Source: a bacterium (lineage in GTDB: Bacteria > UBA8248). From it: a stretch of 64,000 bases of DNA. Position numbers and translations under genes: made by a program. Positions within the stretch are counted from its first letter, which is position 1. Every line of letters begins with the position of its first letter. The notes below the pieces were generated by a model. The model was not told where the DNA came from and did no database searches. It was given only the letters and a program-made list of their open reading frames with translations. Shown one piece after another: positions 1-64,000 of the stretch. Location of the stretch: contig CBDBZY010000041.1 of the NCBI GenBank assembly GCA_965213685.1, positions 512,001-576,000 on the forward strand. The letters run 5' to 3'.

Positions 1-32
1 ACCTGCCATATAAGGTAGAGGGGAGTACTCAC

Positions 33-367
33 AGCGAGCGCCACCCATGTGTGCAGAGGAGCTCTCTCATCTCTGAGGATACTGATCACCTCATCTCCCT
101 CTGGTAGCTGGTCAATGCCCAATTCAATCACCTGGACACAGGGAAAAGCACTGCACACACAATACCAGAATGCACACACATGCATGCACACATGTACATG
201 TATACGTGCATGTGGCTTTGTCGAAAGCCATAGTGCGCATTGAATAGAACTAGCGTCTTTCTCTCCTTCATGCTCACGCAGAGTGAAGCTCTCTGCAGAC
301 TCACCTCGTCCGTGTCCCTGAGAGGAATCTCTATGGAGGACGCACCAGGTACGTAGCGCGTGGCCAT
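33..367 (-). CDS. CTR9: CTR9 (PAF1 complex TPR subunit) 5' exons 1-2; the gene or fragment continues off the window start
   Basis: Exon1 367-305 [21 protein letters not shown] and exon2 131-33 [33 protein letters not shown] match the CTR9 N-terminus ([24 protein letters not shown]). GT-AG boundaries, phase 0, no stop. Cannot tell whether this is the functional locus. Confidence 0.85.
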
Positions 368-2250
368 CTCCACTCACTGCCGCAGGCAAGAGGGAGCAGA
401 GGCTGGAGCGACGGAGCGCAGTGAGCGCTAGGTGCTTCTATTTAGAGCACATGGGAGGAGTTAGTGGTCAGCCATACTCGTGGTCGGACCAGCAAAGAGC
501 GTGTCTCCATGCGACTGGTTGTGCGAATGGACTACGCAGGGCAGGGCAGAGAGTCACAGCAAAGGGAGATCAGTTATGAGTATGGAGCGCAGCCATTGTG
601 GAGAGTGGTGCGGATGAAGCTTATCGGGCACGTGTCGTCCTTAGGAGCTGCGAGAGCTGATTAGAGACACTGGCCGGCTCGCTATCGCTCACAAATGGGG
701 CACCAAGGCCCGGATGCCATGACCCTACAGCGCACTGCTCTCCACTATCACCTCATATCATACAACAGTGTTGCCCCCTTCCTCTGCTGCGTGCCTCCCT
801 CCTTTCCCTCCCCTGTCCCCTCTTCTCCCCTCACACTCTCTCCCTCTCCTTTTCCTCCTCCTCCTCCCTCTCCTCATTCCCTTCTCTCTCTCTCACACTC
901 ACTCACTACGGTATGCAGGACTACAATGTCCAGAGTTGGTTTGACCTGTTTATTTGGTCGTGTGACAAGGGCTAGGAACTGCACTACTTCCATCATACTC
1001 CCATCACGCAGGTAAAGAAAAAGAGAAACACAAGGTGTCACTCTCAACACTTGATCCCTCACTACATGTATATACATGTGGACCATCTGCTATTTATTCT
1101 GAGTTTTATTTTTATATGTGTAGGCTTGTTGCTTTGTTTTATTTCTAAGCCGTTGAGGTTGTTAGAGATGTCTAAGCCAGTGAAGTTGTATGTATATTAA
1201 TTTTTCTAGGCTTTTCTCCAAATATTAAGTTCTAAGCTGTTGAGGTTGTTGTGGATTTTAGTTTGTTTTATAGCGTGTGATTCTTCTTTCTTTCTCCCCT
1301 GTTCTCTTCTTTGTTTGATTGTGGTACACTATGTATGTGGTTGTTCATGAACATGTACATGTACTTCTCTTTCTCCTCCTCTTCCTCCCTCCTTCCTCCT
1401 TATTCGTTCTTCCATTCCTCCTTCCTTTCCCCTTCCCTCCTCTCTCGCTCTCTCCCTCTCTCCTGCAGAGTTGGCACTGGAGGAGACAGCACAGGGCACT
1501 AAATACTCACAGAACTGTCAGTGCCATCAAAGCCATCCTGTGAGACATGCACTGCAGTCAGAGACAATTGTCTGGAATTGCTGCACGTCTTCACCATGTA
1601 GTCACTCTATCCCCCTCTCCTCTTCCTCCTCCTCCTCCTCCTCCTCCACCCCCTCCTCCTCCTCCTCCTCCTCCTCCTCCTCCTCCTCCTCCCACTCCTC
1701 CAGATTTTTCTATCACTCACTCTCCCCCTCCCTCCTTCATGTTCTCTCTCATGTCATTATTGCTGTCTTCATCAGTCCAAACACGTGATGTCGCAATCAT
1801 TCTTATGTTCTGAACAAACTGCTTTTAATCAAAAAGTTTTAATCAAACTCTACAAAGATCACAATGCATTAATATGACAACACACACATATCAGCTAGTG
1901 TAGGATGTTGGAGTGAGTGTATATAAGTAATAATAATGCATATACATGAACACTTCATTGTATATATGAACAAGGTGTTTACTACAGCGTACAACCTAAC
2001 TACAATATGATGTACAGTGAACATGTAAACCAATATATTATTAATTATTTTAGTTATTCACAAATTAAATGTTAGGGTATAGTAATTATCAAGCCAACAC
2101 ACATAATAGGAGGTTGTAGGAGTGAAGTAACATGTAATGCATAGCAGCATACACAGATTATTCAATGTAAAATCAAATCACTGCAATAATTAGTGGTAGT
2201 TCAAATGTACAGTTGTGCACAGTGAGGTGTTATCAGAGAAGCAATCAGTG

Positions 2251-3141
2251 TTACTCTAATGATCCTACCCACACTTGCTGGGAATACTCCCTAACACCCA
2301 CCTCCCCTCCAGCCACAAGCAGTTCACCAGAGGGGAGTACTGCACAAGAGGGAGCATACATTCCCACAGGAAGCTCTCCACACTTGCTCCATTTCTTCCC
2401 TTCTGCCTCATATCTGTAGAGCTCCTTTCTCCACCCCCACCCTCCTACCTCCCTCCCTCCTACAAGTAGCAAGTGGTTCTGCAGGGCTAAGAGTGTGGGG
2501 CCACCTACTGGAGGGGATGGCAGTTCCCGCCATGTTGGGCTAGTGGTGGTGTTGTGAGTTGCGTTTGCTATCAGGGTGGGGAGGTGGGCAGAGAACAAGT
2601 GAGGCCGACCATCTCTCCAGTAATATGATGAGATGTATACGTAATCACTAATGATGACTGCTGTCATCTGCTGACCCCCCATAGGCACTGGCTGTGCACT
2701 GTACCACAGGTGAGTGGAGCAGTCCAGGACTTCTACTGTGTCCTTGTAGTCACCACATGCCACAATGAGGTATTGCTGGTAGCCCACAGCAGCTGACCAT
2801 GCTCTACCAGTTGGCATTGTTGGGTAGTGCTGAGTATTCCAGCGATGACCCTCACTGTCCCATAATTGGATAGCAGTGCTGCCTCCATGACCACCAGCTA
2901 GTAATAGCTGGTCCTTGACTGATGCCATGGCAAACAAGTACTCAGTGCTCTCTGGCAGCTGAGACCACTCACCAGTGGTAGAGTTGTATTGCACTACATC
3001 ATACCAATTCACAGTCAACCCACTTGCAATGTGGACCTGTCCCTTCAGTAACGCAGTGTAGGCATACTTGACTCCAAAGGGCAAGTCCTTCCCTCTCCTC
3101 CATTTGAGTGGGAGGGGCCATCTCAGTGGCTGGACCTGGGG
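2251..3141 (-). CDS. Kelch beta-propeller terminal exon, copy A (open; no adjacent kinase exon)
   Basis: 891-nt phase-0 exon after a polypyrimidine tract and cag, PQVQPLRWP...VWVGSLE*. Six GG..Y/W Kelch-type repeats. Paralog of the terminal exon of the kinase genes. Confidence 0.85.
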   Translation of the reverse strand, partial: PQVQPLRWPLPLKWRRGKDLPFGVKYAYTALLKGQVHIASGLTVNWYDVVQYNSTTGEWSQLPESTEYLFAMASVKDQLLLAGGHGGSTAIQLWDSEGHRWNTQHYPTMPTGRAWSAAVGYQQYLIVACGDYKDTVEVLDCSTHLWYSAQPVPMGGQQMTAVIISDYVYISSYYWRDGRPHLFSAHLPTLIANATHNTTTSPTWRELPSPPVGGPTLLALQNHLLLVGGREVGGWGWRKELYRYEAEGKKWSKCGELPVGMYAPSCAVLPSGELLVAGGEVGVREYSQQVWVGSLE

Positions 3142-3522
3142 CTGTAATGAGGTGAATGATGCAGAGAGGGAGGGATGGAGGGAGGGAGGAAGGGAGGGAT
3201 GGAGGGAAGGAGGGAGGGAGGGGGGAGGGAGGGAAAAGAGAATAGGGAGAGGAAAAGATGATGGAGGGTTCAAGGGGAGAGGGGTGAAGGAGAGGAGGGG
3301 GTGCAGGGGTATTGGAATGGGGAGAGAATGAGAGTGAGGAGAGGGAAGGAAGTGGTGAGATAAAAATTATGTACAGTCATGTGCCTAATAATTAGTTCAT
3401 CTGATGTGTACATACACTGTGCACAGGTGTGGCATGGCTGGCTAGTATTGCTGGATCGAGGCAATATCTATAGCATGGCTTCCTGCTCCATCCTGTGCCA
3501 TTGCAATACACCTCTCTGTTAA

Positions 3523-4157
3523 GGTGGCGGTTCAACCTTTCGCAAACCAAACAGTTGTTATAAAAACATAGTCTCAGTGTCGTATCGTAAACACTTTTGT
3601 AACAATATTGGTACTGTTTTAAAGCTTGAAAACTGCTCTGTCTGATTATCTACTTTATAATTGTCCACAAAGCAGCACTAGGTTAATGGAGTCCACAAAA
3701 CTGGGCTCCATAAAAATCCAAATATCTGACTTGGGACAGTTAGCAAAAATATGAAAAAATACGCTTAATTACCCCACAACTGACCTGTTTGCGGCGGGCA
3801 TGATCGTGTATTTAGCGTGTAAGTACAAGGCAGGCGCGCTAAAAGTTTGTCCGTGCTACGCGCGGGGGTCGATTAAACTTGCCGTTTTGCGCACAATTTT
3901 GTAGATCTACCGCTCATGATGCGTCGCCGCAAAGGTCTACGAGAACTCATTCGAGTGCCGTTGGTTTGGATCCGCTCCAAAATTTCAGTCCCGAGATATT
4001 TAGCATCTACGTACTTCGGTACACTCTACACACACAAGTACGCATAACGGGCCTACCACTTCAAAGGCTGCACGTGTACACGAACTATGAATCTCATTAT
4101 AACGTACTCACAACGTAATACCCGTGTGCGCGTACTACCCAAGGTTGAACCGCCACC
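3523..4157. mobile_element. Non-autonomous TIR element with TTAA target duplication (Kolobok-like, GG termini)
   Basis: TTAA|ggtggcggttcaacctt ... aaggttgaaccgccacc|TTAA; no ORF. Confidence 0.75.
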
Positions 4158-4289
4158 TTAATTAACCTAACTCCCTCCTCCCTCCTTCTTTCACCCTCCC
4201 TCACTTCCCTCCATCCTTCCTTCATCCCTCCTTTATTAACTAATGGAATACATTGTAGTGAACAGATATCCTTGTAGTATTTACATGAC

Positions 4290-4432
4290 ATTGTATGAAC
4301 TGAACTAAGAGAAACTGTATGAACTGAAACTGAAATTGTATGAACTGAACTAAGAGAAACTGTATGAACTGAAATTGTATGAACTGAACTAAGAGAAACT
4401 GTATGAACTGAAATTGTATGAGAGAAACTGTA
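4290..4432. repeat. Minisatellite (tgtatgaactgaa / ctaagagaaac units)
   Basis: Several imperfect tandem copies; the paralogous region near 31270 has a single copy. Confidence 0.8.
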
Positions 4433-5309
4433 ACTAATTCAATGGCAATTTATGCTAAACAAAATCATAATGAAAACAGGTTCATTGGCTGCATTCAAAT
4501 TTCCCCCTTACCCCTCCCCATTCCTCCTCCCCCCTCCTTCCTCCCTCTCTTTTCTTCCCTCCCTCTTCCCCCATTTCTCAATCCTTACATCTCCCCCACC
4601 CCTTCCCCCTCCCTCCCCCTCCCTCCCACCTCCTCCCCTCCCTTCCTCCTCTCCCCTCTCTCCCCTTCCACCCTTCCCTTTACCCTCTCCCTTCCCTCCC
4701 CCCTCCCCTCTCCCTCAACCTCCACCTCTCTTCCTCATTCTTCCCTCATACTTCCCTGCCTCTCTCACCTCACCTCTCCCCTCATTTCTTCTCATACTCC
4801 TCTCACCCTCTTCCTTTCTCCTCCCTCTCCCCCTCCCTCCCTCCCTCCCCCCCTCCCCTTTTCCCTCCCTTTACCCTCCCCCTTCCTTCCCCCCAAGGCC
4901 CCCTCCCTCCTCCCTTCCTCCCTGCCTTTCCTTTCACCCCTCCCCCTCCTCCTCCTCCCTCTCCCCCTCTCTCCCCATCCTCCCCCTCCCTCCTCCTCTC
5001 CCTTCCATTTCTCAACCTCCACCTCCCTTCCACATTCTTCTTTCCTCATACTTCCGTGTCTCTCTATTCTCTTGCCCAACTTCCCCCTCCCCCTCTCCCC
5101 CCTCTTACTTATCCCTTTCCCCTCTACCTTCTCTCTCTCTCTCCCTTGTTCACCCTCCATCCCTCTCTCGTATATACCTCCCTCCTCTTCTTGTACCTTC
5201 ATCCTTCCTTCCTCCACCTCCCTTCCACCCTCTCTCTCCTCTCCCATTACACATGTTTCCAAACTACTAGAGATAGTTATCACTACATGTAAACCACCCA
5301 CTGCAGTAC

Positions 5310-5369
5310 CTGCTCATGAGCCTTGGCCTGATTAGGAGAGCTCATCTGAGAGGGAGCTTTGGGGGCAGT
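5310..5369 (-). CDS. 60-nt phase-0 linker exon upstream of Kelch A (TAPKAPSQMSSPNQAKAHEQ)
   Basis: ccag acceptor, gtactg donor. Resembles kinase-gene exon 2 (..PKGHSQMTPQGPLQADVQ). Paralog at 33295-33354. Confidence 0.6.
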
Positions 5370-5400
5370 CTGGAGGAAAGGATTATCACTGTGAAATGTA

Positions 5401-7511
5401 GCGTAAATGCGCCAATTATCGCCGTTTTTTAGCGATGGGGCTTTTTCTGACCACGTAGAGCGTACTAGACGCGTGAGGTAGGGAAATTCCCTACAGTATG
5501 GGCCGCTGTAGCGCGTTTACATAGCTATGTAAAGTGCAACCTTCACGACGCAAAAACGGACTTTGTGCACCACATCTAGAGTGACGATAATTGGAAGAGT
5601 TGCCCTAAATTCGCCACGTAGAATTTCCCCTTTCAAAAGTGAATGTACAGTGTACAAAAGAAGTCCAAAACAAATATACTTTCAAAGTAGAGACATACTC
5701 CACAGTTACAAACAACTTTCAGGACAAAAAGCATTGTTGTCACCAAGTGCACACACTGTATGAAAACAAGGCCCACAGTCACTGCAATCTACCCAAAAAC
5801 ACAACTGAAGACTTGCAGCTGGCTGGCTCCCTGGCATTGCACAATTTGCAAAGTGTACCTTCATCACTGTCACTGTCATTTGACTCATCTCGAAATCGAG
5901 CAGGGAGTTGCTGTATTCTACGTGGTCTGCTTCTTTCCGATGGTTCCTCTGACTCACTCTGGCAACTTTCAAGGGAGTCCGAGTCCTGATTAAGCGCTTG
6001 CTTCTTTCCTTTTTTGGATTGAACCTGCTTAGCCTTTCTTGCCTCCTCTCTCTCCTTTTTAGCATTTTCACATTCCTCCTTCTTCTTCCGTTGTTCCTCC
6101 TCTTTCTCTCTTTTTTGTTTCTCCCTCTCTTCCTTCTTGCGCTCTTGTTCTTCCTTGCGTTTTTTCTTCAACTCCTCTACCTCCCTCTCCTTTGCATCTT
6201 TCTCCTTCATCATATCAATGTACTCATTCTCAGTCAGTACTCTTGCCCTCGTTATCCTCCTCCTCTTGGTGGATTGGGTTTGAGGATCCATATCTGGGGT
6301 GCAGAATACATCAGCAAGATGAGCTGGAACCATGCCTGTCACAACTAATGGATTGACAATTGAGGACCCTCGTCCAGATGAAGAGCAAGGTTGGGGGGGA
6401 GTAACAGTGAAAGGAGTTGGGGTATTGCAAACATGTGATGGAGTGCTGGTCAAAGGAGCACCACCAGGACTAGAAGACAGGGAGTCTGGAGTTGGATGTG
6501 AAACAATGGAAGACACCACAGGTGAAGGTGTCTCAGGAGCCAATACAGATGTCTCTTCAGTTGTGGAGGTATCCGTGCTATCTAGAGAAGAGTTCTGCAG
6601 AGGCTTGTACACGTCTGATGGCTTCATCTTCTTGATGGCAATGGCATCTGGGTTGTATGGAAAAATGCCTGATTTCGAAAACCCCGCCTTAATATTTGAC
6701 ATTGAAAATGCTTTCTCAAAAGGTTCCTTGACCACTGAGGCAAATTTGCGTTTAGACACTACAAAATTTTTCTTAGCAAAAGAAAGGGCACGCACTGACT
6801 TAAAAAAGTTGTCCTTCAGGGACTTAAAAACGGCAACATCCAATGGCTGGAGAGCGTGAGTTGAGGTGGAAGACAAAAGAGTATCACACCACTCGATTGA
6901 GCTACATCAATGAGATCAAGAGTCATGTGTGTCTTGTGGCCATCAATAAACAAAATGACTGGTCGCTGTGGGGCAGCATACACAAGAAATACTCTCTTCA
7001 TCCAGCTCAAGAAAGAGCTCTGAGTCTGCCCACCCTGACTCACTTTTGGCATAAACTGCATCATCAGGACCTCTGAAAGTGTAAGGTCCTCCTGGAAAAG
7101 CTTCTGGATAAATGATCGTTGGTGGGAGTGCAATTCCAGCAGCAGAAGCACCAGAGTAAAGTGATGTGCTCAGTCGTTCCAGGAGCTTGAGCATACGTGT
7201 ACTTGGCTTTTTTGACTGTCACCACTTTCTCACGAGTGCCATAGAGAGGAAGGAATGTTTCGTCACAATTGTAAAGACGTTGGGGTGAATTAATAAGGCC
7301 ATGCTCAGTAAGGATCTTCTTCAGCAGCAGTCATCGTTTTTCTTACGCTGCTCGAACTTCTTCGACCGGTTAAAACTGGCTGAAGGCACACGTGATCTCT
7401 ATAATAGCTGCGCATGCTCAAAACTTACACACAATGTTGTGTAAGGCAAGCAAAGCCATATGGCGATAATAGGCGTGGAAGCAGAACTGGCGATAATTGG
7501 CGCATCTACGC
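5401..7511 (-). mobile_element. pogo/Tigger-like (DDE_1) DNA transposon with C-terminal PHD-like finger, frameshifted and internally deleted
   Basis: TA|gcgtaaatgcgccaattatcgcc ... ggcgataattggcgcatctacgc|TA. Motifs SESGW, PVILFIDGHKTH, THALQPLDVAVF and CKLC..WVDCSDC..FHTVC are spread over shifted frames. Empty site at about 33380. Confidence 0.9.
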
Positions 7512-10085
7512 TATAATTGCAAGGAACACTGTAGCAATGAGAGAATGAATGGGAGAAGAGAGGAGGAGATCTAGAGGAATGGGTCTAAATATTAATGTGG
7601 TAAGGTGGAATGGAGGGGAGAAGGAAGGAGAGAGACTAGGGAGGAGGAAGGGAGGTGGGGAAAGTTGGAGGAAGGGGAAGAGAGGGAGGTAACAGGGGAA
7701 GAGGAGGGAGGAAGGAAGAAGAGGAGGGAGGAAGGGAGAAGAGGAGGGAGAGAGGGGAGAGAGGAGGGAAGAAGAGGGAGGGGGGTGAGGGGAGGGGGAA
7801 GTAGGGGGGAGGGGAGGGAGAGGGAGGAGGGGAAGGGGAAGGGGAGGGAGAGGGGAAAGGGAGACAGGGGGGAGGGGAGGGAGAGGGAGGGAGGGAGGGG
7901 AAGGGGGAAGGGGGAAGGGGAGGGGGGAGGGAGACGGGGGAGGGGAAGTGAGGGGAGGAGAAACAAGGGGAGAAACAGTGGTATATACTAGCCAGGAGCT
8001 GACAAGGCACAAGGCAGGAGGAGCACAAGGAAAGGAGAAATAAAGGCAGAATGGAGGGACAGAGGGTAAGGAATAGGTCTTGATACATTATGCTGGCATA
8101 AATTTGAGAAAAATAGGTATATATAGTCAAAAGGATAGGGAAATAATTGGTGAGAATAATCGAAGGTTGTGTGAAAGTATAAAGTAATAAAACACTTTGG
8201 CACCACGTTTCATTGCCCCACCCACTGCATGCCACGCACACATACTGAGGCACACAGACTATCCAGTGTTGTGGGTAGATCAATTAATTAGTGTGCATTA
8301 TTAAGAGTGTGCAGTAATGGCGGACAGAGATTCGGACCAGCCAGGTTGTAGTCTAGTGGAGGCTATGGGGACCGTGGTCACTGTAGAAGCTGAAATCAGA
8401 ACTGATTTGGAGCTACAGAGTAGTTGTTTTTGCAGAATAATCAAAGCATAATCACAGTTTTAAGGAGAATAATAGACTAAGAATAGGGGAATAGAATAAT
8501 ATGTGGAAAAAAAGGCCTCAGTGAAAGAGTCAACGCAAGCTCTGCCTGAAGCAGGGAAAACGATTGATAGAGATACACTATATGAGTACACATGCATGAC
8601 ATATGGGTACACGTACATACATGCATGCACACATGTGCACTGTACAGTAGCTTGACCATGATGTGGCTGCCCTGCAGGAGTCTGCCAGCCTTCAGAGAGT
8701 GGTGCTCTCTACCTCACACTGTGCTCCATGCATGACATGATCGAGCCTTCTGCATTGGGGGGGAGAGAGGGAGAAGGCGAGGGAGGGAGAGAGGGAGAGA
8801 GGGAAGAAGAGGAAGGGAAGGAGGGAGGAAGGGAGACAAGGAGGGAGGGGAGGAGGGAAGAAGAGGGAGGGAAAGAGGAGGGAGGGCTAGTGCAGTGTAA
8901 GTAACCTCATTCCCAGGCTCTCCCCCTAGTGCACAGGTAAGATTTTTCGATTCTTGTACCCTAAAAGGTCATACGCGTGTGCTAGTGGGAGAGCCTGGGA
9001 ACGCGGCTGCAGTGTAAACAAGTAATACTCATACACATGGGACACAGTGGTAAGACAGGGACTGCGCATGCCTTGAAAAACACAGGATTGTATGCACCTG
9101 TGATACATGTACATGTAAATGTACATGGGTGGTGAGAGTTGGCGCACCATCAAAGCCCCATTCCCAACTCTCAAGGTTGGGCATGTGGACCATCTGCCTT
9201 TCATTCGGATTTATTCTTATATGTGAGGCTTGTTGTTTTGCTTTTTAAAATACAATGTACACTGTATATATATATATATATTTCTAAGCCGTTGAGGTTG
9301 TTGCAGACATAACTTTTTCTAAGCCGATGAGGTTGCTACATACATGTATTTCTAAGCCATTCAGGCTGTTCTCCAAATATTTTTCTAATATTTTACATGT
9401 TAGCTTCCACCTATCATTCTTGTTGCCAGGTAACTTCATCCTTCACCGCATCCTCTTCCTCATCTTCCAGATTGTTTTCTTGATCATCCCCTTCCTCCTC
9501 TTCTTCCTAGTTAACCTTCCTCCTCTTCCCCTCCTCCTCCTCTTCCAAATAATTATTAACCTTCCCTTTTCCTCCTCTGCCTCTTCTTCCTCCTCTTTCT
9601 TCTCCTCCTCCTCTTCCTAATAATTAATTAACCTCCTCCTTTTCTTCCCATTTCCTCCAGACTTCTCTCTCACTCACTCTTCCCCCTTCCTCTCTTTCAT
9701 ATCATTATATTACTGCTGTCTTCATCAGTCCTAACACGTAATGTCACAATCATTCTAATTGTCTGAACAAACTGCTTTTAAATAATCAAATTCTACAAAG
9801 ATCACAATGCATTAATAAGACAACACACATATCAGCTAGTGTAGGATGTTGGAATGAGTGTATAGAAATAATAATACATAATTATACATGATCACTTCAC
9901 TGTTCATACAAGGTGTTTTCTTTACTACAGCATACAACCTAACCTCATACTACAACACATGTTGTACAGTATACATGTAAACCAATAATATATTTATTTT
10001 AGCAAAATTAAGAGTATAAGCCAAAACACACAATAGCAGGTTGTAGGAGTCAAGTAACATGTAATGCATAGCAGCATACACGAAT

Positions 10086-10956
10086 TCACTGTAAATGAGA
10101 ATACCCTCCAACACTTTCCACAATCCCTCCAGCCACAAGCAGTTCACCAGAGGGGAGTACTGCACAAGAGGGAGCATCCATTCCCACAGGAAGCTCTCCA
10201 CACTTGCTCCATTTCTTCCCTTCTGCCTCATATCGGTAGAGCCCCACCCCTCCTACCAGTAGCAAGTAGTTCTGCAGGGCTAAGAGTGTGGGGCCACCTA
10301 CTGGAGGGGATGGTAGTTCTTGCCATGTTGGGCCAGTGGTGGTGTTGTGAGTTGCGTTTGATATCAGGGTGGGGAGGTGGGTGGAGAACACGTGAGGCTG
10401 ACCATCACTCCAGTGATATGATGAGATGTATACGCAATCACTAATGATGACTGCTGTCATGAGCTGAGCCCCCATAGGCATTGGCTGTGCCCTGCACCAC
10501 TAGTGAGTGGAGCAGTCCAGGACTTCTACTGTGTCTTTATTGTAGTGCCAACATGCCACAATGAGGTATTGCTGGTAGCCCACCGCAGCTGACCATGATC
10601 TACCAGTTGGCATTCTTGGGTAGTGCTGAGTATTCCAGCGATGACCCTCACTGTCCCATAATTGGATAGCAGTGCTGCCTCCTCCACCACCAGCTAGTAA
10701 TAGCTGGTCCTTGACTGATGCCATGGCAAACCTGCACACAGTGTTCTTTGGCAGCTGAGACCACTCACCAGTGGTAGAGTTGAATTGCACTACAACATAC
10801 TGATTGCTGCCCCCCACAGCAGACCCACCTCCAATGTGGACCTGTCCCTTCAGTATATAATGCAGTGTAGGCAAACTGGACTCCAAAGGGCAAGTCCTTT
10901 CCTCTCCGGATCCTCCATTTGAGTAGGAGGGGCCATCTTAGTGGCTGAACCTGGGG
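10086..10956 (-). pseudogene. Kelch terminal exon, copy B, disrupted
   Basis: Same acceptor and PQVQPLRWP start; frameshift near 10855, premature TAG at 10500-10502, 3' end truncated. Confidence 0.85.
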
Positions 10957-11334
10957 CTGTAATGAGGTGAATGATGCAGGGAGGGTGGGAGGGAAGGAGA
11001 AAAGGGAGGGAGGGAGGGAGGTAGGCATTGATACATTATGCTTTCTATTTTGCCTATTATGCTATTCCCGAATTCCCCCAAAATCTGCCTATTATGCTTC
11101 AGAACATTCTTATTATTCCCAGGAAGGTACCTATTATTCTTACAGTTACATTAATAATCCAGAATAGCTGGCAACCACTCGGTGATCTGAGCCATTCTGT
11201 AATTAAGCAAACAAACGCCTATTAAAAATATTGCCCGTTACGCGCACGCACTTTCATTTGCTACACTAACGTGACGCGGAAGATTACATATGTAGTGTAC
11301 ATAGTGCATATATAATAGTTATACGTCGAGTCCA

Positions 11335-11436
11335 GGGATATACGGTATTTATAAACCAGAGGGCCCTGAGCTGTAGCGTCCGAGCGCAGCGAGGACGCTA
11401 CTAAGGGCCCGAGGGTTTATAAATACCGTATATCCC
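11335..11436. repeat. Long hairpin, probably the terminus of a Crypton-like element
   Basis: gggatatacggtatttataaacc...ggtttataaataccgtatatccc with an inner tagcgtcc/ggacgcta stem; related hairpin at 40064-40177. Confidence 0.55.
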
Positions 11437-11448
11437 ATTGGACGAGAC

Positions 11449-11491
11449 CATAGATTGTATAGACTCCGCAACCGAGTCCATACAATCTATG
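11449..11491. mobile_element. 43-bp palindromic micro-MITE with 7-bp TSD
   Basis: acgagac|catagattgtat...atacaatctatg|acgagac. Confidence 0.75.
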
Positions 11492-14452
11492 ACGAGACGT
11501 ACAACTAGTTTAGAGCACAGCATCGCGTGCTCGTACCTCGCACTTAGTAACAGGCGGTTACTACGGCTGAAATATTATCCTATTGGACGAAGCGCTTACC
11601 GGTTTAGAGCTGGGCATGCCGAGCTAGGCTCAGCCTAGTAACAGTTCGCTACGGCGTGCCTAGTAACCGCTAGTACGCTTGACCAGAGAGCGGTCTTGGG
11701 CGACGGTCTTGGGGGCGACTCGCGAGAGACTCGGAGCTGACAATGCACGCAGCGGTTGCTTTGTAAGCGGAGCTGATAGCAGTTTGATTTACATGTACGG
11801 TACACATGGCTATCGCTGTCTTTTGGAAAGTATCGGCTAGCTCCAGTAGCGGCTATCGAGGTAGCCTGGCATGCGCTGGTACGCGGTAACTACGCGGTTG
11901 CTATGTATGGACACTGGACGTGAGGGGAAGGTCTACGTGGCTTATAAGTGCCGCGGACATTTATAAGCCACGTCTCGTGGTTTATATGAGATTTATAAAC
12001 CACGCCCTGACCAATCAGATTACAGTATTCCGAGTAGCTGTGCTCTAAAATATTATAGTCTCATGCAAATCCCGTAATCCTCGAACTCACTGCACATGCA
12101 CATTGAGGGTAGTGTTAGCTGAAGGATACCGTATTATTCCCGAATTCCTGCCTATTATGCTCGCATTATTCTCAAATTCCCAGATGTACCTATTATGCTC
12201 AAAATTATACCGGCATAATGTATCAATGCCTAGAGGGAGGGAGGGAAGGAGGGGGGAGGGGGGAGGAAGACAGAAGGAGTGATGTAAGAATAGTGGCATG
12301 TAGGGAAGGTGAACTATCTATCAGCGTTTTGGCAACTAACTATCAGCGTTTTGGCAAAATAAAGTTAGGTGCATCTTTAATAGGTTCAACACTATATACT
12401 TGGAGGGAATAGCAAAAGCTCACCTGTATTAATAGCATATTGGGCAGGTTCAGGTGATAACTTACATGATATTGACTACAATCACAAGAGAGTGGGTGTT
12501 GTGCATTTTTTTTTGCATTACACAAAGCAATATTACAGGATGAGTCAACTAGTGTAGCAGTTGAGCATGTTTTTGTCTATGTTCTATGGAAAAAAGTGCA
12601 TCCATTTTGTGATTTTTTTGGAGTTTCAAGCAGTCGCGATCGGCTCTGATCTCTTTGAAACATCTTCAGTCAGAAATTGTTTGCCTGTACAAAGAATTGA
12701 TATAGCCTTGCAGCTCATGACCTTATCCCAGTTGATTTTGGGAGTATGAAGGAAACTGTATTCGTTTGTTCCCCATGCACATCCTGTTTATTATTACTTG
12801 TAGATCTACTGTTGTTTACAGTGGACTACAGCTAGTTTACTAATTATTACACAGTGTGTGCTTTATGAGAAAACTTTCCATCATTTTTAAAGTATATAAA
12901 TTGTTGTGTAATGACCTTACGACTTGTGCTCTTTTCTATCAAACTCCTTGTAAATACACCTACTGAGTTTTTTGTAACATGATCAGTCAGCACTCACCAC
13001 CCATACCTTTCTAACATCCTACTACACCTCCATTCACTTGTACAGCTTTCTTTCATGTGATGATCAAATAGTACAGGGACAGCTGTACTAATACACATGA
13101 TAGATACATAGGTAGCTACAAACATGGTTTTAGGCTACGCTAACACAGAAGTTGCACAATTAACGATTCAAAAGCAAAACCACAAAGCAAAGTATACAAT
13201 TCTCCAATTAAAGCAGCTTGAAGAATTTTACCAGAGCGAGATCTCCTTCTATAATTTTGTTGCTCCAGAAATTTCTAACTAACTCAACTCTCTCCTCCAG
13301 TTTGCTTTTCATCTTCCTCTTTTCAGTCTAGCGTGCCTCTGCAATATTTCTATAATGTCGAGCTAGTGTTAGAGCTTTATTCCTCTCCTTTCTAGTTCTT
13401 TCCTGCACCGTACCGCAGGTACTGTTGCTGACTTGCTGTTGCAGCTGCAGCCAGGTTTGTTTTCAGAGACTGAGTCACAACAGCATCAAGCAATAGTGGT
13501 GCAGTATCAGAGTCATTTTCCATATTTGGTCTTTGAGCATATAATACTGCCTTGCAATCCTGCTTGCCTCAATATTGCGACAAAGAGTTTCATTAGCTCT
13601 TGCTTCTCTAATTCTTGCATACTGTAGTTCTTGATCCTCATCTCTCTTCTTCCTTTCCTCTATTTCTTGCAGGTGAACCACACTAAATTTCACAGTACAT
13701 TCATGTTCAACCTTTGCCTTGAGGGACTGATTCTCCTGTGTCAGTTGTTGATTCTCCAGGACCAGTTGTGTGTTTTCTTCTCCACTGATGCAATCTGATC
13801 ATTCTTCTCCTGTTCTTTTGACTGCATTTCTCGTTGCAGTGTTCCAATCCTCATTTCTCTTCTTCCTTTCCTCTATTTCTTGCAGGTGAACCACACTAGA
13901 TTTCACAGTACGTTCATGTCAGCGTTGTTTTATGCCATCCAAAGTACCAGACTGCCAACTCTCCTTTTTAGATTTGTGTTTATTTAAATGATAATGCTTT
14001 CACCTATCTTTCTTTATTTGCAATGAACGATGTCCTCTGTGTGTCTGTAGAGAAATAATTATATCTATGTTAATAGTTACTGCAGATATGAGGTTAGACA
14101 TATGTAACTATACACATATATACTGCCTGCTGAATGCTGCCAAGTGGCAGGCCTCAAATCAGAAATGTGAATACACAAATATTTTGGGCTGACCCTTTTT
14201 TGTGTTGTAGTAGTACTATTAGTAGATCATAGGCTATTATTAGGTTGTGCTATTTTTGTATATTCCTATTTAGGTGTACTATATTTGTTGTAGTCTGGAA
14301 GTCTGCTGATTTAATACCAGTGTTTACAGTGTCACCTCAGAAATTGCTATCTTGTGGTTTGCATGCAGAGTACTGGTTTCCTGTTTGACTACTCAGCTGC
14401 ATTTGACAGGCTACTGATAAACATTTTAAGAGTACACAGAACTATGCCGCAT

Positions 14453-14582
<130 letters not shown>

Positions 14583-14627
14583 CCACACCTGCATACATAC
14601 GTGTACAAACATACGCGCATCACATAT

Positions 14628-14800
14628 CCCTGCCTGCCTGACCACACAAGAGACAGATCTCAGGTCAGAAATGTGGACACAAGTCACACACCCCTGCCTG
14701 CCTGACCACACAAGAGGCAGATCTCAGGTCAGAAAGACACACATCACACATCTCTGTCTGCCCAACTGCACAAGAGACAAGATGTCAGGTCAGAAATGCG
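14628..14800. repeat. Imperfect ~60-65 bp tandem repeat
   Basis: cctgcctgcctgaccacacaagag.cagatctcaggtcagaaa, about 3 copies. Confidence 0.7.
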
Positions 14801-17800
14801 GATATACAATACACACATGTACCCACACGAACATATACCCATGTACATATCACATATTTCTGCCTGCCTGATGCAAATAGGCAGATGTCATATCAGGGGC
14901 TTACACGTACAAACACCATACACCCTTGTGTGAGATATAGACACTCATCATGTATAATCCATTTACATGGTTGTAGAAAACAATACCTTAAAAGTGGAAT
15001 GAAAATTGAGGTTTCGTTTCACTTGAGCCACACTGTTACATCTTCAAGGTGTTTCAGTATCACAAGCAGGGAAACTTGATGATGATAGGGGTGATAGGCC
15101 ATGTTTTTGAATAAATATCCTGTATGAACATATACACCACCAGGATGAGAGAGAAAGATTAAGTGTGAAATGGACGGAGGCAGAGATTAGAGCAAAACAG
15201 GCTGGCATATATGTAGAAAAAGCTCACCACAAGTGCTTTTCCTCCTTTGAAAGTAATGCGACAGCTCTTGGAGAGGCATCATTCATCACAGACTAGTGCG
15301 AGTATCCCACGCTATTCAGCATGCGCATGCGTAGTTGCGTCTTTATCGTACTATTAAACAGCTCCTCGTGAGTGTTTGTGGTTGCAGTTGCTACCAAGTC
15401 CAGTTACATTGATTTTTCAGTGTGTACCATCCTTTGAAATGGCATCTGGCAACTTTTATGGGAGAGGAGCTATGTTCACTTCAGGATCCGGTTCAAATGG
15501 AGGTGACGGAAGCGATGGAGGATTTGCATGTTCTATACCTACAGTACGCCTCGTTCACATTTAGTGCAGCCACCCAGTCATGAACTAGCTAGATTGAACC
15601 AGAAGTTAGATCAAATGTTTGTGGTAATAACAGAGCAAAAGTCGGCGATAGAGAAAGGTAAGGTGTGGATGTTATTGGTAAATCAAAACTGCTATAATAC
15701 AGAATTCCACTGTTTTCTAGATATACAAAAAGTGCTGATCTCAAGCAACAAGTTCAGACATTAGGGAGAACATGAGTGAAGTCAGAGCATCAATGAAATG
15801 ACTTCAAGAGTCAGGAAAGTTAAAAAGAGGTCATATCCCCAAGGACTTATCTGTAAGGGCATTTTATATACAACTTGTTTTGTCCGCTGCAGTTTACAGT
15901 TTCCTTTGTTTTGCAGAAGTGTGTAAAAGACGTCCACTCTAAGTAAGGAAGAACAGTTCAAAGGTTCTGAATAGTAAGTTTACTAATTGTGATTGGTGTA
16001 TGCTTTCAGCAACTATCTGCTTTCTTATAGCTATACCAGCACACACAATGCTCAAGTGAAAGAGACTATAATGAGTGATATGAAAGTGAAGTTTATGGGC
16101 GCATACTCACCTGTTAGAATCAAGAGTAAGGATCACATGAAATGTTATATGTAAAATATGTCTGTTACTAGCTTAGTTCCAAAGGTCTGTGTTTAAGTAT
16201 TTCCTCATGCCACTGTTATGTGCTAATTGGCTGTACTTCAATTACTACCTAGAGAGCACATCCTGTTTGAACAATCTTGTTGATAACGCTTCCTCTTAGC
16301 TGTGTTACTACAGTAAAAGGATCTCTTGCATACAAAATTTTGGAGCTAAACAGGTCAGATGTTTATGTACATCATCAATGTATTATTCCTTGTACCTGCA
16401 GGATCCATCCATCGGACTTACCAGAAGTACAAAAACAGCAAACCAAAAAAAGGTTTTCAACAAAATTATACGTCTTAATTTCTCCCTTCTCTTTATTGAA
16501 TGCACAAAAATGCATCATTCACATGCGTGTGTGTGCGGACACACACACACACACACACACAGCTGTACAGCAGACAAAAAAGTTTCCTCAAGAGGGAAGA
16601 GGAAATAAAGAAATGGTCTGAGGTAGGTCCAGCCTACATGACAGAGGAGAGTGAAGCTGAGGGAGATACCATTCAATAGCATCCTCTCAAGTGGCGGTCT
16701 GAAGGTATGTCATTTTCTTTTATCTCTCATCTCTCCTTACTTTTTCTTTTTCTGCGGAACTGAGCAAATGGTCCAAAGGATTGATCATAGAATTGAAAAA
16801 GAACCACTGCATGGAACAATACAGCTGAAGAGGAGGGAGCGTTCTGTGCGGTCCGACTCTGGCCCACCCACAACTTTTCTGAATTGGGCAGTAGATCCTG
16901 CCTATCAGAGACGATCTACAGTCCTGATTCCATGTAATGAAAGTTTGTCATCTGGCCAAATATTACAGCTCAGTGATTCAGAATCACAGACCACATCAAC
17001 CCAGGACTCTGACTGTAGTAGTGATTAGACTAAGTATTGCATTGTGTTAGATTTGAATTCAAGTTTCTATTTATATTTATTTCGATAATTAAAGAGACCC
17101 CCAAGTATATAGTGTGGTTCTAGTATAAGTACTCACTAAACGGCATACTGTGTATGCCCATGAAGGTTTTGTCACGATGTGGTGGACGGCACCGTCCTGT
17201 ATTGCCTGTGGACAGGAAGCAGATACCGCTTACACGTCAATGGCGGGCACCGTAAAAATCCCGTATAAATGTTCCCAATACGGACTAATACAAGGTCTGT
17301 CCAGAGCTCCGCGAACGCTGCGATTTACCCCACCTCAAGTTTTATGACAGAATTCATTTGCCATCAGTACGGTATCTGCAATCCGGTACTACACTTCCTG
17401 TGAAGAATAACATAATATTATATGCACCAACACTTCATTATGAAAAATGTGATTACAATTGCAGTATACAAAGTTTTCCACTAACCTCCTGTTACATGCT
17501 GTATACATGTAAACCAGATGCTTATAGGTGATATTTTCACAAATGTTTGGGTATAATTAACCCAACACACATAATAGCAGGTTGTATAGTGTGCGCATGC
17601 TTTCTTTACTATAGTAGTGTTAGCAAAATGTATATAATTATGTACATGTAAACCACAATGAACGTTCCACAAATTTGGGGGTGTAAGCCAACACTGCACA
17701 CATAATAGCAGGTTGTAGGAGTGAAGTAACATGTATTGCATAGCAGCATACACAAATTATTAAATGTAAAATCAAATCACTAGTGGTAGTTCACATGACA

Positions 17801-17840
17801 TTGTACAGTTGTGCATAGTGAGGTGTTATCAGAGAAACAA

Positions 17841-20819
17841 TCAGTGTTGCTCTAATGATCCTACCCATACTTGCTGGGAATGCCCCCAAACATCCTCCCC
17901 TCCAGCCACAAGCAGTTCACCAGAGGGGAGTACTGCACAAGAGGGAGCCCACATTCCCACAGGAAGCTCTCCACACCTGCTCCATTTTTCCCCTTCTGCT
18001 TCATATCTGTAGAGCTCCTTTCTTTTCCCCCACCCTCCTACCAGTAGCAAGTGGTTCTGCAAGGCTAAGAGTGTGGGGCCACGTACTGGAGGGGATGGCA
18101 GTTCCTGCCATGTTGGGCCAGTGGTGGTATTGCGAGTTGCGTTTGATATGAGGGTGGGGAGGTGGGCAGAGAACATGTGAGGCCGACCACCACTCCAGTG
18201 ATATGATGAGATGTATACGTAATCACTAATGATGACTGCTGTCATGCGGTGACCCCCCATAGACAGTGGCTGTGCACTGTACCACTGGTGAGTGGAGCAG
18301 TCCAGGACTTCTACTGTGTCCTTGTTGGGGTACCCACATGCCACAATGAGGTATTGCTGGTAGCCCACAGCAGCTGACCATGCTCTACCATTTGGCATTC
18401 TTGGGTAGTGCTGAGTATTCCAGCGGTGACCCTCACTGTCCCATGATTGGATAGCAGTGCTGCCTTCCTCACCACCAGCTAGTAATAGCTGGTCCTTGAC
18501 TGATGCCATGGAAAACCAGTGCTCAGTGCTCTTTGGCAGCTGAGACCATTCACCAGTGGTAGAGTTGTATTGCACTATGACATACTCATTGCTGCCCTCC
18601 TTAGCAAACCCACCTCCAATGTGGACATGTCCCTTCAGTAATACAGTTTGGGCACACAAGACTCCAAAGGGCAAGTCCTTTCCTCTCCTCCATTTGAGTG
18701 GGAGGGGCCATCTCAGTGGCTGGACCTGGGGCTATAATGAGGTGAATGATGGCAGGGAGGGAGAGAGGGAGGGAAGGAGGGAGGAGGGAGGAGGGAGAGA
18801 GGAGGGAGAGGAGATAGGGAGAGAGGAAGAGAGAGAGGCGTAAATGAGAGGAGGGGGTATAGGGGAGGTAGAGACACCAGGGGAGGGGAGGGAAGGAGAG
18901 GGGAGGGGGAGGGGAAAGGGAGGGGGAGGGGGAGGGGAAAGGGAGGGGGAGGGGGAGGGGAAGGGGGTGGGGGAAGGGGGGGGAGAGGAAGGGGAGAGGG
19001 GGTGGGGAGGGGAGGCAGGGAGGGGGAAGGGGAGGAGGGGAGGGGGAAAGGGAGGGAGGGGGAAGGGGAGGGGAAGAGGGGGAGGAGGGAGGGATGAGAG
19101 GAGGGGTGGGAGGGATGGGTGGAGGGGAGGGTGGAATGAGGAGGAATGGAGGGTGAGAGGGGGGGAAGAGGACAGAATAACCACAGCTCACAGATTTTGG
19201 TTTGGCTGGAGATGTCTTGTATACTGCAGAATTCTTGGTTGTCTGCAAAGAAAGGAAAGAGATCGAGGTGGAGTGAGGCATGCAAGAATAGAGAATGCTA
19301 ATCTGCTTTGTCCTCCTTTCCTCTCTTCCTTGCTTTGTTCTTTTTTGCTTCCCCTCGCTATCATTTGCACTTGGAGCATTACCTGCACATCAGCTTGCAG
19401 TGGTCCTTGAGGGGTCATCTGAGAGTGACCTTTTGGGCTGGGACTGAGCCTAGGGGGAGTCTGGAGGAGACAGGTTTGCTGTGTTTAGTTCATGACAAGA
19501 GATTACTAATCACTACAACAACTTTGTGATATGCACCAATCCTATCAGTTTCCTGCAAAGAATCAGTACTGAGAACTCTAATACTAGAGTCAGTAGCATG
19601 ATAACCAGTACATGAATTGATCTCCTCTACTTATAAAAATCATGCATATAACAATACTCACCAACACTTGCTTGCTCAGCCGTTCAACCTCTGCCTTGAG
19701 GGACTGATTCTCCTGTGTCAGTTGTTGATTCTCCATGACCAGTTGTGTGTTTTTCTTCTCCACTGATGCAATCTGATCATTCTTCTCCTGTTCTTTTGAC
19801 TCCATTTCTCGTTGCAGTGTTCCAATGTGCTGGTTCTTGTGTGACTCAATCTGCTGGGTTTGTTTCTTCACTGTCTGCACCAACACCAACCTGTCCATGT
19901 GGCATTCTGCATCATCGATCTCACCCCTGGCCCGCTCCAGTAGTTGCACCACCTGATGGATTGAGGGCCGATCCTCTGGAAAGCTTTTGAGGGATTGCTT
20001 GATCATCTGCACAAGAGGATGGTCATCACAGAACTGGCTGTAGATCTTCTGCATGTACTCCGCTCGCCGCTCCAGCTCATCTCGAAAAACATGCCTTCGG
20101 TGCTCATCTCGGTACACTTGTGCCAGAACCTTATGGGGGAAGCGTTGTGTGAGGGTGAAAATGGCCACCACACCCAGCGAGAAGATGTCGATCGTCATGT
20201 CGTATCGAGACTCGTCTTCCAGTGCCTCTGGGGGCATGTAGATAGACGCACCAGGTGCTTTGGTCATGGTGGCTACCTTCAGGCTGGGGACAATCCTAGC
20301 CATCCCAAGGTCCGCAATTTTGGCTCTCATGGCGGAGTTAAGGAGAACGTTCCTCGCTGAGAGATCCCGATGGATCAACGGCGGAGAACGGCTGTGCAGG
20401 TAGCAGAGACCTTGAGCGACGTCGTAGAGGAACGAGTGCTTGAGGCTCAGGGGAATATCAGGCCGAGTCTCCAGCAGGTCGTGGAGGCTGGTCAGCAGTC
20501 GCTCCATCACCAGCGCAGGAAGTCGCGAGTCCGGCAGCACGCAGATGCCGAGAAAGAGGACGATGTGTGGGTGGCGGAGGGTGCTCATGAGTCGGCACTC
20601 CTCAACGAACTGGCCTGCCGCCCTCTCCATCTCAGCCTGCGGTATTTCGGAGCGGTCTTGGAAGATGTCGTGGATCTTCTTGATGGCGCAGACCGCTCCA
20701 GGTATCTCCCCCTCCTCCACGCTGCCGTAGGCTCCTGAGCCGATTCTTGTGCCGGTTAGTCGCACGTTTTGGAGCTGAAACGCCCTCAGCTCGGGGTAAT
20801 CGCGAAGGAGATTCGCCAT
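17841..20819 (-). CDS. TKL-type protein kinase - coiled coil - Kelch propeller protein, copy 1 (4 exons, 731 aa)
   Basis: Exons 20819-19662 (IGSGAYGSV, AIKK, HRDLSARN, DLG, YMPPE, then heptads), 19478-19383, 19242-19192 and 18731-17841 (Kelch C). All introns GT-AG and phase 0; the frame is open throughout. Confidence 0.88.
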
Positions 20820-21121
20820 AATAATTGTCGAACGCTCTCTGTGAGAAAATGAACAAACAAGGGCTAGTGATTTATTCTAGTCACGTGAGGAGGTGAATAC
20901 CAATAATTATGTTATAAATACCGATATCCAGGTAACCGCGTGCATATTGTTGTATGTATCACTGTGATATTCGTGTTCGTGTCACGGCTTTACAGCGCAG
21001 CGCTAGAGCCACACGTATTTCCGTGCACGCATGCGCGTCGTCTCATGGTGGTCCACTGAGGAGGTTCGTATGTAGATGTTATGGAACTGCAGCAGTTCAC
21101 TAGGGATTAGCCTGCATGAAC

Positions 21122-22240
21122 CAAGCCCGTAGGCAGGGTGGGTGCGTAGGGTGCGTACGCACCCGCCCCGTTTGCACAAAGGTCCACCTTGAGCATTATA
21201 GTTAACCCTTTAAGGACGATAAGTGTTCCTTTTGGATACAAATTAAAACGTTTACACAGCTTGCCACAAACATCCAATTGTGGCGATCTAATAGTATTAG
21301 ATAACGCAAAGGTAAAATGGCAAGTAGTTAGCGCAGTGGCGTCATAACGTATACCGCTGCGCTAATAAGTGGGCGTGAACTCGTGGTTCGAAAGTGCTGA
21401 CTCAGCACTTTTTGCCGACCTACATGTGCGTTCCGAGCCTTCCTTGAGGGCATCGAGGTTGAATTTTGGCATGGAAACGTAACAACATTCGTTTTAAGCG
21501 TAGACGGAGCGAAAACTCTCCAAGTCTAAGAAATTCCGAGTTATGTCCAGGTCAAGCTGTCCCGCTTCAATGTACACGCGTGATGCGGAATGGCTCGAAC
21601 GGTACTCACGTAAGGCTCTGAATCCTGTCAACCATTGAATACAACCGCTTCAAACATATGTACCATTCTTCCATATGCATATGCCATACCAGATTGCTTT
21701 GTGCCGCGGGAGCAAGAATGTAGGGTGCGCTAAAAAATAGTCACATGCGCAAAAGTTAGCTAATTGCTCTTATCGTCTATAAAGGGTTAATGTACGTTGT
21801 GTAGTTGTTGCGTAACTCAGCGTTTTGATGTGCGGAGCGAGCGTGTCACGCCTACTTCCAGTATAATGCGCATGTCTGCCCACATGCTAGTCTCGTGAAC
21901 CAGATCGAATGCTCATTCGCAGCGAATCCCTTCCTCCCCTCCCCCTTTCGCTCCCTCATCACGGGACTACGTGGGTACGTGAACCAACGATGCTTGAATT
22001 GGAGTCTTTGCTCATATACGTAGCATTATATACGTCTGTGTGTACGATACTTAACAGTTTATTGTTGGTAAGTGTACACCACATTTGACAAATGTATATC
22101 ATCGGCATTATAGTACTTGAACTAACACACCACTTCATGTAATTGTAACATTCTCTGAATGTGTAACTTAGCCTTATTTAATAAGGTCCACTTAATCAAA
22201 AGAAAGCACCCACCCACTCCGTTTGCTGCCTATGGGCTTG
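21122..22240. mobile_element. Non-autonomous hAT-like element with 5-bp TSD (hAT5-type)
   Basis: tgaac|caagcccgtaggcag ... ctgcctatgggcttg|tgaac; empty site near 57800. Confidence 0.75.
21206..21786. mobile_element. piggyBac-type MITE nested in the preceding element
   Basis: TTAA|ccctttaaggacgataag ... cttatcgtctataaaggg|TTAA. Confidence 0.85.
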
Positions 22241-23378
22241 TGAACTGATGGTGAGAGAGCCTTCCTTGCACAACCGTGGCCAATAATAGCAGCTATTACT
22301 AGGCATAACAAGGACGGCACTCTTTCACCACTGCTTCAGGATATTCTGTGGAGTCTCAATGTAGGACCATCCTCCATATACCCATCACCAGACAGGACTA
22401 CCATGTCATATTAGGATAATTAACCCTCCCGCGCATGCGCGGAGGGTTATTGTAGTCGGTGTGTGTAAATTGCAATTGTTCGTGAGCTTATAATTATAGG
22501 GGGACGCTGCATGCAGAAAAACACCCCACATTGTGGTCGCTACTCTTTCCACACCTGAGCTGTATGGTACAGTATGTGGTAGCAAAATGATTATGTCTGT
22601 ATAATTATAGCCACTTCATCCTCTCACTAGACCAGACTGAAACAGCTCTTAGCCACGTGCAGATGCCGATCGGGGTGTGAGCCTCCAAGGCCATTCTCTA
22701 TCTGCTGTGCTGCTAGTCCTTGAACATGCAATGAAAGGAGCCCCACCCACTTTCACATTCTGATGCCAGCTTGTGGCATGACGTCACTCAGAGCGGCACC
22801 TCAAGCTCCCACAGCTACGGTCAGCTAGCACTGCTTCCCGGGATCCTGCACGTCACGTTGCCCGCCCACGTGATCCACCTCATCCTTGCCCTCATTCTCC
22901 TTCTCCTCCAGTGGTACTTGGAATACTCAGCTGTGCAGAAAGAAGTTCTTGGGTTAGTATGACTAGCCTACCCCTGGCCCTTGCCCTATCAAATGACCAA
23001 GTTAATGAGCAAAAGTCCCCTCATGTATTGTTAGTGTCTCTCAGGCTCAGTGCTGCCAAGTGAGCACTGCTGTACTAGCCGAGCAATTTGAATGTCTACC
23101 ATATCTGCTAGCAATAATTGTGTAACTTCCACAGATCAAGATAGCTGATGCACATGTACAGTACATGCAAATACAAATAGAGACCACTCACATGTACATG
23201 CACACACAAATTGTTCTCCAGTCCAGTGGCTACATACAGGGCAGAGGGAGAGTACAGAGAGCACCAACTAACAATGCCACACACTTTGAATGAATAACAT
23301 TGCAATGATTAGCAACAGTACATACACATGTAAGTCCATCTCACAAAACAATTACTATGCAGTACATTTTGATAATGA

Positions 23379-23530
23379 TCATTTTGAGGACTCCTCATAC
23401 ACACTCCTCCTGTACTGTCCTCTGTCTGGTAGTATGTAGAGGGCAAGACTGTCGATGACTGTGGTAGTGAGAGTGAGGAGACCCATCCCAGATGCCAGGT
23501 GGAGAAGGAGGGTGAGTAGGGAGAACAGGC
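23379..23530 (-). pseudogene. P2X purinoceptor last exon (TM2 + C-tail), orphan fragment
   Basis: GLFSLLTLLLHLASGMGLLTLTTTVIDSLALYILPDRGQYRRSVYEESSK* fits the P2X TM2 pattern GxF...SGxGLL...D...Y; cag acceptor; no ectodomain exons seen. Confidence 0.75.
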
Positions 23531-23653
23531 CTGAGGGAGGGAGGGAGGGAGGGAGGGAGGGAATGAAATTAAGGGAAGGAGTTACATGTACATTACTTAT
23601 TTTGGTAAAGAAACATGCAGCAATTGAGAGAATAATATTACCTTGCCATTCAC

Positions 23654-23722
23654 CTTGCCTTCTCCCGGATTCTGCAGTCCTGAACATTCCACAAAACAGT
23701 CCCATTCCCAATCTGACAGCAC
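23654..23722 (-). pseudogene. CTR9: Degenerate CTR9 internal exon (AVRLGMG...EKAR), frameshifted
   Basis: Matches CTR9 [21 protein letters not shown]; paralog at 42847-42907. Confidence 0.65.
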
Positions 23723-23801
23723 CTGGAACAGAAAAAGAACATACATGTACCATATCATGTACATATATACATGGATATACCATGTGTGAATGGGTCAAGT
23801 T

Positions 23802-24964
23802 ATAATGGAACGTTATGTTGGTACCCTAAAATTAAACATTTTTGAAGTACAATTGTTAGTATAGTTGTATGCCTTTTTCTATTACACATTTCACTCTGGT
23901 TTTAGGGAGAGAGCTACTCTTAAAGCTTGCTCCAGTAATTTGCATGAAAACTGAAGTGAAGAAGTCACAGATGTACTTCACAAAATTAATGCACTTCACA
24001 TGTCAGGAGGTATGGGAGGTATACCTTTTTGACATTGCAGTAGCATGAAACCCTCCAACATTATAGCCTCACCACTTACTCTGTACAGTGCATGAACTTC
24101 AAAGTAGCTGTGGGTTACTACATGTATGAGTGCATGGACCATGGCATTCAGTCATGAATGCATGCACCCATACATGTACTTGAGTAGTCAAGTTGATGCA
24201 CTGTGTGAAGGAAGTAGGTCTGAATGCTGTGGATCCATGCACTCATACAATGTCATATAGTAACCCACAGCTACTTTGAAGTTGATGCACTATGTGAAGG
24301 AAGTAGGGCCGAATACCATGGATCCATGCACCCATACATGTACTTTGAAGTTGATGCACTGTGTGAAGGAAGTAGGGCTGAATCCATGCACTCATACATG
24401 AAATCTCAGTCAACAAGACAAGGCAAATCAAAGCAACTACGCCCGAAGACAACTCCTTTTTCTCAAGAGAGAAAAAGGAGCTGCCTTAGGCGGGATTCAA
24501 ACCCGCAACATCCTGCATACTAGGCAGACACTCTACCAGCTGAGCCACCAAGGCAGCCCAGCTGGGCAGGCTGAATCTTTAAAGGTTATGCAATGCAAAG
24601 GGCGTCTCTCCCCTGATAAACAGGGTAACTCTAACTCAGTACTGTGGAGTAACCCACAGCTACTTTGAAGTTGATGCATTGTGTGAAGGAAACAGAGTAC
24701 TAAGTGGTGAGGCTATAATGTTAAAGGATTTCATGCTACTGCAATGTCAAAAAGGTACACCTCCCACACCTCATGACATGTGAGGTACATTTGTGATGTA
24801 CTATATTTTATGACTTGTTGTATCATTTTCATGCAAATCACTGGAGTAAAAGTAGCTCCCTAAAACTAGAGTGAGCTGCGTAACAGAAAAAGGCATACAA
24901 CTTTACTAACAATCATACTTCAAGAAGGTTTAATAATAGGGTACCAACATAATGCTCCATTTTA
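23802..24964. mobile_element. Foldback element with ~300-bp diverged inverted arms, internal tandem repeats and a nested SINE
   Basis: 23805-24120 is an inverted copy of 24648-24964 (e.g. ttttgacattgcagtagcatgaaa / tttcatgctactgcaatgtcaaaa); internal gttgatgcactgtgtgaaggaa x4. Confidence 0.75.
24405..24645 (-). mobile_element. tRNA-derived SINE
   Basis: A box TGGCTCAGCTGG and B box GGTTTGAATCC on the minus strand, followed by a pyrimidine-rich tail. Confidence 0.7.
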
Positions 24965-26169
24965 ACTGGAACTATTCACATGTGCACACTTAACAGCCCC
25001 ACACATAATGATGACAGTCATGTGACCTTTGCTCCTGCAGGTTTGGGGTGCCTGGGGAGGAGGCTGGCCAGTGGCCACTGACCATGTACACATGTGCACT
25101 GCACAGTAGCTTGACCATGATGTGGCTGCCCTGCAGGAGTCTGCCAGCCTTCAGAGAGTGGTGCTGTCTACCTCACACTGTGCTCCATGCATGAGGTGAG
25201 CCTTCTGCATTGGTGGGAGAGAGAGGGAGGGAGGGAGGGAGGGAGGGAGGGAGGGAGGGAGAGGGGGAGGGAGGGAGTGAGGGAGGGGGGGGGAGGGAGG
25301 GAGGGAAGAAGAGGAAGGGAGGGATGGAGGGAAAGAGGTATGAAAGAAGGGAGGGAGGGCTAGTACAGTGTAAGTAACCTCATTTCCAGGCTCTCCCCCT
25401 AGTGCAAGCGTATGATTTTTACATTCTTGTACCCTAAAGGTCATATGTGTGTGCTAGTGGGAGAGCCTGGGAATGAGGCCGCAGTGTAAACAAGTAATAC
25501 ACATACACATGCACATGGGCCACAGTGGGACTGGCCTGCAAAAATGCGGGATTGTATGCACCTGTGATACCATAAACACCAGTTGTTAGGCACATGCGCC
25601 TATAGATGTAAAGAGTAAGACATTATGCACTTAATAATGAATATCGCTAAACGAGAGTTCGGTATACCACAGTTATAGTGTCCATAAATGTGCTCGGTCC
25701 TGTACAGCAAGCCAAGAGTCTATCCATTGTCAATGTTGTCTGCTTTACCGTCGTCAGTTGCTTCTGGCACCTAGCGACTACGAGCCGCGTATTTATCGCA
25801 TGTGCCTAATAAAAGGGTGTGGCAGATATCTAAAAACTATGCGCTTAACAGTGAAGCTTAATAACAAGGTGCACCTAACAACCGGTATGTGCATGTACAG
25901 TACATGTACATGTAGATGTATACATGTATGGGCCTACAAGGTGGCTCTCCTGCTGGCCTAACCCTCTCTCTGAGGTCTCTGATGGCAGTGTCAGTCACTC
26001 CCTCTCTCCCTCCCACGGCAGGCCACAAGGTCAGAGGTCACCACAGAGCCTCCCTCTGCAGTCCCCAGCCATCCCTCATGAAGTGTGGGAGTGTGGGAGT
26101 GTGTGGTGGAGGAGCACAAGATGCTCTCGACTGTAGTTGTGCCCTCCACACTCCACTGGTACACACATG

Positions 26170-26253
<84 letters not shown>

Positions 26254-26799
26254 ATACATAACATTGTACATGTACATGTACATGTATATGTATGGGGCAC
26301 AGAGCAATAGGCACAAAGACAATCAGAGCAGAGGGTGACCTGCTGTAGGATGAAGAAGAACTGAACTTGCAGGTGCATGTCCTATAAACATATCTATGGG
26401 AACCAGTGCACAAGATAAAGCAACTAACTATCATGAGCCACTTTTGAACATTAACCAGCCTCAGAATGGCACATCAGCTAGCTGCGCCACTTCTTATTGG
26501 CATGTTGCGCCGAGGGTTCTGCACTTCAGTGCATTCATTTTCTAAGCCTTTGAGGCTGTTGTAAATTGTTGGTGTTCGTTCGTTTCTTTCTTCCTTCTTT
26601 TCCTTCCTCCTTTCTTGCCCATGCACACACTTTACTGCTCCACATACTGCACTGCACACACAATACCAGAATGCACACACATGCATGCACACACGTACAT
26701 GTATACGTGCATGTGGTTTTGTCGCAAGCTATAGTGTGCATTGAATAGAACTAGCGACTTTCTCTCCTTCACGCAGAATGAAGCTCTCTGCAGGCTCAC

Positions 26800-26862
26800 C
26801 TCGTCCGTGTCCCTGAGAGGAATCTCTATGGAGGACGCACCAGGTACGTAGCGCGTGGCCAT
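26800..26862 (-). pseudogene. CTR9: CTR9 exon 1 duplicate (exon 2 lost)
   Basis: Identical peptide [21 protein letters not shown] with gtgag donor; similarity to the other copies breaks near 26615. Confidence 0.85.
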
Positions 26863-27911
26863 CTCCACTCGCTGCCGCAGGAGAGAGGGAGCAGAGGCTG
26901 GAGCGATGGAGTGCAGTGAGCGTGAGGTGCTTCTATTTAGAGCACATGGGCGGAGTTAGTCCTGCCGCGTGGTCGGGCCAGCAAAGAGCGTGTCTCCATG
27001 CGACTGGTGGTGCGAATGGACTGCGCAGGGCAGGGCGGAGAGTCACAGCAAAGGGAGATCAGTTATGAGTATGGAGCGCAGCCATTGTGGAGAGTGGTGC
27101 GGATGAAGCTTATCGGGCACATGTCGTCCTTAGGAACTGCGAGATTAGAGACACTGGCCGGCTCGCTATCGCTCACAAATGGGGCACCAAGGCCCGGATG
27201 CCATGACCCTACAGCGCACTGCTCTCCACTATCACCTCATATCATACAACAGTGTTGTCCCTTCCTCCGCTGCGTGCCTCCCTCCTTTCCCCTCCCTGTC
27301 TTTCTTCTCCCCTCACACTCTATCTCCCCCTCCTCCTCCTCCTCCTCCTCGTTTCCTCTCTCTCTCTCACTCACTACAGTGTGTAGGACTACAATGCCCA
27401 GAGTTGGTTTGACCCGTTTATTTGGTTGAGTGACCAGGCAAGGGCTAGGAACTACTCTACTTCCATCATGCCCTCATCACACTGGTAAAAAGATTTTAAC
27501 ACTTGACCCCTCACTACATGTACTTCTCTTCCTCCTCTTTCTCCCTCCCTCCGCATCTCTCGTTCAAATTTCTTCTCCCTCTCTCCCTCTCTCCCTCCCT
27601 CCCTCTCTCCTGCAGAATTGGCACTGGAGGAGACAGCACAGGGCACTAAATACAGAACTGTCAGTGCCATCAAAGCCATCCTGTGAGACACGCACTGCAG
27701 TCAGAGACAATTGTCTGTAATTGCTGTGTGTCCTCACCATGTAGTCACTGTATCCCCCTCTCCTCCCCCTCCTTCTCCTCCTCTGCCTCCTCCTCCTCCT
27801 CTTCCTCCTCCAGATTTCTCTATCACTCACTCTCCCCCTCCCTCCATGCTTTCTCTCATACTATTACTGCTGTCTTCATCAGTCCAAACACGTGATGTCA
27901 CAATTATTCTT

Positions 27912-28356
27912 ATTGGGGCGAGCCTTAGCGAGCCCCTTCTAGTCCACTCAACACCTGCGCTGTCTGTATATATATATTATCATGTATCGTACGACCGTCA
28001 CCTTCCGAGGGCGCATGCGTACGATTTAAATTCAAAAGCGGCACGTGGGGTTTACATCGAACGTACATCGGACGTTGAAGTTCAAAGGTCTCAAAGGTCG
28101 ACTTGGCGCAGCGTCGCAACATGGACTCCGAGCAGAGAAGAGAAGCAAGGCTGAGCCGTAGAAGAGAACGCGAGAGACAGGTCGGTAAACACTCCGTGAA
28201 CCGTCGCCCTTCGCTCTCTTCCATTTCTGACACGTCCCACTCGTCCAGCTTGCGCTTTCTTCCAGCCATTTCGCACAACATAAAATGTCACTTCCACTCG
28301 GCAACAAGTCAAAGTCGGAAGTAGGCTCGCCCCACAATGCTTGCATTTCGACTAGT
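27912..28356 (+). mobile_element. Non-autonomous Helitron/Helentron-like element
   Basis: Subterminal inverted ggggcgagcct/aggctcgcccc, 3' CTAGT, no TSD, internal MDSEQRREARLSRRRERER remnant. Empty site at about 1806. Confidence 0.6.
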
Positions 28357-28965
28357 GTTATGAACAAACTGCCTTTAAATCAAAAAGTTTAATTGAATTT
28401 TACAAAGTTCACAATGCATTAATGTAACACACGTATCAGCTAGTGTAGGGTGTTGGAGTGAATGTGTAGAAATGATAATCCAACATTTCATTATGAAGAT
28501 ATGATTTCAATTGTTACAGTATACAAAGTATTTCATGTTATGTGTTATATACATGTACACCAGATACTTATATGTCATACTTCACAAAGGTTGGGGTATA
28601 GTTAATCCAACACACATACACGTAATAGCAGGTTGTAATGTGCATATTATGCTTTCTTTACTATAGTAGTATTAAGCAAAATGTACAATATAACGTCTAA
28701 TCTCACATAACATGATGTACACATGTTAACTCAGTTAACAAGACAAAGGCAAAGTAAATATACATGTAAACCACATATTCTACAAATTTGGTGATGTAAT
28801 TAAGCCAACACACATAATAGCAGGTTGTAGGAGTGAAGTAACATGTAATACATAGCAGCATACACAAATTATTAAATGTAAAATCAAATCACTGCAATAA
28901 TTAGTGGTAATTAGTTCACATGTACAGTTATGCATAGTGTGCTGTTATCAGAGAAGCAATCAGTG

Positions 28966-29922
28966 TTACTCTAATGATCCTACCCACACTTGCTGGGAAT
29001 ACCTCACAACACCCTCCACCCCTCTGGTCACAAGCAGTTCTTGCTGGGAATACCTCTCAACACCCTCCACCTCCCCTCCAGCTACAAGCAGTTCACCAGA
29101 GGGGAGTACTGCACAAGAGGGAGCATACATTCTCACAGGAAGCTCACCACACTTGCTCCATTTTTTCTCTTCTTCCTCATATCTGTAGAGCTCCTTTCTC
29201 TTCTCTGACCCTCCTACCTCCCTCCCTCCTACCAGTAGCAAGTGGTTCTGCAGGGCTAAGAGTGTGGGGCCACCTACTGGAGGGGATGGCAGTTCCTGCC
29301 ATGTTGGGTCAGTGATGGTGTTGCGAGTTGCATTTGATATCAGGGCGGGGAGGTGGGCGGAGAACACGTGAGGCTGACCATCTCTCCAGACATATGATGA
29401 GATGTATACGTAATCACTAATGATGACTGCTGTCATGTGCTGACCCCTCACAGGAACTGGCTGTGCACTGTACCACTGGCGAGTGGAGCAGTCCAGGACT
29501 TCTACTGTGTCCTTGTAGGGGAACCCACATGCCACAATGAGGTATTGCTGGTAGCCCACAGCAGCTGACCATGCTCTACCAGTGGGCATTCTTGGGTAGT
29601 GCTGAGTATTCCAAGGATGACCCTCACTGTCCCATAATTGGATAACAGTGCTGCCTTCCCAACCACCAGCTAGTAATAGCTGGTCCTTGACTGATGCCAT
29701 GGCAAACCAGCACACTGTGCTCTCTGGCAGCTGAGACCACTCACCAGTGGTAGAGTTGTATTGCACTACGACATACTCATTGCTGCCCCGCTCAGCATTC
29801 CCACTCCCAATGTGGACCTGTCCCTTCAGTAATGTAGTTTGGGCAAAGCGGATTCCAAAGGGTAAGTCCTTTCCTCTCCTCCATTTGAGTGGGAGGGGCC
29901 ATCTCAGTGGCTGGACCTGGGG
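28966..29922 (-). CDS. Kelch terminal exon, copy D (open; in-frame C-terminal duplication; no adjacent kinase exon)
   Basis: 957-nt phase-0 exon, open from PQVQPLRWP to VWVGSLE*; ELLV...YSQQ occurs twice. Confidence 0.85.
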   Translation of the reverse strand, partial: PQVQPLRWPLPLKWRRGKDLPFGIRFAQTTLLKGQVHIGSGNAERGSNEYVVVQYNSTTGEWSQLPESTVCWFAMASVKDQLLLAGGWEGSTVIQLWDSEGHPWNTQHYPRMPTGRAWSAAVGYQQYLIVACGFPYKDTVEVLDCSTRQWYSAQPVPVRGQHMTAVIISDYVYISSYVWRDGQPHVFSAHLPALISNATRNTITDPTWQELPSPPVGGPTLLALQNHLLLVGGREVGGSEKRKELYRYEEEEKKWSKCGELPVRMYAPSCAVLPSGELLVAGGEVEGVERYSQQELLVTRGVEGVVRYSQQVWVGSLE

Positions 29923-31473
29923 CTGTAATGAGGTGAATGATGCAGGGAGGGAGGGAGGGAGGGGGGAGGGGGAGGAAGACAGAAGGAGTGATGTAGAATA
30001 GTGGCATGGAGAGAAGATGAAAGAGAGTAGGAGTGAGGAAAGGGGGAGGAAGGAGAAAGATAATTATGATAATGATATTCCATGCACTTGTCCATTATTG
30101 TTTTGTATAATTATACACAGGTATGGTATAGCTGGCTAGTATTGCAGGAGGCAATATCTATGGTCCACGGCATTGCCATTCTTACAACACCATTCTTAAC
30201 ACCTCATCATTAATTAGCTATTATTAATTCCTTGGCAAGGAGGTTAACGATTAAATTTTACGAGTAACACACTATATCCCATCTTGTGTGGCTGGCTCAC
30301 AGGTGGAGGATGTGCACTGTTCTGGAGAATGGCCACACCAGTCTCTCCTCTCTCACCATATGTGTGAGTGTCTTCCTCTAGCTCTTCCTCCCTCCCTCTC
30401 CCTCCCTCCCTCTCCTTCCCTCCCTCCCCCTTCCTCTCCTTCCCTCCCTCTCCTTCCCTCCCACCTTGTGCAGTTTTAGTTTAGAGGGATTTGCAGTTGA
30501 TTAATTCTTAGTTCAATTACCAATGCTGGAGCAATTTTGTTTAGTTTTCCTAATTAATTTTGTTATACTTCGATCTCTTTAGAACTTCAACACAATTCTT
30601 TTGATTATAATATCCCTGATTACTTGCTAGTAAGGATGTAGTTAAAAACACAACAACAACTTACTGTAGTTTTTGTTACATGTAGATATTAACAACAATA
30701 CCATTTACTAGAAGGTTGCACAGATTACTACAGAATTCAACACAATGACTGCAGTAACTGTGTACTGACTTTGCAGTACTGGTTTTAATTAACATTACTG
30801 TGGGCTGTGATAATTAGGTTAATGTACTTTTGTTGCAATTAACTACTACAGTCCCACCCTCCTTCCCTTCCTCTCACCCTTCCCTCACACACTCGCCCCC
30901 TCCCCTCCTCCTCTCCCCTCTCCTCCCCTCTCCCTCCCCTCCTCCTCTCCCCATGCCATATGATTGTGTGTGTCCACCTCTAGCTCTTCTTCCATCCCTT
31001 CCATTCTCCCCTCTCCTTACCTTCCTACCCCCTTATCCCTCTCTCCCTCCCCCCTCCTCCCCTCCCCCCTCGTCTCCTCCCTCCCCTTCCCCCATCCCCC
31101 TTCCCTGCTCTCCCTCTCCCTCTTCTACCTCCCCTCCTCCCTCCCTCCCCTCCTCCCCACCTTCTTTCACCCTCCCTCACTTCCTATCTTCCCTCCATCC
31201 TTCCTTCATCCCTCCTTCGTTAACTACATGTATAAACTACATTGTAGTGAACAGATATCCTTCTGGTGCATGAACTGAACTAAGAGAAACTGTAACTACA
31301 ACTAAAACAGGTTCATTGAACTGATTGGCTGCATTCAAAACCCCCTCCCCCTCTCTCTCTCTTCCTCCTCCCCTCCCTCCTCCTCCCTCTTATAAACACA
31401 AATAGGCCTGTGTGGCTAGGTGGATCCATAACAATGCTAATACTATACTACACTAGTCAGATAACATTGATAT

Positions 31474-31514
31474 TCAAACGTTTCGGTAGCCATACGGCCA
31501 CCATCATCAGTGAA
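31474..31514 (-). ncRNA. Minimal type I hammerhead ribozyme in the Penelope terminal repeat
   Basis: uuca-CUGAUGA-u-GGUGGCC guau GGCUACC-GAAAC-GUU-ugaa: conserved core, stem II, short stem I and palindromic ACGU stem III. Confidence 0.7.
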
Positions 31515-32296
31515 AACTGAAACACAGAACAAAACACTCACATGATATAGGCTATGAACTGGAGGCATAGGGACAAGATTGGAACGTGCCGAACAATGAC
31601 CAACTATAGTCAAAGAACAATGCAGACATAGACAGACAACCCAGGTCAGCACTTGGAATCCACTAGGTCATCATACATTGGTGGTAGATTGCCTGTGTCT
31701 CTGCTCAGTGTGTGGTCGGTGAATCAAATGTGGATGGCCTCCTGGATCAATCTAGAGTGGTAATCTGGGCAGCTAGAGAGAACACAGGTGTTCTCCCAGT
31801 CAACAGGGTGGCTGGCAGTCCACGCATGCTCAGCCAGGGCAGAAGAATTAAAATCAGCTGTTCTGACGGCTCTCTTATGCTCAGACAAACGTTTGCATAG
31901 TCGACGTCCAGTCTGTCCGATGTAGACCATTGGACAGTTGCCACAGGGGCTCTTGTAGACGACACCCGATATCTGGAGCTCAGGCACCCTGTCCTTTGGT
32001 CGAGACAGTAATTGCCTGAAAGTCTGAAAGGGTTTATAACACACCCTAATCTGCAATGGAGTCAAAATGCGTTCGATGCACTCAGACACTCCACGGACAT
32101 AGGGAATAACAGCACATGCCCTGTACTCTGGTGTTGATGAGGGTGGAACAGTACGAGGTGACTGAGAAGATTGAATGAACGATCGCGGGTAACCATTCAA
32201 TCTCAGGGCAGATGTAACACGGCTGGTTTCCTTGATCTGGCCACGTTGTGATGACGAATGGGTTGAAGCCCTAGAAGAAAGGGTACATACTACCGC

Positions 32297-32342
32297 CATA
32301 GATATTAGAGACACGTAACCGGTTATGTGTCTAATATCTATG
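32297..32342. mobile_element. 46-bp palindromic micro-MITE with 7-bp TSD, interrupting the Penelope ORF
   Basis: ctaccgc|catagatattag...ctaatatctatg|ctaccgc. Confidence 0.8.
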
Positions 32343-33294
32343 CTACCGCTCTCTTGTGAGAAAAAGGATGGTGGGAGGAGAAGTCAAGGTATCTATCTGT
32401 GTGAGTTGGTTTTCTATATACAGATGTGTTGAGAGAGCCATCAGATTCCCGGTAGACGTTAACATCAAGGAATGGTAGTCCGCCATCATTCTCAACCTCA
32501 ACCATGAACTGAATGGAGCACTCGATGCTATTGAGATGTCCTAGTAGGTGATGGACCCTGTCAACACGAATCACAGTGAATACGTCATCAACGTACTGCT
32601 TCCAGAATGGGAGTTAAATGTCATATGAAGCCAAGGCATGTTCCTCCACATCTTCCATGACAAGATTGGCAATGGAGACAGACACTGGGGAACCCATGGC
32701 TGTCTCATATGTCTGTTTGAAAAACCATCCCCGAAAGCAGAGGTAGGTGGCTTTGAGACAAAACTCAAGAAGGCAGAGTAACTCCTGGACTGACAAGTTC
32801 GAACGTGATGGCAACATATCATCAGATGAAAGTCTGCGGTTGGCAGCATCAAGAGCTAGCTGTACCGGAACCTTTGTAAACAGGGAAACAACATCAAACG
32901 ACACCAAACGTTCATCTGGGCGGATGGCTTTGGATGTGATGAACGACACAAACACAGATGAACTGCGTACAAATGAGTCCGAGTTACCAATCAATGGAGC
33001 CAAATCTTTGAGAGGTACTTGAAGAGTTCATACGACAGTGACGAAACAAAGGAGACAATGGGTCTCAATGGAATACCAATGTTATCTGGCTAGTGTAGTA
33101 TAGTATTAGCATTGTTCCTCCCTCTTGTTCCTCTTCCCCCATTTCTCAATCCTTACATCTCTCGTATATACCTCCCTCCTCTTCATCCTTCCCTTCCTCC
33201 CACTCCCTTCCACCCTCTCTCTCCTCTCCCATTACACATGTTTCCACACTACTAGAGATAGTTACCACTACATGTAAACCACCCACTGCAGTAC

Positions 33295-33354
33295 CTGCTC
33301 ATGAGCGTTGGCCTGATTAGGAGAGCTCATCTGAGAGGAAGCTTTGGGGGCAGT
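33295..33354 (-). CDS. 60-nt phase-0 linker exon upstream of Kelch D (TAPKASSQMSSPNQANAHEQ)
   Basis: ttag acceptor, gtactg donor; paralog of 5310-5369. Confidence 0.6.
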
Positions 33355-33786
33355 CTAAAGGAAAGGAATATCACTGTGAAATATCTAATTGTAAGGAACA
33401 CTGTAGCAAGGAGAGAGTGAATGGGAGAAGAGAGGAGGAGGTCTAGAGGAATGGGTCTAAATATTAATGTGGTAAGGTGGAATGAAGGGGAGAAGGAAGG
33501 AGAGAGACTAGGGAGGAGGAAGGGAGGTGGGAAGAGATGGAGGAAGGGGGAGTAGGGGAGGAAAAAGGGGAAAAGGAGGGAAGAAGGGGAGAGAGGAGGG
33601 AGGAAGGGGGGAGAGAGGAGGGAGAGAGGAGAGAAGAAGAGGGAGGGGGAGGAGAGAGAGGGGTAAGGAGGGGAGGGGAAGGGGAGGGGAAGGGGAAAGG
33701 AAGGGGGGTAAGGGAAGGGATGAAGGAAGGGGAAGGAGGGAGGGTGGAATCAGAGGAGGGGCGAGGGTCAAAAGGTTAACCTATTA

Positions 33787-34065
33787 CAAGAGCGCATGAT
33801 AAAAAAGCGCGGAGGAAACTCTCATATTCACCTGCTGGAACGGGCGGAATATGCGTAGCGTACTAAATGTAGCCACACTTCCGTTTGCAGGAATCCGTAT
33901 GAAGTACACACATGACGTGTATAGCTTCAAAAAAAGTTCAAAGCCACAGAATAGGTGTGTTAATTGCGTGCGTTCTAAAAATAGTACTGGCAGGTTATTC
34001 TGCCCGTACCCGAATCCCGTGAAGTTGGATGCTCTTCCTCCGCGCTTTTTTATCATGCACTCTTG
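33787..34065. mobile_element. MITE with ~31-bp TIRs
   Basis: ctatta|caagagcgcatgataaaaaagcgcggaggaa ... ttcctccgcgcttttttatcatgcactcttg|ctatta. Confidence 0.8.
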
Positions 34066-36195
34066 CTATTATGATCACATACGCCATATATAATACACAG
34101 GACTCTGCATATTTCACCACTGCGCCCGAACAACACATCCCTGATCTTGTTAGTATAAGGATGTAGTTGAGTACACAACAACAACTTACTGTAGTTTTAG
34201 TTACATGTAATTACAACAATATAATACTATTTAATAGAAGTCTGCACAGATTACTACAGAATTCAACACCATGACTGCAGTGACTGTGTACAGATTTTGC
34301 AGTACTGGTTTTAATTAACATTACTGTGGGCTGTACATGTGACAATTAGTATTGGTTGCACTTTTGGTGTTAGTTGCAGTTAACTACTACAGTCCCACCC
34401 TCCTCCCCCCTTCCTCCCCTTCCTCTCACCCTTTCCTCACACCCCTCCTCCCCTCTCCCTCCTCTCCTCCTCTCCCCACTCCCCATGTCATATGATTGTG
34501 TGAGTGTCTACCTTAATCTCTTCTTCCATCCCTTCCATTCTCCCCTCTCCTTCCCTTCTTCCCCCTACCTCCCTCTCCTTCCCTTCCTCCTCCTTCCTCT
34601 CTCCTCTCACCCTTCCCTTGCCTCTCCCCCTCTCCCCTCCTCCCTCCCTCTCCCTCCCCCATTTCTCCTCCCCCCTCTCCCCCTCCCTTTTTCCCCTCCC
34701 CTCCCTCCCTTCCTCCCCCTCTCCACCTCCCCCTTTCCCCTCCCCCTTTCCCCTCCCCTTCCTCCCTTCCTCCTCCCCCTCCCCCATCCCCACTCCCCTC
34801 TTCCCTCACTCCCATTCCCCTCCTTTCTTCCTTTGGGGGCAGTCTGGGGAAATGTATACAATGAGGTGACTGATGTAGGGAGGGAGGAGAGAGGGGAGAG
34901 GGAAGGGGGACGGAAGGAGGAAGAAAGGGAGAGATCATTATTGTTTTCCTCACAACTAATCTTCCCACTGGAGTAATGATTACTAGGAGGGAGGGAGAGA
35001 GGGGAGCAAAGAGTGGTGGGAGGAGGGGAGGGTGGTAGGTAGAGCACAATATGCTCCATAGCTTGCCTATTATTCTATTCAGCAATTCTAAACTTAGCCT
35101 ACTATTCCTTCAGTTCCTGCCTATTATTCTCAAGTTTCTGCCCATTATGATCATAATTATTATGTAAACAAAAAAATGAAACCACGTACAGTAGTACAAC
35201 AAAAAGCCATTGCACGTGTAGAAAATGAGTCATTACCAACGATTCTTCTGTGCTGGATGAACTTAGGTTGCTGGAACGTAAGTTATGAGAGCTACACTTC
35301 GCCATTCATACACGCTTATCATGTGGTTCGTGCGCCTACGCTTATATTATTCCTTCACGCCACTCTCATTATTTCGGAATTATGCCCGCTGCTTGTATAT
35401 CCATATTATGCTGGAAAATATGCCAGCATATTGTGTGCAGGCCTAGGGTGTGGTCGCTGTGGTGGGAAGAGGATGGGGAGAGGGGGGAGGGGTTATAGAC
35501 TGGCTGGCCATTTTGTTAAATACTTACTAAGAACGGAGTAAAGGATTGCACTGCTAGGCTGGTCCACCATTACTAATTTAAAATACCGAAGAGGCTGCCC
35601 TAGCAATCCTGCCATTGACCACGTGCCCAGATATGTAGGTAGTCCACCATTACTAATGAAAGAATGAGGGAATTCGGATGTATCAACTTAAGTATTTGAC
35701 ACTGCCCACCACTCTTAATGCTTATATTGAAGGGTGTGCTATAACATCATATTGGAGGAGCCAATTCCAGTGAAACATCTGAATAACAGACACATGGACT
35801 TCTGTCTGTTGTAGAGAGGTTGTCTGTATCTTGGAGGTTTCCCCTAACTTTGGGGTTATATATATGTGCCATGTCGATCAAGAATAGCGTGCAGAAGTAT
35901 CTTTGATTTCATTACTTACTTAATGGCCAGTGAAGTCATTAGCAATATAGCTACTAACCTACAGGCTGATCACATTACCAGCTCCTCTTGAAACAAATGC
36001 TTTGCTGGATACTGGGAGGAGCCTGACTCAGTGAAGCACGGGAACAGTATCATGCTTGGAGATGATGATTTTATGGAGTAAGGAGTCATCAACAAGACAG
36101 CCGTGCTTCTAAGCAAAAAGAATTATGCAGGAATAACTTTTTTGATAATGTGAGCAAAATAGGTACAGGGCCTAACTGTGCAACTCTTATGTGTA

Positions 36196-36325
36196 GGTTA
36201 GTAACCCAACGCGAGTTTGTCGGGCATTTAGAATCCCCAGGGTGTGTTTACAGAGGGCGAAGCCCGACTATGTAAACACACGTGGGATTCTAAAGCCTGA
36301 AAAAACGAGGGTTGGGTTACTAACC
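36196..36325. repeat. Long hairpin with gggcgaagccc apex (transposon-terminus type)
   Basis: ggttagtaacccaac...gttgggttactaacc with nested stems. Confidence 0.6.
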
Positions 36326-39300
36326 AGCTTAAAAATGGCGCGAGGTTACTAACTATCTGTCAGCAGAGGAGGTTGGACACGATGTTGTTGTTACGTAATT
36401 ATCACATGACCAAATGCATACCATAACCATAAGCCCGTATTAAGAGCGCATATAGCGTCTGAGAACGTAGCGAGGTCATGGCCGTGCTTAGGTGGGATTA
36501 AGAATTAAAAAGAACCTCAAAATGGCCACTAGTTACTTGATAATGCGTTAGTAGCTTCTCTCCTGTCCCAGCACTCGTAAAGAAAACGGAAGAAAGCAAA
36601 CGTAGCTAAGAAATTCAACCTTGGTAGCAAAGTGGTCGGGGCGCTTAGTCTCTACGGCTACCTTGGGATATGAACGACAAATTGTTAAAGTTTAAACGAA
36701 ATCCATTCGTGGCTCCCCAAGAAACTGAGGCCAGAACAAACATGGTTCTTCAAATGAAGTTTTCTATAGAACGCGCTCTGGAATGCAATTTTATTCCAAT
36801 CTAAGGAGAGCTCACGTGGCCGTGTCCGACCTCCTCTGATCTGTCGGTGACCTGGGTTTACTTAGCGAAAAAAATCTCCTCATTATCATCTTAATTTATG
36901 GATGCCATTTTCTAAAGCATGTTATTTGGTGCAGCCTTCCTCAGCAGCAGCTGAGGGTGTCTTTTCGATTTTATTATATTCACCTTCTCTACTGCACAAG
37001 AATCATCATTGGAAGACTATAATACAAGTATCAATCATGTTGTAATACAAGTATAGAGCTTTGTTTAAGGCTTTGTACATTCGGAAAAGTAATATTATGG
37101 TAACTCACAAGAAAAATTGGCAACATGAAAAGAAAAATTGGCCGCTTGAAAAGAAAAATAGGTGGAATAAAGGAAATAATTATGCTAAGCGTTGAGCATA
37201 ATCCACAAAGGCCTAAGCCTGGGGCTGGCTTGCTTCCTGGGCATCAGACTGTCACATCGCTCACATTTGGCTGTGTGTCAGAATGAGAGCAGATTTTTAC
37301 CTCATAACTACAGCAGTCCAATTAATTCTAATCGTGTTGGTTTGCATTGTACAGGCACTACACAGCAATAAAGAGAAGGTTACTTTAACCTTGCTAACGT
37401 TATCTAAGTTGCAGCTGATTGACACCATGTCACTCCCATGTTGAGTTTCTATTTCTCCTATATCCTTGAGACTGATAGCATGTGTGCAATGTGTAGAGTG
37501 ATTCCAGAGCATAACCAGAGTAATGTTTGCTATGGTAGGAACTTGACATGTGACAGGTAAACAGCCCATAGGGGCCTCACTGCTAGGCCATGCTCAATGG
37601 ACCAAGTGAATGCAATTTACTCTATTCCTCAATCCTCCACATTTCTTGAGGGATATCCTACACATTTTGAACATTCTATATACTACTTCAGTGCCAGATG
37701 TTGAGAGAGCAAATGTGCAACTGAGGTAGCCATATTAAATGGTTAAAGTAACCATGAAATTTTTGCAGTGTACTAAACACTGTTTCCTACAAAATTAATA
37801 GGCTATTTTATGGAGTGCTATTAATACGTACAAAAAACATTGTAGTACGTCTTGGGTACTCAATGAACCATTTCATCATTTTTGCTGCACTCTGGAGACT
37901 CAACCTCCACACACTGTATCACTACACAGCAATAGTCTGGCGGATATGATCCATTTCATTTTAGGGCAATGAAGTGCACATTTACAAACATTAAGCATGT
38001 TAGATTGTGCATAGCACCATCAATTACATTCACAAACGTTGAGCATGTAAAATTATGCATAACAACCATCAATAGCACTCAGATAGTTATTTATATTAAA
38101 CTGACACTTAAACTATGTTGTATAATTTCAACTATGATTTAGCAAATTAACAAACACAAGTTACAAGATTTCAGTTGATCGTAAGGACCTACATTTTCAC
38201 CATCCTAGCTCAAAACTTGTGCTAACAACACAATAGTTCTAGAATGCTATGACATCATATTCCAATCATGCTCATCCACTCTTCATCTTTTATGTAAATA
38301 GACAATATTCATGTCAGATTACCCTCACTTGAGTACACACATAATATTACACATTTCTGCAATAACAATAATTTAAAAGCAACTTGACGGTTATGGACTT
38401 TCCAGGTGCTTGTCATCATTCTCTGGAGACATAATGAAGAGCCTCCACTTTCCGCACTATACTATTCATTAGTCTAGTAGCCATGTTTTAACACGTTATA
38501 CTGGACTTTCGATTGTGAGAATTACCTTCAATTTGCTACACAGCAAAAAAGAGATGGTTGTTTCAACCTTGAGTAGGGTTATCTCAGTTGCAAGCACTCA
38601 AGTATAAAGTTATCATATGGTTCCCACACTACAATTCAACAGTTATGAGTTGCATACTGTGTCTTATGCTGTCTCTAGATTGTGTATATAGGGTGCATGT
38701 CTCCAGGGTAATGGGTGATGTGACATGTGCTTGAAACATGATGGGTAAGTAGCATACCTCTCCTACACAATCAGTGCCATAGTCGTGATCAGTCAGTGCT
38801 ATGTCATGCTCAATCAACTTGTAACTCCCTTTTCCTTAACTGCTCAATGGCCTCATTACTTAGAAGATCTCCTACACATTCTGCACATTCTATAGTGCCA
38901 GGTATTGAAAGATGCAACTGAGATAACCTTACATATGGGTTAAAGTAACCATCATTCTTTTGCAGTGTATGTGTATACTCTTTTTTTATATCTGTCCTCA
39001 TAGGCGTAAAAATACATACAGTTCTAAGATTGGGGGATACAGTAGCTGCTACTTGTCGCGCGTAGTTTGCGTATCGCCCTCCCTCTGTCCTAAGACTTTT
39101 GGGAGGAGGGGCTGTAGAACTGAAGAGAAACATTAGGGGAGGGCTATAGCCCCCAAAGCCCCCACGGTTCCGATGCCTATATACCTATTATACTCACGGC
39201 GGCACATATATTTAGAGCGCTGCGACTTTGACGCCTCCTTATGTTGAGAGATTGCAACTTACAAGCACGTGGCAAAAGAAAAGATCTATCTCATCCTCTC

Positions 39301-40442
39301 ACCTGCCACAATAGGTACGATGTGAAGACACGGGAAGGTGTATGATAAGTTGCTGTCACGTTTCTCAACTGAGGTGCGATATCTGTGACTGCAATCACCC
39401 TTCTTCATGCAGGAGGCATCAGGAATCAGACTTTGCTATAGTAAGGTGCTAATGACCCCTCTTGACGTTCTTGAGGTGCTGCTAGTCTACCTTTATAGTT
39501 ATTCCCCAGTTTTGACGTCACCCAGAGCGTAGATAATGGACATTATTCAGGTCATCCTCGTCACGCGTATTAGGTACCACGGGGCTCACCCACGCGTCTT
39601 CCTCTTCCCATTCTTCCCACAAAGTATCCTCAGTTTCACAGTGCAGTGTCTGTCCCACTGCAATGCAAATGTGCGCTGTGTGTGTTTCATTACATACTAT
39701 CACACCTAGTACGCAGGGGCGGCGGCAGCCAACTTTAGTTGGGGGGGCGAGGCAAGATAACGTGTTTGCGGAATCTACGCGGCCAAAAATCTAATCCCGA
39801 TTCGAGGACGTAAACGTGCCCGATACTGTACGGAATTACAGTATTGGTACGTTCAGTTGGGCCAGTCCCATTGTATTTTTTGTATGGGGCCCGCCTTACA
39901 GCTCGAATCGACATGAAACCCCAGTGTCGGTTCGAGGCCGTAAGGGCCTTACGTGCTCGATTCGAGCTCCTCCTTGTCCTCGATTCGATACCTTACGGCA
40001 GTCGGTATCGAATCGAGCCCAATTATTATTGGCTGTGTACGCTGTACGTACGCGCTACATATAGGTTATACAGCTAGTCCATGGGCCCTTAGTAGCGTCC
40101 TCGTTTCGCTCGGACGCTACAGCCCAGGGCCCTCGGGTTTCTAAATCACGTATTTCCATTGGACGAGCTGTATAACCGGTTTAGACTGTGCGTACACATT
40201 GCTTATTAACAAGCGTCCGTAGCAACAAGATTTCAAGTTTAGTGCAGTCGCCTGTAGAGATGAAAGCCTTCTTCTGCGACGAAACAAACGACGAAAAGCT
40301 CGACATTGATGCGCTCATGCTGGCAGCAAGCCAGCATTACGAGCGGACATTGTTGACTCCGTCGTGACCCAACGCAGGGCCTAACCTACCTGCGCCGAGC
40401 TCTACTGCCCAGCTATTAAAGTGCTGCTATGTTCCTATATGT

Positions 40443-40811
40443 ACAAGTAATAAAAACATTTTCAAAAAATGTTGAGGGATGTAGGGATGGCAGTGCCAAA
40501 ACCCGCAGAAACTAGATATGGTGGTGGCAGTGTCCAGGCAAGACAGGGTATACAAGGACTACACAAGTAACCCCATCCCTACATCTTTTTTTTCTCCATG
40601 ATAGTACTGTGTATACCTAGGCTATGGTATGAGATGACTGGGAAGGGTTGCACTTGAAAAAAAGAAAAGATGTAGGGATGGGGTTACTTGTGTAGTCCTT
40701 GTATACCCTGTCTTGCCTGGACACTGCCACCACCATATCTAGTTTCTGTGGTTTTTGGCACTGCTATCCCTACATCCCTCAACATTTTTTGAAAATGTTT
40801 TTATTACTTGT
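40443..40811. repeat. 147-bp near-perfect inverted repeat with 75-bp spacer
   Basis: 40443-40589 is the reverse complement of 40665-40811 with few mismatches. Confidence 0.9.
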
Positions 40812-40848
40812 TTGTACTCTTTTTCCTTGTACAATAGTACAGTAACAA

Positions 40849-41533
40849 TGCTGGAATGGAATAGCTAGGGGTCCAGAAAGGCTTAGAACGCGAGCGTTCG
40901 CGAGTTAGGAAGGCTTTCCTATGTACGCGCACTATGGGCGTGTCGGTGCCATCCCTACATAGAGGGTCTACCGACTCTCTGATAGTGAAGTTGGACGCTA
41001 CTCGAACATGCCACATTCAGCGACTACAGCGGAAATTAATAGGCGTGGCTTTTCGCGAGGCCCGCCCTCACGTGCTTACCGTTTACGCCACGTGACAATA
41101 ACTATTACAAATATGATTTCCAAATATGGGAAGTTGTCCGGGCCTTCTAGTTTCTGCCCATTTGGGAAGGTACTAAGAGTTTTATTAGCGCAGATCGTAC
41201 TTTGTAGTGATTACAGTGGATCCGTGAAAGAACTACGGTGATTACTTCAGCCAGTTTTGAGGAGCGTTAGTCTAAAGAAATGTCTTAAGAAGAAGAAGAA
41301 GAATAGGAAAGAAAGACAACGACCTTTGGAGAGTTTTCTGGTAGTAAGTCAAGGGGTGCGTTTTAACTACTTGGGGGGTATTGTTGGATAGAGAAACGCT
41401 GGAATAGAATAGCTAGGGGCCCAGAAAGGCTTAGAACGCGAGCGTTCGCGAGTTAAGAAGGCTTTCCTATGTACACGCACTATGGGCGTGTCGGCGCCAT
41501 CCCTACATAGAGAGTCTACCGACTCTCTGATAT
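40849..41533. repeat. ~135-bp direct repeat pair
   Basis: gctggaat.gaatagctagggg...ctaccgactctctgata at about 40850-40984 and 41398-41532. Confidence 0.85.
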
Positions 41534-42479
41534 ATATATATATATATATAATCACATTATATTATTTAGGGGGGAGCATTAATTAGTGATATGCAGGTGG
41601 CATAGTTGAAATACACAGTATAGTTAATTCCTCCATAACTAATTCTGTGCGCAGAGTATTCTAACCATGCAGTCCCCCCCTCCCCCCCTCTCACTAATTC
41701 AGTGTGCCCTGGGCCCTGGCCCTTGCCCTGTCAAATATGACCAAACATCATGTAACCTCATATATCCCATCAAACGACCAAGGTTAATGAGCAAATCTGC
41801 CCTCGGGTACTGGTATTGCTAGTATCTCAGACTAGTCTTGTTTCGGTCTGGGAATGAGACTAGTCTCAGACTTAATTGGTGCAGCTACATGTAAGTGAGT
41901 ACAGTACGTTGCACTATAGGCAAACAATTTGACTAATGAATGTTCACCGCATGAACATCCACTCAAAACTGTGTAACTTCCACGATTCAAGATAGATAAT
42001 GGCTTAAATGTATATGTGCACCATGAAAGATCTTTGCCCCATATCTGGTTGGGCATATGGACCATTTTCATTCTGAGTTTTATTCTTATATGACATTGTG
42101 TAGGCTTGCTGCTTTGTTTTCTTTAAATAAATTTAATATTATTCTAAGCTGTTGAAGTTGTTACAGATGTATATTTTTATAAGCCGATGAGGTTGTTACA
42201 TATACTTATTTTTCTAACTAAGCCATTGAGACTGTTCTCCAAATGTTAAACTCTATTTTTCTAAGCCATTGAGGTTGTTGTTAAATTTAGTTTGTTTTAT
42301 AGTGTGTGATTCTTTCTTTCTTCTCTGTTCTCTTCTTTCTTTCATTGTAGCGCACTATGCATGTGATTGTTCATGTATGACATAGCTATAAAGGCGAACA
42401 ATTTGAATGATCAACACATCCATCTGCAATTGCATGACTTCCACAAATCAAAATAACGTGCATGTACTAATTATACAAA

Positions 42480-42569
42480 TTGTTCTCCAGTCCAGTGGTT
42501 AAACACAAAGCTTATCCCAGACAGAGGCAGACACCAGGTGGAGGAGCAGGGTGGGTAGGGAGAACATGC
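42480..42569 (-). pseudogene. Internally deleted copy of the P2X last exon
   Basis: Same acceptor context and ttctccctacccaccctgctcctccacctggtgtctg, then a deletion into the 3' flank. Confidence 0.6.
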
Positions 42570-42846
42570 CTGAGGGAGGGAGGGAGGGAGGGAGGGAGGG
42601 AGGGGAGAGAAGTAGAAACAGGGAAAGGAGAGAGGGAGGAAGTCAATGAGGGAGGGAAGGAAGGAGGGAGAGAGGAGGGAAAGAAGGAGGGAGGGAGGAG
42701 AGAGTGGGAGGGAAGGAAGGAGGGAGAGAGGGAGGAAGGTAGGAGATGGTAGACTAGGAGGAAGGGGGGTGGTATCATACACAATGTACACGGCATGTTT
42801 GGCATGGAAACAGAGGAGGTGTTTGTATGGTATGGTGGTCATTCAC

Positions 42847-42907
42847 CTTGCCTTCTCCAGGTTTCTAAGACTCACAAAAAACAGCCCCATCCCCAACCCG
42901 ACAGCAT
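42847..42907 (-). pseudogene. CTR9: CTR9 internal exon fragment (AVGLGMGLFFVSLRNLEKAR)
   Basis: Matches CTR9 [20 protein letters not shown]; cag and gtgaat boundaries. Confidence 0.75.
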
Positions 42908-43469
42908 CTGCAACAGATGAAAGCATAACGTATCATGTCAGGAGCCACATGAAGAGTGGTGAAGGAGCATACAAGTGCAGTTTATCAAAACATAGCACTA
43001 CAGTCATAGTTGAACTGCTGTGGGGCCTCTGGCTGGCCTCCAACAACTTCCGTATTAGGAAGCTTTTGAATCCACACGGCGGTGTGGATATTACATAAGT
43101 TATACACTCTTTTGCCGCCCTTCGGGTGGTTCATATGTTCCTGAATGTGTAATGTGCATGTACATGTACACTGTACTTGTATATACAAACTTTGGAGTAG
43201 AGTAGAAACTGAACGGCGTATTGTATCCCCTGGTACTCCTTTGAACCATGTGGCATCAGCATATGTACAATGTACTTACATGACAATACATGTACATGTA
43301 CAATGTCATGTAGAATGCTATGAACACGTTATCCCATGTATGATAATAATTATTACGACACACATGTACACTGTATGTAGGTCACCTAATGTACTTGTAC
43401 TATTTTGGAAGTGTTTGAGTTTCCAGCACATGTATGGTATGGCCACAGTGTGTATATACAGCAGCACAG

Positions 43470-43523
43470 TGTCCAAAGCAGTCGTCTGGTCCTCCTCACT
43501 GTCTGCATACAGTAGCATGCATC
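43470..43523 (-). pseudogene. CTR9: Degenerate second copy of CTR9 exon 4 (YADSEEDQTTALDT)
   Basis: Local duplicate of 45341-45453, copied together with its upstream SINE. Confidence 0.65.
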
Positions 43524-43707
43524 TGAAATGAGGTGGAAAGAGGGGGAGGGGGAGGGGTGCAGAGGGAGCAAGTAAAGTATAGAGAAGAGGAGGGAGGGAG
43601 AAAAACAGGTGCAGAACAAGAAGTGCGCAGCCACACAAGTGTACATGTACTTTATGCTACAGCTTCATGTGCACTGCTATGAATAAATAGAAAATTTCAC
43701 TCAGTGT

Positions 43708-43920
43708 GGCTCCTCCCCTGATGGAGAGGAGTTACCGGTCGATCCCTAGAGGGATTCTGAAGGCACATACAGAGTGATATTGAGAATTGTGAGGGCTGGC
43801 TGTCACCCGGTGGTCATAGCTCAGGTGGCACTGACAGTTAAAGACAGAGGCCCCCGGTTCAATCCCGGGTGGCTGCTGATTTTTCAGTTCTCTAAAAATA
43901 TTCCCAAGCCTTTCCTCATG
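43708..43920 (+). mobile_element. SINE-like element with an internal tRNA-derived segment
   Basis: GGTCATAGCTCAGGTGG...GGTTCAATCCCGGG preceded by a ~100-nt structured leader; co-duplicate of 45569-45780. Confidence 0.65.
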
Positions 43921-44164
43921 TACTTACGCTACATGTACATGTACTGTACAGAAATGTAACCTCATGTAGCATACAATAGCATACATACATCTGCAATGAG
44001 ATGGAAAGGGGGGAGGGTAGCAGGGGAAGGAAAGAGGAGGGAGGAAGAGATCCAGGCACACAACATGTGTGCACTAGCAACTGGCCCACATGTCATGTGT
44101 ATTTATGCTACCTGCACATGTACATGACATTATACATTTTATACATACACACAAATAAACATAC

Positions 44165-44325
44165 AAAAGGTCTCGAGATCTCCCTTGCACATTCGATGAC
44201 CTATGACCAAAGTGACCTGGGTCAGCACAGACGAATCCAGGTCTGTGAAGATGGCAGAGCACTGGTTGGTCTTCTCACGGTCTGGCGGCAGACAGTGCTG
44301 GGAGGTGGCAATCATGTGGCGCTCG
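44165..44325 (-). pseudogene. Orphan exon resembling the N-terminal region of DOCK1-5 GEFs
   Basis: SERHMIATSQHCLPPDREKTNQCSAIFTDLDSSVLTQVTLVIGHRM resembles DOCK ISERF....G.P...EK..L.AxFTDLSS (from recall); cag acceptor and gtatg donor. Confidence 0.55.
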
Positions 44326-45340
44326 CTGCTCGTGGGGAGAGGGAGGGAGGGAGGGAGGGAGGGAGATAGGTTGGAAGAGCATGTCCAAACATACAGTGCC
44401 ATACATGGATATACATGTACATGTACATGTACTGTACATGTACACTGTCCCATGAGTACATTTACACATGTATCTGAAACAGGAGAGGCAGAGGGACAGG
44501 GAGACAAGGGAGAAGGGAAGAGGATTGAGACGTACAGTGTCGAGGGTAGAAGGGGTGGATGAATAGAGGATGGATCGAGGGAGGGAGGGGGAGGGAAGGA
44601 GAGGGAGGGAGGGGGAGGGAGGGAGGGAGGGAGGGAAGAGAGGCATGGAGCTTGAGCAGCAGCACAAGCCCCACATGGAGGTGGAGGGGGTGCACTGTAC
44701 AGTAGAGGGGAATACTGTGCCAGTAGCACAATAGCACACATCACTAGACACCCACCAGCCTCACATGCACACCACACAATACACCACTGCACTGCCCCAC
44801 CCTCACCACACTATACCTTGACAAGCACGCATGGGTACATGTACGTCACTGAGCCAGACAAAAGAAGGCAGGGGCGGAGCTTGTTCTGCTGTATTTGGTC
44901 GGTGGGAAGTAGCCATGACACACTATTAGCGGCTAACTGTTGGAAGTACGGAGAAGGGGTTAATGTTTTTCACAACAGTAGCAGGCCTACACCACCTGCT
45001 TTTGTGCACAATTGCCATACACAGCAGACACACGTGTGTATGTAGTAGCATGGATAGAAGGTTGCATGGTAGATGAGTTATGGAGGCTAGAGGGAATGTG
45101 CTGACATCCCCTTGCGAGTACCACTTCCGCAAGCTGTTCCAAGGCAAGAGCCTAGTACTGGCACACGCGATGAGCTAGCAATCACATGAGTAGCAAATGA
45201 CGTAAGTGTTGAAAATGCCAAGGAAATTCACTACCTGTCCCAGACCACTTCACTTTTGGGTGGTCTGGGAATGAGACTAGGCACAAAATGTGAGTAAAAT
45301 CAAACTAAGAGAGCTGTTCCCAACACATGTGACCTCTGAC

Positions 45341-46362
45341 CTGTGTAAAGAGCTCTTTCTTCTCCCTCCTGGCCTGCTGGACGTGGTAGGCTGCCAGAGT
45401 GTCCAGGACAGTCATCTGGTCCTTCTCACTGTCTGCATAGCTCATGTCTGCATCTGAAACAGAGATGAGGGAGGGAGGGAGGGAGGGGAGGGAGGGAGGG
45501 AGGGAGAAAGAGGGAGAGAGGGAGGAAGATAGGGAAGAAAAGGTGACCTATACATATACATTGTACATGGCTCCTCCCCTGATGGAGTTACTGGGCGATC
45601 CCTAGCGGGATTCTGACGGCACATACAGAGTGATATTGAGAAGGCTGGCTGTTACCCAGCTAGTGGCCATAGCTCAGGTGGTAGAGCACTGACAGCTAAA
45701 GTCAGAGGCCCCCGGTTCAATCCCGGGTGGCTGCTGGTTTTTCACGGTTCTCTAAAAATATTCCCAAGCCTTTCCTCATGAGTGCATGAGTGTACATGTG
45801 CCACAGCATGTGAAACATTTTCTTTTGATCACTGACCACTTCGAGATGCCTCCAATAGTCTGACAAACTCTTCATGTTCATTCTGCTTGTAGTAGTGGAG
45901 CTGATGGCAGAAGAGAAGGAGGAGGAGAAGGAGGAGGAGGAGGATTTCCCACCTGCCATATAAGGTAGAGGGGGAGTACTCACAGCGAGGGCCACCTATG
46001 TATGCAGAGGAGCTCTCTCATCTCTGAGGATACTGATCACCTCATCTCCCTCTGGTAGCTGGTCAATGTCCAATTCAATCACCTGGACACAGGGAAAAGG
46101 CTGGCCATGTGCCCATGCACACACTTTGCTGCTCCACACACTACACTGCACACACAATACCAGAATGCACACACATGCATGCACACATGTACATGTATAC
46201 GTGCATGTGGTTTTGTCGAAAGCCATAGTGCGCATTGAATAGAACTAGCGTCTTTCTCTCCCTCATGCTCACGCAGAGTGAAGCTCTCTGCAGGCTCACC
46301 TCGTCCGTGTCCCTGAGAGGAATCTCTATGGAGGACGCACCAGGTACGTAGCGCGTGGCCAT
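45341..46362 (-). pseudogene. CTR9: CTR9 exons 1-4 duplicate with a nonsense mutation
   Basis: Exons 46362-46300, 46082-45984 (TGG>TAG at 45996-45998), 45900-45837 (LHYYKQNEHEEFVRLLEASRS) and 45453-45341 ([37 protein letters not shown]). Confidence 0.9.
45569..45780 (+). mobile_element. SINE-like element with an internal tRNA-derived segment
   Basis: GGCCATAGCTCAGGTGGTAGAGCACTGACAGCTAAAGTCAGAGGCCCCCGGTTCAATCCCGGGTGGC embedded in a repeat body. Confidence 0.7.
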
Positions 46363-46513
46363 CTCCACTCGCTGCCGCAGGAGAGAGGGCGCAGAGGCTG
46401 GAGCGATGGAGTGCAGTGAGCGTGAGGTGCTTCTATTTAGAGCACATGGGCGGAGTTAGTGTATACATGTAGGGACCCTACATGTACAGTATGTTATACG
46501 TGTAGGAATGTAC

Positions 46514-46914
46514 ATATAGGGCATAGGCACCTGGTGATGGAGTTCTCTGGTGACACAGGTGAGGAAGAAAGAATAAAGAGACAAACTTCTGTCCCGGGCA
46601 TCGAACCTGGGCCCAGTGACTGGGAGTCCAGTGCACCAAGCGAAAAGCCATTACCCGGGACAAAAGTTTGTCTCCCCATTCTCCCTAGAGGGGTTCTGAC
46701 AGCACAAGATTAGGGTGGTCTGTCAGTGGGATGTTGACTGAATAGTCAACGAACACTGCCAGCATATAAGGAAGAATGGGGAGACAAACTTTTGTCCCTG
46801 GTAGTCTTGTCGCTTGGTGCACTGGACTCCCAGTCACTGGGCCCAGGTTCGATGCCCGGGACGGAAGTTTGTCTTTTCATTCTTTCTTCTGCACCTGTGT
46901 CACCAGAGAACCTT
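46514..46914. mobile_element. Palindromic SINE-like element with two inverted tRNA-like arms and a 14-bp TSD
   Basis: Arms 46542-46682 and 46773-46910 are reverse complements, each with gactcccagtc and GGTTCGATGCCC; flanking direct repeat gtgtaggaatgtac. Confidence 0.7.
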
Positions 46915-47150
46915 GTGTAGGAATGTACTTGTTGCCAGGTAACTCCATCCTTCATCTTATCCTCTTCCTCATCTTCCAGATTGTTTTCCTGATCGTCCCC
47001 TTCTTCCTCTTCTTCCTAGTTAACCTTCCTCCTCTTCCTTCTCCTACTCCTCTTCCTAATAATTGTTAGTCCCTCCTCCCACTCCTCCTCCTACTCCAGA
47101 TTTCTCTATCACTCACTCTCCCCCTCCCTCCTTCATGCTCTCTCTCATAT

Positions 47151-47515
47151 CAGTGGCGGCTCCTGGGGGGTTTCTGGGGTTTCTGGAAACTGGTCAAACT
47201 TTGCCTGCCATTAATTTTCACCGCCGAGCATAGCGCTACGCGTGAGCATTGCTTATTAGCGGTGAGAATTCAAGGTTACATTTGATTTTGTTTGCACAAC
47301 TGCTCAACATATGGCTCAGATTCAATCTCTGGAGGCCTGATTTTCAAAATTTTCCTGGGGGGGGCATGCCCCCCTAAGTAGTCTTGCGTGCATTGCATAC
47401 GTTTGGAAAATTCGTATGGCTCGCGAGACTACCCCCCCAAGTACTGCAATGTTTTGTCTGCAGCAAATTCTTAACCCTTAGAAACTACTTGACTTTTGTT
47501 CAGGAGCCACCACTG
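47151..47515. mobile_element. hAT5-type MITE
   Basis: catat|cagtggcggctcctg ... caggagccaccactg|catat; empty site near 9700. Confidence 0.8.
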
Positions 47516-47955
47516 CATATCACTATATTACTGCCGTCTTCATCAGTCCAAACATGTGATGTCACAATCATTCTGATTGTCTGAAGAAACTGCTTTTAAT
47601 TAATAAAATTCTACAAAGATCACAACGCATTAATAAGACAACGCACATATCAGCTAGTGTAGGATGTTGGAGTGAATGTATAGAAATAATAATAATGAAC
47701 ACTTCATTATATGAACAAGGTGTTTTGTTTACTACGGTGTAATATGATTGTTGTACAGTATACATGTAAACCAATTTTAGTTAATCACAAATTAAATGTT
47801 AATTATTAAGCCAACACACAAAATAGCAAGTTATAAGAGTGAAGTAACACGTAATGCATAGCAGCATACACAAATTATCTATGATAGCACATCACTGCAA
47901 TAATTAGTGGTAGTTCACATGTACAGTTGTGGTGTTATCAGAGAAGCAATCAGTG

Positions 47956-50900
47956 TTACTCTAATGATCCTACCCACACTTGCTGGGAATATCCCACAAC
48001 ACCCACCACATACCCTCCAGCCACAAGCAGTTCACCAGAGGGGAGTACTGCACAAGAGGGAGCAGCGATTTCCGCAGGAAGCTCTCCACCCTTGCTCCAT
48101 TTCTTCCCTTCTGCCTCATATCTGTAGAGCTCCTTTCTCATCCCCTTCCCTCCTACCAGTAGCAAGTGGTTCTGCAGGGCTAAGAGTGTGGGGCCACATA
48201 CTGGAGGGGATGGCAGTTCCTGCCATGTTGGGCCAGTGGTGGTGTTGCGAGTTGCGTTTGATATCAGGGTGGGGAGGTGGGCGGAGAACACGTGAGGCTG
48301 ACCACCACTCCAGTTATATGATGAGATGTATACATAGTCATTAATGATGACTGCTGTCATGCGGTCACCCCCCACAGGCACTGGCTGTGCACTGTACCAC
48401 TGGTGAGTGGAGCAGTCCAGGACTTCTACTGTGTCCTTGTAGAGGTACCCACATGACACAATGAGGTATTGCTGGTAGCCCACAGCAGCTGAGAATGGTC
48501 TACCAGTTGGCATTCTTGGGTAGTGCTGAGTATTCCAGCGATGACCCTCACTGTCCCATAATTGGATAGCAGTGCTGCCTCCCAAACCACCAGCTAGTAA
48601 TAGCTGGTCCTTGGCTGATGCCATGGAAAAGCAGCGTTCAGTGCTCTTTGGCAGCTGAGACCACTCACCAGTGGTAGAGTTGTATTGCACTATGACATAC
48701 TGATTGCTGCTCTCCTCAGCATACCCACCTCCAATGTGGATCTGTCCCTTCAGTAATGTAGTTTGGGCACACCGGACTCCAAAGGGCAAGTCCTTTCCTC
48801 TCCTCCATTTGAGTGGGAGGGGCCATCTCAGTGGCTGGACCTGGGGCTGTAATGAGGTGAATGATGCAGGGAGGGAGGGAGGGAGAGAGAGAGAGAGAGA
48901 GAAGGAGGGGGGAGGGGGAAGGGGGGAGGAGGGAGGGAGAGGGAGGAAGACAGAAGGAATGATGTAAGAACAGTGGCATGGAGGGAAGGTGAAAGAGAGT
49001 AGAAGTGAGGAAAGGAATAATTAATTTTGTTATACTTTGATCTCGACACAATTCTTTTGATATATCCCTTTAGCTCCAAGTGTGTGCTGCATGCTACCGC
49101 TGTGGAGGGAGCCACGCCGCCAGGGACTGCCGGTACCGTGACAGCATTTGTAACTTCTGTCACAAGAAGGGGTACATTCAACATGTGTGCAAAACTCGCC
49201 TCCGCCAACAGCGGCAGTCAGCACCCGAGCAGACTCCGCCGCTGCAGGTGGGAGGCCAACAGCAGCATCACACCCACAAAGTTGATAGCAAGGCCCCGCC
49301 TACAACCACATCTGCCTCATCAACACCTCCTGCACAGCCTTGGACAGTGGACTGCAACATGTTCTTGGTGGAGGCAGACAGAGTGGCATCTGTCAAAGCC
49401 ACAGTTACTACTGATGGTGCCCAGCTGCAGATGGATGTTGACACTGGTGCTGCACTCTTCCTCATCAGCAAAGCCACATACTCCAAGCTGTGGCCAGCTG
49501 GCCGAGGCCCCCAGCTAATAAAACCTGCTATCAGACTCCAGACATACACAGGGGAGGAACTAAAGCTTGTTGGGGAGGCATCCGGTTGGGTCCAATACCA
49601 GAGCCAACAGAAGGACCTCAGCCTTGTGGTGGTGAAAGGAACGGGCCCCAGCCTCCTAGGCCGTGATTGGCTGAGCAAGGTCCGGCTAAACTAGGCCAAA
49701 ATCCACTCACTGACTACACCACACACACCACCTTAGACCAGGTGCTCACCAAGCACAGTGGCCTGTTCAAGGCGGAGCTTGGCACGATCAAGGGTGTTGC
49801 CGCCAAGTTGCACATCAACCATGATGCCAACCTTGTTTTTACTGCCCCTGCTCTGTCCTGTATGCACTCCGATTAGTGTAGTTATAGTTAACTATAACTA
49901 AAACTAAAATATATTTTAGTAGCATCAAAACAACTATTGTAGCAAAACTAGAACTAGAATTTACAGTTTGCTGGAATTGGTGTAACTAAATCTAGAATCG
50001 TTATAACCTTCCGCAAGAAAACTAAAACTAAAATTATTGTACCAGTAGATACTAGTATCGTCCGCGCATTAAGCGCGCGCGCACCCGAAATCGAAGATGT
50101 CATTATAGCGCACGTGATCTGCCTCGTGCACTCAACTCATGATCATTTGTGCAGTATAGTATATCATACACGAAGTTGCAAGCCAGTGAACTGAGTTCCG
50201 AGCACGGGTATTAGGCAAGTATAGGGATCTAGCACGTGTTTGAGAATGTTGTCGTCTGACTCCGAGTCCGAAGGTGCCGGTGTGGCAGCTACCCCCGTAT
50301 CCTCACGAAGCTTCAGTACATCTCCTTCTCCATCTACAAGTGGAAGAGGTTCTGTTGGGCGTCCTCGCAAAAGCTTAGTGTGGGACTATTTCACGTACGA
50401 TTTCAGCAGCAACAAGAGTATATGTCAAGTTAGTTCCGAGTCTCACAGTGATGCTGAAGCCACGAGTCCCATCAGTGTTTGTGGCCATCGTATTACCGGT
50501 AAATTCACCACAAACTTAAGGAGTCATCTGAAGAAAAGCCACACAAATTGCTATAAAGAATTAGTGACAAAAGAAGAGAGTGCAAAGGAGGAGGAATTGA
50601 GAGGGAAGACTAAAGCTGACAAGGGACGTGCTGGGCCTGTGAAGCAATCGACATTGATGGAAGTCATGCAACGAAAGTATGACAAGACCAGCAGTCGGTG
50701 GCAAGACATTACACGCAAGATGGCCATGTTTATTGCCACTAGTAATGTCCCTAATGCAGTTGTGGAGAATGCTGAATTTCGGCTTTTGATGGAAACCTTG
50801 GATCCTCGCTATCAAACACCAAGTCGAGCAAGGATGGCAAAAGAAATGGATCTACTGATGGCTGATATGAAGGGTAGAATCAAGGTTTTCCTTGACTCCG

Positions 50901-53900
50901 CACAGAAGGTATCTGCGTGTACAGATATCTGGACAAAGCGTGGCATGACATCATCGTACCTTGGAGTGACCGCCCATTTCTTTTCCAGACATGATCATCG
51001 ACGTCACTGTGTGACACTTGCAGTACGTGTCTTTCCTCATCCCCATACAGCTGACAGAATTCGAAGTTTGTTAGACGAAGTCCTCAAGGAATGGGATGTT
51101 GACCAGAAGTTCTATTTTGTCATCACAGACAGCGGAAGTAATATGGTCAAAGCTTTTCGGAGTGATGTATTGGCATCTATCACAGATTACAGTGAAGGGT
51201 CAATGGATGAAGATGTTGGTGAAGCGAACAGTGGTGATGATGCAGAAGATGAAGATGAAGATTTTGATGTGGATGAGGATAATGACTTTGACACCAAAGA
51301 AATGCAACATGACATAGTATTTTCACAGTGTGGCAAGCGACTTGCTTGTTTTGCTCATAGCCTTCAGCTAGTTGTCCAGAAGTTCAAAGATGATTCACTT
51401 AAACCTCTCATGAAGAAGGTTTACGCTCTTGTTAAGAAAGTCAACAAGTCATCAAGAGCTACAGGAATTCTGTTGTCCTTGTGTAACAAAAAGCTGGTTA
51501 CCAATGTTCCAACTCGATGGAGCTCAACATTTCTGTTGTTAGATCGGCTACTTGATGTGAAGGGTCCACTAAGCACTGCTTTGGATCAGCTAGAGTGGGA
51601 CAATCTGGCTCACAGTGAGTGGAAAACTATCGAGATGGTACACAAGCTATTGAAGCCCTTTGCACAGTATACTGCTCTAATATCAGGAGAAGAGTATACA
51701 ACTCTGTCAAGTGTCATTCCTATCCTGATGGAGCTGCAACTGCACCTACAGGATATGGTGCAAGTCCCAGAAGTTGCTTCAGTAGCCACCACTCTACGAT
51801 CAGAGTTGAATCGACGATTTCGTAAGTACACAGATCCTGGAGATGAAGATTTTGAGCCAATCTATGTTGTGTCCACCCTCCTCGATCCACGGTACAAACC
51901 ACTGATCAATGCAGTACAGATGAAATCAGGAAAAGATGAACTGCTAAGAATGCTCAAAGTCAATGACTTAGACAGCCAAAGCTCAAGTCAGTCTTCTCCC
52001 ATCCAGTCTTCTCCCACCCCCTTACCCGAAGAAGAAAGTCCAGTCAAGAAACGTCAACGTTTCAGCTACCTGTCGAAAGTTCTTGAGGAAAAGTTGCGAC
52101 AAGGAAAAGAGAAAGCAGCTCGTGAGCCTCATGGAAAACAAGAGCTTGAACGATACTTAGACAGCGTGCCTTCCCTTGGTGATGATGATGACCCTCTGGT
52201 TTTTTGGGTGGAACAGAAGGATGCGTATCCATTACTTTCTACCCTGGCTGCAGATATCATGTGTGCCCCTGCATCATCAGCTGCTGTGGAGCGAATATTT
52301 TCAACAGCCGGGGAAGCCACAACTGGAAAACGCAATAAGTTAACTCACAAGAACCTTGAACGAGAAGTTCTGATCCGTAGAAACAAAGAATATATGTATA
52401 CTTAATGTTTGTGGCTACTGTGTATTACATGCATTCATGCATTTTTTATATGAATATTTCTGTTTTTTGTTGTAATAACCGAACCTTTCCATTCAGTAAT
52501 TAAATAGTTCTCATGTTTAGAAGTATCTGGGAGTAAATTGATTCATTATGAAATTACTTGAACTAAAAGTAGAACTTACCTCAGTTTTAGTAAGTAGCAC
52601 CACAACTAAAATTGAATGCTCCTGATTTACTAAAGCTAAAACTAAAAATTCAAGCATTAGCTAAGAAATACCAAAACTAAAACTAAAATGACATTGAAAT
52701 GCTAATGTGTTACTGCAACTAAAACCAAATAAAAGCAACTAACTAAAACAACACTAACTCCGATCAAGGGTCAATCAAGCCCTGGAGAGGCTGGAGGCAG
52801 CTGGCGTCATCGAGCTATTGCTTTTTCTGAGTGGGCAGCACCCATTGTTCTGGTTGTCAAATGTGATGGTTCCATATGAGTTTGTGGCTACTACAAACTG
52901 AATCAGGCTGCACACATTGATGCTTACCCCCTTCCCCTTGTGGATGATCTGTTTGCCTCTCTGGCTGGGGGACAAGTGTTCAGCAAGCTAGACCTTGCCC
53001 ATGCGTATCAACAACTGCACGTCGACAAAGAGTCCCGCCAGTATGTCGCAATCAACACTCAAAAGGGGTTATTCCAATACATCCGTCTACCTTTTGGAGT
53101 GGCTGCTGCACCAGCCATTTTTCAGTGCACTATCGAGTTGATTCTGAGAGGACTCCCTCACGTGTGCGTGTATCTTGATGACATATTGGTGACAGGAGAG
53201 TCAAAGGCAGCACACATCCGCAACTTAAGTGCTGTACTGGAACGTCTGGAGTCTGTGGGTGTTCACCTTAAACGTGAGAAGTGCGCATTCATGCTCCTAG
53301 AGGTCAAGTACCTTGGTCATCGGATATCTGCGAAAGGACTCCAATAGGCCCTGGCACAATTTGCTCGAAAATTTGCCCAAATGTCTTTTCTTTTTTTCCC
53401 ACATCTCTTCCCTAAATTTCCCACAGATCATCCTATATTTTCTGACCTAGTGGTGAACTCTCCATCACACATAAGACAAACATCATACATATATACATTG
53501 TAAAAAGTGAAAAATATGATACTTTATTCATTATTGTTGCACTGCATCATTACTGAAAGTTCTTCCATGGCAAATTCCTGGCTAGTGTAAAACCTGTTGT
53601 TTGAAAGGAAGAATTGTAAATGCACACGTGAGTAGTTGATGAGTCATCTAGTTGATACTTGGTGTGTACAGAGAAAACAGTAAGGACCAATCCTTGCTGA
53701 AAATTTCTTCAGTTTTTACTGAAACTTCCCAGCAAGGTAGCGCATATATCTTGATTGCTAGAGCCTACCCATTTTTCCAAAAAATGCCAAGCAATTTGTG
53801 CCAGGGCCTAGACTTCAACCCCTGGCAAGCAAGGTCAGGGAGGGCATCCTGGCATCTGCCAAATGAAGAGGCTGCATGGCACAAGGGTACATGTATGTCT

Positions 53901-56900
53901 GGTGGCCAGGGATGGACAATGGAGTTAGCCGTGAGGCATTGTGCCAAGTGCCAAGAGCACCAGAAACTCCCGCCTAAAGCCCCAATGCACCCCTGGGAGT
54001 GGCCAGACCGTCCTTGGGCCTGTGTACACATTGACTATGCTGGGCCCATCCAGGGGAAGATGATTCTGGTGATGGTGGACACTCACTCTAAGCGGCCAGA
54101 GGCACTCTTAGTATCCTCAGCCACTTCTCAGTCCACAATCGAGAAGCTAAGGATAGTCTTTGTCACACACGGTTTACCGGAGGTGTTGGTCTGACAATGG
54201 GCCAGCTTTCACAAGTATGGAGTTCCGGCTACCTTCACTGAATCCAATGGAATTAAACACCTCACGAGTCCCCCACACCATCCGGCCTCGAATGGATTAG
54301 CTGAGAGGGCAGTCTAGACAATCAAGACAGCCATCAGGAAAGGTGATAGAGGAGTCAACCTGGAAACCCAGATATCGAGGTTCCTTTTCCAATATTGCCT
54401 AACACCATATTCCACCACAGGTGCAACCCCTGCGGAGTTGTTGATGGGAAGACAGCTTCACTCGAGACTAGACCTGCTACATCCAGACGTGTCATGTCGA
54501 GTTTGTGCTAATCAAGAAAGACAGAAAACGCACCATGACCTTCACTCCTGCCAATGAACCTTCGACGTTGGTGACCCAGTTTCAGTAAAGAACCAGGGAA
54601 CTGGCCCACCGTGGCTACCAGGGAAGAGCAGCGAAGTTGTCAGTCCACAGCGCTTCATTGTGCAACTGGCTGATGGTCGTTGTACTGACCGCCATGTTGA
54701 CCATGTGAAACGGCGAGTTCTCCAGCCTGAGGGCTGATATGGACATTAGCCAGCCAGACCAGTACACACTGGATGATGATGATCCTCAGTCGAATGTGCC
54801 AGACAACTGTCTGCATACTGGTGTGACTCCTACCTGGCAGCCCCCAGGGAGTGAAGCCTCAACAGAGCTACGTAGATCAACTTGTGACCGTCACCCTCCC
54901 TCTCCCCAATCGTCTTATGTGAACTGGACAGTTATGTATGTTGGCTCTAAAACCATTGTATTAGCACCGTGTATGTGTCATTTAGGAGAGAGGAGACATG
55001 GTATCTTTCATATCACTATGTCATATGTAAATTGTGCATTGTGTATTGCGTGATTACTTGTGGTTGCTTAATTGTATCGTCCCTTAAGTCTATTCATTGC
55101 TCTGTACATTTTGTCAGTCCATGTATCAGTTGAGTAGCTTACACAGAGTGAGGCTCGGTCTACCCAATACAGGACTAGTAGTAGCCGTGGTGTTTAGTTC
55201 GTTTGTAGGACCAGTGTGAGGATGAACTCCCTAGGTCACTACAGGGCACTCTGCATGTTTCACCACCACACCCAAACTTAGCTAGTTGAAAACAGTCTCT
55301 ACATGCTTCAGTTTAGTTTTGATGCTATTTTAGTCACCACTAGCAAGCCCCGTTGAACGTTGTGAGTATATATCCCTGTACACACATCGTGCCAAAGGAA
55401 TGTTTGGAATGTCATTACTACTTGTACATACACATAGGCATAACATACACAGGCTTTTTCATGGAGGGTACAGTGGCTAAAATGCCATCGAAACTAAACA
55501 GAACCACTGTTTTCAACAGGTTACCATCGGGGCAAACTGGTGGTGAACTTGTCTGCTATACATTCTTGATGGCACACATGACCATAATAATTTGACCTTT
55601 TGACCCTGTCGAACCACCTCTGGGGTGGAATGAGGAGGAGTAGAGGGTGAGAGGGAGAGAGGGAGAACAGGAGAATAGCTACAGCTCACAGATCTTGGTG
55701 TGGCTGGAGATGTCTTGTACACTGCAGAATTCTTGCTTGCCTAATAAGGGCAATAAAGAAGTGGACAAAAGAAGAGAATGAATGCTAATCTGCTTTGTCC
55801 TCCTTTCCTCTCTTCCTTGCTTTGTTCCTCTTTGCTTTCCCTCACTATCTTTTGCACTTGGAGCATTACCTGCACATCAGCTTGCAGTGGTCCTTGAGGG
55901 GTCATCTGAGAGTCACCTTTTGGGCTGGGACTGGGCCTAGGGGGAGTCTGGAAGAGACAGGTTTGCTGCGTTTAGTTCACTTCAGTTTAGAGAATTACTA
56001 AGAATTAAGATACTGCGTAAGAGAATTAAAGATACTGTGTAAGAGAATTAAGATACTACATTTAGTTCATTTCAAGAGGACCACTAATTACTACATGAAC
56101 TGAGCGATATGTGCCAATCCTGTCTGCTTCCTAAAGTTGATACTGAGGAGTCCATTACTGGAATCGATACCTCATGACTACAATAGGGAGTTGAATCTCC
56201 TATACTTAGTATTACATGTATAATCATTCATGCAGACATACACATTATTATGCCATTGCTCACCAACACTTGCTTCCTAAGCCGTTCAACCTCTGCCTTT
56301 AAAGACTGATTCTCCTGTGTCATTCGATGGTTCTCCTGTGTCAGTCGATGATTCTCCTGTGTCAGTTGACGAATCTCTTGTTTGTTTATCTTCTCCACTG
56401 ATGCAATCTGATCATTCTTCTCCTGTCCTTGTGACTGCATTTGCTGTTGCAGTGCTCTGATGTGCTGGTTCTTGGAGAGAATCTGCAGCTCATGTGACTG
56501 AATCTGCTGGTTTTGCTCCTTCACTGTCTGCACCAACACCAATCTGTCCATGTGACATTCTGCATCACTGATCTCACCCCTGGCCCGCTCCAGTAGCTGC
56601 ACAACCTGATGGATTGAGGGCCGATCCTCCGGAAAGCTTTTGAGGCATCGCTTGATCATCTGCACAAGAGGATGGCCATCACAGAACTGTCTGTAGATCT
56701 TTTGCATGTACTCCGCTCGCCGCTCCAGCTCATCTCGAATAACCTGCCTTCGGTGCTCATCTCGGTACACTTGTGCCAGAACCTTATGGGGGAAGCATTG
56801 TGTGAGGGTGAAAATGGCCACCACACCCAGTGAGAAGATGTCGATTGTCATGTCGTATCGAGACTCATCTTCCAGTGCCTCTGGGGGCATGTAGATGGAC

Positions 56901-57463
56901 GCACCAGGTGCTTTGGTCATGGTGGCTACCCTCAGGCTGGGGACAATCCTAGCCACCCCAAGGTCAGCAATTTTGGCTGTCATGGCGGAGTTCAAGAGAA
57001 CGTTCCTCGCGGAAAGGTCCCGATGGATCAACGGCGGAGAACGACTGTGCAGGTAGCAGAGACCTTGAGCGACGTCGTAGAGGAACGAGTGCTTGAGGCC
57101 CAGGGGGATATCGGGCCGAGTCTCCAGTAGGTCGTGGAGGCTGGTCAGCAGTCGCTCCATCACCAGCGCAGGAAGCCGCGAGCCCGGCAGCACGCAGATG
57201 CCGAGAAAGAGGACGATGTGTGGGTGGCGGAGGGTGCTCATGAGTCGGCACTCCTCAACGAACTGGCCTGCCGCCCTCTCCATCTCAGCCTGCGGTATTT
57301 CGGAGCGGTCTTGGAAGATGTCGTGGATCTTCTTGATGGTGCAAACCGCTCCAGGTATCTCCCCCTCCTCCACGCTGCCGTAGGCTCCTGAGCCGATTCT
57401 TGTGCCAGTTAGTCGCACGTTTTGAAGCTGAAACGCCCTGAGCTCGCGAAGGAGATTCGCCAT
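47956..57463 (-). CDS. TKL-type kinase - coiled coil - Kelch protein, copy 2 (4 exons, 745 aa)
   Basis: Exons 57463-56264, 55965-55870, 55740-55690 and 48846-47956 (Kelch E), all phase 0 and open. Intron 3 is expanded to 6.8 kb by nested transposons. Confidence 0.83.
49874..52756 (+). mobile_element. Apparently autonomous hAT transposon inserted in the Gypsy pol
   Basis: Perfect 8-bp TSD actccgat; TIR tagtgtagttatagtta / taactaaaacaacacta; aaactaaaa subterminal repeats. Confidence 0.95.
50246..52405 (+). CDS. hAT transposase (BED zinc finger, DDE, C-terminal dimerisation domain), 719 aa
   Basis: SLVWDYF..C..C..NLRSHL...H, TDIWT, ITDSGSNM, CFAHSLQL, TRWSS, PASSAAVERIFS; uninterrupted. Confidence 0.95.
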   Translation: MLSSDSESEGAGVAATPVSSRSFSTSPSPSTSGRGSVGRPRKSLVWDYFTYDFSSNKSICQVSSESHSDAEATSPISVCGHRITGKFTTNLRSHLKKSHTNCYKELVTKEESAKEEELRGKTKADKGRAGPVKQSTLMEVMQRKYDKTSSRWQDITRKMAMFIATSNVPNAVVENAEFRLLMETLDPRYQTPSRARMAKEMDLLMADMKGRIKVFLDSAQKVSACTDIWTKRGMTSSYLGVTAHFFSRHDHRRHCVTLAVRVFPHPHTADRIRSLLDEVLKEWDVDQKFYFVITDSGSNMVKAFRSDVLASITDYSEGSMDEDVGEANSGDDAEDEDEDFDVDEDNDFDTKEMQHDIVFSQCGKRLACFAHSLQLVVQKFKDDSLKPLMKKVYALVKKVNKSSRATGILLSLCNKKLVTNVPTRWSSTFLLLDRLLDVKGPLSTALDQLEWDNLAHSEWKTIEMVHKLLKPFAQYTALISGEEYTTLSSVIPILMELQLHLQDMVQVPEVASVATTLRSELNRRFRKYTDPGDEDFEPIYVVSTLLDPRYKPLINAVQMKSGKDELLRMLKVNDLDSQSSSQSSPIQSSPTPLPEEESPVKKRQRFSYLSKVLEEKLRQGKEKAAREPHGKQELERYLDSVPSLGDDDDPLVFWVEQKDAYPLLSTLAADIMCAPASSAAVERIFSTAGEATTGKRNKLTHKNLEREVLIRRNKEYMYT
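53345..53810. mobile_element. hAT-type MITE in the Gypsy pol
   Basis: gactccaa|taggccctggcaca ... tgtgccagggccta|gacttcaa; same family as 58287-59243. Confidence 0.85.
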
Positions 57464-58286
57464 ATTGCTCTCTGTGAGAAAATGAACCAGCAAGGGCCAG
57501 TGGGTGGGGCTGGTTTATTCTTGTCACGTGAGGAACGCAAGTATGACGTCACCAAGTATGAATGTATGCGCATTGTGGTGTATAGGCGCGTGCGTATTGT
57601 GTTGAATCTCGTATCACTGTGATATTGGTGTTTTGTCATTTTGCATTACAATGCCTCGGCTTTCAGTTATTCACATGATTATAACTCTCACTAGTGCAGC
57701 GCCCTCGTCTCATGGTCGTCCACTGAGGAGGTTCGTATGTAGATATTATGGAACTGCAGCACTGAGTTCTCTAGGGATTCTCTAGGGAGTAGCCTGCACG
57801 AACTAATGGTGAGAGAGAGCGTACGCGTTCCTTATGCAACTGTGCCCAATAATAGCAGCTATTACTCGGCATAACAAGGACGGCACTCTCTCACCGCTGT
57901 TTCAGGATATTCTGTGGAGTCTCAATGTAGGACCAGATGTCTGTGTTGGGAATATTAATAATTATAAATTATACGTGTAAACAATCAATAATCACCTTCT
58001 GCTTGCAGCAATTCCCCCCCCCCCCCCCCCCCCCCCAAGACGTGGATGCGCCGACACATATAATGATGTCTGTGTTATATACATGTATGTACACAGCATA
58101 TTTAAAAGAGGCAGTGTCCTCATGCACGTGACGCTGGTCTATACATGCAGTATGCACCTTGACCACAGAGCTTCCCTTGCTCACACCAATAGTGATGTAG
58201 GGAGATGTAATGAGAATTTGCTTTCTTAACTTTGTAAATAATCATGATGAAATGGACCAGGCATGCAACTTACCTTTAGATCTGTG

Positions 58287-59243
58287 TAGGCCCTGGCACA
58301 AATTGCTCTTTTCCCACATTTCTTCCCTAAATTTCCCACAGATCATCCTGACCTAGTGGTGAACTTTCCATCACACATAAGACAAATGTCATGCATATAT
58401 ACATAGTAAAAAGTGAAAAATACAATATTTTATGGTTAAAGTCATCTTCATTTATTGTTGCACTGCATCATTACTGAAAGTTCAATAGAGCCTTCCATGG
58501 TAGATTACTGGCTAGTGTCAAAGCTGTTATTTAAAGGAATAATAATTGTTAATGCATGCATGGCTAGTCGATGAGTAGGCTTGTCCCAATTATGCTAGCA
58601 TAATTTTAGAATAATAGGGACAGTTTCAAGTTGAATTAGCATAGAGAATAATGCTGGAATAATGGGTAGGTTTTCTCAAATTTTAGAGGCGGGGCTCATA
58701 ATTTGGTGGAAGAGGAATGGGGAACGCCTTCCTAGGTGGTCAAAAGCATGCAAAGACATACTCCTGTTGCAGCCTTCATCAGCTGCTGCTGAATGCCATT
58801 TTATCGAACTCTCTCAGATCGACAAGAGCTTGCATTCAAAGATTTTGTATATAGAAACCTCTGTGATATTACAATACAATTCAAATTTTGTAATGTTTTC
58901 ATGAGTGTTTTGTTGCATCATGTTCTCGTCAAAAATCATTTAAACATTGGAATAATTGGCAAGTGATTAAAGAATAATCGACATGTATTATAGGAATAAT
59001 AGGTAGGTTTTCAAGCATAAAAGAATAGAATAATAGGCAACTTATTGAGCATAATTGGGACAAGCCTATTGATGAGTCATCTAGTTGATACTTGGTGTGT
59101 ACAGAGAGAACAGTAAGAACCAATCCTTGCTAAATATTTCTCCAGTTATTACCAAAATTTCCCAGCAAGGTAGCCCATATTTCTTGATTGCTAGAGCCTA
59201 CTCATTTTCCCAAAAAATGTCGAGCAATTTGTGCCAGGGCCTA
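58287..59243. mobile_element. hAT-type MITE containing a nested element
   Basis: gatctgtg|taggccctggcacaaattgctc ... gagcaatttgtgccagggccta|gatctatg. Confidence 0.85.
58576..59068 (+). mobile_element. hAT deletion derivative retaining a dimerisation-domain remnant
   Basis: tcgatgag|taggcttgtcccaattatgct ... agcataattgggacaagccta|ttgatgag; WWKRN...LP.W...ILLLQPSSAAAE; empty site near 53640. Confidence 0.85.
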
Positions 59244-60827
59244 GATCTATGCAGTGAGTATTTTGTATGAATATACTTTTATACAATTTTGCAAAGGATA
59301 CACCAATGTAATAGCATATAAAAATGCACCCATATAATCTAATATACATTATAAGTTGTACCCATACAAGTTTTATAAGTTGTACATTATAAGTTGTTAC
59401 CCATATAATCTAATAACTATATTATTATATGCTATAAGTTGTATATATACACTAAATGAGTACAACAAAATTAGGCATTACATGTTAGTATATTTTATCA
59501 TGGCGAAGTTGGGCCCATAAAAGACTTTAACCTACTGCCCCAGCTCTCAAGGCTGGGCACCCAGGATCCTGCTTTCTTGTTTTTTCGTTTTGTATGTTGT
59601 GTCTTTTGTGTTTTATGTGTACTTGAGGTTCTTTCTCTTCGTCTTTCTAACATTTCTGTAGCTAGGATGTTATATACATGTTTTTCCATGTATGGAGGAG
59701 TACGATGTAGTTCTTAAATGCCGTAAGTAAATACCACAAGAGCACAATCAACAGGTAAGTTATTCCACATAGTAACACATGTAGTTTTTGGCGTAAAAGA
59801 GCATTTTAGATGGTTGGTATGGGCTGCAGGTTACTGGTTGTTAGTAGACTTTGATGGTTTGGGAGGTGATTGAATAAATGCATTATGAGTCCATGTGCTC
59901 ATTTTCATTAGCACATTCTTAGGGCAATTTTTGTACTTTTCCAAGGCAGCTGTGTCAGTAGCGATAGATGTGGGTACCTATGTGCACCATATTCTAAGTG
60001 CACTGCTTGTTCTTACATGCCTAAAGTGGCAGTACCTATTGCTACATGAAATAGGCACTGCACTCTCACTATATGTGGAGTCTGTGTAAGGTCTTGATCC
60101 GATGCCCAGGACTCAGCAACCACAATAATATTATTGGTGAGATGGTGCCTTCTTTGTACCTCTGTGCTAAGTAACAGTAGTACAGCATGTGCAGAATAAT
60201 ATAATTCAACCTTGGTACAGTTAACTCAGTTGCAAGCACTCAACCATAATGTACAATTGCATGAGCAGTTGTAAGTTGCATATTTTTATATATCCCATGC
60301 TCCCTATGAAATGTGTAGGGTGTCTCCAGAGTTATGTTTGATGCAACAGGTGCTTGAAACACGATGAGTAAGCAGCATACCTTTCATGCACCATCAGTGC
60401 CATAGTCATGGACAATCAGTGCTATGTCATGCTCAATCAACTGGAGGTGTTTTTCAAGCAGAGAGAAGAAAGTAATAATAGCATGCTGATTCAGATTAAG
60501 ACTTTCTGAACTTGCCTCCTGTCTGCCTGAACTGCCCACCATGCATGCTGGTGGTTGAAAGATGGCGTATAGAGAAAGACTGCCAGCTGTTGTCTCATTT
60601 TCTTTGTCATTGTGGTCTGTCATGGCCACACCGTAACATTGGATGCTTGTCCTTGTCTTCTGTGGGTTCTCTAGTACTGTCATACCATAAAAATATTATA
60701 GATAATATAATTATACTGTACTTGAAGTTCATTTCATGAGCACCTGCTCACACCTGCGATTGTTTGTGAGCATATAGGGGGACGCTGGACATAATTATAG
60801 AGAAAGAATACGTATTGCAGCCACTAC

Positions 60828-61252
60828 TAGGCCTTGATGGATTGATAATAATAGGCAGCAGAAAGAATTCCAGGATAATAGGTAGTCATTTTGATCCCAA
60901 AAATAATAATAGGTAACTTTTGCAGTCATATGAATGGTAAGTCACATCCTGTCCAGATTTTGATATCCCTGTGGTCTATTGTTACCGGCAGTTATTGTTT
61001 CTACTAGTATACCTTTGTTTTTTGCCACCTGCATCAGCAGAGTCACGTGTGCAGGCTGCAGTCCACGAATAACTATATCACTAGTGTGTATATGTACTGT
61101 TTGTGATGCTACTGGACCAGTTCTGGTTAAACTTTGTATTACGTTCTGGTACAATGAAAAGCATAATATACAATGAAAAGGATAATAGGTAAGACTTTCA
61201 AGAATAGATCTACAAGAATAGAATAATAAAGGGAAAAATCCATCAAGGCCTA
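60828..61252. mobile_element. hAT-type MITE
   Basis: gccactac|taggccttgatggatt ... aatccatcaaggccta|gccactac. Confidence 0.88.
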
Positions 61253-62169
61253 GCCACTACTATGTCGACAGCTGAGCTGTATGGTACAGCTCACATAATT
61301 ATGTGATAGCAAAATTAATGATTATGTCTATAGCTACTTCATCCTCTCACTAGACCAGACTGAAACAGCTCTTAGATACGTGTAGACTTTGATCGGGTTG
61401 ATTGCTGTCAGGTCGTCAACTACCTCCTTGAGTACTAGCGTCATCTGGGATCATATAATACAGTACGTTGTACTGTATCAATGCTTACTAGGATGGTAAG
61501 AATGCGGGAAGCTGTTCTCTATCTGTTGTGCTGCTATATAGTCCTTGAACACGCAATGAAAGGAGCCCCACCCACTTTCACATCTGATGCCAGTTTGTGG
61601 CATGACGTCACTCAGAGCGGTACCTCCAGCTCCCACAGCACTGCACTTCCCGCACATCACATTGCCTGCTCACGTGATCCCCCACTTTCTTGCCCCTCAT
61701 TCTCCTTCTCCTCCAGTGGTGCTTGGAATACTCAGCCATGTAGAAAGAAGTTAGTATAACTAGCCTACCCCTGGCCCTTGCCCCATCAAATGACCAAGTT
61801 AATGAGCCAAACTCCCCTCAGGTATTGCTCAGGCTCAGTGCTGCTAAGTGTGCACTGCTGTACTAGGCAAGCAATTTGACCAATCAATGTCTACCATATC
61901 TGCTAGCAATAATCGTGTAACTTCCACAGATCAAGATAGCTGATGTACGTGTACAGTACATGTAAATACAAATAGAGACCACTCACATGTACATGCACAC
62001 ACAAATTGTTCTCCAGTCCAGTGGCTACATACAGGGCAGAGGGAGAGTACAGAGAGCACCAACTAACAATGCCACACACTTTGAATGAATAACATTGTAA
62101 TGATTAGCAGCAGCACACATGTAAGTCCATCTCACAAAACAATTATTATGCAGTACATTTTGATAACAA

Positions 62170-62321
62170 TCATTTTGAGGACTCCTCATACACACTCCTC
62201 CTGTACTGTCCTCTGTCTGGTAGTATGTACAGGGCAAGACTGTCGATGACTGTGGCAGTGAGAGTGAGGAGACCCATCCCAGACACCAGGTGGAGGAGGA
62301 GGGTGGGCAGGGAGAACCGGC
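62170..62321 (-). pseudogene. P2X purinoceptor last exon (TM2 + C-tail), orphan fragment
   Basis: GRFSLPTLLLHLVSGMGLLTLTATVIDSLALYILPDRGQYRRSVYEESSK*, close to non-vertebrate P2X TM2. Confidence 0.8.
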
Positions 62322-63644
62322 CTGAGGGAGGGAGGGAGGGAGGGAGGGAGAAAGAGAGGGAGGGAGGGAGGGGGGAAAGGGGAGAGAGGGGAGTGGTAGG
62401 TAATACATGACAATCACAAGGGCAAGGACTGCAAGTGTGGCCATAACAACTGATGGCACCTGTACCTGAACAACAACAACACATCCATAGTACTTAATAT
62501 ATTATGTACATGCATATACATGCACATATTGTATGTGTACATGTACATTGGAGTCATGTGCAAATAGTCGTACATACTGTACATGCACATGTACAAAAGG
62601 GGTTACTGGGGGAAATGGTGCTGAGCCTAAAGGAAGGAGGTAGGGAGGGAGGGAGGGAGGGGAGGTAGGGAGGAAGGTAGAGAGGAGGATGGAGGGAGGG
62701 GAGGAGTGAAACAGTGGTACTAACTGACAAGGCACAAAGCAGGAGGAGCACAAGGCAAGAGGAAATAAAGGCAGAATGGAGGGTGAGGAATAGACCTTGA
62801 TATATTATGCTGGCATAATTTTGAGAATAATAGGTAGTCAAAAGAATAGGGAAATAATTGGTACGAAAGTGAGAATGATCGAAGGTTGTGTGAAAGTATA
62901 AAGTAATAAAAACACTTTGGCACCATGTTTTATTGCTCCACCCATTGCATGCCACGCACACATAATGAGGCTCACAGATTATCCAGTATTGTGGGTAGAT
63001 CAATTAATTAGTGTGCATTATTAAGAGTGTGCCGTAATGGCGGACGGAGATTCAAACCAGCCAGGTTGCAGTCTTGTGGAGGTTAAAGGTAAGCTCTGAC
63101 TGAAGCAGGGAAAATGATTGATAGAGAAAGGAGGAAGGAATGGGAGAAGGGAGCGAGGGAGGGAGGGAGGGAGGGAGGGAGGGAGGGTGGAGGGAGGGAG
63201 GGTGGAGGGAGTACATGTACATGTACACTACATGAGTACATATGCATGATGTATGGGTACACGTACGTACATGTACACATGTGCACTGCACAGTAGCTTG
63301 GCCATGATGTGGCTGCCCTGCAGGAGTCTGCCAGCCTTCAGAGAGTGGTGCTGTCTACCTCACACTGTGCTCCATGCATGAGGTGAGCCTTCTACATTGG
63401 TGGGAGAGAGAGGGAGGGAGGGAGGGAGGGAGGAGAGAGAGGAAGGGAGGGAGGGAGGGAAGGAGGGAGGGGGAGAGGAAGGGTGGGAGGAGGAAGGAGG
63501 GAGGAGGAAGGAAGGGAGAGACAAAGGGAAGTGGGGTAGGAGGGATTGCATGTACACATGTACATGTACATACACATTGCATGTGAATGTACACATACAG
63601 GTACATGTACGTGTGTACAGGTAAACAAATGTACACTGTTACAT

Positions 63645-63782
63645 GTACCTGTACGTGTGGCAGTGCACTGTACCTGTACGTGTGGTAGTGCACTGTACCT
63701 GTACATGTGGCAGTGCACTGTACCTGTACGTGTGGCAGTGCACTGTACCTGTACGTGTGGCAGTGCACTGTACCTGTACGTG
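63645..63782. repeat. 25-bp tandem repeat at the CTR9 exon donor
   Basis: Minus-strand unit gtacagtgcactgccacacgtacag, about 5 copies. Confidence 0.9.
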
Positions 63783-63881
63783 GAAGGCCCTGGCCAGTTG
63801 GTAGCAGCTTTCTGCCTGCATGGCCTCCACGTCAGTGCCATGGAATGAGTGGAGAGCTAAGTGCTGCACCATACCATAGTC
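63774..63881 (-). pseudogene. CTR9: CTR9 internal exon ([36 protein letters not shown]); downstream CTR9 exons absent
   Basis: Near-identical to CTR9 [36 protein letters not shown]; 108 nt, phase 0. Confidence 0.88.
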
Positions 63882-64000
63882 CTGGGAGGGAGGGAGGGAG
63901 GGAGGCAGCAATGTACAGTGCACCTACACTGTATATACGTATACACTGTATATACATGTACATGTACATGTATATACATGTACACAGGTATACAGCTGTA

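Follow-up and report, generated by a model that had tools for sequence, protein, structure and literature searches.

The window analyzed here, by which we mean the whole 64-kb stretch of DNA, carries five Kelch exons, all on the minus strand; two belong to complete genes (C and E), two are Kelch-only (A and D) and one is a pseudogene (B). The sequence-only reading had placed five Kelch frames at 2251 (A), 10086 (B), 17841 (C), 28966 (D) and 47956 (E), and these positions hold as the lower coordinates of minus-strand frames. It had also described the locus as an array of kinase-coiled coil-Kelch genes, which is correct for C and E, both complete four-exon genes, but not for A and D or for the pseudogene B. 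The features are as follows.

2251..3141, minus strand: Kelch exon A, intact, 296 codons plus stop; its acceptor (ttacag) is conserved, and a kinase exon is absent upstream
10003..11017, minus strand: Kelch exon B, now a pseudogene: frame shifted near codon 31, one in-frame stop, part of the blade 5 loop deleted and the final codons missing
13705..13848, minus strand: coiled-coil remnant of a kinase exon, 145 nt, 97% identical to gene C, upstream of B
17841..18731, minus strand: gene C exon 4, six-blade Kelch propeller, 296 codons plus stop
19192..19242, minus strand: gene C exon 3, 17-codon linker, phase 0
19383..19460, minus strand: gene C exon 2, 26-codon Pro/Ser-rich linker, phase 0, 97-100% identical across the four complete genes
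19662..20819, minus strand: gene C exon 1, with start codon, kinase (residues 1 to ~315) and coiled coil (~316-386)
28966..29922, minus strand: Kelch exon D, 318 codons, frame intact; 22 codons of blade 6 are duplicated internally, and a kinase exon is absent upstream
47956..48846, minus strand: gene E exon 4, Kelch propeller, 296 codons plus stop
49074..53347, plus strand: transposon debris in gene E intron 3
49074-49694, plus strand: retroviral-type aspartyl protease in gene E intron 3
50225-52405, plus strand: hAT transposase frame of 726 aa in gene E intron 3
52880-53347, plus strand: reverse transcriptase in gene E intron 3
55690..55740, minus strand: gene E exon 3 (linker)
55870..55947, minus strand: gene E exon 2 (linker)
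56264..57463, minus strand: gene E exon 1, kinase and coiled coil, 400 codons

The contig that contains the window derives from a metagenome bin. A bacterial origin of the window was rejected because its GC content is 46%, as against 65% in most contigs, and because it holds spliced genes and eukaryotic transposons; the 64 kb are eukaryotic host DNA, probably from a sponge, lying inside a bacterial genome bin. The array reaches past the window, the contig as a whole carrying 12 Kelch exons (nine intact, three broken) and five kinase exons (four intact, one broken), and seven or eight of the Kelch exons have no kinase exon. Within the window a kinase exon is present only for C and E. Searches by tblastn (E ≤ 10) and sensitive blastn recovered no kinase remnant upstream of A or D; the only fragment found was the 145-nt piece of coiled coil upstream of B, which indicates that B was formerly a complete gene. 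Exon A is 99% identical to a copy elsewhere on the contig (K386). Twenty further frames of at least 150 aa near the orphan exons matched either transposon families or nothing in Pfam. The Kelch-only exons (A, D and others) are best explained by duplications that start in a CT-rich tract of the last intron, and the array as a whole is best explained as one section of a tandem family whose growth and decay are due to birth and death of genes.

In C and E the kinase and coiled coil are followed by two small linker exons and then the six-blade Kelch domain. The predicted four-exon model is in phase 0, and its splice sites, including the AG and GT of exon 3, are conserved in all four complete genes on the contig. 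The earlier proposal that the proteins run from kinase through coiled coil to Kelch without a signal peptide or membrane segment was confirmed on the gene models, and the best explanation is that the family encodes cytosolic proteins of ~725 residues with a short Pro/Ser/Thr linker.

Pfam detects a Pkinase domain in the upstream frames at 19590-20876 and 56228-57514 (E = 5e-37 and 2e-36, respectively), and GxGxxG (GSGAYG), the catalytic Lys (AIKK), HRD (HRDLSARN), DLG and PPE are kept in all four intact kinase copies, a motif set with which the enzyme is apparently active. The kinase exon evolves under constraint (omega 0.20-0.36; dS 0.10-0.15). The two kinase domains of the window had been called nearly identical; with 16 nonsynonymous differences (dN 0.023) they are better described as similar. 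The solved sequences matching the kinase at E ≤ 1e-20, seven in all, are each EGFR, CTR1, TNNI3K or TYK2, with TK (EGFR, TYK2) and TKL (CTR1, TNNI3K) matches mixed at similar scores; HRDLSARN is of TK/TKL type. The N-terminal kinase carries all catalytic motifs and may be of tyrosine-kinase-like type. An OSR1/SPAK (STE20 group) identity was considered and set aside, as no OSR1 is among the seven solved matches and the C-terminal domain is Kelch, not CCT.

Folded as two copies, the coiled coil scored 0.53 (best of three controls, 0.00), a mark that, among proteins of solved structure, 21 of 30 same-chain pairs reached and none of 23 single chains did, with the caveat that coiled coils resemble solved ones and that the pass may reflect likeness and not binding. 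The dimer runs showed at least 89% contact agreement and a partner pLDDT of at least 85, and the contacts between the two chains, which are in register, show heptad periodicity. The best explanation of these predictions is a coiled coil that dimerises in parallel.

Exons A, C, D and E score above the curated Pfam cut-offs for Kelch_1, Kelch_6 and Kelch_2, and a profile search matches solved Kelch domains with E-values down to 7e-27. An AlphaFold2 model (pLDDT 94.3, pTM 0.92) has 24 strands in six blades with closure by the N-terminal strand, and the top Foldseek matches are the Kelch domains of NS1-BP, Keap1, KLHL proteins and LZTR1 (probability 1.00, TM 0.69-0.76). The domain belongs to the Kelch-repeat beta-propeller superfamily. 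Pfam scans found neither BTB nor BACK in the upstream exons and the 20 further frames, and neither NACHT nor NB-ARC in any exon or neighboring frame scanned, which places the family outside the NLRs.

Differences between the copies are concentrated on one face of this propeller. The alignment of the nine intact copies spans 320 codon columns, 186 of them invariant (the shared framework noted in the sequence-only reading), 35 variable only synonymously and 99 variable in residue; 40 columns with at least three residues are grouped as short patches. Each of the patches listed earlier, beginning with VKY/VQF/VLC/IRF/VRC, agrees with the translations, and their placement was likewise upheld: they occupy the D-A loops, which precede strand A, and the B-C loops, which follow the GG doublet, on a single face of the propeller. 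We assigned faces by strand topology, not model coordinates. On that basis all 19 sites with a posterior above 0.9 lie in D-A/B-C loops or adjoining strand ends and none in A-B/C-D loops, while at P > 0.95 selected codons account for 13 of 104 in strict top loops versus 3 of 190 elsewhere (Fisher p = 1.6e-4). The same pattern is seen in homologs: the 30 positions of highest entropy include 21 in top loops and two in bottom loops among 46 close homologs, and 25 and none, respectively, among 72 distant ones. In both sets the most variable positions coincide with the selected ones, with up to 14 (close) and 19 (distant) residues per position, and the framework is also kept in the distant homologs. 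Among the selected sites F, R, D, W, C and Y are over-represented, a hot-spot chemistry. The ligand pocket face of Keap1 is built from D-A and B-C loops (PMC12314335), the very loops in which the sponge copies differ.

That the patches are under positive selection is indicated by several kinds of test. A single omega (M0) was rejected against M2a (lnL -2932.3 versus -2783.4; our M0 likelihood equals the iqtree2 GY+F3X4 value of -2932.29), so the clustering in patches is far beyond chance. The M1a/M2a comparison gave 2dlnL 191.9 (p2 0.095, omega 11.9), and M7 versus M8, which had been suggested as a site test on the paralogs, gave 189.6 (M8a/M8, 188.0) with omega above 1 at the patches; in these models ~10% of codons have an omega of about 11-12. 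Furthermore, we found that: (i) the M1a/M2a signal remained, at 122.7, when gap-adjacent columns were removed; (ii) three segments analyzed with their own trees gave 26.6, 46.4 and 55.2; (iii) with loop classes preset from DSSP, omega was 2.48 in top loops, 0.66 in bottom loops and 0.77 in strands, and omega_top = 1 was rejected (2dlnL 41.9); (iv) sites chosen from the distant homologs alone had an omega of 8.9 (2dlnL 174) and (v) in a tree-free count, the sites defined from distant homologs had a dN of 0.473 versus a dS of 0.207, with dN above dS in 28 of 28 pairs (2 of 28 at other sites). Counted in the same way over the whole top-loop class, the ratio is only ~1.1 and dN exceeds dS in 18 of 28 pairs. 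A genome_contigs search found no relatives with either a protein or an alignment query, and all DNA-level tests therefore rest on nine intact copies from one contig. It is well supported that about 27-30 codons, in two small patches per blade, have been driven apart between paralogs with an omega of about 9-12.

The synonymous rates bear on whether this signal could have a mutational origin. Synonymous divergence is similar in top loops and elsewhere (dS 0.116 versus 0.099), Kelch dS (0.075-0.165) is close to kinase dS, a comparison that had also been proposed, and the divergence of the 3' flank (0.107) is about that of both; the signal is thus not a mutation artefact. At the hypervariable codons, dS is 0.207 versus 0.086 elsewhere, a 2.4-fold excess by which some local mutation or conversion input is possible. 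Exchange among the copies, by gene conversion or recombination, occurs: PHI was 0.148 versus 0.304 in permuted data (p 0.001) and segment trees disagree. Recombination can inflate site-model tests, and it is with this caveat that we regard the family as being under diversifying selection on its binding surface; the suggestion of such selection was borne out in that omega exceeds 1 at the binding-face patches while Kelch dS is as in the kinase exon. Two outcomes named earlier as counting against the proposal, a dN/dS of 1 or less in the patches and variable residues spread over both faces, were not observed.

Relatives of these genes point to a family of the sponge lineage. The homolog P0010 has the same domain order in a single frame of 582 aa on an 1825-nt contig, and a Halichondria panicea RefSeq protein (XP_064407301.1, 774 aa) is collinear with gene C, with 39% identity over the kinase and coiled coil and 33% over the Kelch domain. 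The name of this record, 'serine/threonine-protein kinase OSR1-like isoform X3', is automatic, and the record carries no data on variability, an array or function. In the ESM Atlas there are three Pkinase+Kelch_1 clusters (50, 64 and 73 members) in which Porifera is the commonest phylum; the cluster records likewise carry nothing on these three points. Judged from such matches, the kinase-Kelch architecture is Porifera-wide. The kinase exon alone matches 2126 protein clusters at E ≤ 1e-60. We had considered a comparison of Kelch and kinase cluster counts (46 versus ~21 at 70% identity or more) as a test for many Kelch domains per kinase, but dropped it, as clusters were built at 90% identity and contig labels are cluster labels, so that the two figures are not on the same footing. 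Short Logan contigs were also rejected as transcript evidence, given that one of them (P0059) opens with translated intron sequence and is genomic. Our literature search found no paper describing a sponge kinase-Kelch family. In Pita et al. 2018 (PMC6208332), a 'Kelch motif containing gene' is listed as down-regulated after microbial-pattern challenge in two sponges.

The explanation we favor, if only by somewhat more than even confidence, is that this is a tandem sponge family in which a constant kinase-coiled coil module is joined to a Kelch face that diversifies between paralogs, the paralogs together forming a germline repertoire directed against non-self. The variable face would bind protein ligands, each paralog contributing one of a set of binding specificities on a constant signaling module, and ligand engagement of the dimer may alter kinase activity. 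An arms race with non-self, be it microbes, symbionts, viruses or mobile elements, would keep the face changing. It is in this sense that we infer an immune function.

A quite different scenario, which we think rather unlikely, is that the kinases are targeted to endogenous substrates, with each Kelch face recruiting a different host protein and new functions arising after duplication with no arms race. The Kelch top faces of Keap1, KLHL3, KLHL12 and LZTR1, the best structural matches, do bind endogenous partners, and a conserved, apparently active kinase and a family as large as the 2126 clusters imply are both in keeping with such a role. However, an omega of 9-12 that persists at identical positions across close as well as distant subfamilies exceeds what single shifts of specificity would leave, and families that turn over quickly and leave pseudogenes are more typically those driven by conflict. 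It could also be argued that there is no adaptive diversification at all and that decay under relaxed constraint is at work, with gene conversion, misaligned loop indels or assembly error mimicking selection. Whole-exon dN/dS is about 0.9-1.3, three of 12 copies are broken, recombination is significant, and a metagenome bin is the source of the contig. The framework has a high omega (0.5 by NG86, 0.66-0.77 by ML), and a branch test for purifying selection on it gave no significant departure from 1 on terminal branches, with 0.67 for the orphans (p 0.17) and 0.78 for the complete genes (p 0.47). Neutral decay would nevertheless scatter changes, whereas those observed lie on one face, and the signal persists without gap-adjacent columns, in segment trees and tree-free. 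Nine of 12 Kelch frames are intact at ~10% neutral divergence, the kinase exon is constrained and the framework is kept in distant homologs, all of which makes this account very improbable.

Allorecognition had been raised earlier alongside immunity, the idea being that the variable face separates self from conspecific non-self in the manner of the het-d/het-e WD-repeat faces. There is a formal likeness to the Podospora anserina het-d/het-e/NWD family of NLR-type proteins with hypervariable WD40 propellers: in that family each WD repeat has four residues of the interaction surface under positive diversifying selection, and loci exchange repeats with one another (PMC1805685). Both are multigene families with a propeller surface selected at a few positions per blade and a framework homogenised by exchange, and the sponge copies are mosaic as well. 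The differences are that the Podospora proteins have WD40 rather than Kelch repeats and a NACHT plus an effector domain rather than a kinase, and that variability there lies between repeats and alleles, whereas in the sponge family it lies between paralogous whole propellers. Against a role in allorecognition are the absence of a signal peptide or membrane segment and the comparison of near-identical copies from other assemblies, which may or may not be alleles: E and P0011 show 12 differences, two at selected sites, and K367/P0024 and D/P0052 show three each, none at selected sites. Since such copies differ at few, scattered sites, the diversity seen lies between paralogs and not alleles, and in view of these three pairs we consider an allorecognition receptor disfavored and very improbable.

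Other known systems offer partial parallels. The six-blade fold is common to the sponge proteins, the BTB-Kelch adaptors (Keap1, KLHL2/3/12/20, NS1-BP) and LZTR1, but the sponge proteins lack BTB/BACK, share 14-20% identity with them and have a kinase, not a cullin adaptor, as partner module; the human Kelch adaptors are single conserved genes, while the sponge copies form diversifying arrays. Coupling of a kinase to a C-terminal interaction or sensor propeller is found in LRRK2 (WD40) and mycobacterial PknD (NHL), although these have other propeller types and are single genes, PknD being a membrane protein, and we know of no hypervariable face for either. Plant F-box-Kelch and nematode F-box and MATH-BTB proteins are large, fast-turnover families with a positively selected substrate-binding domain and a conserved constant module; that module recruits a ubiquitin ligase, in contrast to the kinase and dimerising coiled coil of the sponge family.

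There is also the question of the surplus Kelch-only exons. All of them keep an intact frame and a conserved acceptor, each comes with a stop and a 3' flank of its own, and most lie downstream of a kinase-coiled coil gene on the same strand. It is conceivable, though we doubt it, that they are a cassette library and not debris, used in alternative 3' splicing or as gene-conversion donors. A few constant kinase-coiled coil-linker exons could be spliced to alternative 3' Kelch exons, much as in Drosophila lola and mod(mdg4), where constant exons are joined to many alternative 3' exons. Alternatively, orphan exons could donate sequence into an expressed copy through gene conversion, as chicken pseudo-V genes do. 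If true, a few promoters would suffice for a sponge to assemble a combinatorial set of intracellular receptors, and, were the Kelch-only exons so used, diversification of receptors by cassettes would be shown in an early-branching animal.

Sponges are filterers of seawater, and many of them host dense communities of microbes; to our knowledge, little is known of how they recognize particular microbes inside the cell. Their known expanded receptor families are the NLRs and the scavenger-receptor (SRCR) proteins, beside which the kinase-Kelch family may be a third kind. If our favored reading is correct, these proteins would be a candidate class of intracellular receptors, encoded in the germline and signaling directly through phosphorylation, and they would represent a solution to recognition that is independent of LRR, WD40 and immunoglobulin scaffolds. 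The residues and genes defined here are offered for testing the specificity of sponge-microbe interactions.

The five Kelch exons picked out by the sequence-only reading (A to E, with lower coordinates 2251, 10086, 17841, 28966 and 47956) were all recovered on the minus strand, and every variable patch listed for them agreed with our translations. Pfam detected a Kelch domain in four of them (A, C, D and E), and in the frames at 19590-20876 and 56228-57514 it detected a protein kinase. Kelch B is broken, having suffered a frameshift and an in-frame stop and lost its last codons, and Kelch D contains a 22-codon internal tandem duplication that takes in strand B6 together with the hypervariable loop of blade 6 (EVEGVERYSQQ, then ELLVTRG, then VEGVVRYSQQ), the duplicated copies of the loop being unlike each other. 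Gene C is made up of four coding exons, every one in phase 0.

28966-29922, minus strand: Kelch D, carrying the blade 6 internal duplication
19662-20819, minus strand: gene C exon 1, 386 codons, kinase and coiled coil
19383-19460, minus strand: gene C exon 2, Pro/Ser/Thr-rich linker (with exon 3)
19192-19242, minus strand: gene C exon 3, Pro/Ser/Thr-rich linker (with exon 2)
17841-18731, minus strand: gene C exon 4, Kelch domain

The linker exons and their AG/GT sites are kept in all four complete genes on C41, the contig whose positions 512001-576000 make up the window. The gene C product has 725 residues and an N-terminus that is not signal-like; no membrane segment is predicted in it, since its sole strongly hydrophobic 19-residue stretch is a kinase core strand with charged residues. 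The same kinase-to-Kelch order occurs within one polypeptide in P0010, a relative from the public protein library (a single 582-aa frame on a 1825-nt contig), and among more distant relatives, ~4.4-kb contigs carry single frames of full length (734 and 758 aa). A Halichondria panicea RefSeq model (XP_064407301.1) likewise has this order in one polypeptide and is collinear with gene C, with 39% identity in exon 1 and 33% in exon 4.

The assembly is classed as prokaryotic, and GC is ~65% in most of its 71 contigs but 46% in C41 (588,777 nt), one of several long contigs at 43-53% GC, including C64 (1.6 Mb), C18 (0.8 Mb), C41 itself (0.59 Mb), C16, C51 and C7. Besides spliced genes, the window contains a hAT transposase, a pogo-like DDE tail and fragments of reverse transcriptase and aspartyl protease. 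It is accordingly DNA of a eukaryotic host that was binned with a bacterium; the long low-GC contigs are host contamination of the bin. That host is very probably a sponge: public sequencing runs in which parts of gene C occur bear the label 'sponge metagenome', the demosponge Halichondria panicea supplies the nearest named relative, and Porifera predominate among Atlas clusters with both domains. The hAT frame, which may mark a recently active element, is flanked by the retroelement protease and reverse-transcriptase fragments, all within intron 3 of gene E.

50225-52405, plus strand: uninterrupted 726-aa hAT transposase frame inside gene E intron 3 (dimerisation domain E 6.5e-18)
5779-6906, minus strand: 375-aa frame lying between Kelch A and B; its C-terminal part matches DDE_1 (pogo/Tigger-type) weakly and is followed by a long Lys/Glu-rich tail

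The kinase is conserved (omega 0.20-0.36) and, with its catalytic motifs whole in all four intact copies, probably active. Its closest solved kinases are EGFR, CTR1, TNNI3K and TYK2, which makes it TK/TKL in type; on the same grounds we rejected the OSR1 identity given by the automatic name of the Halichondria relative. The coiled coil is predicted to dimerise. Two-copy folding of residues 305-386 scored 0.53 against 0.00 for the best of three controls, a mark attained by 21 of 30 proteins solved as one-chain pairs and by none of 23 solved as single chains. Contact agreement between runs was at least 89%, partner pLDDT was at least 85 and contacts were in register with 3-4 spacing; the models support a putative parallel dimer, with the reservation that resemblance to solved coiled coils may be enough for a coiled coil to pass. 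Paralogs may differ in the length of this segment. In genes C, E and 375/367 (a complete gene elsewhere on C41) this segment differs by indels of repeated LTQEN-type units and a 6-residue block, and its last ~25 residues are conserved (19662-19880 and 56264-56520 in the window).

In propellers of this kind the D-A and B-C loops lie on one face (here the top) and the A-B and C-D loops on the opposite face (the bottom). An AlphaFold2 model of the Kelch exon (75-sequence alignment; pLDDT 94.3, pTM 0.92) comprises six blades and 24 strands, blade 6 being closed by the N-terminal strand. In Foldseek it is best matched by Kelch domains from NS1-BP, Keap1, KLHL proteins and LZTR1, and a profile search concurs. 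Loops were assigned from DSSP strand order, and faces from propeller topology. Across the nine intact Kelch copies on C41 (320 codon columns), 186 columns are invariant, 35 show synonymous variation only and 99 differ in residue; the 40 with at least three residues are grouped as short patches.

One face of the Kelch domain is under strong diversifying selection. We used our own GY94/F3x4 likelihood program, whose M0 agrees with an iqtree2 run given identical data and tree (lnL -2932.29, tree length 1.165); all DNA-level tests rest on one contig. For the Kelch paralogs M0 omega was 1.33, and M2a was preferred over M1a (2dlnL 191.9) with omega 11.9 at 9.5% of codons, as was M8 over M7 (189.6) and M8a (188.0). 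Every one of the 19 sites with M2a posterior >0.9 falls in a D-A or B-C loop or at the end of strand A4 or B4 next to one, and the loops of the other face have none; each blade contributes 1-2 residues just before strand A and 1-3 after the GG doublet. With DSSP loop classes fixed beforehand, omega was 2.48 for the 104 top-loop codons, 0.66 for bottom loops and 0.77 for strands, and omega_top = 1 was rejected (2dlnL 41.9). Tree-free NG86 estimates were dN 0.125 and dS 0.116 in top loops (dN>dS in 18 of 28 pairs) versus 0.048 and 0.099 outside them (1 of 28). As the top-loop class is about neutral on average, the dN excess must sit in a subset of its codons.

The positions selected in the paralogs are also the most variable in 46 close and 72 distant homologs: (i) entropy at selected sites was 2.54 bits (close) and 3.06 (distant) versus 0.40 and 1.09 elsewhere; (ii) as many as 14 and 19 residue types occur at a single position; and (iii) top loops account for 21 and 25 of the top 30 entropy positions, bottom loops for 2 and 0. 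F, R, D, W, C and Y are enriched at selected sites. Furthermore, the 30 highest-entropy positions chosen from the distant set only (27 usable) gave omega 8.9 in the C41 paralogs (2dlnL 174), with dN 0.473 and dS 0.207 by NG86 and dN>dS in 28 of 28 pairs (2 of 28 at the remaining sites).

Several observations count against a reading by selection. Recombination is significant (PHI 0.148 vs 0.304, p 0.001), one of 28 pairs comes through a corrected tract test for it and segment trees disagree; dS at hypervariable codons is 2.4x that elsewhere; and on terminal branches no difference of framework omega from 1 was detectable, as neutral decay of the copies would have it. Against these stand a 2dlnL of 122.7 after dropping gap-adjacent columns and values of 26.6, 46.4 and 55.2 for three segments each on its own tree. 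Kelch dS (0.075-0.165) is similar to kinase dS (0.10-0.15) and to 3' flank divergence (median 0.107). We consider neutral decay less likely than diversifying selection. Allorecognition is likewise a less likely function for the variable face: proteins of other assemblies that are nearly identical to E, K367 (a further Kelch exon on C41) and D depart from them at 12, 3 and 3 residues, with 2, 0 and 0 of these at selected sites (an L-to-M difference at position 20 of the K367 pair, a gene-caller start artefact, was left out), and judged from these sequences the diversity seen is between paralogs. The main rival is that the Kelch face targets endogenous substrates. In Keap1 the D-A and B-C loops make the Nrf2 pocket (PMC12314335), and these are the loop classes that vary in the sponge Kelch. 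We favor, as the more probable reading, that this face would bind changing non-self targets.

The family is large. Among candidates scored for the Kelch exon, 343 are relatives at E<=1e-3 (~46 of them 70-85% identical); the kinase exon has 2126 at E<=1e-60 and P0010 has 162 representatives at E<=1e-30, many of 620-810 aa and matched over both domains; sources were ENA, JGI, Logan and one RefSeq sponge genome. Two giant predicted proteins in the public library, P0161 (3507 aa) and P0242 (6976 aa), match the kinase-Kelch query in 11 and 15 separate places; they probably arose where gene prediction in other assemblies ran tandem arrays together. Of 120 listed kinase-exon clusters, 11 share one longest-contig value (219,616 nt), a hint that another assembly contains a related subfamily in dense tandem array. 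Three far more distant kinase-Kelch genes (~25-41% identity), found by tblastn in the same host DNA, indicate that the architecture is old and has several subfamilies.

C41:348481-350544, plus strand: distant kinase-Kelch gene
C7:152332-154854, minus strand: distant kinase-Kelch gene, head to head with the next
C7:161588-163892, plus strand: distant kinase-Kelch gene, head to head with the preceding

The family turns over by duplication, exchange and decay. In a tblastn search of the assembly, C41 carries 12 close Kelch exons, nine intact (K117 is truncated with a stop, K407 frameshifted, and B broken), and five kinase exons, four intact (kin13 is frameshifted), with two coiled-coil remnants of 130-145 nt. 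Its complete genes are E, C, 375/367 and C', a copy of the gene C segment. Window 1-22500 and C41:385000-411148 form a recent segmental duplication: gene C and its flanks match C41:405793-410472 at 98.2% over 4.7 kb aligned, the adjoining 681 nt up to 411148 match at 99.4%, the coiled-coil remnant recurs at C41:403004-403130, and Kelch A and K386 are 99% identical. Kelch B, once part of a complete gene given the coiled-coil remnant upstream of it, has no counterpart in the other copy. The last intron of gene C terminates in a CT-rich (CCCTCC-like) tract of ~430 nt (18740-19170); one lies upstream of every Kelch exon, and similar tracts give hundreds of blastn matches over host contigs. In the Kelch-only units A, D, K386, K449, K246 and K583 homology is confined to the stretch from the tract interior to 150-430 nt beyond the stop, and upstream of A and D no kinase remnant was found even at E<=10. 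Because these duplications start inside the tract, it may be a breakpoint for unequal exchange. Our boldest reading, to which we give a low probability, is that the Kelch-only exons would serve as alternative 3' exons or as conversion donors.

In the full-text literature searched, no account of a kinase-Kelch family in sponges came up. There is close precedent for the principle in the fungal het-d/het-e WD40 family (PMC1805685); the sponge family would thus be a known principle on a new scaffold and a new signalling module. Our working model is that the variable Kelch face would bind ligands, that the kinase would read out this binding and that the repertoire of paralogs may answer to changing non-self targets.
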